Assembly (NCBI GenBank): GCA_010093995.1
Contig: ML992513.1
Location: 186,001-228,773, forward strand
DNA: 42,773 bases
Source: Elsinoe ampelina
Lineage: Eukaryota
Direction of reading: 5' to 3'
In this document: in pieces, positions 1 to 42,773 of the stretch
How the letters are laid out: the number at the start of each line of letters is the position of its first letter
Numbering within the stretch: the stretch's first letter is position 1
Notes under the pieces: model-generated
Seen by the model: only the letters and a program-made list of their open reading frames with translations
Told to the model about the DNA's origin: nothing
Database searches by the model: none
Translations under genes and position numbers: made by a program

Positions 1-778
1 CAAACCCAATCGCTACATGGATGCGAAGGGCCAAACGACAGACGGCGTCGCGCTCGCCACAACAATGATGGAGCGACTCCGCGTCGACATCGATTCTCCC
101 CCAACACGCACCAACACCATCACCCAAGCAGACTATGACACACAGTCCTGGTCTCGCGCCTTCCCCAATACCCAACCCGAAACTCCCATCAACGACGCCG
201 CTTTCGACTGGGAGCCCACCACCACATCCGCGGCCCACTCTGCCTCCCAGCCCACGACAGAAATGGACCTCACCTCCGCAGCCGCCGTGACCGATGCGGC
301 AGCCCACCTCCTTGAGACCGACATATCTCTCTCCCAGTTCACAAACACACAAGGCCTCCCTCTCACTTTTACGCAGGTGGCGAAGCGCTTCGGTGATATC
401 GCCCCCCGCGAAGCACTGACAAGATTCTATTCCACCGTCCCGCAGGTCCAGCTACAAGACACGCTGCAATCCATCTTCCTCGAACTCGGGATGGTAGCTA
501 CGCAACGCCGCAAGCAGGACAAGCAGGCCCAGGAGGTGGAGGCCAGGATATGTCTCTACGTTCAAGGCGTGGATAGCAGGAAGCAGGAATTGAAAGGCCA
601 TGTTTTGATTGAAGCGGCGATGGGGAGGGGAAGTGGGTTGAGTGAGGTGAGGTTTGTCAAGGCAAAGGGCGATCCGGTCGAGTGGAGGAGAATGTTCAAG
701 GGAGTGGTGAGGAGGGGGAAGGACGTGGTGTTTGTGCCTAGGGAGGCGGTGGGAAGGGTCGGGTGGAGTCAGGTCTAG
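1..778 (+). CDS. CHK1: Checkpoint kinase Chk1, C-terminal part (KA1-like domain); gene starts upstream of the window
   Basis: The ORF has the Chk1 C-terminal signatures 'LTRFYS', 'DSRKQELKGHVLIE' and 'VRFVKAKGDPVEWRRMFKGV'. No kinase domain lies within the window. Confidence 0.8.
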   Translation, partial: KPNRYMDAKGQTTDGVALATTMMERLRVDIDSPPTRTNTITQADYDTQSWSRAFPNTQPETPINDAAFDWEPTTTSAAHSASQPTTEMDLTSAAAVTDAAAHLLETDISLSQFTNTQGLPLTFTQVAKRFGDIAPREALTRFYSTVPQVQLQDTLQSIFLELGMVATQRRKQDKQAQEVEARICLYVQGVDSRKQELKGHVLIEAAMGRGSGLSEVRFVKAKGDPVEWRRMFKGVVRRGKDVVFVPREAVGRVGWSQV

Positions 779-1511
779 GAGGGCTAGGGAGGACGTTCGT
801 TGGAGGATGCGAACGATATCTCGAAAAGGGAATAAAGCTTAGGCAACTGTCCTAGGCGCCTGTCATGTGGGATTGGCCCTGGCACTTACGACACGAGTCG
901 GGTCCAAATCCACCTGGTATGGCAGTGGCAATTGGAACGAGTTGAGGACAGGCGCCAGATACGTCTCAGCGAGCCCTGAGAGGAGCAGAAGGGGTCCTAT
1001 ACGAGACATGTTGGGGGAGCCAACGATCTAAGAAAGAGACATCGAGAGCCCACCCTCCATAGGCTATGGCCTCCTTTGTGGCAGGAATTGCATGAGCTGA
1101 GACACTGGATGAGTGAGAGTACATGCAATGGCACTGTCAGGCAGCAAGCAATGTACGATCAATCGTCTGACCCTGCCTCACCCTCTGTAGCGATATAAAT
1201 GATGAATGCTCTCTTTGCAAGAGAGACACGACGCTATATGTACAACCTGCGCCGTGGACAAGTGATCTGACCACACGCAGGCAGCACAAGAATACATTAA
1301 AGCAACACCAAACAGCCAGGCACGAACCATCACACATGGACAATTATTGGTAACAATCGAATCGCTATTCATCCAGGATATCTCATCGCTCGCTCGCTTG
1401 CAAAGAAAAACTCATACAGCTAATAATACATTACACCTTCTTCCCTCTCTCGAGAGCGAGACCGATCCCTCAGCTCCCTTGCCACCCCCCCTTCCACATT
1501 TCTTCGCAAGT

Positions 1512-1919
1512 CTAGTACCTCGCCCCCCTGCCATCAGTACCATGCATCCTCCTCGTCCCCGCGGCCTTGAGCCCGGGGCGCCTAGTCAACGACCCCCTGA
1601 GCTTCATGAGGCCACCGCTGACTTTGTCGCCGATGCTCGGACGACGCTTGTGGTGGTGCGCCGGGGTGGCGGTGGTGGTGCCGTGGGTGCGGTGGGAGCG
1701 ACGGCTGGTCTTGGCCGCGCGGGGGGCCGAGGCGGTGTGGTGGCCGTTGGTGGTGTGGGTTGTGGTGGTGGTGTGGGAGCCGGTGATGGGGTTGTGGGAG
1801 CGCTTGGTGGTGTGGGTTGTGTGGGCTTTGTTGCCGCGGAGGCGTTGCATGAGGGAGGGTTTGGAGTGGGTTGTGCGGGTGGTGGAGGTGGGGGCGGCGG
1901 TGCGGCGGGAGCGGAACAT
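1512..1919 (-). CDS. Small basic His/Thr/Arg-rich fungal protein of unknown function (135 aa)
   Basis: ATG at 1919 follows a C/A-rich leader, codons are strongly C-ending, and TAG is at 1512-1514. The C-terminus 'RRPSIGDKVSGGLMKLRGSLTRRPGLKAAGTRRMHGTDGRG' resembles conserved ascomycete hypothetical proteins (from memory). Confidence 0.8.
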   Translation of the reverse strand: MFRSRRTAAPTSTTRTTHSKPSLMQRLRGNKAHTTHTTKRSHNPITGSHTTTTTHTTNGHHTASAPRAAKTSRRSHRTHGTTTATPAHHHKRRPSIGDKVSGGLMKLRGSLTRRPGLKAAGTRRMHGTDGRGARY

Positions 1920-2598
1920 TGTGGTGGTTTTTGGTGGTGGGTGAGATTGGGTTGGGTTGGTATGACTTGTGGTTTGGGGAGTGGGCTTTGTCTGGTTTGA
2001 TAGAGAAGGAGCAGGGGGGTGGAGAGAGGTGTACTTATGTGTTTTGCTCGTGAGATACGCCTGGCTACACCACGATGACGACGGCGTACGCGAGAGCATC
2101 ACGCAAAGCCGGTTAGAGATAGGGGAGAATTCTCCGTATCGTCATACCAACGTGAGAAACTTGCTTGGGGACGGTTCGAGGAGTGGTGAATGTATGGCTG
2201 ATGGTGTTTAAGGACTCCCAGACCGACGTCATTTTGAGAGGGATCGACATGGCACGCGGGCTGAAAAGCTGCAGGTCAAGACGAGATTGTGGCATGGAAA
2301 CTGGGAACCTGGGCAGAAACAGGCGCTGATCTCTTCGAGACTGAGGGCCTGTGGCTTGTGTGATGCACCCTTTCGATGCGTTTGGCATGTTCTAGGGATC
2401 GAGGTGTGGCTTGACGTGATGCTGATGGAGCGAACGTGTTCAGACCCTGTTTTTCTTTGGGCAAGAACCCTGTGGCTTTCCCAAATGTTGTGTTTCCTGC
2501 TAGCGATGCAGGTACGGTGGGACTGAAGCGAAGGATTAGTTGATGCTCAGAGCAGCATGTTTGTGGCTGAGGAGATGAGTGTAATAAATTATGAAGAG

Positions 2599-2721
2599 AT
2601 GAGTCCTGATGCGGTCATTGGCAAGGAACCTTAATAAGATGTGGTCGGCGCGGAGCTGTCGCCGATGCCGGCCATTCAAGGGTCCCCTGCACCTTTGACT
2701 TCACAGAAAATTGTATGAGTC
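2599..2721. promoter_or_regulatory. Two ATGAGTC (Gcn4/CpcA-like) sites upstream of chorismate synthase
   Basis: ATGAGTC at 2599-2605 and 2715-2721 are imperfect matches to ATGASTCAT. Yeast ARO2 is under general amino-acid control. Confidence 0.3.
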
Positions 2722-2861
2722 GGTGCACGAATAGTTCATCCTGAATCGATCTTCGCAGCTCCTCGTTCCTTTGCCAAAGACTAAATCACCCGTGTCTCGA
2801 GTCTTGTAAAGGTGCTTCGACGAGCCAGGCTTCCTCACATTCCCTGCTTCGACTCGCTACC

Positions 2862-4186
2862 ATGTCTACCTTTGGACAACACTTTAGAGTCACCACGTAG
2901 GTCTTCAGATCCTGTTTCCTTTCAGTATACTCATATCTGCCAGCTATGGCGAGTCGCATTGTCGCAGCGTGGGCTGTATCGTAGACGGATGCCCGCCAGG
3001 TATGCGACTGGACGAATCCGATATTCAACCACAGATGACTCGGAGACGACCGGGCCAAAGTGCAATCACTACCCCGCGGGACGAGAAGGATAAGGTGGAG
3101 ATACAGTCAGGCACAGAGTTTGGGATTACGCTAGGGACGCCCATTGGAATGCGCGTGCTGAACGAGAATCAACGACCCAAGGACTATGGCAACAGCACAA
3201 TGGACCTCTTCCCACGACCGTCACATGCCGACTGGACCTACCTGGAGAAGTACGGCGTCAAGGCCAGCAGCGGAGGCGGACGAAGCTCAGCGCGAGAAAC
3301 CATCGGACGTGTAGCAGCTGGCGCGATAGCAGAGAAATACCTGCGAGAAGCCTACGGCGTGGAGATAGTCGCCTTTACAACTGCAGTCGGCAACGAGTTC
3401 CTCTTCCCACCAACTCCCGAACATCCCACGCCCTCGACAAATCCCAAATTCCTCTCCCTCATCAATTCCGTCACCCGCGAAGAGGTCGACTCCCACCTGC
3501 CCGTCCGCTGCCCCTCGGACGCCGCTCAAACACGAATGGAGTCCCTCATTGCCTCTTTCCGCGACAAACAAGACAGCATCGGGGGCACAGTAACCTGCGT
3601 GATCCGACACTGCCCCACCGGTCTCGGCGAGCCCTGCTTCGATAAACTCGAAGCCACCCTCGCCCATGCCATGCTCAGCATCCCCGCCACCAAAGGTTTC
3701 GAGATCGGCTCCGGGTTCGGCGGTACCCAAGTCCCCGGCTCCATCCACAACGACCCATTCGTCGTCGCATCCCCCTCGGAAACCATCCTCCCCGGCCGCC
3801 CACGACCCAAGCTCACCACCAAGACCAACAACTCTGGCGGCATCCAGGGGGGTATCTCCAACGGAGCTCACATCTACTTCACCGTCGCATTCAAGCCGCC
3901 CGCCACGATAGGCCAGGCGCAAACGACGACCATGTACGACGAGACGGCCGGCGTGTTGGAGGCCAAGGGGAGGCATGATCCGTGCGTGGTGCCCCGCGCG
4001 GTGCCGATCGTGGAGAGCATGGCGGCGTTGGTGATTATGGATGCGGTGTTGGCGCAGGCGAGCAGGGACGCGGCGAGGAGTCTGCTGCCGCCGTTGAAAG
4101 AGGTGGTGAGTGTGGATCGGACGAAAGAGGCCGAGGAGAGGGCGAGGAGGGAGCAGGAGGCGGAGGGGGTGAATGGGGGGAAGTAG
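2862..4186 (+). CDS. ARO2: Chorismate synthase; exons 2862-2896, 2944-4186
   Basis: Splicing the GT-AG intron 2897-2943 gives [27 protein letters not shown]. Family motifs [26 protein letters not shown] and [16 protein letters not shown] are present. Confidence 0.98.
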
Positions 4187-4740
4187 ATGAGGCGTCGGAA
4201 ATGGACATTTGGAACATTCACGAGCTTCTTCGATTTCAAGCGAGTGTATGAATTGGAGTGGACCGTGATCTAGTGTGGCGAAGAGCTCGTGCTTGTGGTG
4301 TGCGTTTGCTGTGTCTGAAGGAAGGAAGGGGTACATTCCTCAAGCAACGCCTGGCCGAGATGACCACATCCATTACCTTGACCTGACGTCTTGAACAACC
4401 TCATTCCAATTGCAGTAACAAATATCATCCATTCAAACCCAACATCGCTAGCTTACGAAACATTACAAGAAGATCTTTCTCGACCCCTCTTCGAGGCGGC
4501 CATGCAACACGTTCAAGGAGAGTGGTGGAATCAAAACATCCCTTTCCTCCACATCGACACCCCCAATGGGACCCATGACGACGAGCCAAAAGAGACACAG
4601 CGCCGCCCATATGCAGTGGTATATCCCTCTATAATCCAGTTCAGTCTCGACAGAGCGTACATGCGATCTCTGCGCATTCCTCTTCTCCCCTGCCCTTCCT
4701 GCCTCCTCCCGCCTGGCCTCCCTCATATAGATCCAGCCTC

Positions 4741-5664
4741 TCAAAAATTCGACGCCGCGTTCGGACTCCTCCCCCCCCAACTGGACGCCACCGGACTCGT
4801 CACGTTCCCACCGGAACTCTTGTACCGATCCAACGGCTCGGCGAACTTGTTCGTCAAACTACTCGGACCCCACCCGCTCTTCTTCTCCTTGCCGATACTG
4901 TCACTGCTCCCGGTGCTCATCGCTCCCCCGAAGTAGTCCTCCTCCTGCGGGACTTTCTGGTGCCGCTTCTTGCCCCACATCTTGTACACCACGAAGGCGA
5001 TGCCGGCGAGGAGGAACGCGCCGCCGATGCCGCCCACGATGCCGCCGATGAGTTTCTTGCTCTCGGCCGAGAGGGTGTTGGTTTCGTTGCCGTAGCCGGA
5101 TGCGAGGCCGGGTTTGGAGGTGGAGGACGAGGTGGAGGGGCGTGTGCTGGTGGAGATGGAGGAGATGAGGCGCCCGTCGCTGGTGTAGGTTATTGTGGTG
5201 AGGATTTGGTCGAGGGGGGCGAGGTTGGTGGAGGTGATGGTCACGTCGGAGGGAGCGGCGGAGATGGTGTTGGAGGGGGTGTCGGTGATGGTGGAGGAGG
5301 GCGGGATGGAGGAGGTTGAGGGAGGGGCGGCGGCGGTTGTAGGTGTTGATGAGGATGGTGGGGCGGCGGAGGATGAAGGGGGTGCTGCGGTTGTTGATGA
5401 AGGTGGTGCTGCTGTGGTTGTCGGAGAAGGTGCGGCGGACGTGGTCGGTTGGGGTGTGGGAGAGGCAGATGTTGGAGGCGCGACGGTCGTGGAGGGTGGT
5501 GTTGTGGGTTGCGCGCTCGTCGAGGGTGATACCGCTTCACTGCTGCTGACGCCGGAGACGACTGTTGTGTCCTGTCGAGGGTGTAAGAAGCCTGCTGGCA
5601 GGTCGACTGCGAATGCGAAGGCGATGAATGCCAGGAGCACAGCGAGGTGCAGATGCCGGAGCAT
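4741..5664 (-). CDS. Mid2/Wsc-like single-pass Ser/Thr-rich cell-surface protein (307 aa)
   Basis: Signal peptide MLRHLHLAVLLAFIAFAFA, then a long S/T/P/A-rich ectodomain, a TM helix IGGIVGGIGGAFLLAGIAFVVY, basic KKR residues and a short cytoplasmic tail. Confidence 0.85.
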   Translation of the reverse strand: MLRHLHLAVLLAFIAFAFAVDLPAGFLHPRQDTTVVSGVSSSEAVSPSTSAQPTTPPSTTVAPPTSASPTPQPTTSAAPSPTTTAAPPSSTTAAPPSSSAAPPSSSTPTTAAAPPSTSSIPPSSTITDTPSNTISAAPSDVTITSTNLAPLDQILTTITYTSDGRLISSISTSTRPSTSSSTSKPGLASGYGNETNTLSAESKKLIGGIVGGIGGAFLLAGIAFVVYKMWGKKRHQKVPQEEDYFGGAMSTGSSDSIGKEKKSGWGPSSLTNKFAEPLDRYKSSGGNVTSPVASSWGGRSPNAASNF

Positions 5665-6674
5665 CTTGGCTGATGGGTGGGGTCCTCCTGTGTTGTCGGG
5701 TTTTGTTGTTTGTCCTTCCTTTTGGTCGTCGACGATTGACCGTCCGGCGATGAGATCAGTAACGACTGACTGGCGATGGGAGTGTTGAGCGAGTGTGGAT
5801 GATGAGGTAAGAGTGAAGACGTGAAGGTTCTCGCAGCGTAAGCGTCTGAGCGTTCGCTGCCTTTGGTTTGCGTCTTTGGACCCGTCGGACTCGTATTTTC
5901 TCTCACTAAAAGTGCACACTAAACGTCTAGAGTTTGGATCGAAACGGAACTAAGCCCGGCGCGTGCTAGAGGCCACCGCTGCCACAACGACCAAATATGC
6001 TGCCATCACGCGTTTCGGTCAGGGATCATGAGGGAAAAATGCGCAGTCTGTCATAAGGTCATTGAGGAATGGTCAGCATCAATTCAAGCCGATGAGCACC
6101 AAACACGACCTGGAAAGGCTGTATCGTGACCATTTCTGCATGTGCACCACGCCGCACACCAACCTGCGCCAAATTTCAATTATCGATTGGCTGAAGAAAC
6201 GTATGTTGCTTATCTCCACGACTAATCTATATTGATGGAGCAACTTCAAGCCACATGTGTCCCTGTATAAATGAGTGTTGCAACTGTCGAGCCGCGTCGG
6301 TAGGTAGAATTGATCCGGTAGAATTGCGTGTCGCTGTCGCTGGCTGCACGTGATCTGCTCGCCTCCATTGACCGAGCAATATCATAAATTGTAGATAATA
6401 GCATTGCGCTCAATTGACATTTCGAGCCCTCAAGGGTCCTCAAAAACCATCGCCCTGGTCGTTTCATCCCACATGTCAAATTGTTGAAAATCCAATGACT
6501 TAGAAGCTGCCATCAACTCACATTCCACCCCTCCTCACCATCTCACCACCTCCCATCTCCGCCACCTCTCCCACAAAACACTACATCACCCATGAACCCA
6601 TCCCTCCCGCCTCACGAATCCTCTCCTCCAACGCCCACCTGAAACCTGATGTCCCATATCGGAAAAGAAAGAGA

Positions 6675-7588
6675 ATGCACTCCCTAACCCTCTACGCCCC
6701 CCTCCCCTCCGCCCGCCACGCCCAAGCCCTGCACATCCTCACCGGCCTCTCCGCCGCCCAACCCACCGAGACCTTCTCCCGCGTCGCTATTTTCGCGCCC
6801 GTTCGCGCGGCGGTGGACACGAATCTCATCGCGAAGAAGAAGAATAACGCCGCGCAACAGCCGGGGCAGTTGACGCTTGTCCAGCTCGTGGAGGGATTGA
6901 GTCGGGAGGGGTTTGGGGGACGGGATGAGAGTTTGAGTGATGGCGCAGGTGGTCAGGCGAATGGGGCCGAGGCCGGGACTGAGACCGGGGAAAGGGATGG
7001 AGAGAAGGGACAGAAGCGGGATGGTGATGACGACGTGGCTATGGAGGGGTCGGCTGGTGTAGCGCCAAGGAGACTGGCTGGGAAGGAAGAGGGGAGGTGG
7101 ATGGCGAGGACGCAGGAGATTCCGGAGCCGGAGACGAAGAATGTGGTATTACGAAGGGTGACGGAGGAGAGGATCACGGGGGAGGATGTCAAGGGGTATA
7201 TGGAGGGGGGGAAGTATAGGTTTGTTTTCATGCTTGGGAGTGGGTGAGACTGGCTGACAGATGCAGGTTCGTGAATGAGTACTTCACCGAAGGTCATCGT
7301 TTTGTTTACAGAGATGTTGTGCTGCATCTTCACCGCGTGTTGGTGACGAAGACATCGTCTCCGGGAGAAGGGATGAGCATGACACAGCCTGCGCTGGAGG
7401 ATCTGGGTCTGCTGGATGCGAGTGGGGCTTTTGTGCTGGAGGCTACGGTTAGGGTGGAGGATAGGAGTAAGCCGGCACTGGTGCAGGGCGCAATGGAGCA
7501 GTTGCTTGCTTTGAGGAATGAGTTGAAGGGCGCGATAGAGCTGAGGGTGCCGGAGAGATTGAGCATGGATACTAGAGTGAGGAATTGA
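6675..7588 (+). CDS. MED18: Mediator subunit 18 (Srb5); exons 6675-7219, 7267-7588
   Basis: N-terminus MHSLTLYAPLPSARHAQALHILTGLSAAQP. Intron 7220-7266 (GTTTGT...CTGAC...CAG) joins to YRFVNEYFTEGHRFVY. C-terminus ends ELRVPERLSMDTRV. Confidence 0.88.
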
Positions 7589-7725
7589 ACAGTCGGCATG
7601 GGATAATAACGACATGCATTTAAGAAGTACTATGCTAATGGATGATGCAAGTGCCGTGATGCTGCCATCGCTATGTAGGACTGCCGTCAATACGGTAGCA
7701 TGCATGATGTAGCAGAAGCCATCAA

Positions 7726-9532
7726 CTATCGCGCACCACTCATGGTGGCCTTCTCCGGATCATGCTCACTGGCTAGCACACCATCAACAGTCTCATGTCT
7801 CTGGTCGCCAGTCCCATCTTTTCTTATACCCCTCGCACCACTGGTAAGGTGCAGATCGTCGGCGGTAACGAGATCTTCGTCGGCCGGCGGTGTCCACTCG
7901 GTACTCTCCCACGGCTTGACATGCAAAATGTACATTGTATCCGTCTCTTCCAAAGTCCTTCCCTGACTTTCACAGACGAAGAAGTATGTGACGAGCACGC
8001 CCAGCAGATTGCAAGCCGCAAAGACGTACCCGTAGCGGAAGTCGATCTTCGCTGTAATGAACGGCGTGAAGAAGGAGATGAGGAAGTTCCATGTCCAGTT
8101 GCTAGCGGTCGAGAGGCCCATAGCCTTGGCTCTGTACCGAGAAGGGTAGATCTCGCCGGTGATACACCAGATGATGGGTCCCCATGTGGCGGCGTATCCG
8201 AAGATGAACAAAGCGGCAAAGACAATCATGACCGTTCCGGCTGTTGGCGTGTTCTGAGGAGTGACTTGGTCCAATGAGAAGTGGCCAACAGAAGCAAAGA
8301 TCATGAAGCAGACAAACATCCAAAGGCCACCAGTGATGAGTGACTTGCGGCGACCGAAGTGCTCAACCACGTAGAGGGCGAGGAACGTTGTGCCGAAGTT
8401 GATGCCGCCAAGGATCATGGAAGTGACATAGCTGTTGTCAAGACCGGTCGCGGTGAAGACTGCGGACATTAGCAAATTGAGTAACAACCGAGAAGGAACT
8501 GCACTTACTGGTTGTTCCGTAGTAGAAGAAGTAGTTGGCACCTGTCAATTGTTGTAGTGCTTGAAGGGCAATCCCTAAGCACGTACGGTATGCCATACGA
8601 GGTCCGGTGAAAACTTCGTACCATGGGTGGCTACCTCCAACGTTCTCAGCATCCAGTTTGGCCTTTATCTCGCAAATCTCTCGTCGGACCTCTCGGTGAG
8701 TCTCCGGAACACCATAAGATTTGGCGATTGTGGTAGTTGCCCGCTCAATCTTGCCGTGTCGATAGTCCCATCTGGGAGACTCTCGCAAGAAGCAGATACC
8801 GATGGCCATGACTGTTGGAAAGACGAAGCCGATACCCATCGGAATTCTCCATGATGATGAGTTGGTGCGAGCTTCTGTGCCAAAGTTGATGCAGTAGGCA
8901 ATGAAGATACCGAGTGTGATGAAAAGCTGGTAGCAGCTGACCAGAGCTCCACGAATCTGGCGAGGAGCCGTTTCGGATTGATACATCGGAGTGAGCACAG
9001 AAAGACCTCCGACTCCGAGCCCTGCTACCCATCGGCCAATAGCAATATCGTACCAGCGTGTGGAAGTGGTAATTTGAACAATGACTCCGATGCAGAAGAC
9101 GATGTTCCACCAGACGATGGACACTCGTCTTCCAAACTTATCAGCTATGGGCGCTGCGATGATGGCTCCCATAAGGGTGCCGATCGACAGCAGGCCTACG
9201 ATGGTGCCGGACCTGACATTCGAAAAGGCTGGCTGACCTTCGGGCGAGGTCTGGTCGGCGAATCGTCCAAGAAAGTCGTCCATCTCGAGGAAACCAGAGA
9301 TCTGACCGGTGTCGTATCCGAAAATCAGCCCACCGAGAGATACAACAAGGGCCATGGCAAGAATCCTGAGCCTGAATATGCGAATGGGCTCATCAGATTC
9401 CCGGTCTGCAGCATCGTGAGCGACCTTGTGTTCAGCACCAGCGGTGGATGCTACATGAAGGTTGTCGATAGAGTTGCGAGGAGTTGTCTCCGTGGAGGAG
9501 AAGCGTTTCTGAAACCTCGAGATGAGATTCAT
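7726..9532 (-). CDS. MFS hexose transporter (sugar porter family); exons 9532-8509, 8459-7726
   Basis: Motifs GGLIFGYDTG, DKFGRR, PMYQSETAP, RESPRW and QQLTGANYFFYYGTT|IF (joined across intron 8460-8508), then GRRKSL and ESQGRTLEE. Confidence 0.95.
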
Positions 9533-10522
9533 ATTGAAGGTGAATGAGGCAGAGGAAAGAGAGGGGAACAAGTGATTAAAGAAGACGCAAAACAATTATA
9601 GAAAATCTTACCATCCACCCAACATGGACCATGTGATTACTGTACAGTGCAAAACACGAGTACCTTCTTGGGCCAGTGATATCATCTTCGGTGTTTTCTC
9701 AGTCCGGTGCCTGCATTAGAGCCGCCTATTGCCGTAACCGCGCTACTAACGACACCAGCTGCAGGGGCCGTGCTCGCCTCGCGCTGCATCTGTCGAGATT
9801 TTACCAGAAATCTCGTGTGCAGAGACCAGGGTGAAGAAAAAAACGTCATTGATTGGAAACAGATTTGATGCAACCTTAAGAATTGATGTCATGGCGGGAC
9901 CTCGGGACGGGAGTCGGTCTCGCGAACTTTAAGCTTTGCGATGGCCTTGGCAGGGAAGAGCCGCACCTTGTTTCGGCCAAGTGTCTCTCACCTCACCTCC
10001 GGCTACCTTACGTATCACTCCTCGCTCAACGTTTATGACTTGCAGACACATACACCTCGCAATACTACCCGCAATAGTATTCGATGACTTGGATTCCATT
10101 GGGCAATTCTTTGTGCTTTGCAATGGCGTGGACTTCTCGTCCTCTGCTATTCAGTTTTGCTACATGAGGAATTAGCATGACGGCGCCTGCATTATACTAT
10201 TGCCGGCTGAATGACACATTCGATCATGTGGCCAGACACGACATATTCTGAAAGGCCGGCTCGTCTGGTCGGCCGCTTCCTAGGTCTCCCATCCACAAAA
10301 TCCGTAGGAATCGATGCGACAACATCCGTTGGGACTGCAAGTTGGCTTTCCGCTACGAGACCTGCTCAGAAAGCTCTATATATGTTCTCTTTCCCGGTTT
10401 TTTCAAATGGTCAAGCCCAGTGCAAAGTCTTTTCAAAGTCCTCTCCAAGCATATCATACCCCTATCACAACCGCCGCCTTACTCACATAACCTCTGCCAA
10501 ACCAGCAGACCCATCAGTCGAC

Positions 10523-10990
10523 ATGCTGTTCCGGAGTCTAACATTGGCATTCTTCACAGTAGTCTTGGTGACGGCTGCCCCGAGCACGCCGTTGCCCAAA
10601 CTAAAGACCACAGGTCTGACAACTAATCAAGGAGTGTCAACCGCCCAAGGAGGGTCAAGTGCCCAGGGAGGGCCAGCTGCTCAAGGAGGGCCAGCTGCTC
10701 AACCAGGGCTGACCACCGGAACAACCCTGACTCCCATCAAAGAAAAGCCCTTCGAGGAGCTCCCATCTGCATATGGACCATTTGGACTCCACCCCGACAA
10801 ATCACCCAACAAGATGAACGAACCGTACAAACCGAGCGTGCCTGAAACAAAGGAAATGGCATATTTACCCATCCATTTGGACGTCCCAAAATCTAATTCA
10901 GTGACATCTACCGATGATCGTTCGCCAGGAGGGTCAACATCTGCGACGGACATCGAGGACAGTCCCACCAAAGGAATCGGAGGCTCGTAA
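10523..10990 (+). CDS. Small secreted Cys-free Pro/Gly/Thr-rich protein (155 aa), candidate effector
   Basis: ATG at 10523 opens the signal peptide MLFRSLTLAFFTVVLVTA-AP. It has in-frame 6-aa repeats and no recognisable domain. Confidence 0.7.
   Translation: MLFRSLTLAFFTVVLVTAAPSTPLPKLKTTGLTTNQGVSTAQGGSSAQGGPAAQGGPAAQPGLTTGTTLTPIKEKPFEELPSAYGPFGLHPDKSPNKMNEPYKPSVPETKEMAYLPIHLDVPKSNSVTSTDDRSPGGSTSATDIEDSPTKGIGGS
10625..10705 (+). repeat. 18-bp coding minisatellite (about 4.5 copies; NQGVST/AQGGSS/AQGGPA/AQGGPA/AQP)
   Basis: Units start at 10625, 10643, 10661, 10679 and 10697, e.g. gcccagggagggccagct and gctcaaggagggccagct. Confidence 0.9.
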
Positions 10991-11896
10991 TCCATCTTCC
11001 GTACATACTCGACCGCGAAGAAAGACGCAAGCTTCTTCTGGTGCTACACAGACCTAGAAGTCTGTCGGTCATAACGCAAGATCAAGATCCTTCAGTGTTC
11101 TTTTCCGAGAACACATCAATCCGAGATGCTTCGAACCGCCCGAGGCGCTCGATGCGGCGGTTTGGCAATGAAAATTACCTGCTTCTACCGCAAGACGCTA
11201 TCGGAGGAATTAATGCGTTCAACATGTCTCGTCGAATGACAAGCAAGTCTACAGGGGAGTGCAGCCTGGCTTGCCAATAGGGCAGAGAAGATGCAGCTTG
11301 CGTAACATCGATGAATTGATACATCTGTCAATCTGTTGCTGCTGATATGGAGATCATGAATCTTGAAAATTTTCGGGTCCCATGTGAATCAATGGTTAGT
11401 ACAACCAATAGTCATAGTGAGTTCGCAACAAGTGTACAATCCGCTCCATATCCCTAACCGTGCGCCCGCACTACCTCGCACCGCAAACAGCTTCGGCAAT
11501 ACAGACGTGTCAGCATTCCTTACCAAGCATTGCAAGGCTGCATCTACGGACCCCTGCATCTGTAAGGCGTGACAAGATCCTCACATCCGGTCACTGAACT
11601 ACTACCAGCAGGCCTTACGTTCCTGGGAACCGGTCCAGCCTTACGAAGCACAGTGCACGCCCATACTGAGCTGCTCTCATGAAACAGTAGCAGCATGGAT
11701 GGAGGCCTCTTCACCCGTCTACCAGACTATGCATCTTGCAAGTGTGCCGTTCCATTCTGTGACAGCCACATAGACGTGCCAATCCGATGACCGAAATCTA
11801 CAAAGAAATCTCGTCTGCTCCAACTTTCCATATCCACTCACCCAGACGAAGCACTTGCATCTAAGCCAATCCAAGCCCACCTCCACGAAAACCAGC

Positions 11897-12287
11897 ATGC
11901 ACCTCCCCTCACCCCTCCCCCTCTTCTCCCTCCTCATCCTCCTACTCCACCCTCTCCTCACCACCTCCTTCCCCCTCAACCCCAAAAAGCCCACCGTCAA
12001 CACCCCTCCAATCCAGCCTCGGCACCGCCCACCCCAATCTCCCCATCTCCGTCGCCCAACAAACCCCCGGCAAAGCCCCCATCGATACCACCAAGCTCCA
12101 ACCCAATTCCGGTCCGATAGATTACTCCAAAGACATCGGCCCCAGCCAGGTGCAGCCGTACAAGGGTGCGCCGATGCAGGATGTGCCCAAAGGACCGGTG
12201 ATTCCGCCGCCGATGCCGGGGCAGGAGGGGTTGCATCCCGCCTTCAGGACTAAAGCGGAGGCGGCGCCGGGGGAGTACTATCCGTGA
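11897..12287 (+). pseudogene. Small secreted Pro-rich protein with an apparent 1-nt insertion at the C-run 12003-12006 (pseudogene or sequencing error)
   Basis: Signal peptide MHLPSPLPLFSLLILLLHPLLTTS. Removing one C gives a 129-aa frame (...VNTLQSSLGTAHPNLPISVAQQTPGKAPIDTTKLQPNSGPIDYSKD...EAAPGEYYP*) that keeps C/G-ending codons. The uncorrected frame stops at 12253. Confidence 0.55.
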
Positions 12288-12371
12288 GGTGAAGAGGGGG
12301 ACGGTGTCAGGGTAGGGCTGGTGAACTGGCGTACGTAGACTGATCTGCTCTGAGGGACAAGGAGGAACGGA

Positions 12372-14371
12372 CTACCACATGAACCTCTGCACCCTCCCGG
12401 GTTCTTGCTTCCACTCGAACCCCATGAAGAGAAACACGTACCCCGTGAGTCCGTTGATGAGCAAGAACCACACCGTCTCGTACCATAGCCGCTGGTCGTG
12501 GTCGTCCCATAATGAGTCCTTGAGTCGCCCGAGGAGGCTTTTCTCTTTGGCGACTTTCTCGCGACGTTTCCGCTCTTTATCATCCATGATGGACGGGGAA
12601 GCCTGGGGGACCCGTAGCCGCCACATGAGCCAGGGGAGGATGAAGTACCGCGGCTCTACGAGGGGGGCGGTAATGAGCTGGAGGGCTGAGGTGGTGAGCC
12701 AGATGAGGACGAAGCTGACGGGTGCGCCTTCGCCGGCGACTGCGTGGTTGAGGCGGAGGGGTTGGGTGGGTGGTGGACCGGCTTTTTCAGGTGGTTCGAT
12801 GCGGCTGGCTTTGGGGATTGGGCTGCCTTTGCCTCCGTCTGTGTCGAAGGTGAGTCTAGCGGGCGCTCCGAGACTTTGGATAATGGCCCATGCGCCCATG
12901 TAGTAGAGGGGAATGACGAGGAATTTGACGCCTTTGTAGCGGGTGAGCAAACGGAAGACGTAGAACATGTAATGTCTGTTGTCGGCTAGGGTGAAGGGGT
13001 GGACGATGGTGTTGTAGTAGATGACCACGCCTGCTATGACGGCGAAGAATACCATCAGGCCTGGTCTGGGGAGGATCTTCTTGCGTTTGAACATGAGTTG
13101 ATATTCCAGCGGTCCGATGAGTGGCATCGCCCCAAGTAGGCCGAATATTCCTTGCAGGAGATACGGGTACGTGAGCGGAAAGGAGAAGAAAGTCATGTAC
13201 GGCCAGATGTAGAGCATCTGAGGCAAGTGAATAGTCGCAACATGATTAGACTTGTCCCCTGCACGACATCAGTGGAGCTCGCAACTATGAACTAGATGCG
13301 TACCAAGCACAACACCACCATTCCAGGCCACAAAAGCGCCAAACCCAGCAAGGATGACGCCGTATGGTATAAGCGAACGCACAACCTTGAGGTATGCCCA
13401 TCGTCCTTTCAAAGTGACCCGAACAGCTTCCACCAGTCGACTGGCCAGTGAAATGACGAAGAAGAAGTATTCTGTACTTACCATGAGCGCTGCTCCTGTC
13501 AGACATGGAGCTACTTACCGTCTGCATATGACTCTCGTACGGGCGGATCGGAAAGAGTTTCACCATGCTCATGGTCTTCAAGGCCGACATCGATGCGGCT
13601 GACCAGCAAAATTGCAGCAGGAAACACGGACACCCAAAAGATGTTGGTCTGCCGGAAGGTCAAAGTGATCAGTCCAAGGATGACTATGTTGACATGTTGC
13701 AACAGTGTAGGCTCTCCTTTCTCATGCACCGTCAGAAAGTAGTTCCAGAAGAGTAAGACTGAGACAACAGCGGCGATGTCAGTATAGTAAAGTGCTGAGA
13801 AGAAGAAAAGAGGCGGAAAGAGGCAGATATTGAACGCCGCATGAAGTTGGTGAATAGAAAAAGCGGAGAGTGTTGTCGCAGCTTTCTGGGTCCCCTCTCG
13901 TTTCGTCGAATCGCGGCGAAGCTTGCCTCGACCGAGCTGTGTGTCTAGATCAAGCACCAAGAGTATGAGACATGGCAGCAGTAACGCATTGATCAGGCGA
14001 AGGCCTCCTAGTGAAGAGAACCCAGTGACCTTGGCAAGGATTGTGGACAGCACATACCTGCCCCGGTCAGCAATTGAAGACAAGGGCATCCCTGAAGACA
14101 TACAAGCCAGGTGGTGTTGTGATCTTTGGATCCCATTCAAAGTATTTGCCCTCCAGGTACTTATTCGCCTGGCCAACGTGGAATTCTTCGTCCTGGACAG
14201 TCAGCACTTGTCAATGATGAGCCTATGTAAACATACCAGATACGGTTCTGTCACGACCTCGTTGATTACACCTGACCAAACCCCGATCAAAATCCCCAGT
14301 ATTGCAATTACTGACCAGGTAGCCACGGACCAGACGGGCGATGGTCGAGCTTGTACTTCTTCTATAGGCAT
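12372..14371 (-). CDS. ALG10: Alpha-1,2-glucosyltransferase Alg10/Die2; exons 14371-14237, 14192-14104, 14057-13519, 13471-13304, 13258-12372
   Basis: The spliced product has [72 protein letters not shown] and a terminal QRFMW. Four canonical 44-47 nt introns restore the frame. Confidence 0.96.
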
Positions 14372-14697
14372 TGCTTTGGCAACAATGCTACTTGATGTAC
14401 GGTTCAGGTTCCATTGATTGAGAGGTGGAATGCCGTGTCGGCTTTGATTGAAAGGGGTTGTTTCTTTAAAGCAAGCCAATTTTCTGAGCCTGAAGAGGTC
14501 GATGATGGCAGTGGCAGACAGCTCCTCCGAGCAAGGATTTGAGCCGCAGACGTATCCTGCGCGCTCAGCATGAGTCACGCCAAGGGTTCGGGTCATTGAC
14601 ATGAATCGCGCACGCAGTGCTTGCATCAATCATCAAAAGCTTCGTTCGTTTACTGTATCATCAACAGCCGTCAAGCATCGCAAAACGAGGTCAATGG

Positions 14698-16713
14698 CTA
14701 CACAAACACCATCTCGGCCGCTGCTCTATGCTGCTTACTCTTTGCCAGAATCAACACCATAGACTTATTCAGCTCCGGCACACGCTTCTCCTCAGGCTTG
14801 ACCTGCTTCCAGTCTACATCCATCGTCTCCTCCATCTCGACAGTCCACTGCCCATCTGCAACCTTGACGCCCTTGACCTCGCTGCCATCGACAAACACCC
14901 TGACACTGACCACGTCGTCTCCTGAGACTGTACCGTCCAGGTAAATTTTCTTCTTGTCTGCGATCATCTCCGCTTTGGCATCCGTCACTTTCAAGGTCGG
15001 CACTGGGCCTTCCAGCTTTCCTTGCTTCTCATCCACAGCCACTGCATCTGTCGTCAACTCTGGCGTCCTCTTTGGAGCTGATCTGAGACTGGTCCCCTTC
15101 TCGAACGCATAGGCGTATCTGAAAAGCTGATTGTCCTCGTATGACTTCCCAGCAAAGGTAAGGTTCACAGGCATTCCGATGTCAGCCATGATGCCCATAG
15201 GTACACTGACAGTTGGTATGCCGAGCTGTCGGATAGCACAATTCCCGTTCGAGTACAGCGTTCCATTACGCCATGCCTCGGCAGCTGAGTCTTCGTTAGT
15301 GTCAGCATCAGCCTTTCCGACGTCCGCATTACACGGCCAAACGACGGCGTCCAGACCAAGACTGTCAATCCAGTCCTCGTAGTCGCTCTTGCGCTTAGTC
15401 TCCAGGTTCTGTAGCGCAGTTGACAAGCCTGGTATCTCGTAGATAGGTACGCGACCACCGGACACATGCGCAACCACTTCGTTGTGCCGGACTAGCGGGT
15501 CCATGCTGTCGTAGCGGTCGAGGAGAGCACCTGGTGGTCGCGGGAAGATACTACCAGAGTCGATCTGAGCAAGCGAGGTAGCAACATTGGCGTCCTTGGT
15601 GCCGGCCAGGAAGTCGTCCCAAGCATACGCCATTAGCTTGCCCATGTCGACCTCATTCCGATGCGGCGGCGCAGCGCTCTCATCCTGGCCCTCAACCGCG
15701 TCGAATTTGTTCACGACCGGGAAGTCTACCTCTTCGACAGCAGCACCCAGCGACTCGAGCGCCACCTTCGCCTTCTTCCACAGCTCAATGACGGATGGTC
15801 GAGTGTAGACCTTCCGCGACTTTGGGTCCGAGTCCTGACCGCCAATGTACATCTTGGGCACACCGATCTTCTTGCCCGCCAAAGCACCTGCGTCAGCCAG
15901 ATCCGAATACGACTTTGGCCGAACCCTGTCAACCGACGGAAGCTTGACAAAAGGCTGACCCCTCCAAAAGTCTCCTTCCTTAATCTCATCCTCAACCACA
16001 ATAACATCCAGCAGCGCAAACATATCCTCCACCGTCCTCGTATGCGGCACCACCACATCACACGTCGGAAACAGCGGCCAGTTCCCTCTGATCGAAATAA
16101 CCCCCCTGGACGGCGTATACGCCACCAACCCATTATTCGACGCCGGACTCCTCCCACTCGAAATCGTCTCCTCCCCCATGCCAAAAACGCCCATACTCGC
16201 CGCCGTGGCCGTCGCACTCCCATTCGAACTCCCACTAGCAAACGCAGCCGTCAACCACTCCGCATTGTACGGACTCTCGGCCCTACCATACACACCCCTC
16301 TGCATCCCCCCGGCCGCCATGGGGGGCATATTCGTCCTCCCCAGGATCACGGCCCCGGCTTCCTTGATGCGCGCCACGGTGAAGGCGTCCTCGTCCGCCA
16401 CCAGGTCTTGGAACGCAGGACTCCCCGCCGCGCACGTCATGCCGGCGATTTTGTACGAGTCTTTGATCGTGCAGGGGATGCCGTCGAGTGGGCCGAGGGG
16501 GTGGCCGGAGGCGCGGCGGGCGTCGGATGCCGCGGCGGCGGAGAGCGCGGTGGGGTTGAGGATCGGGATGGCGTTGAGGAGGGGCCCGCGGCGGTCGTAT
16601 TTGGCGATGCGGAGGAGGGAGGATACGGTGAGTTCGGTGGAGGTGGTGTGCCCTGCTGCGAGGGCGGTGGAGAGATCGGAGATGGTGGCTTCGACGATGG
16701 AGAGGGGGGCCAT
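14698..16713 (-). CDS. Amidase-signature family enzyme (671 aa, intronless)
   Basis: GPLDGIPCTIKDSY (catalytic Lys), GSSNGS and ETISSGRSPAS form the Ser-cisSer-Lys triad region. There is a C-terminal extension of roughly 110 aa. Confidence 0.93.
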   Translation of the reverse strand: MAPLSIVEATISDLSTALAAGHTTSTELTVSSLLRIAKYDRRGPLLNAIPILNPTALSAAAASDARRASGHPLGPLDGIPCTIKDSYKIAGMTCAAGSPAFQDLVADEDAFTVARIKEAGAVILGRTNMPPMAAGGMQRGVYGRAESPYNAEWLTAAFASGSSNGSATATAASMGVFGMGEETISSGRSPASNNGLVAYTPSRGVISIRGNWPLFPTCDVVVPHTRTVEDMFALLDVIVVEDEIKEGDFWRGQPFVKLPSVDRVRPKSYSDLADAGALAGKKIGVPKMYIGGQDSDPKSRKVYTRPSVIELWKKAKVALESLGAAVEEVDFPVVNKFDAVEGQDESAAPPHRNEVDMGKLMAYAWDDFLAGTKDANVATSLAQIDSGSIFPRPPGALLDRYDSMDPLVRHNEVVAHVSGGRVPIYEIPGLSTALQNLETKRKSDYEDWIDSLGLDAVVWPCNADVGKADADTNEDSAAEAWRNGTLYSNGNCAIRQLGIPTVSVPMGIMADIGMPVNLTFAGKSYEDNQLFRYAYAFEKGTSLRSAPKRTPELTTDAVAVDEKQGKLEGPVPTLKVTDAKAEMIADKKKIYLDGTVSGDDVVSVRVFVDGSEVKGVKVADGQWTVEMEETMDVDWKQVKPEEKRVPELNKSMVLILAKSKQHRAAAEMVFV

Positions 16714-16927
16714 GGTGGCGGTTGGGGAGCTGCTGGGGGGGTGGTGGTGGTTGGACTTGCTTGGTGGGAAGGAGGTGGGAGATGGTGAATGAGACCTAAC
16801 TTACTCCTCGTCTTGGGTAAGGGGTTGGGGCTTTCATATACGTCGCAGTCATACCAGTTGGGAAGGGCAATCGTCTTGAGCCCGAGGGGGCGGGTATTTA
16901 CCAGTTGTATCTGTCCCATGGGGTCGG

Positions 16928-17001
16928 AATTAGCAGCTGCTAATTTGCCATCATCAGCTGTTTCTACCAGGTCTGCACCAAAACGACAAATAGCAGCTGC
17001 T
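16928..17001. promoter_or_regulatory. Palindromic CAGCTG elements in the amidase/MFS divergent promoter
   Basis: Perfect 18-bp palindrome AATTAGCAGCTGCTAATT at 16928-16945, CAGCTG at 16955-16960, and TAGCAGCTGCT at 16991-17001. Confidence 0.6.
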
Positions 17002-17188
17002 GAATTGGACGCGGCATCGATATGCAGTGTATCACCGCTCGCAGCAGTCTCGATCGTGGAACACAATCAAGGGCTCTTGGGCTTGGTAATCGGTCTATAT
17101 AGTCCTGCCGATGGACTCGTCTTCACCACTCCTCATCTCTTCAACCACACCCTTCTAATTACTACCACTGCATACAACTACAGCAGCC

Positions 17189-18844
17189 ATGGCCGACCAC
17201 AACCCCGACTTCATCCCCGGCACCGTCCACCTCGTCGACGTCTCCACCCAGCACACCTCCGGCCCCCACTCCACCTCACACTCCGACATCGTCCTCGTCC
17301 CCCAACCATCCTCCGACCCCGAAGACCCCCTGAACTGGACCTACCGCCGCAAGCTCCTCGCCGTGTCCATGTCCTACCTCTACGTCCTGGGCACCGGCAT
17401 CGCCACGTCCCTGCAATACTCCGTCCTCGCCGACATCACCGCCGACACGGGCATCTCGACCGCAGACCTCGTGCAAGGCACCGGCGTCATGTTCCTCTTC
17501 TTCGGGTGGTGCTGTTTGATCTGGCAGCCCATCGCGCTGACGTACGGTCGACGGGGCGTGTACCTCATCACCATGTTCTTGACGATCCCGATTATGGTCT
17601 GGACGGCTTACTCGCGGAGCTTGGGGGATTGGTACGGCCATCGGGTGTTGATTGGGATCGTGGTCAGTCCGATTGAGAGTTTGAGCGAGGTTACGTGCTT
17701 TGACCTGTTCTTCGCGCATAACAGGGGCACGTATATGGGGTTGTATGTGTTTGTGCTGTTTGGGTCGAATTTCTTGGCGCCGCTTGTGGCGGGTTGGTTT
17801 AATGATGCGTATGGCTGGAGGTGGACGATGCATTTGGGGACTATCATCTGCGCGGTGTGTCTGGTAGTTATGTTCTTCTTTCTTGAGGAGACGATCTACT
17901 TCCGCAACACGGCGCTCGAAGGACAGGATGTCAAGAGTGAGGGATCTGTGGGGAGTCAGGTGGAGGGGAAGGCTGGTGTGGTCGCCAAGGATGATGAGTG
18001 GGCGAACGTCCAAACCTTGCCTAAGGAGCAGAGCGTTTCGTCGACCTCAACTACCACGCGACCGAAAAAGACACTCTGGGAGAAGTACGCCCTGTTCCGA
18101 CCTCTTCCAGGCCGACCCAGCAATCGCGACATGCTGAAGATGGGCTACCGACCGCTACTGATGATCTTCAAGTTCCCCAACGTAGCATGGGCTGGCTTTC
18201 TGTATGGTATCAACCTGTCGTGGTACAATGTGCTCAACGGGACGGCGAGTCCGGTCCTGACAGGTGCGCCGTACAACTGGTCTGCCGCACAAGTCGGGTC
18301 CGTGTATGCTGGTCCCATCATCGGCGCAGGCCTGGCGTGTCTCTGGTCTGGCAAAGCAGCGGACTGGCTCGCTCTTCGTCTCGCTCGTCGCAACAAGGGT
18401 ATCCGCGAGGCTGAGCACCGTCTGTGGGTATTGACAGTATCGGGAATCATCTCTGCCGCCGGATTGATTCTCTGGGGCGTTGGCGCATACCGGCAAATTG
18501 AATGGATCGGTCTTGTCTTTGGTCTGGGTATGCTGACCTTTGGCTGCGTCACGGGCGGATCGATCGCTGTGAGTTACAATGTCGACTGCTTCAAGGAGAT
18601 TGCTGGCGAGACGATGGTGTCCATCATGATCATTCGAAACACGATCGGATTTGGCATCAGCTATGGTATCACTCCTTGGTGGACCAACCAAGGGCTGCAG
18701 AACTGCTTCATCACCGCTGCAGCTATCTCATTGGTCTGCACATTCTCTTTCCTGGTCCTGGTAGTTTATGGTAAGAGGCTGAGGAAGTGGTCACTACCGG
18801 CGTACAGCAAGTACATGTCGACCGCAATTGTTGCGCTAGAGTAG
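17189..18844 (+). CDS. MFS transporter, DHA1/Hol1-like (551 aa, intronless)
   Basis: LVPQPSSDPEDPLNW, YGRRGVY, DLFFAHNRG, GWRW, FFFLEET and REAEHRLW motifs, with about 12 hydrophobic segments. Confidence 0.93.
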   Translation: MADHNPDFIPGTVHLVDVSTQHTSGPHSTSHSDIVLVPQPSSDPEDPLNWTYRRKLLAVSMSYLYVLGTGIATSLQYSVLADITADTGISTADLVQGTGVMFLFFGWCCLIWQPIALTYGRRGVYLITMFLTIPIMVWTAYSRSLGDWYGHRVLIGIVVSPIESLSEVTCFDLFFAHNRGTYMGLYVFVLFGSNFLAPLVAGWFNDAYGWRWTMHLGTIICAVCLVVMFFFLEETIYFRNTALEGQDVKSEGSVGSQVEGKAGVVAKDDEWANVQTLPKEQSVSSTSTTTRPKKTLWEKYALFRPLPGRPSNRDMLKMGYRPLLMIFKFPNVAWAGFLYGINLSWYNVLNGTASPVLTGAPYNWSAAQVGSVYAGPIIGAGLACLWSGKAADWLALRLARRNKGIREAEHRLWVLTVSGIISAAGLILWGVGAYRQIEWIGLVFGLGMLTFGCVTGGSIAVSYNVDCFKEIAGETMVSIMIIRNTIGFGISYGITPWWTNQGLQNCFITAAAISLVCTFSFLVLVVYGKRLRKWSLPAYSKYMSTAIVALE

Positions 18845-18888
18845 ATATTTGTCGTTCTTGTCCTTCATTACGATAGAGTAGTTTTGTA

Positions 18889-20363
18889 TTATGAGGTAGC
18901 CTGGGCTAGAATGAGCAATCGATCGCCAGCTGCTGCTGCTGCGGGTATGACATCCTTCAAGTTCTTGACAAGGTCTGCAAGGAAGATGATTAGTCGTCTT
19001 GCTTCTGATCTGTATTGGCCGTTGTCATATTGTGAAGCATTGGAAAGCATGTGACCGACACCGAGTAGCTGATGGACAATCTGACTACCAGCGACCTTGA
19101 ACATAATGAGAGGGGCAGCCGTGAGTTCTTGTAGAAAGCTCTCGGCCACTTCCATGACTTCGCGAGCAGGGGCTTGACAGTACAGAAGTGCCATAATCGT
19201 GACGAGCGTCTCGGTGCAGCTAATCTGGACGGCCATGTAGTTGCAGCGTTTACTGTTGAAACCGCGCTCTGGATGTTTGAGGTCGTTGAGGGTATGTGAC
19301 TTGCTGGATTTCAACCGCGCGAGACTATCAAGCAGCATAGTAAGGGATGGTCGGTCACAAAATATAGCAAGAATGGCTTTGCGAGTCTTGCAGGCGCGAA
19401 GACCGAACATGGCATACTCGAGCAGCCGAAAGAGGTCGGTGATGTAGTCCCAGCCGACAGTCCAGGTTTGTGTCTCTGCATCCATCATGGGAGTGGTGCG
19501 CGGGTAAAAGACGGAGACCTGTGCTTCCGGCATACGTATGATATGACCGAAGACGCAAGCAGAGTGGATCTCAAGACGGTATGCGCACCAGAAGAGTCGC
19601 CTGCGATCGTCCACTTCTGCCAAGGAGATGTTGCTCGGCCATCGACTTTCGTCATGGAAGCCATACTCGGCCACCAGTGCATGATATCTGCCCAGGTAGT
19701 GGTGAAGATTACGATTGTCACCACACTGGAGAGCATAGACTGTCAGCAATCCGAAGACGCGCAGATAGTCAAAGTCTTGTGGGAACGAAGGCGACAGTCT
19801 CGACACGGCTTCTTCAAAATAGATGTGACTGTCTGGTAGTGGTGAGCCCTCTAGCAAAGAGTCATCGAAGACAGCCTCGAGTTCCGCAGTGTGTGCACTG
19901 ACAGCACACAAAGCCATGAGAACAATATACGAGGGCTCTTCTGGACTGGGTATGCTGTCCTCCCAACGAGTAGATAGATCCTTCTCGGGCAGAAAGGGAA
20001 AACTTAACGTGCATTAGCAGCCAACGTTATGCATGACTATCGCACGGAGACCTACTAGCATTGGTACATGGTGTCGCGATATATCCTGGTCAGTCTACGC
20101 ACTGTCTGCAACGAGAAGTGGTCAACAGGCTGAGGGCTGGAAACGTCGGAGAGGACCTCGACGATCAAAGACTTCGGCTTCCTGCCTCGTTTCCCGGCAG
20201 GGCGGTCCTGCGTACACTTGACTCCATAGTCGACGCATGTGAGGCAGCCCGGGAGAGTCGTCCCAGACTCGCTTGTGGGTCTGCGACATCTCAAGCCCCT
20301 GGCATGACAGAAATCGCATGCACGTGAGGCTCGCTGCCGTGGCCGATTGCTAGCCCTCGGCAT
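18889..20363 (-). CDS. Zn(II)2Cys6 transcription factor with fungal-specific TF domain; exons 20363-20056, 20002-18889
   Basis: ACDFCHARGLRC...CLTCVDYGVKC zinc cluster. Intron 20003-20055 joins to MYQCYFPFL. The middle-homology motif DDRRRLFWCAYRLE is present. Confidence 0.92.
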
Positions 20364-20893
20364 CGTGGAGGCCTGATATCAGAGCTCTTTTTGAATGCAT
20401 GCTCGTCGACCAGGAGCAAAGCAAATAGCAGCGGGTATATAAGAAGTGGATAGATGTGATAAGGGGGATTGAGCAGCTGATAAGTACCTGTACCATAATT
20501 CAGAGCGGTTCAACTGTTGATTGAAGTAACAGGAACGACTGCGGTCAAGGACATTTGAGCCATTCCCCTTTTGGCCAAGCCGCGGTCATATCCGCGTTGA
20601 TCCGAACTCGTGGAACGACTCCGAACCAAGAGCCTAGGGCGATGAATGATCACCCCACGTCAGTCTCCACGCGGGCTTGCTCCCAGCCCTCTGCTTAGCT
20701 TTCTCCGACATCAACTTTGGGGCAGCTTCTCGTGTACGGACTGGTCTTGATCAAGGTGCGGGTTGCTGGATTTCAGGCGGGAACGACGCGACTCATTTGA
20801 GCTCTCTATGCGGTCCCGACCAAGCTGACATCCGCCATGTTACCAGCCTGACCGAGGACTGGCTTGAAGAACGACTCTCTTTGACTACATGCA

Positions 20894-22489
20894 ATGAACG
20901 CATTGAATATAATATCCGGCTTAGGCTCAAGCCCATCCTCTCCCTCGCGATCGCGAACATCATCGCTAGCAGTAACAAACACCCCAGAGCATGAAGCAGA
21001 GTCAGATGCGACAAGCGCATTCCCGGAAAAGAGTGGGGACATACACGACCAGCATGAGGCTACCCCGAGCGACGATGAAAAGACACCTCTGATACACTCT
21101 GAGCTGAAGGTCCAAGGCCAAAGCCCGCCTCCGAAGTCATGGCGCTTGATACCGAAGAGAATCGCCGACGCGATAGTCACGTCGGTCCGAGTGGTTATCA
21201 CCACCATCCTCGCGCCGGCCACCTATGTTGTCGCCTGTTTCTATGATAGTGACGGCAACTTTAGCGCCATGCTCCCGATTCGTCGCCTCTACCGTCTCTC
21301 ACCTCGGAAACGAAGACGAAAGTCGCACGCCAGTCCTGTTCCTCCTGCCGACGAAGACTTCTCCACGAAGCCCAGACAACGACCGAAACGACAATCCAGC
21401 ACATTTGCAGCAGCACCAGCCGCCGAGTCAAGTGACGGCTTCAAGTCAGAGTCCTCCGACGGCGACGTGGCATCTGATGATAGTCCGGCGCGAAACACAC
21501 GAAGCAAGACCGCTCAAACAACCACAGAAGAAGCTCCCCGGCGCAGTACCCGTATCACAATAGAAGCCAACTCTAAGAGAGGGCACCGGTCCAACAAATC
21601 AATAGCAACAGACGACGACCGCATAGCAGCAGTCGCCAACGCCCTGAAATCCCCTTCCTCTCCAGCAACAAAGCTCAAATACCCGCGCGCTCCAGCACCA
21701 CCTCGGCCACTCGTACCACGACGACAGCCAAGCTATGCCAACCTCTACAGTCCCGACGCGCCAAAGAAGACCTTGATCCTCGACCTAGACGAAACTCTAA
21801 TCCACAGCATGGCGAAAGGCGGCAGAATGAGCACCGGCCACATGGTAGAAGTCAAATTCCAAGGGCCCGTAGCAGGCGGCGGCATGGTCCTCGGCCCCCA
21901 AGTGCCCATCCTGTACTACGTCCACGAACGACCTCACTGCCACGAATTCCTACGCAAAGTGAGTCCCCAACCATCCCCGTCCCCATGCCTTCCCGCTACC
22001 TTCTCCCACCATGCGCCTCCCTCTTCTCACCAAGGTACACTGTGTTAACGACCTCAGGTCTGCAAATGGTTCAAACTCATCGTCTTCACCGCCTCTGTGC
22101 AAGAATACGCCGACCCTGTCATCGACTGGCTGGAACGTGAGAGAGCCTACTTCGTGGGCCGCTACTACCGCCAACACTGCACGTTCCGCAACGGGGCTTA
22201 CATCAAGGATTTGAGCCAGGTGGAGCCGGATCTCAGCAAGGTTATGATTTTGGATAATAGTCCGATGAGTTATATCTTTCATGAAGGTAGGTCCTCTTGA
22301 TATAAGAATGTGGTGTATGGTGGACTAGCCTGACGAGAGATAGATAATGCCATACCGATAGAGGGGTGGATCTCGGATCCGACGGATAATGACCTCTTAC
22401 ATCTGGTCCCGTTTCTGGAGGGGTTGCAGTATGTAACGGATGTCCGGGCTCTATTGGCGTTGAGGATGGGACAGACGGAGAGGTCGTGA
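20894..22489 (+). CDS. NEM1: Nem1-like NIF/CTD-family phosphatase; exons 20894-21958, 22058-22286, 22344-22489
   Basis: KKTLILDLDETLIHS (DxDxT), YYVHERPHCHEFL, VFTASVQEYADPVIDWLE, YIKDLS, ILDNSP, and spliced HEDNAIPIEGWISDPTD. It has an N-terminal hydrophobic segment. Confidence 0.9.
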
Positions 22490-22666
22490 CACGGTGTCAG
22501 GGGATCTGTGTAGCGTGTATAGATGCAAAAGCGAGCGTTGACTATCCGGATGATGCTGTGCATGCAGTGTCACACATAGGTTCATCAAAAATCGAGCAAA
22601 GTGACCATCACGTAAGGCATGGAGGAGATCACGACGGGCCAGGTAAACGATGATATACAAGGGTAT

Positions 22667-24916
22667 CTATCCACACGTCTGCGCCCCACCCTCATCTACC
22701 ACTGTCAGCATCACCCTCAACACTTTGTCACAATACACTCACTCCTAATCACCTTCGCCACCGCCAAAAGCACACTAATCCCCAACACCGTCGTCCCAAA
22801 CGCTATGCAAACAAACGCCGCATACTGCACCCGTCAGCAAATCCCCTCGCCTCATCCCCTCTCCTTCTCCAAAGTACTCACAGTCTCCCACGTCCGTCTC
22901 TTCGTCAACTTGACATAACACATGGGCGGCAGGATATACGCCAACGCACACGCGCTCGTCGCGCCCACCAACTCGAAAACAACCCCCAAGTCGCACGTGA
23001 ACAGCGAGAGGACCATGGCGCTGACCACGAGGGCGGTGCTGAAGACGAGGTGTCGATTGGGGTCGAAGGGTTCGTGGGGGAAGTAGTACAGCGTCATGAC
23101 TTCGCGGCAGACGAAAGCTTCGAGGGGGAGGGTGGTGAGCATGTTGAGGCCGAAGCAGCTGGTGGACAAGGTCAGCAGAGGGGTTCGAAGAGGGATGGGG
23201 GGGAAAGGGGGGCAGGTACAGTCTGGCTATGTTGACCATGATGTTTTGGGTGGGGAAGTTGTTGAGGATGTTGCCCTTTGTGGCGCTGCCGAAGTTGAGG
23301 TAGCCGGAGAGGGCCATGGCGAGGCAGGCTATGCAGGAGATGCTGGTGGACATGTGCGTGACTTTGGCGAAGCGGTCCATGGTTGGTTTGTGGAGGGAGC
23401 CGTAGATGAGGAGGCTGTTGTGGTCTGTGGATGTTAGGATAGGGCGGACCGGATGGGGTGGCATGACTGACGGCAAACAAATGCAAATGAAATGACCCCA
23501 ATCGCCTGGAAAATGCCGCTGTGAATCAAAATGCTCCCTTTTATCGGTCCCTTCATTTCTGCGGGTACACCTGGTCCCTGCGTGATTACCGTGATGATGA
23601 TGACCAGCATGCTGATGAGTGCGAGAGTACTGGCTTTTGCAAGCTGGTCGACGTCAGTTTAACTTTGCGGACCCTTTGCGGTCGATCATACCTTTGCAAT
23701 ATCTCTATATAATGAAAGAGGGTAGCTGATACCCAAGGTGAAAAGAACAATGATCGCTCGTCTGTCCATGAGCAGCCAAAGAAAATGGGTATCTTGAAGC
23801 TTTGGAAACAGTGCCGCAAACACATGAGGTATCGTGTCCCCTATGATGATACAGAATGCCACCATACCGCCGAAAGCACTACGAACGATTAGCTGGCTTC
23901 TGGAGGTTTCCGAACAGAACGTACAAAGCCCATTGCGCAACACTGATGGCTATCAGCCCACTCTTACCAAAGCAGTGCTGTACAGTCGCTTGAAAGGAAT
24001 TTGCGCCGCTCAATTTCGAATTTGTTACGATCAACCTGATCGTCCAGTCCACCGTGATGGTCAGACAAATCAGGAGAATCACACCGGTGACCAGACCTGC
24101 TTGTCGTAATGCGTACGGTTGTCCGATGATACCAGCGCCACTATAGCCAGTCAGCGATGGATCCTTGCATCTCTTCTCTCTTGCTAGTATGTCTGAGCCG
24201 TCCACCTTGTATTCAAGTCCTTGTCTGATGTGACCTTCATATGGTCCATGAAATGTGCCCGCGTTCTCAATCCATCCTCCCATGTTCAGAGGTACTCACA
24301 TGATCGAATTCGCCATGTTCATAAACGCGCTTTTAATCCCGCTCTTCGCCCTTCCTCCCCGCATCAGGTCCTCCAGCTCCAACTCCTCACTGGCGACCGT
24401 CACACTGGGCGCTTCTATCCCAGTGAGGAGTGGCGCTCTTGATGCCCTGTCTCCGCGACCTCTCCGACCCCTGCCAGCCCCATGTCCCTCGGCCAGATAG
24501 TCTTCCTCGTCCAACTCCAGCCAATCGTCGGAAGTCCTCGGCGATGCATGTCTCAGTCCTCCATTCGGCTGCCCGCTGTCTGCCGAGCTGCGAGGCGCAT
24601 CAGACGAAGATGGTCGTGGAGTAGCAGGGGATATGGCCTGGTTCTCCTCCGCAAAGTGTACGCGGTTACTGGTGCGGCGGGCGCCATCAGGGCGGAGCTG
24701 AGCAAAGGCAGAGTGTCGTCTGGTCGGCGGAGTGCGGGATAGATCAGGAGAAGATCGAGAGGAGCTCTGATTCGAATGGTGTGCTACCGGCCATGAGGGT
24801 TTGACATCGGCCGATGGAGATGCCGACATGGGACTGTCAGAAGTAGGGGAGTCGAAGAGCTCGGCTTCTGCTTCGGCGGAGGGGCCATTGATGGGCGAAT
24901 TGATGGAGCCGTTCAT
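22667..24916 (-). CDS. AVT2: Vacuolar amino-acid transporter (Aa_trans, Avt2/SLC38A11-like), 8 exons
   Basis: Introns 24141-24299, 23879-23924, 23644-23691, 23425-23471, 23159-23219, 22825-22881 and 22696-22742 give one continuous frame. It contains AFMNMANSIIGAGIIGQPYA, FAFVCHHNSLLIYGSL and NMLTTLPLEAFVCREV, and ends RNEGGAQTCG*. Confidence 0.88.
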
Positions 24917-26799
24917 GGAATGGGCCTAATGCGTCTTCGGAACATGTGCTGCATTGGTGGCTACAGATTCTGTGTTGTGATCGTGAAGATGGTTGACACG
25001 GGTGGTGGTGGAACTTTTTGTGGAGCTTCAACTTGGGAGGACGCGAGGCAGGGCAAAAGTCAGGGAACAGCTTTGAGCCTGATGACCCTGACATTGAGCC
25101 ACAGACAAAGGCTGTCCGACTTCAGGCATTTGGCTTCATTCATCGACAAGCTTCTCAGCTCCGAAAGTGTCAAGTAGCCTGATATTGACACGAAGCCTAC
25201 ATCTGTGGGTGTAAATCTCCCAATGGAAGCCGAACGCCTGCTCCGGTCGACGCGACGACAGACTGATTCTTAGCAAGACACTAAGAGGAGCTCGTTCCAT
25301 TCATCGTGTGATCGAATTGCGACTCACTTGCCTACAACAAAGGAAACATCGAGCCAACTCCGCATGAGCATCAAGGGCATGACCAAGATCGCATCAAACA
25401 AAGGTCCTTGATCCAGGACACTCGCATCACGGAGTTGACACCGCGGCATCCTCTACAGTCACAGTAATGGCTCGATCTGTCCATATTGCATCATCTGTAG
25501 GTCCTCGCACGGCACGTGAGCACGCTCAGCTACGATATGGGTAGATCGGTCTGCTGCGAGAGACCCAAGCCATCTCGCCGAAGATTGGCTATCAGAGGAC
25601 CCGTCGCCTCGGAGCCTAAGCATCGTCAGGTATGACGATTTCGGAAACGTGACCTCGCGGTCGACGAGAAATTGTGTCGAAGATCACTCTTGGAAGTCTG
25701 GAAGCAAGCATGGGGTTATCACTATACCACACGGAATACTCAAACATCATGATGGTGTGGCATGTTCTCATGACCAGTACTACGCGGCAACGTCAAGGGA
25801 TATGCATATGTGAACCCTTACCTCTCATACATCAGCCCGTTGGAAACAGACGACCGTTGATTTGCCTCGCGAGATCGCTCAACGACAAGGTGCAGAATCA
25901 CTTTCGAATCACCCTGACTATTCTTCTTGCCACCAATCCAGACATGCTCGGAATCCCCACGCCAGCAAAGTGTTTCATATGCTGTAGGCACGGTATACTA
26001 TCAAGACTAAGATCAAAGTCTGTCTGCTCGGAAATAGGTTCAACGTCCGGACCTTTCATTCCATACTACCAGCATCTTGGCCCACTGACTGGCGACCATG
26101 TCAAGCCAGGACTCCTTGCCGCTAATCGAGTGTCGAGACATTTCGCTCGGGAATCTGCCTTCCTGTTGATCAAAGAAACTGTCAAAGGGCTAGATATTCT
26201 GGAGTGAACGCAACCGTCGCTGTCTTGGACCCCTCACTTTCACACGGGACCTGCCACTTCTCGCACTTACACCTCAACGTCCAAGGATCAAGGATGTCAT
26301 TCGATAACCCAGGTCCGTCTTACGCCCGACGTTGACGTGTTTCGCAATCTTTACTTCCGACAACTCAGGCCTCGTCATTTGAGCCGCTTGTGTGTTGGCA
26401 ACGGTTCTAGAGACGTCAAGATGTGGTTGGTCGACAACGTTGCTGGAGACGACCGTTGGCACCAACCTCGCCCTCAGAGACTGACCGTTTATTCCAACCT
26501 CTTCGCCACTCACCATGCTAGGTGATATTATAGTACATATTCGCCATGAAGATCAACGTTGGTCTAGAGACCTCAAGACCAGATATCTCCAAGACATTCT
26601 TGAGAATCAGTGACTTTGTCCTTCGAGGCTAAGTACTAGTTTGCCACGTATATGCAGTACTTATAGCTCTCATTTCTTCCTCTTGACCACATTCGTTTAG
26701 CATCAAGCAGATTCAGAATTCTTTGACAGGACTGCAATAAACTCTTCAATACTTTCATATCATTTACCCCCACATACTACATTTATCACATCCGAAGCC

Positions 26800-27708
26800 A
26801 TGCGGTCCTTCATCCTCGCACCAGCCTTGGTCGCTCTAGCATTGGCATCACCTGTTCAGAAGCGAGATGATGTATCCCAAGACGCTGAACTCTCCGTCCA
26901 GGCATCTATCAAGGTTGCCGTAGGACCACCCGTTGCAAGGCCCGCGCAGTCTGAGGTCGACAACGACGACGCTGCTCCCGATTCGGTCATCGTTCCTGAC
27001 CTCGACATCGCCAACCTTACAAAATCAGTCGACTCGAGCTCGGCTTACGACGAGGAGGACGACGAGGACGAGCCCGCCGAAGATGGAGACATCGAGAAGC
27101 GTGCAGAGTCCAACAAAGCCAAATTCTACCGAACCGCCGCCCTAAAGCGTCACAACGTCCACCGTAAGAACCACGGTTCCGGACCCCTCACTTGGAGCGC
27201 GCCCCTCGCCGCCGCCGCCATGAAGTCAGCCAAACGCTGCACCTTCGCCCACTTCATGAGCGAGGACGGTCTCTCCTACGGCCAGAACCTCGCCCTCGGC
27301 TATGCCGCCCCCAACATCGCCGGAATCATCACCGACGGTTGGTACAGCGAGGTCAAGTACTACAAGGACAACTACGGCCAAGCCCAGCCCGACTACGGTG
27401 ACAACATGTCCAAGTTCAGCCAATGGGGACATTTCACGCAAGTCGTCTGGAAGGACTCCACCAAGGTTGGTTGCGCCACTTGGCGCTGCAAGTCCGTCAA
27501 GGATGGCGCTGGCAACCCCATGTCATCTGCCTACGGAGGCGATGTCACCTACTGCAACTACCAGGGTCCGGGCAACTATGGCGGCGAGTATGCCAACAAT
27601 GTCGGTCGTCCGACTAAGACGCAGAACATTGCGCCGACGGCGGGTGTGGACCAGAAGTCGATCGCCAAGGCATATTCGGCGAAGACTGGACAGAAGTGGA
27701 CTGTGTAA
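26800..27708 (+). CDS. Secreted CAP/SCP (PR-1/Pry-like) protein (302 aa)
   Basis: Signal peptide and an acidic pro-region flanked by two KR sites, followed by CAP motifs HNVHRKNH, YGQNLA, GHFTQVVWK, VGCA and YCNYQGPGN. Confidence 0.95.
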   Translation: MRSFILAPALVALALASPVQKRDDVSQDAELSVQASIKVAVGPPVARPAQSEVDNDDAAPDSVIVPDLDIANLTKSVDSSSAYDEEDDEDEPAEDGDIEKRAESNKAKFYRTAALKRHNVHRKNHGSGPLTWSAPLAAAAMKSAKRCTFAHFMSEDGLSYGQNLALGYAAPNIAGIITDGWYSEVKYYKDNYGQAQPDYGDNMSKFSQWGHFTQVVWKDSTKVGCATWRCKSVKDGAGNPMSSAYGGDVTYCNYQGPGNYGGEYANNVGRPTKTQNIAPTAGVDQKSIAKAYSAKTGQKWTV

Positions 27709-27868
27709 GAGCATGGACGAGGAGATAATGAAAGACGGAAGAATTGGGGACGATTATGGGAACCATGCCTTCACTATACTGTATTATTAGATGACCAAAT
27801 AATTGTACATTTCTACATCATGTTCTTCCATCTCCATTGTTGCACATCGTCGTATCATTACTCTTTTC

Positions 27869-29380
27869 TCAGAGTCTCGCTGGTAACATGCTCTCGATCC
27901 ACGATCCAAGCTCAGATCTATGATCATGCTGAAGTCCCTTCCCGCTCGCTTCTTCCCACATGCTGAGCATCCGACCCCAGTCTTGGATCTCATGAATCTT
28001 GTGCTTCGATGATTCGTCTTTTAGATCCAGGGCGAAACCTTCGGCGTCCTCGCGATGCTTGATGTGTAAGTTCTCCACGCAACCTCCTTTGGCCTCCATG
28101 GTAAGAAGAGGTAGTCTGGTATTGGCTGACCGAACAGACTCGTTGCTGATTTTGAATCTCGGGGTCTGACAATACGTCCAATCGAGTGACTAAATCTGTT
28201 AGCATCTTACACCCACCTCTCGCCTTCATGACTTTACCTTCAACTCCTCCCACCCCTTCCTCAGCCCTTGATCCTCAAGCCACTCCTCCCCAACCTCCTT
28301 CGTCTCCACCTGACCATACAGCTTGCCGAATTCCCCGCCTACCTCCCTCATAAACTGCTTATTCCCAATCCCTACGTTCGCCACCGGGCTGCTCACACTC
28401 TCCACCCCCTTACTCTCGATCAACCCCTTCCCCGGCGCAGTCAGTACCTCCTTGATCCTCCCCAAATTCCCACTCCCCAGCAACGCAGTCCCATGATGCA
28501 ATGCCCTCCCCCTGGTAAGCTTATACGCACTCCCACCAACCTTCCTCGTCTCCCCACCCATCCAAGGCGTAGAATGCGTGTCGTCTCGCTCCCTCCATCG
28601 CCGTTCCTCCACCCCTTGCTTTCCCCGTTGATCCTCTCCACTCATCCATCCAGTCTTCCGCTCGCCAAGATCAACCACAATATCATGCCTCTCATTCACC
28701 CTCGCCCTCTCGACGCCCACCCTCCTCAACGCCCTCACCACCATCTCAGCATGCTTGTCCCTCGTGAATTTCGCAGAAGGGGAAATGACAGTCCAATTCA
28801 CGTTCCCGAAATCATGAAACACCGTTCCCCCTCCCGAACGTCTCCGTACGAGATCTAAACCGATCCTTTCCCCTCTGCCAACCCCTTCCTCACTCCCCCC
28901 TTCTTGGCCCCCTCCCCCCTCCCCTCCCCCACACTCCCTGTCAGGGCCCCTCGCCCTCTCCCTCTCCCCCTCCCTCTCCCTGCCTCTACCCCTCCCATCC
29001 CCATCCCCGTCCCCGATCGCCCCCTCCGCTCTAAAGTCCTTGAGTAAAGCCAAATTCACCTCCGTCCAAGGATTCTGGTTCCGCCCCACGACGACGCAAG
29101 GGCGGTTGACGTACAGAAACAAGACCGCGCTCTCGGGCGCTGTTTTCTGTAACAAGTGGTGCTCGATGGAAAGGTTCAGGTAGGGGTCTGAGGAGCGGGA
29201 GATGTAGGATTGGACTGGCCTGTCGAGTAGGGAGTGGGAGAGGGGGGCGAAGCAGAGGGGGGGGGAGGAGGCGGGAGAGAAGCGGGAGTGGGAAGTTCTG
29301 TACCGCTTTATCTGATGGGAGAGGGAGAAGACTGGGGGGAGAGAGGGTAGGCGGCGGGCGGGTGGAGTTAGTATGAGCAT
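27869..29380 (-). CDS. AIM22: Mitochondrial lipoate-protein ligase A-like (Aim22/Lip3); exons 29380-28238, 28189-27869
   Basis: DPYLNLSIEH, VVVGRNQNPW, LVRRRSGGGTVFHDFGNVN, KVGGSAYK, HHGTAL and KGVESVSSPV motifs. Intron 28190-28237 joins WEELK|SLDWTYCQTPRF. The N-terminus is an Arg/Ser-rich presequence. Confidence 0.88.
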
Positions 29381-29794
29381 GGGATGTCGTTGTCGGAGGG
29401 AGATTGGTGGCGGAAGGAGAGGAATTGTCCAGTGGTCTTGGCGTTGTCGACGAGATGACCGTGTATGGTTTTACGGCGTGATTTAAAACGTGATGGATGA
29501 AGAGGATGCCTAAGTGAGGATGCAAAGGGGTCAAGATACACGCTCATAAAAGGATGGTCCAAATTATGCAATTCAAAACGATACGCTATATAAGTTCGCC
29601 GCAAAAAGCACACGGTCTCTGAATCTATGCACTTGAAAGTGTGGTATCATGCCAGACGTCCGACGAAGACGCCAGAAAAGACTTTTTCTCTTTCCTCCCC
29701 CGACTGCTACTCAGGTGGTTGTGGTATACGACATGGTAGAGGGAGAGTTGACGATGGGCGCCCCATTGATGGATGGAAGTCCTCCGGCTCTCTC

Positions 29795-30918
29795 CTAGTA
29801 GCCGTTCATGGTCATGCGCTGGCTCTGCCTGCTGAGCTCACGGTCCGCACTTGGGCTGATGGGTCGCGAGCCGTGTCCTGCAGCGCTGCTCTCCTTCAGG
29901 GCGAGAAGCTGCTTGGCGCGGAAGCTCTCGTAGTGAATTTGGCTCGTGGTCTCGATGAGATCCTGAAGATGGGTGCGGATGAGGAAGTCGCGGAGGTAGA
30001 TGAATTCGCAGTGGTTCTCATCCTCAACGTTAATCACTCCCCAGCGGTTCTGGCGCCCACGGACCGCACGGCCGTTAACCGTGATGGTCTTTTCGCTGCC
30101 GACAACAGCAAAGGGTACTGTGGACTGTCTTGCGTTAGCAACAGCATGTAGCGAAGTCACAGTTTGGACCAACCTTGATCTGCTGGTTGAGCTCATTCTC
30201 CTCTCTGTCATACTCATCGCTGTCGTATGGGAACATCCTGATGTTGTGGAAAGCGAACTCGTCCCTGATGCGGTCCTTGAAGGCCTGACGCTCGTCGAGT
30301 GTGAGACTATCTGACTTGGCAATAATGGGCACCACGTTGACGATCTCGCAGAGCTTCTTCAGCACCACAATGTCAATGGGCTTGAGAGCGTGGCCAGTGG
30401 GATCGATGAAGTACAGACAACAGTGGATGCGAGTATCTTGGATATATCGCTCTCTTTGTGCTGTGAGTTCCTTGCGGAGATATGCGGAATGCTGGTCCTT
30501 GATGTACTTGACAATCGGATCCCAGCAGCGATCGTTGTTCACGAGATCGCCAAAGCCGGGTGTATCGACGATGTTTAAACGCAGCTTGACTCCATTCTCT
30601 TCAATGACATGCGACACGGGGTGGATCTCGGTTGTGCTGCGAATGGTCTCGGCAGGGTTCATGCGACCTTTCGAGTCGACCAGGTGAGAAGCGAAGATGG
30701 TATTGATCAGGGTCGACTTTCCAAGACCTGTCTGTCCTTTTGGAGGAGTCAGCGCGGCGCAATTGTGCGATAATCGAGGCCTACGTACCAACGCAAATAA
30801 CATTGAACTGGAATCCGCGCTTCAGGAGCTTCTTCTCGATTTGGGTTGTGATCGTGTCGAATCCGACATGGCTCTTGGGGATAACGGATTGACCCTGCTG
30901 GGCGTACGCTGTGGCCAT
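29795..30918 (-). CDS. CDC10: Septin Cdc10/AspD; exons 30918-30789, 30736-30174, 30124-29795
   Basis: HVGFDTITTQIEKKLLKRGFQFNVICVGQTGLGKST, DTPGFGD, AKSDSLT and RGRQNRWG motifs. There is no C-terminal coiled coil, which is typical of Cdc10. Confidence 0.95.
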
Positions 30919-31227
30919 GGTGACTTGTACTGATGCGGAAGTGAGGGATCGTGAAGGAATGGACTTCGACTTTGGAGTATCGAGATGTTAAGCCAATGGC
31001 TTCGCCGGCGAGATATATGCTGTAATGAAGCTGCAGCTGTGAGAGACAGAGCAAGGTACGAGCGCCGCCAGGGGTCTAACTCTACGGAAACCACGACCGG
31101 AGGTGGCCCGTGCATATACTCCGCGATTCATGCAGATCTCTAAATTTCATGCTCTGGGAGAGCTTCACCAATTGAACATCCAGATCAGCCTGACCCGAAT
31201 AGCCTTGATACGGCACAATCATCCACC

Positions 31228-31755
31228 ATGTCTCTACGTATAGCATCATCCTCACCACTACTACGGTTGGCCCAGCATGGACTACACAGATCGCAAATCG
31301 GACCTTCGATAATACAAAGATGTTCAGAAACACTACTCCGACCTTTCGCTATTACTCTACCCTGGTCATTGTCGGATATCTGGGAGTCGGTACTCCGAGC
31401 AGTGCCGAAGAAGAAGACGACACATAGTAAGAAGCGAAGCAGGCAAATGGCAGGAAAGGCGCTGCAAGACGTCACAGCTCTGAACACTTGCTCGGGATGT
31501 GGTAGAGCAAAGAGGGCGCACACACTATGCGTGTACTGTGTTTTTGGTTGGTCTCCTGGGATGTGATGGAAGGAGAGCTTACTGATGCGTACAGATGTGA
31601 GGAAGGTCTGGAAGCATGACTTGTCGGAAGCAAAGGCTGCCCGGCGGGCGAAGGAGGCAGCGAGGCAGGAGAAGAAAGCAGCGAACAAGGAAGCTAAGCA
31701 ATCAGAGACAACGGGAACCGGAGAGCCAACCGGCCAGTCAACTGGAGAGTCATGA
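31228..31755 (+). CDS. MRPL32: Mitochondrial ribosomal protein bL32m; exons 31228-31546, 31595-31755
   Basis: A presequence is followed by AVPKKKTTHSKKRSR and the zinc motif CSGC...HTLCVYC. Intron 31547-31594. Confidence 0.9.
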
Positions 31756-32131
31756 TAATTCACAGTCTCAGTTCTGTATATAGGAGTCACGGGTATTTAA
31801 GAGCATCGCGAAGGCGTCGGCAGGGGAAGGCACTACCATTCAGCCATGGAATCAGACAGCGCAGATGCGCCGGCCTCATTGTCCGCGAGATGGGCAACAT
31901 GTGTAGATCGAAATCTATGTATATTACGATCTTGACCATAATCTCCATTTCTTCTCTCAATCACGTGCCAAAATACCTGGGCTGAATAGGTACACATGGG
32001 CAATGACGTGAATGGTGGTTGAAGCGGGACGAGATTTGCCTCCATCATCACCACTATTGAATTCTTTACATGCGACACCAATCTTTACATTCAGAATTTG
32101 ATTCATATTGGTCACAAGAGTTCTCCTCATC

Positions 32132-33305
32132 ATGGTAAGTCCAGTGCCTTCGTGCTTGAATTCAACACCCGACTAAGCATTCGCAGTCTAAACAATACCT
32201 TCAAACACACACCATCGTAGATGCACATCCGGCAGATATCTTCTCGATAGCGGTCACGTCAAAGCAGCTCCTGTCCGCATCCGGATCCTCAGACATACAA
32301 GTATACAACCTCACATTCTCGCCGGATGAGCCGAATCCGTATCCGCACACACAAACTCTGAAGGGTGCTCACAAAATCGGCATCCACCACATCTGCGTCA
32401 GTGCGAACGGTAAGGTAGCAGCAAGTGCGGGCTTTGGCGGGGAGGTCAATGTCTGGTCAAGCGACGAGGACGGGGCATGGAGTTTACTTGGAGACATCAC
32501 AGGTCTGTGGCTGCACTTTCGCCGTCTTGGTGCTGTGATTGATTTGCCACAGATGATGTGAAAACTGGCGAATTATGGGCCATTGCACTCAGTGAAGACG
32601 GCAGATACCTTGCAGGTACGACATATGATGGCAGGGTCAATGTCTGGGACACGACGACCATTGGTCAAGGCGACAAGAATGGAGCAGGCAAGATTCGTCA
32701 GTATGAGACCAAGGGCAGCTTTGGCATGAGCGTCGATCTTGTAAGCTCCCATACGAAATCTTGCTCTCGTCACTGATCTAATCGCAGTCGTCGGACGGTA
32801 ACTTTACAGCATCTGGACACGCCAATGGCTCGGTCCACCTCTTCAACAACACGACAGGCAAGCTCGCACATTCATTGCAAGGTCTGGTCAAGCCAGTCCG
32901 CGCAGTCTCATTCTCCCCGGCGTGCAAGTACCTGGCCGCTGGAGGAGATGCAAAGATCATTGCACTTTACGATGTGCAGACTGGAGAGCAAATCGCCAAC
33001 TTCTCAGGTAGTGGAGCATGGATCATGAGCCTAGACTGGAACTGGAGTGGAGAGTATCTTCTCAGCGGGTAAGATCAGTCCATGAAGCCGCGAAGACGGC
33101 TGCTAATAGTCCAAGTGCATACGATGGCAAGGCCAAAGTCTGGAGCATGGACAGAAGGGAGTGCGTGGCTACACAGACCGAGTCGGAGAAGTCGTTGTGG
33201 TCCGTCAAATGGGTGCCGAGGAACCCTGCTCTGAAGAACGAAACATTTGCGACTGCAGGGGCGAACAAGAGCATCAGCTTCTATCGCGAGGCGAGCGGGA
33301 CATGA
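32132..33305 (+). CDS. SKI8: WD40 protein Ski8/Rec14; exons 32132-32134, 32187-32502, 32553-32740, 32788-33068, 33116-33305
   Basis: Spliced N-terminus MSKQYLQTHTIVDAHPADIFSIAVT, WD repeats, YETKGSFGMSVD and C-terminal FATAGANKSISFYREASG. Four canonical introns. Confidence 0.92.
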
Positions 33306-33362
33306 GTGGTTGAAGGACGTGTTTGCGAGCAGCAAGGATACAACCAATCAGGCCGGCGCATA

Positions 33363-33404
33363 ACGTCTGCCCCGGGGATCTGGCCATCCCCTAGAACTGG
33401 CCAC
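33363..33404 (+). repeat. Left terminal inverted repeat (42 bp)
   Basis: acgtctgccccggggatctggccatcccctagaactggccac is the exact reverse complement of 36052-36093. Confidence 0.98.
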
Positions 33405-36051
33405 CCCTTGGTTCCGGAAAGCGGTGAGATACAGCCGGAGATACGCCGACCTGCCAGAATTGGTGAAAGATGTATATCTTAGCATACCTTACAGCTTTTA
33501 GTAAGAATTGACTTAACTAAATTATTGTCGCTAGTATAGAGGTAAATAAGGCTAAGGCTTAGAGTTAGTGTTTTTAGCTTATAATTAAGACCTTAGAAAG
33601 CGCTAAATAACCTATTATATAGTGCAAAATTGCTTCCTTATGTCCTTTAGTTATATAGCACTATATACTAAGTGCTCTAGCTATCTCTAATCTCTTAAGG
33701 CGCTAGATTTATAACAATTTACTAAAATTAAGTATTATAAAGAGTATTAGTAATAGCTTAGTACTCCTTCTCCTCCTTCTTCTTCTTCTTCTCCTTTACC
33801 TCTAGTAGCAACTCTAGTAGCATCTCTAGTAGTAGCTTATTAATCTACGTAGTAGTATTAGCCTTATCTATCTTAAGGCTATTATACTCTAGTATTAATA
33901 GTCCCTTACTCTTACTCTTTAATCTATTATAGCGCTCTTATAACTCGGAGTAACTCTTCTTAGTAGTATTATAGTCTAGCTTAGATTACTTATAATTCTT
34001 TTTAAGTTATAAAAGGTAGAGGCGCTTTAGATACTTAGCTAAGAGGCGCTTAGTAGACTTCTTTAAGGCTTAAATCTACTTACTAAGGTCGACCCTATAC
34101 TTATAAGTAGTATTCTTAATGTAGTAAGTCTCCTCTATCTCCTTATTAGTATCTCTCTACTCTATTACCCTTTTAATACTAATTAAAGTACTACTAGATA
34201 GATAACTAGTACTATTATACTAATGCTTATTCTTCTTCTTAGTACGCTTATTAATACTAAGTAACTTTCTCTTTAAGAGCTTTACCTTCTTCTTAGTAAT
34301 ATTTACCTTCTTCTCTATTACTTTTATAGCTTTAAAAAGAGATTAAGAAGCTTATTAATAGCTAGCTAAACTATACTTAGTACGCTACTAATTATTAAGA
34401 AGTTACTTAAGCCTCTAGTTAAACTACTTAGCCGATTTAATTAGTATACTATTACTTAATAAGGAGTTAGAGCGCCTTAAAGGAGTAGCTAGAAGAGAGA
34501 TAGAAGCTATAGAGAAGAAGGTTAAAATCTCTACAAAATTTAATTATAAATTTAACTATAAATTTAGAGTTAAATTTTGTAAGGATTAAGTACTCGATTA
34601 AGAGGCTAAATTCGCCTCTAAATCTAGAGGTTAAAAGGTAAATTAAGAGGTTAATTAAGAGGTTAATTAAAAGAGTAAATAGCGCTAAATTCGATAGAGG
34701 ACTAGTACTAGATTATTTAGCTATATACTAGTAACTTTAAAGGCTCTTATCTAGCTATTACTACTAAAGACTACATTATAGTAATTAATATAAGCCTCGA
34801 TAAAGTAGTACTTACTAATCTATTAAACTCTCTTATATATAATCTAGCGAACTTTACCTCGATATTTACGCTTTAAACTAGTAAATATAGTAATGTTAAG
34901 AGGCTAGAGAAAGTATAAGGTGTATACTAGAAGCTTTAATAGAGTAATATAGTACTTCTAAGCTAATTAGATAAACTCTAGTATAAGGTGTAAGTAATAA
35001 CTATTAAAGAGAAGTAAATACTAGTTTTAATTAAGATTCTTCTCTTTTACTTTTCTCTCTTACTTATTAAGAGGCTATATAAAGAGGATAAAGTAATTCC
35101 TTAAGTACTTAATAGTAATCTTATTATTTGTCTAGCTAGTTAGAGAGGTATTAATTATAGTATTAGTATATATTAAATTCTCTAGTAAATTAATTAAGTC
35201 GTTAAACTAGCTATCTTAAATAGTTTAACTCTTTAAGATAAATATTAGTAGTACTATATAGCTAATAACACTTAGAGTCTTAATAGCTATAGCCTACTTA
35301 TAGTTACTAGATTAACGTAAATAGAACTTGTGCTTATTGTTACTTATAATCTAGATCCACTTATAAAGCAATTAACTAAGTATATAGCTAATCTCGTCTA
35401 TATTATAAGTATTATAAGGCTTAATATTAAAGACTTTAAAGGTATATACTACTAACTTAAACTAAGCCTTTACCTTTTTAGTGTTACTAAGCTCTTCTAA
35501 TCTATTGCTATCTATAGCTAGACGACGCTAGAGATCGATCTCTAGATAGCGCTCTTTAAAGCAGATATGCTAGTACTTACTAATAGAGATAGAGAGTATA
35601 TATACTAGTTAGATAGTTAAGGATTTAAGTAAGTAACTAGTGTACTAATTAAGCTAGTAATTGTTTAGATTAAAGCTGTCAAAGGATAGAAAGTAAATAA
35701 ACTTAATTAGAGCGTTCTCTTATGCTAGTATAAGGCGCTACTAATAAGAATAGCTTATTATATATAACTTATATAATTCTCTTAAACAATAAGTAAGAGT
35801 TTATTTAGTAACGAGAGAAAAGCGCTATTTAAGCTCTTTTTTTAATATCTTGCCTTTCTAATAATGATATTTACGTATAGCCTCTTTAAGCTACTTTTTA
35901 CATTTAATTAAGATAGCTAGAACTATTAGAAAAGGTAGTTATTAGGTGTAATAAAGCTTAGAAGAAGATAGAAATCCGAGAACACTATTTTGGACTAGTC
36001 TCGGGGCAAAATCACGCTCTCCGATTGGCTGCAGATAGGGTTAACCCTAAA

Positions 36052-36093
36052 GTGGCCAGTTCTAGGGGATGGCCAGATCCCCGGGGCAGACGT
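36052..36093 (-). repeat. Right terminal inverted repeat (42 bp)
   Basis: gtggccagttctaggggatggccagatccccggggcagacgt, followed by TA. Confidence 0.98.
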
Positions 36094-36717
36094 TAGGCTT
36101 CGACGCGGTCTTCACAGCGGCCGGGCATGCGGGGAGCTCAATTCGGGATCCACAAAGCACGTGAAGAAGAACAGAACTGCGAAGCGACTGAAACGTCGAA
36201 TGGTCGGAGAAGACGTGTTGAAGAAGAAGGGAGTGCGATGGTGATAGAAGTCTCCCGGCAAATATTGAGAAACATGCTGTCACGAATGACATTTACCGCT
36301 CCAGTGACGGGACACACATAAGAAGCTGTGGTTGTTTCGCAGGGACTGATTTGCTCGACCTTTGACGAGGGTGACTTTTTTGGTGACCCTTGTCCTCAAG
36401 CACATCTCCAGCCGGCCTTGACCCGCTGGCATCTACCTCAACCGTTCATCCTTAACCACTGTCTCCCTCACTTGTACCACCATCTGCTTCTTGTTCCTCT
36501 GTTGAAGCTCCTTTGTCTCACCTTTCTTTTTTGCCCGTCTCCGCCAATTTTCGAGACCGGCATCACCACCGAAGAGCTTACGTACACCCGCACGACCTGC
36601 CAGCAGAAGCTCGTCTGTCCGAAGATCTCAAAGTCCTATCACTTTTACAAGTGTCCATGGGCTCCGGCTGGTGTTAGCAACCCCTTCAATATCTCGGCCT
36701 TGGTGCCACTCCTCACA

Positions 36718-38679
36718 ATGGCGCGGTCTCCGTCGCCGGCCCGATCATGGCTCTCGATACCAAGAATCCTACAAGCATCTCTTCTGCTATTCGGAACATC
36801 ATGGGCACAATTCGGACAGCCTACAGGGGGTAAGAGTGCTGCAGATTACTATGTCAAGCATCTCCCTGGTGCGCCGTCGCCTCTCTTGAAGATGCACGCT
36901 GGGTATACTTGCCTCGGATGTTGAAGGAGAGACGAAGCTGACGTGGTACAGACACATTGAGATCACCCCCGAGCATCACGGCAACCTTTGGTTTTGGCAT
37001 TTCGAGAACAGACACATTGCGGAAAGACGACGGACGGTGCTCTGGCTGAATGGAGGACCTGGTTGCTCCTCGCTCGACGGAGCTCTGATGGAGGTGGGAC
37101 CATACCGTGTAGTCGGCGACAGGTTGGAGCACAAGGACGGCTCGTGGGACGAGTTCGCGAACTTGCTCTTCGTGGATCAGCCAGTGGGAACTGGCTTCAG
37201 CTATGTTGATACCGATAGCTACTTGCACGAGTTGGACGAGGTTGCGGCACAGATGGTCTCGTTCTTAGAGAAGTGGTTTGCTCTGTTTCCGGAGTACGCG
37301 GACGATGATGTGAGTAGTAGAAGCGCTATGGAACGACTTCGAGGCACTGACAATGGCAGCTTTACATTGCTGGAGAATCGTTCGCAGGGCAGTACATCCC
37401 ACACATCGCCAAAGCCATTGTCGACCGTAATGGAAAAGCCATGCAGAAGTGGAATCTCTCTGGACTACTGATTGGAAATGGCTGGATATCTTCGCGCGAC
37501 CAGTATCTTTCCTACCTGCCATACGCCTACAAAGAGAAACTGGTCACTGAAGGGTCGGAGTGGGGTAAGAAACTCGAGATTCAGCAGGACGCATGCAAAG
37601 GTCACCTTGACCAGGGCGGAAACGACAAAGTTCATATCCAGACCTGCGAGCTCATTCTCAATGAGATCTTGCGCGCAACCCACGAGGATCCCAAGCTCGA
37701 TGGACAATGCATCAACATGTACGACATCCGCAAGACCGACAGCTACGAATCGTGTGGCATGAACTGGCCACCTGATCTCAAAGGCCTGACTCCTTATCTC
37801 CGTCGCAAGGATGTCCTCGCAGCATTACACGTTGACTCGGACAAGAAGACTGGATGGCAAGAATGCAACGATCAAGTCGGTGTGTCCTTCACTGCCGCGA
37901 ACTCAAAATCGGCCATTACCTTACTCCCCGACCTCCTCTCCAAGGTTCCCATCGTCCTCTTCTCTGGTGATCGCGACCTGATCTGCAATCATTTGGGCAC
38001 TGAGACACTCATCAACAATCTTGAATTCAATGACGGCAAGGGCTTCGAGGTCAGCCCAGGTACCACAGCACCAAGACTCGACTGGATGTATGGAGGTGAA
38101 GAGGCGGGATACTGGCAAGAGGCACGCAACTTGACATACGTCTTGTTTTACAACAGCAGTCATATGGTACCTTTCGACTACCTGCCGCGATCGAGATTCA
38201 TGCTCGATCAATTCATGGGCGTCAATTCTACGTTGGCCAACTACCCAGCCGACACCTTCATCGACGGGAAGAAGCTGGTCGGAAGCGGCGAGATCGGCAA
38301 CATGACGGATGTGAACGAGCAGAAAGATAAAGTAGACCAAGCACGCTGGGCCGCATACTACAGATCGGGCGAGGTAGCATTGGTCGTTGTGCTCATCGCA
38401 GCAGGAGCATGGGGATGGTTCGTGGTCAGACAGCGACGCAAGAAGGGCTACGTCGGGCTGCTCACTGGGGAGGACGACGATGGACGACCAGCGAATGGCG
38501 GACTGCGCGCCAAGCCCAGACGGGATGTGGAAGCAGCAGACTTTGACGAAGCAGAGCTCGACGAGCTCACGGACGAAGGCCGCTTCCGCGATGACGAAAG
38601 AGAACGCTTCGACGTCGGCAGCGAAAGCGACAGTGAAGACGACGTGGGCAAAAAGGGACGAGCAAACGGGCATAAGTAG
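36718..38679 (+). CDS. KEX1: Pheromone-processing serine carboxypeptidase Kex1; exons 36718-36902, 36952-37309, 37360-38679
   Basis: Signal peptide, [29 protein letters not shown], spliced [17 protein letters not shown] and SSHMVPFD, then a TM helix and an acidic cytosolic tail. Confidence 0.95.
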
Positions 38680-38809
38680 TGAAAAGCACATTATATTCAT
38701 TAGCCATCTACAGCGTATCTCCCTCCCTTCTCACACTCTTCCCATCCCCTTTATCCCTCCCACTCCACCCCCCTCCTCCCTCTCTTTCTCCACATCTGCT
38801 CTCCCCCTC

Positions 38810-40060
38810 TCAATACTTCGGAAACGGCGGATCCGCCAAATCAATCCCCTTCAAATCCCACCTCACCCGACTAACCCCCCCCTGGCCCATCATCCACAAC
38901 TCGGTCAAATCCCCACCCACCCAGACGAAATTCTGCACCGTGTAATTCGTCTGCACCCGCGCGATATAACCCCCGTACTGATCCAAAACATCCAGCCCCC
39001 TGCCGGCGGCGGTGACGACGTACCCGTTGGCCGCGACTTTCAGCCCGTCCGGCGCCCCCTCCGTGGCGTAGAAAATCGGGCGACGGTTGACCAGGCTGCG
39101 TCCGTGGTCCGAGACGTCGAATTTGTACACCGTGCGGGGCCCGGTTTGGTTCCATGGCGATCCGGGGATGTCGAGAGCCGGGTCGATGACGCCGGTTATC
39201 CCGCCTGTGTCGGAGATGTAGATGTGTTTCCCGTCCGGGCTCAGGGCGATGCCGTTGGGTTGGACGAGGGTGTCGTCCACGACGGTGGTTTCGCCGGTGG
39301 AGGGGTTGAAGCGGTAGCTGGCGGTGCGGAGTTGGGGGGGCGTGTCGGTTATCCGGTTGAACCAACTGTATTGGGGATCGGTGAACCAGATGTTGCCGGC
39401 GCCGTCGACGATGAGGTCATCGACGCAGTTGAAGTAGAGGCCGTAGTAGTTGTTGAGGAGGACGGTGGTTTTGTTGGTTAAGGGGTCCAGGGTGCGGATG
39501 CCGATGCGTTGTTCCGTCCCGCCGATGGAGGCGTTGCTGCCGGAGGAGCCCCAGTAGATGAGTCCGTTGTAGAAGGTGCCGCCGTTGGGGGCGTAGACGG
39601 GGGGGTCGGAGAGGTATTCGCTGAGGGTCGGGGGGTCTTGGTTCAGGTCGATGACGAGTTGGGGGAGGAAGCCGGGGGGTGGAGCGAGGCGGCTGAAGTA
39701 GAGCTTGTTCTGGGCTGGGACGTATACAGGAGCTTCGTGGACGGCGTTGGTGAGGGGGAAGATGAAGTCATATTGAGGGTTGGGTCCGAGGAGCTCGAGG
39801 CCGCGTTTGCGGTCGAAGACACGGAAGTCGGTGTCGTTGAGGACGGCGAAGGAGGGATCATTGGGCACGTCTGTCTCGGCGAACGAGGTCAGCCTCTCGG
39901 TTGTGCTGTCGTTGCGGAAGAAGGTGTAAGGCATGACTGCTGCGTAGCGGTTGATACATGCTACGTTAGCAGGGCCACATTGTTCGACGAGTGGTCGTAC
40001 TGTGCCCTCTTGGGCTGCCACTAGGGACGCTAATAGCGGGAGAAGGAGTGTTCGTGCCAT
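38810..40060 (-). CDS. Secreted SMP-30/gluconolactonase-family beta-propeller enzyme (intronless)
   Basis: Signal peptide MARTLLLPLLASLVAA; motifs VHEAPVY, APNGG, FNCVDDL, IWFTDP, QPNGIALSPDG and PDGLKV. Confidence 0.9.
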   Translation of the reverse strand: MARTLLLPLLASLVAAQEGTVRPLVEQCGPANVACINRYAAVMPYTFFRNDSTTERLTSFAETDVPNDPSFAVLNDTDFRVFDRKRGLELLGPNPQYDFIFPLTNAVHEAPVYVPAQNKLYFSRLAPPPGFLPQLVIDLNQDPPTLSEYLSDPPVYAPNGGTFYNGLIYWGSSGSNASIGGTEQRIGIRTLDPLTNKTTVLLNNYYGLYFNCVDDLIVDGAGNIWFTDPQYSWFNRITDTPPQLRTASYRFNPSTGETTVVDDTLVQPNGIALSPDGKHIYISDTGGITGVIDPALDIPGSPWNQTGPRTVYKFDVSDHGRSLVNRRPIFYATEGAPDGLKVAANGYVVTAAGRGLDVLDQYGGYIARVQTNYTVQNFVWVGGDLTELWMMGQGGVSRVRWDLKGIDLADPPFPKY

Positions 40061-40437
40061 CTCGCTTGAATGTAGGACAGGATAAGGAGGGAGAGAAAGT
40101 TTCGAGAGCACATGGGAGACCTCATATAGTTTGTACCTACAGTTCCTCCCAGGTCCGCCCTACATCGGCATTTGACAGGAAGCCATGCTAGCTCGTGTCC
40201 GGGGAGGGCGGGATAATCAAGCCATTGCGGCCAAGAAGGGACAAGATCTTGCTTGCGCAGGAACGCGGAAGGGTGGAAATCGAGGTGGGCGGTGGATCTG
40301 AAGCTTTGCACATCAATGAAAAGAGTGATCGAGGAGAACAAGTGACGTCTTTACCAAAGCCATGACATGGGAATGTTGACTTGTGTGGGGGAGGAAACAG
40401 GATTGATTACTGCCTGATCCACCAAACTGAGGTGGAT

Positions 40438-40632
40438 TGTAACTATATAAATACTTAACCTGGTATACTAAAAGATAGCTAAATCAAAAGAACTCCTTAA
40501 TAGTAGCAGATTAAGACAATAATTATCCAATTTGATTATAGATTAGTAAAATAGTAAGATAGTGTTTAGTTTAACCTTAGGATAAACTAACTTAGGGTCT
40601 TCTTAGCGCTCTAGCTTATGCCTTAGTTGATA
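40438..40632 (-). repeat. Putative 3' LTR (about 195 bp) of the copia element
   Basis: On the minus strand the polypurine tract AAAGGGG (40635-40641) precedes TATCAACT (RIP of TGTCAACT). The repeat ends AGTTACA at 40438, where AT-rich sequence stops abruptly. Confidence 0.7.
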
Positions 40633-42773
40633 TACCCCTTTACTAAATAGCTATAACTCTATAATAGCTAGTTAGTAGACTACTAACTCGAGGGATAGCT
40701 ATTATAAGAAGGTCTTATACCTTCTAGGTAGTAATAATTTAGTAAATCTATTAGCTAGTATATCTACTAATAGTGTCTATATAACTAAGATAGGACTAGA
40801 TAGATCTCTAGCTTAATTAATCTCTTGTTTTAGCTAATAATAATAAATATTAATATAGTAAAGGTATATATTTAGTTTCTTAATTAGAGTAGTAATAAGA
40901 CTAATAGTTTACTAATTGTTATACTAAATACTAATATGTTTAAGGGGATAGATAGAGGCTATTAGCCTCCTCTACTATATAGCTTGCTTAGTAGTCTCTA
41001 TAAAAGTAAGTAATTTAGCTTCTATACTTAAGGTTATAACTATTAGTTACTTTATAGTCTTCTAGTTAATTAATCCTTAAAATATCTTAAAGAGATAACC
41101 TTAAAGGCTCTTCCTTATTAGGTAGCTACTAAAGCTAGTATCTAATAAAGCTTAAAAGATTAGTAGTAGTATTAAGCTATTAAAGGTAAGAGCTAAATTC
41201 TTAGTTTTATAGAGATATTAGATTACTCTATTTACTATTCTCTAGTAAGTTAGTAATAGATTTATTAGATACTCTAACAATCTAGAAGTAGCAAAGGCTA
41301 TATTAGGCCTTATAATAACTACTATAAAGTTAATAGATTCTACCTTTTACTAATATAGGTAGATCTCTTATAGTAATACTTAGCCTTTATAAGGTTAAAG
41401 TATCTTAATTAGTAGTAGTATTAACACTAGCCTTATTAGTTCTATAATAAACTTACTATATATCTGTTATATATACTAGGCTTAGCTAAGCTAGAGTCTC
41501 TTTATTAGTCTATCTCTTATAACTTAGATAGCTAGAAACTAGCTTAGATCTCTAAGCACCTTTATCTTATATTTAGTATAGAGAGCTATAATAATAGTAT
41601 TAGCTTTCTCCTTATGCTTCTTAAGATATATAATAGTAATATTATTTACAAAGAAGAAGATTATTACTTTAGGTATTATTTAGAAGTATAGAGCCTTAGG
41701 GGCTTAAGTAAATCTAATACTCTTTAGAGTAGTAGTAAATTTAGTATACTAGAGAGCTAAGGCTTACTTTAGGCTATATAGTGCCTTATTAAGTAGTAGA
41801 ATTACATCTAATAGAGTAATACTAGAATAGTCCTTTATAAGATCCTCTACTACTAGCTTAAATCTAGTAGGGATAGTATAGTAGATAGTCTTATTAATAG
41901 GACTATTAATATAGGCATTAATAACATCTATTTAGATAGCCTTTATATCTTTATAAGTAAGTAATACTATAAGCATTCTAAAGATCTTAGCTACTAGAGT
42001 TACTATATAAGTCTTAGATTTTGTTAATTAGAGATTATCTCTTATATAGACTTTTACTTTATACTTTATAACTTCTCCTTTGTTATTAACTTTATAGGTA
42101 AATATCTATATTAAAGAGATAAGCTTACTAGTAGCTTAAGCTACTAGTATAATAGTCTATATATGTTTTAAGTATAAAGTAAGTAATTTAACCTTTATAG
42201 CCTTTTAAAATTGCTTCTTATAAGAATAAGCCTTAAGTTCTTTAGTATTAGCTAGTAGTAGTAGAAGATTATCTCTTAATTCTAGCTTAGGCTAAGTTAG
42301 TGTTATTAATAGATAAGTATTAAAGGCTTAGTAATATCTAGGAGCCTTATTAGTTTATATAAGAGTAGTAATATATACTTACCTTCTTAGTTTTCTTATT
42401 CTTCTTATTATAAAGATATATTTAAGAAGAAGATTAGCTAACCTTATAGTAATTCTTTAAGGAGGTTACTTAGGCTAAGCTTTAACTACCTCTTTAGTCT
42501 AAACTTCTATCTTATCTCCTTTAGCTTTATCTCCTCCTAGTAGTAGAGGAGATAGCTATACTACTATAGATAGTAGTAAGGCTAGAGCATTAAAGAACTA
42601 TTTATTTAGTAAAGATTCCTAGATCTAAGCTAGGTTTAGATCTAGAATAGCCTTATCTAATTAGTCTAATAGAGGTAGTAACTAATCTAGTGTAATAGAG
42701 TAACCCTTATCTAGCTACTAAGATAGGCTTAGCTCTTAATCTAGATTACTCTAACTTAGAGTCTAAGATAGTA
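40438..42773 (-). mobile_element. Ty1/copia LTR retrotransposon, 3' part (RT, RNase H, PPT, 3' LTR), RIP-inactivated; continues beyond the window
   Basis: De-RIPed minus-strand motifs: WIFTYK...KAKVCVRGD (about 42020-42110), QMDVTNAY (about 41910-41935), KALYGLKQA (41761-41787), FFFVDD (41641-41658), CDNQ, HIDIHHHWLKQE and ADGFTK (about 40740-40925). Confidence 0.92.

Follow-up and report, generated by a model that had tools for sequence, protein, structure and literature searches.

In a 42,773-nucleotide stretch of the grape-anthracnose fungus Elsinoe ampelina (contig ML992513.1, assembly GCA_010093995.1; positions 186,001 to 228,773, hereafter the window), several hundred bases of C-rich sequence repeatedly give way to several hundred bases of G-rich sequence on the forward strand. 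The first-pass annotation listed 13 such switches at a spacing of about 3 kb and considered replication origins, recombination or repair hotspots, and fold-back structures as causes. Here we ask whether the switches are real, what determines their position, and which process could have written them.

Each switch was scored as a step, defined as G-C over the 300 bp to the right minus G-C over the 300 bp to the left. Twelve of the 13 listed points stand, with steps of 109-223 that exceed all 50 mononucleotide shuffles of the window (maximum 78); the remaining one, at 27580 (best position 27425), has a step of 67 and falls within the chance level set by those 50 shuffles. An unlisted switch at 24585 has a step of 115. 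Across 60 spread 10-kb stretches of the genome, G-to-C switches are not equally frequent: C-to-G switches are commoner by 68:45 at a step of at least 120, 42:14 at a step of at least 150, and 25:6 at a step of at least 180. Real calls also exceed those in a codon-shuffled control, since shuffling synonymous codons within genes reduces them from 113 to 37-41 (step of at least 110) and from 69 to 6-12 (step of at least 150). The 3-kb recurrence is a property of the window; genome-wide there is one switch per 7-8 kb. The transition is not a point but has a width (best-fit 10-90% interval mostly 20-260 bp; 73 of 80 fits), and at held-out sites the skew reaches a plateau of about ±0.7 at 150-400 bp from the centre and is gone by about 600 bp. 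These C-then-G blocks are confirmed as real, genome-wide, and tied to genes; each is a GC-rich unit of about 1 kb, C-rich then G-rich on either strand. Those of the window are listed in Table 1, and their placement relies on gene models from an iterated gene finder.

Table 1. C-then-G blocks of the window and the genes that carry or adjoin them.
Feature	Position	Strand	Centre	Context
C-then-G block	77..809		~488-513	291 bp before stop of + gene ending 778, convergent with - gene 1512-1919
C-then-G block	1303..2655		~1632-1652	spans small - gene 1512-1919 and its 5' flank
Chorismate synthase ARO2	ends 4186	+		intron 2896-2944
C-then-G block	3400..4331		~3907	280 bp before stop of ARO2
Ser/Thr-rich membrane-protein gene	4741-5664	-		convergent with ARO2
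C-then-G block	4364..5827		~4993-5065	252 bp before stop of Ser/Thr-rich membrane-protein gene
MED18	6675-7588	+		intron 7217-7265
C-then-G block	6438..7602		~6801	spans MED18
C-then-G block	11706..12370		~12111-12148	small + gene ending 12287, convergent with ALG10
ALG10	12372-14414	-		
5'-anchored C-then-G block	15959..16793		~16444	amidase gene (-, ORF 14698-16713)
MFS transporter	17189-18844	+		divergent from amidase
5'-anchored C-then-G block	17116..18002		~17504	315 bp past ATG of MFS transporter
Weaker block	21600..22650 (edges approximate)		~22205	step 109, just below calling threshold; ~285 bp before stop of NIF-family phosphatase gene (+, 20894-22489), which is convergent with the transporter gene at 22667
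Amino-acid-transporter-like gene	22667-24916	-		
C-then-G block	22667..23461		~22997	330 bp before stop of amino-acid-transporter-like gene
5'-anchored block	24258..25065		~24585	in amino-acid-transporter-like gene; unlisted in the first-pass annotation
Lipoate-protein ligase gene	28226-29380	-		
Strongest block of window (step 223)	28203..29530		~29090-29127	spans lipoate-protein ligase gene
SMP-30/gluconolactonase gene	ends 38810	-		convergent with serine carboxypeptidase (+, ends 38679)
C-then-G block	38704..40118		~39063	253 bp before stop of SMP-30/gluconolactonase gene

The 5' part of ARO2 is unskewed, and the convergent partner of MED18, a sugar transporter gene (-, 7726-9532), has no block. 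Following the first-pass annotation, we take the gene ending at 778 to be CHK1-like, although a Pfam search of the exon ending there gave no match, and the amino-acid-transporter-like gene is presumably AVT2. Two putative RNA contigs, X3 (1-1183) and X5 (1363-1973), skip introns. Positions 1-5000, with three blocks and part of a fourth, match only themselves in the genome in a search that skips simple repeats. Strain differences number about 1000, of which 40 were covered.

Distance from a gene end largely predicts where the blocks lie, an outcome that the first-pass annotation had named as counting against its own reading. Centres fall inside coding exons in 110 of 113 cases, typically about 280 bp before the stop codon, and in long genes 40 of 50 lie within 600 bp of the stop where 13.6 would be expected. 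The same C-then-G polarity does occur in host genes on both strands, as first described, but this is no evidence against a link to genes: a coding strand that runs from 5' C to 3' G is its own reverse complement, and a shared polarity therefore cannot separate blocks from genes.

The arrangement of neighboring genes matters too. Among 3' ends at which both genes have at least 600 nt of coding sequence, 56 of 114 convergent ends (49%) and 2 of 60 tandem ends (3%) carry a block (p = 6e-11); with genes of at least 300 nt the counts are 63 of 142 and 9 of 80. Gap length does not account for this difference, and about half of the convergent ends have no block. An unselected metagene of four-fold sites shows the same division, with a skew of -0.60 then +0.45 and a rise of GC4 from 0.55 to 0.72 at convergent ends against -0.36/+0.18 and flat GC4 at tandem ends. 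The positive values belong to the last 150 bp of genes, while the DNA just upstream of the ATG has a skew of -0.22 to -0.28. In long convergent genes the C-rich maximum (-0.60) lies 600-750 bp before the stop, and the gene body remains near -0.25.

Centre-to-stop distance shows no significant dependence on gene length (rho -0.21, p 0.13), and centres track the stop of their own gene, with a slope on the gap of -0.17 to -0.23 rather than -1 when UTR lengths are not included. Likewise, the C arm correlates with the G arm of its own gene (rho -0.62, n=108) and barely with that of the partner (-0.15), whose partial effect on it is small (coefficient -0.22 ± 0.08). The two arms act as a single unit. 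Partner read-through was rejected as the anchor, as the C arm follows its own G arm and the slope on the gap is far from -1. Co-occurrence of blocks in both genes of a pair was not significant (OR 1.5, p 0.49), and expression proxies drawn from codon bias gave no significant indication of which paired gene carries one (61 genes, 11 pairs tested). Conservation of position in orthologues, checked for ARO2, was not found; in metagenome relatives the switch varies in position and is often absent.

The bias acts on DNA. Four-fold sites are about 70% C in the left arm and about 70% G in the right arm on either coding strand, 44 of 47 introns are concordant, and UTRs carry it as well, which upholds the original claim of a strand-symmetric effect beyond amino acids and host-gene direction. 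In a set of 25 genes, GC4 is 0.80 inside blocks but 0.53 in the gene body. Skew strength is the same in each of the 8 four-fold codon families and with any of the four bases as 3' neighbor, with no CpG effect (CpG o/e ~1.0). Proteins are altered too, with Gly (x2.2), Glu (x1.65), and Trp (x1.7) enriched in G arms and Pro/Thr (x1.5) in C arms. Overall, the substitution bias is DNA-level, strand-symmetric, and GC-raising, and it is confined to roughly ±500 bp around a point within convergent 3' ends.

For the C-rich strand, a pairwise fit with free parameters puts T>C at 1.8, G>A at 1.2, and G>C at 1.3-1.8 and also requires a large strand-symmetric A:T>C:G term (2-5); the G-rich strand favors A>G, C>T, C>G, and T>G. 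A weak A-left/T-right component accompanies the switch. The A/G ratio contrast has an lnOR of 1.21 at two-fold sites and 0.08 at four-fold sites, a discrepancy that an additive per-base preference does not yield, and such a preference was rejected with residuals of 0.2-0.34 ln units. This non-additivity bears on selection, on DNA or nascent RNA, to control polymerase at crowded gene ends. Following the adaptive idea of McLean and Tirosh, G-rich tracts on the two strands that induce pausing or R-loops would aid termination and curb read-through; convergent specificity fits, and a polymerase would run into G-rich sequence ahead of its own poly(A) site and, on read-through, in the C arm of its partner. 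A canonical G4 pattern is present on one strand in 66 of 113 blocks, a count without a composition-matched control. We nevertheless regard selection as unlikely, for in addition to the residuals there is no convincing motif at the centres (top 6-mer z 3.7 among thousands), strong non-synonymous change would be costly, half of the convergent ends manage without a block, and the C arm is not linked to the partner gene.

Several known systems resemble the blocks in part. GC-biased gene conversion at hotspots also raises GC locally, over about 1 kb, and does so in spite of codon and amino-acid preferences, but in its ordinary form it is strand-symmetric and leaves no skew, and fungal and plant hotspots usually sit at promoters or terminators rather than inside coding ends. 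The blocks are an extreme variant of the fungal gene-end skew of McLean and Tirosh (2011; PMC3315797), so that the pattern, whose novelty had been left open, was described before in a weaker, averaged form. According to the available text of that study, both share a coding strand that is C-rich then G-rich, changes in G and C with minor A/T skew, effects on four-fold sites, UTRs, and amino acids, and a G skew that peaks near the stop codon. They differ in that the earlier skew is a mean tendency that builds gradually along the whole gene and is inversely related to GC content, whereas E. ampelina has a bounded unit of fixed size (~1 kb) at one gene end, with a skew of ±0.7, GC4 up to 0.80, the C arm within the 3' part of long genes, and near-exclusivity to convergent orientation. 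The gradual rise with an intermediate middle that characterizes the earlier skew was not seen in long convergent genes of E. ampelina. Their main text contains no occurrence of "convergent", "recombination", or "gene conversion", and a literature drawn largely from outside subscription journals and supplements yielded no report of the pattern for Elsinoe or of its dependence on convergent orientation.

As presented in the accessible text of their 2021 description (PMC8256042), GRINS likewise are coding segments of about 1 kb whose skew is intense, takes either sign, and peaks at third positions; they are enriched for Gly/Val/Trp or Pro/Thr/His and associated with gene conversion. GRINS are, however, mainly bacterial repeats among paralogous modules with correlated TA skew, whereas the blocks, to judge from positions 1-5000, are unique sequence; their skew is mainly one of G/C, their polarity is fixed, and they are tied to gene ends. 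A third parallel is found in the cohesin/axis and crossover-resolution sites of Saccharomyces cerevisiae (Sun et al. 2015, PMC4530585; Powell et al. 2026, bioRxiv 10.64898/2026.03.13.711646). In the available portions of these reports, crossovers concentrate at convergent cohesin-type sites that are motif-free, lie inside 3' ends in convergent but not tandem orientation, and offer two possible, often unequal sites per pair; a further likeness is that junctions stay promoter-proximal at silent genes. The yeast sites are known from protein and crossover maps, with no compositional footprint reported there, and the blocks from sequence composition. Axis peaks in yeast are also tied to the partner's transcript end, about 150 bp past it (PMC4530585), and favor the weaker gene; the E. 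ampelina blocks gave no clear sign of either.

We propose that biased, strand-polar repair of mismatches in recombination heteroduplex left the blocks as its long-term footprint at convergent sites of the cohesin type, and we assign this reading a probability of about 0.4. Heteroduplex at convergent 3' ends would be repaired from nicks on opposite strands at its two ends. If C:C mismatches escape repair, G:G mismatches are repaired, and G:T is assumed to be repaired better than A:C, the excised strand would gain C and lose G on each side, and the top strand would end up rich in C to the left of the centre and in G to its right, an effect strong enough to change amino acids. The three directions of the free fit (T>C, G>A, G>C) are those that the repair model predicts. 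The order G:T > A:C in repair efficiency is an assumption of the model. In the accessible part of one study, C/C mismatches are repaired 3-5-fold less efficiently, and the G:T/A:C class of SNPs is simply the best repaired (PMC3218862). A five-parameter version of this mismatch model was rejected, as it fits only with absurd values (up to -69). Transposons show RIP-type decay (TpA/ApT 2.0), which points to past sexual cycles, as RIP is linked to the sexual cycle. Counting against the model, the A:T>C:G term of the fit is not supplied by it, the C-then-G polarity hinges on the assumed nick geometry, and the centres follow their own stop, while yeast axis peaks sit past the partner's transcript end. 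The first suggestion of a recombination or repair process thus survives, relocated to convergent 3' ends. Break-centred resection mutagenesis was rejected, as it predicts G then C, opposite to the observed polarity; in meiotic-break geometry, by the available text, it is to the left of the break that the forward strand becomes single-stranded, and there it acquires C>G and A>G (PMC7615360).

A mutational footprint of head-on transcription in vegetative cells is a possible but doubtful alternative to biased repair. Sense and read-through antisense polymerases, or complexes stalled by cohesin, would pause and expose each strand in its own zone, the coding strand in the last ~300 bp and the template strand further upstream, and Rev1-type C insertion would make the exposed strand G-rich. 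Such a process would require convergent orientation and could explain the small effect of the partner's G arm; a putative RNA contig across ARO2 and its partner suggests overlapping transcripts, though a two-gene contig is no proof. The changes favored on the G-rich strand also match classes of single-stranded damage and translesion synthesis, as far as the accessible text describes them (PMC7615360). Against this, the C arm is tied to its own G arm and the centre to its own stop, and the skew has no dependence on sequence context. Transition-only deamination was rejected, since transitions alone give C 0.42 and A 0.35 against the observed 0.70 and 0.125. A GC4 of 0.80 reached by mutation would need a strong GC-ward mutation bias, which is unusual.

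Replication origins, with MCM helicases driven by transcription to convergent ends and firing there, are quite improbable. Transcription displaces MCM, and an asymmetry restricted to the opening few hundred bases, while forks are being established, would leave the polarity of bacterial origins. The observed polarity equals theirs, and the weak A/T component, the point-like centring, and the coupling of the arms also fit. Origins of the bacterial type are not supported, as in introns and intergenic DNA the skew has dropped to about zero 600-800 bp away. No sawtooth is present at 800-1200 bp from centres (C/G in introns and intergenic DNA 0.25/0.25, 0.27/0.24, 0.22/0.26, 0.26/0.25), sites recur every 7-8 kb, and centres lie in GC-rich coding DNA. 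A selected RNA or DNA fold-back in which the C arm pairs with the G arm is less credible still, to the point of being very nearly dismissed. The arms are complementary in composition, and duplexes between a block's own arms have a small stability advantage over locally shuffled controls (-197 vs -193 kcal/mol, p 0.002), but in 60 blocks own arms pair no better than swapped arms (-197 vs -201, p 0.46; longest perfect complement 9.4 nt in both cases), and introns, which are spliced out, are skewed equally.

In summary, with the clean split by gene arrangement, what had been a vague trend linked to transcription becomes a question about specific positions. To our knowledge, the fungal 5'-C/3'-G skew has been without explanation since 2011. 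If the conversion reading is true, the blocks would reflect a new kind of strand-polar drive, one that labels crossover sites and shapes the ends of proteins by a non-adaptive route; it would account for the fungal gene-end skew and make crossover sites legible from a single genome. Even if the blocks are mutational, they distort studies of codon usage and dN/dS as well as gene prediction, through long shadow ORFs, in such fungi.

The C-then-G switch pattern in E. ampelina, whose chorismate synthase is 100% identical to the window's ARO2 exon at 3002-4183, is real. Twelve of the 13 switch points listed by the first-pass annotation have steps (G-C in the 300 bp to the right minus G-C in the 300 bp to the left) of 109 to 223, and the largest step in 50 shuffles of the window is 78; the one listed at 27580 lies within the chance range of those shuffles, and a real switch at 24585 was absent from the list. 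Across the window and 80 spread 10-kb stretches (842,773 bp, ~3% of a 28.3-Mb genome in 161 contigs), a step of at least 110 yields 113 blocks, GC-rich units of ~1 kb with a C arm left and a G arm right of the centre on the + strand. Synonymous shuffling within genes cuts these calls to 37-41, and those at a stricter threshold from 69 to 6-12. G-to-C switches are not equally frequent: in the first 60 stretches C-to-G switches outnumber them 68:45, 42:14 and 25:6 as the threshold rises, and occur genome-wide once per 7-8 kb rather than about every 3 kb, as first claimed. The G-to-C switches are mostly junctions between neighbouring blocks; 62/85 are intergenic, 45/85 lie in gaps between convergent genes, and a hidden Markov model of half of a first set of the sequences has direct passage from strong G to strong C nearly absent (0.01 vs. 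3.7 expected transitions).

Median arm lengths are 433 and 441 bp (113 blocks). At held-out sites, third-position skew reaches -0.73 at 200-350 bp left and +0.70 at 200 bp right of the centre, with a zero crossing spread over ~100-250 bp, and fades by ~600 bp; GC3 in blocks peaks at 0.81 vs. 0.64. Read on the + strand, four-fold sites hold C at 0.72 (+ genes) and 0.68 (- genes) in the left arm and G at 0.69 and 0.70 in the right arm, over backgrounds of 0.33/0.21 for C and 0.22/0.32 for G. The effect is equal across all eight four-fold codon families and beside all four neighbouring bases; introns follow it (left C 0.47, G 0.12; right C 0.15, G 0.39; sign concordant in 44/47 short introns), and amino-acid content shifts along with the base skew. 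Together with the GC3 rise, these observations indicate a DNA-level, strand-symmetric, context-free, GC-raising bias, and the skew of introns and of four-fold sites on both gene strands bears out the earlier claim that host-gene direction or amino-acid content alone does not explain it. The two arms form one unit: a C arm tracks the G arm of the same gene (rho -0.62) and hardly that of its convergent partner (rho -0.15), and the two G arms within a pair are independent.

Coding exons, 64% of the non-AT-rich DNA, contain almost all centres (110/113). Gene models with 300 or more coding nt hold 110 of the centres: 86 are no more than 600 bp from a stop, 15 are near a start only, and nine are near neither or at a cut end; the median distance to the stop is 282 bp, and in genes of at least 1.5 kb, 40/50 centres are near the stop vs. 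13.6 expected. The decisive variable is the orientation of the neighbouring gene. Before convergent stops (68 genes, no block selection), four-fold skew runs from about -0.25 to -0.60 at 600-750 bp out and then to +0.45 in the last 150 bp, and GC4 rises from 0.55 up to 0.72; before tandem stops (32 genes, likewise unselected), it reaches only -0.36 and +0.18 and GC4 is flat. Counting ends at least 950 bp from a stretch edge with a neighbour inside the stretch, blocks occur at 63/142 convergent vs. 9/80 tandem ends, at 56/114 vs. 2/60 when neither gene has fewer than 600 coding nt (p 6e-11), and, leaving the window aside, at 58/130 and 12/80. Gap length between genes does not account for this contrast. 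With the window included, 12/84 tandem ends carry a block; several have gaps >900 bp, and antisense RNAs or unannotated convergent genes may lie there.

Blocks at 5' ends have no orientation preference (4/68 divergent, 6/50 tandem). Those labelled in long genes (window 16444, 17504 and 24585; outside it L019:6840, L023:2041, L039:8077, L050:3067 and L058:3289) all sit in transporter, catabolic or secreted-enzyme genes (amidase, two MFS, an amino-acid transporter as first labelled, OPT, AtuA, GH5 and acid phosphatase), and 3'-anchored ones include many housekeeping genes. In this small, subjectively classed sample, the gene classes fit silent genes keeping the event near the promoter.

Gene models came from a self-trained gene finder written for this analysis in place of annotation. 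Pfam families matched in frame and strand for 58/81 submitted exons (77 of the 109 largest exons from block-bearing genes, mostly longer ones, plus four more from the window) and for 23/32 partner exons, the remaining three of 35 having matched already in the first set. Six of seven introns shown by RNA-like contigs were recovered to within a few bases. Stops are more reliable than starts, and at least one model (27869-29380) is over-extended. Long opposite-strand ORFs inside blocks probably result from the skew and can mislead gene prediction; neither RIP-type stretch contains a block.

Features of the window other than blocks
Feature	Position	Strand	Details
AT-rich DNA transposon relic	33358-36098		47-nt terminal inverted repeats, 98% complementary, still GC-rich; RIP-type dinucleotides, TpA/ApT 2.02, (CpA+TpG)/(ApC+GpT) 0.20
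Second RIP-type stretch	from near 40450		same ratios 1.94, 0.16
Shadow ORF (185-375 aa for all four)	3287-4336	-	opposite a real gene
Shadow ORF	15661-16788	+	opposite a real gene
Shadow ORF	17276-17833	-	opposite a real gene
Shadow ORF	38480-39481	+	opposite a real gene

Several readings failed. Fold-back of the C arm onto the G arm, suggested by the first-pass annotation, is hardly credible, as pairing is no better within a block than between arms exchanged among blocks. Another of its suggestions, replication origins, is quite improbable, and the usual type is rejected: introns and intergenic DNA are unskewed 800-1200 bp from centres. Left of a resected break the forward strand is single-stranded and accumulates C>G and A>G changes (PMC7615360); if a break lay at the switch, mutagenesis of its resected flanks would therefore yield G then C, and C then G is observed. 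With deamination transitions as the sole process, C would rise to 0.42, short of the observed 0.70. Under an additive per-base preference, residuals of 0.2-0.34 remain, since the preference for A over G seen at two-fold sites (lnOR 1.21) almost vanishes at four-fold sites (0.08). That failure leans toward pairwise biases of mutation or repair, though codon selection may differ between site classes.

We tentatively propose, at a probability of roughly 40%, that blocks arise by strand-polar biased repair of recombination heteroduplex at convergent 3' ends. Heteroduplex would form repeatedly about a point, and repair would remove one strand to its left and the other to its right; on the excised strand G:G would be converted to C, and the reciprocal C:C would escape repair. 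If G:T mismatches are repaired better than A:C, the excised strand would also gain T>C and G>A. These are the directions of a free pairwise fit (G>C 1.3-1.8, T>C 1.8, G>A 1.2). Repair of C/C is reported as three- to five-fold poorer than that of other mismatches (PMC3218862). In Saccharomyces cerevisiae, axis proteins and cohesin are reported to occupy 3' ends where genes converge and not those of tandem genes, forming a single peak or an unequal pair with no motif (PMC4530585). According to a 2026 preprint (10.64898/2026.03.13.711646), Top3 activity on crossover intermediates moves with transcription, stalls in convergent 3' ends and, at a gene left uninduced, remains by the promoter; the preprint also reports crossover enrichment at convergent sites when prophase is prolonged or convergent transcription is strong. 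Against heteroduplex repair, a constrained mismatch model fitted only with absurd parameters, a strong A:T>C:G term is required in addition, centres follow their own gene's stop, and expression proxies predicted nothing about blocks; C-then-G polarity also depends on an assumed nick geometry. The little GC-biased conversion reported in intergenic windows of Zymoseptoria also counts against it, qualified by many hotspots in exons (PMC5844332). Among rival causes, mutagenesis by head-on transcription is possible, if doubtful, and selection is unlikely.

A contig of run X5, one of the runs whose RNA-like contigs cover parts of the window, has 20 differences from the window within 3976-4344 (369 bp), of 26 listed along the contig's span of 2944-5798, and none among those listed between 2984 and 3975. 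The cluster starts next to the ARO2 switch and extends over the G arm, but 15/20 are in the 3' UTR and the contig may be chimeric. Comparable clusters lie at 1426-1889 and 106-687, with none at 6518-7595 among the differences listed.

The pattern is probably more widely spread in fungi, in weaker form. Metagenome relatives of ARO2 vary in where the switch lies, and some lack it. A set of 31 of the 80 metagenome loci, picked to be long and without duplicates (436 kb), gave 30 switches at a step of at least 105; of those no further than ~620 bp from a stop whose neighbour was known, nine were convergent and three tandem, a weak count based on Elsinoe-trained models and lacking a denominator. The ARO2 tail (4125-4186) is Glu/Arg/Lys/Gly/Ala-rich in five Myriangiales proteins and Gln/Thr/Asn-rich in Dothideales and Zymoseptoria, hinting that this G arm is old within the order Myriangiales. 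GRINS (PMC8256042), intense 1-kb skews linked with gene conversion, are an analogue. Averaged 5'-C/3'-G skew of fungal genes has been described (PMC3315797); the bounded 1-kb unit, GC rise and convergent dependence are absent from the main text of that paper and were not found in a literature search of largely open-access main texts. Blocks are a form of that gene-end skew in which these three properties are probably new.
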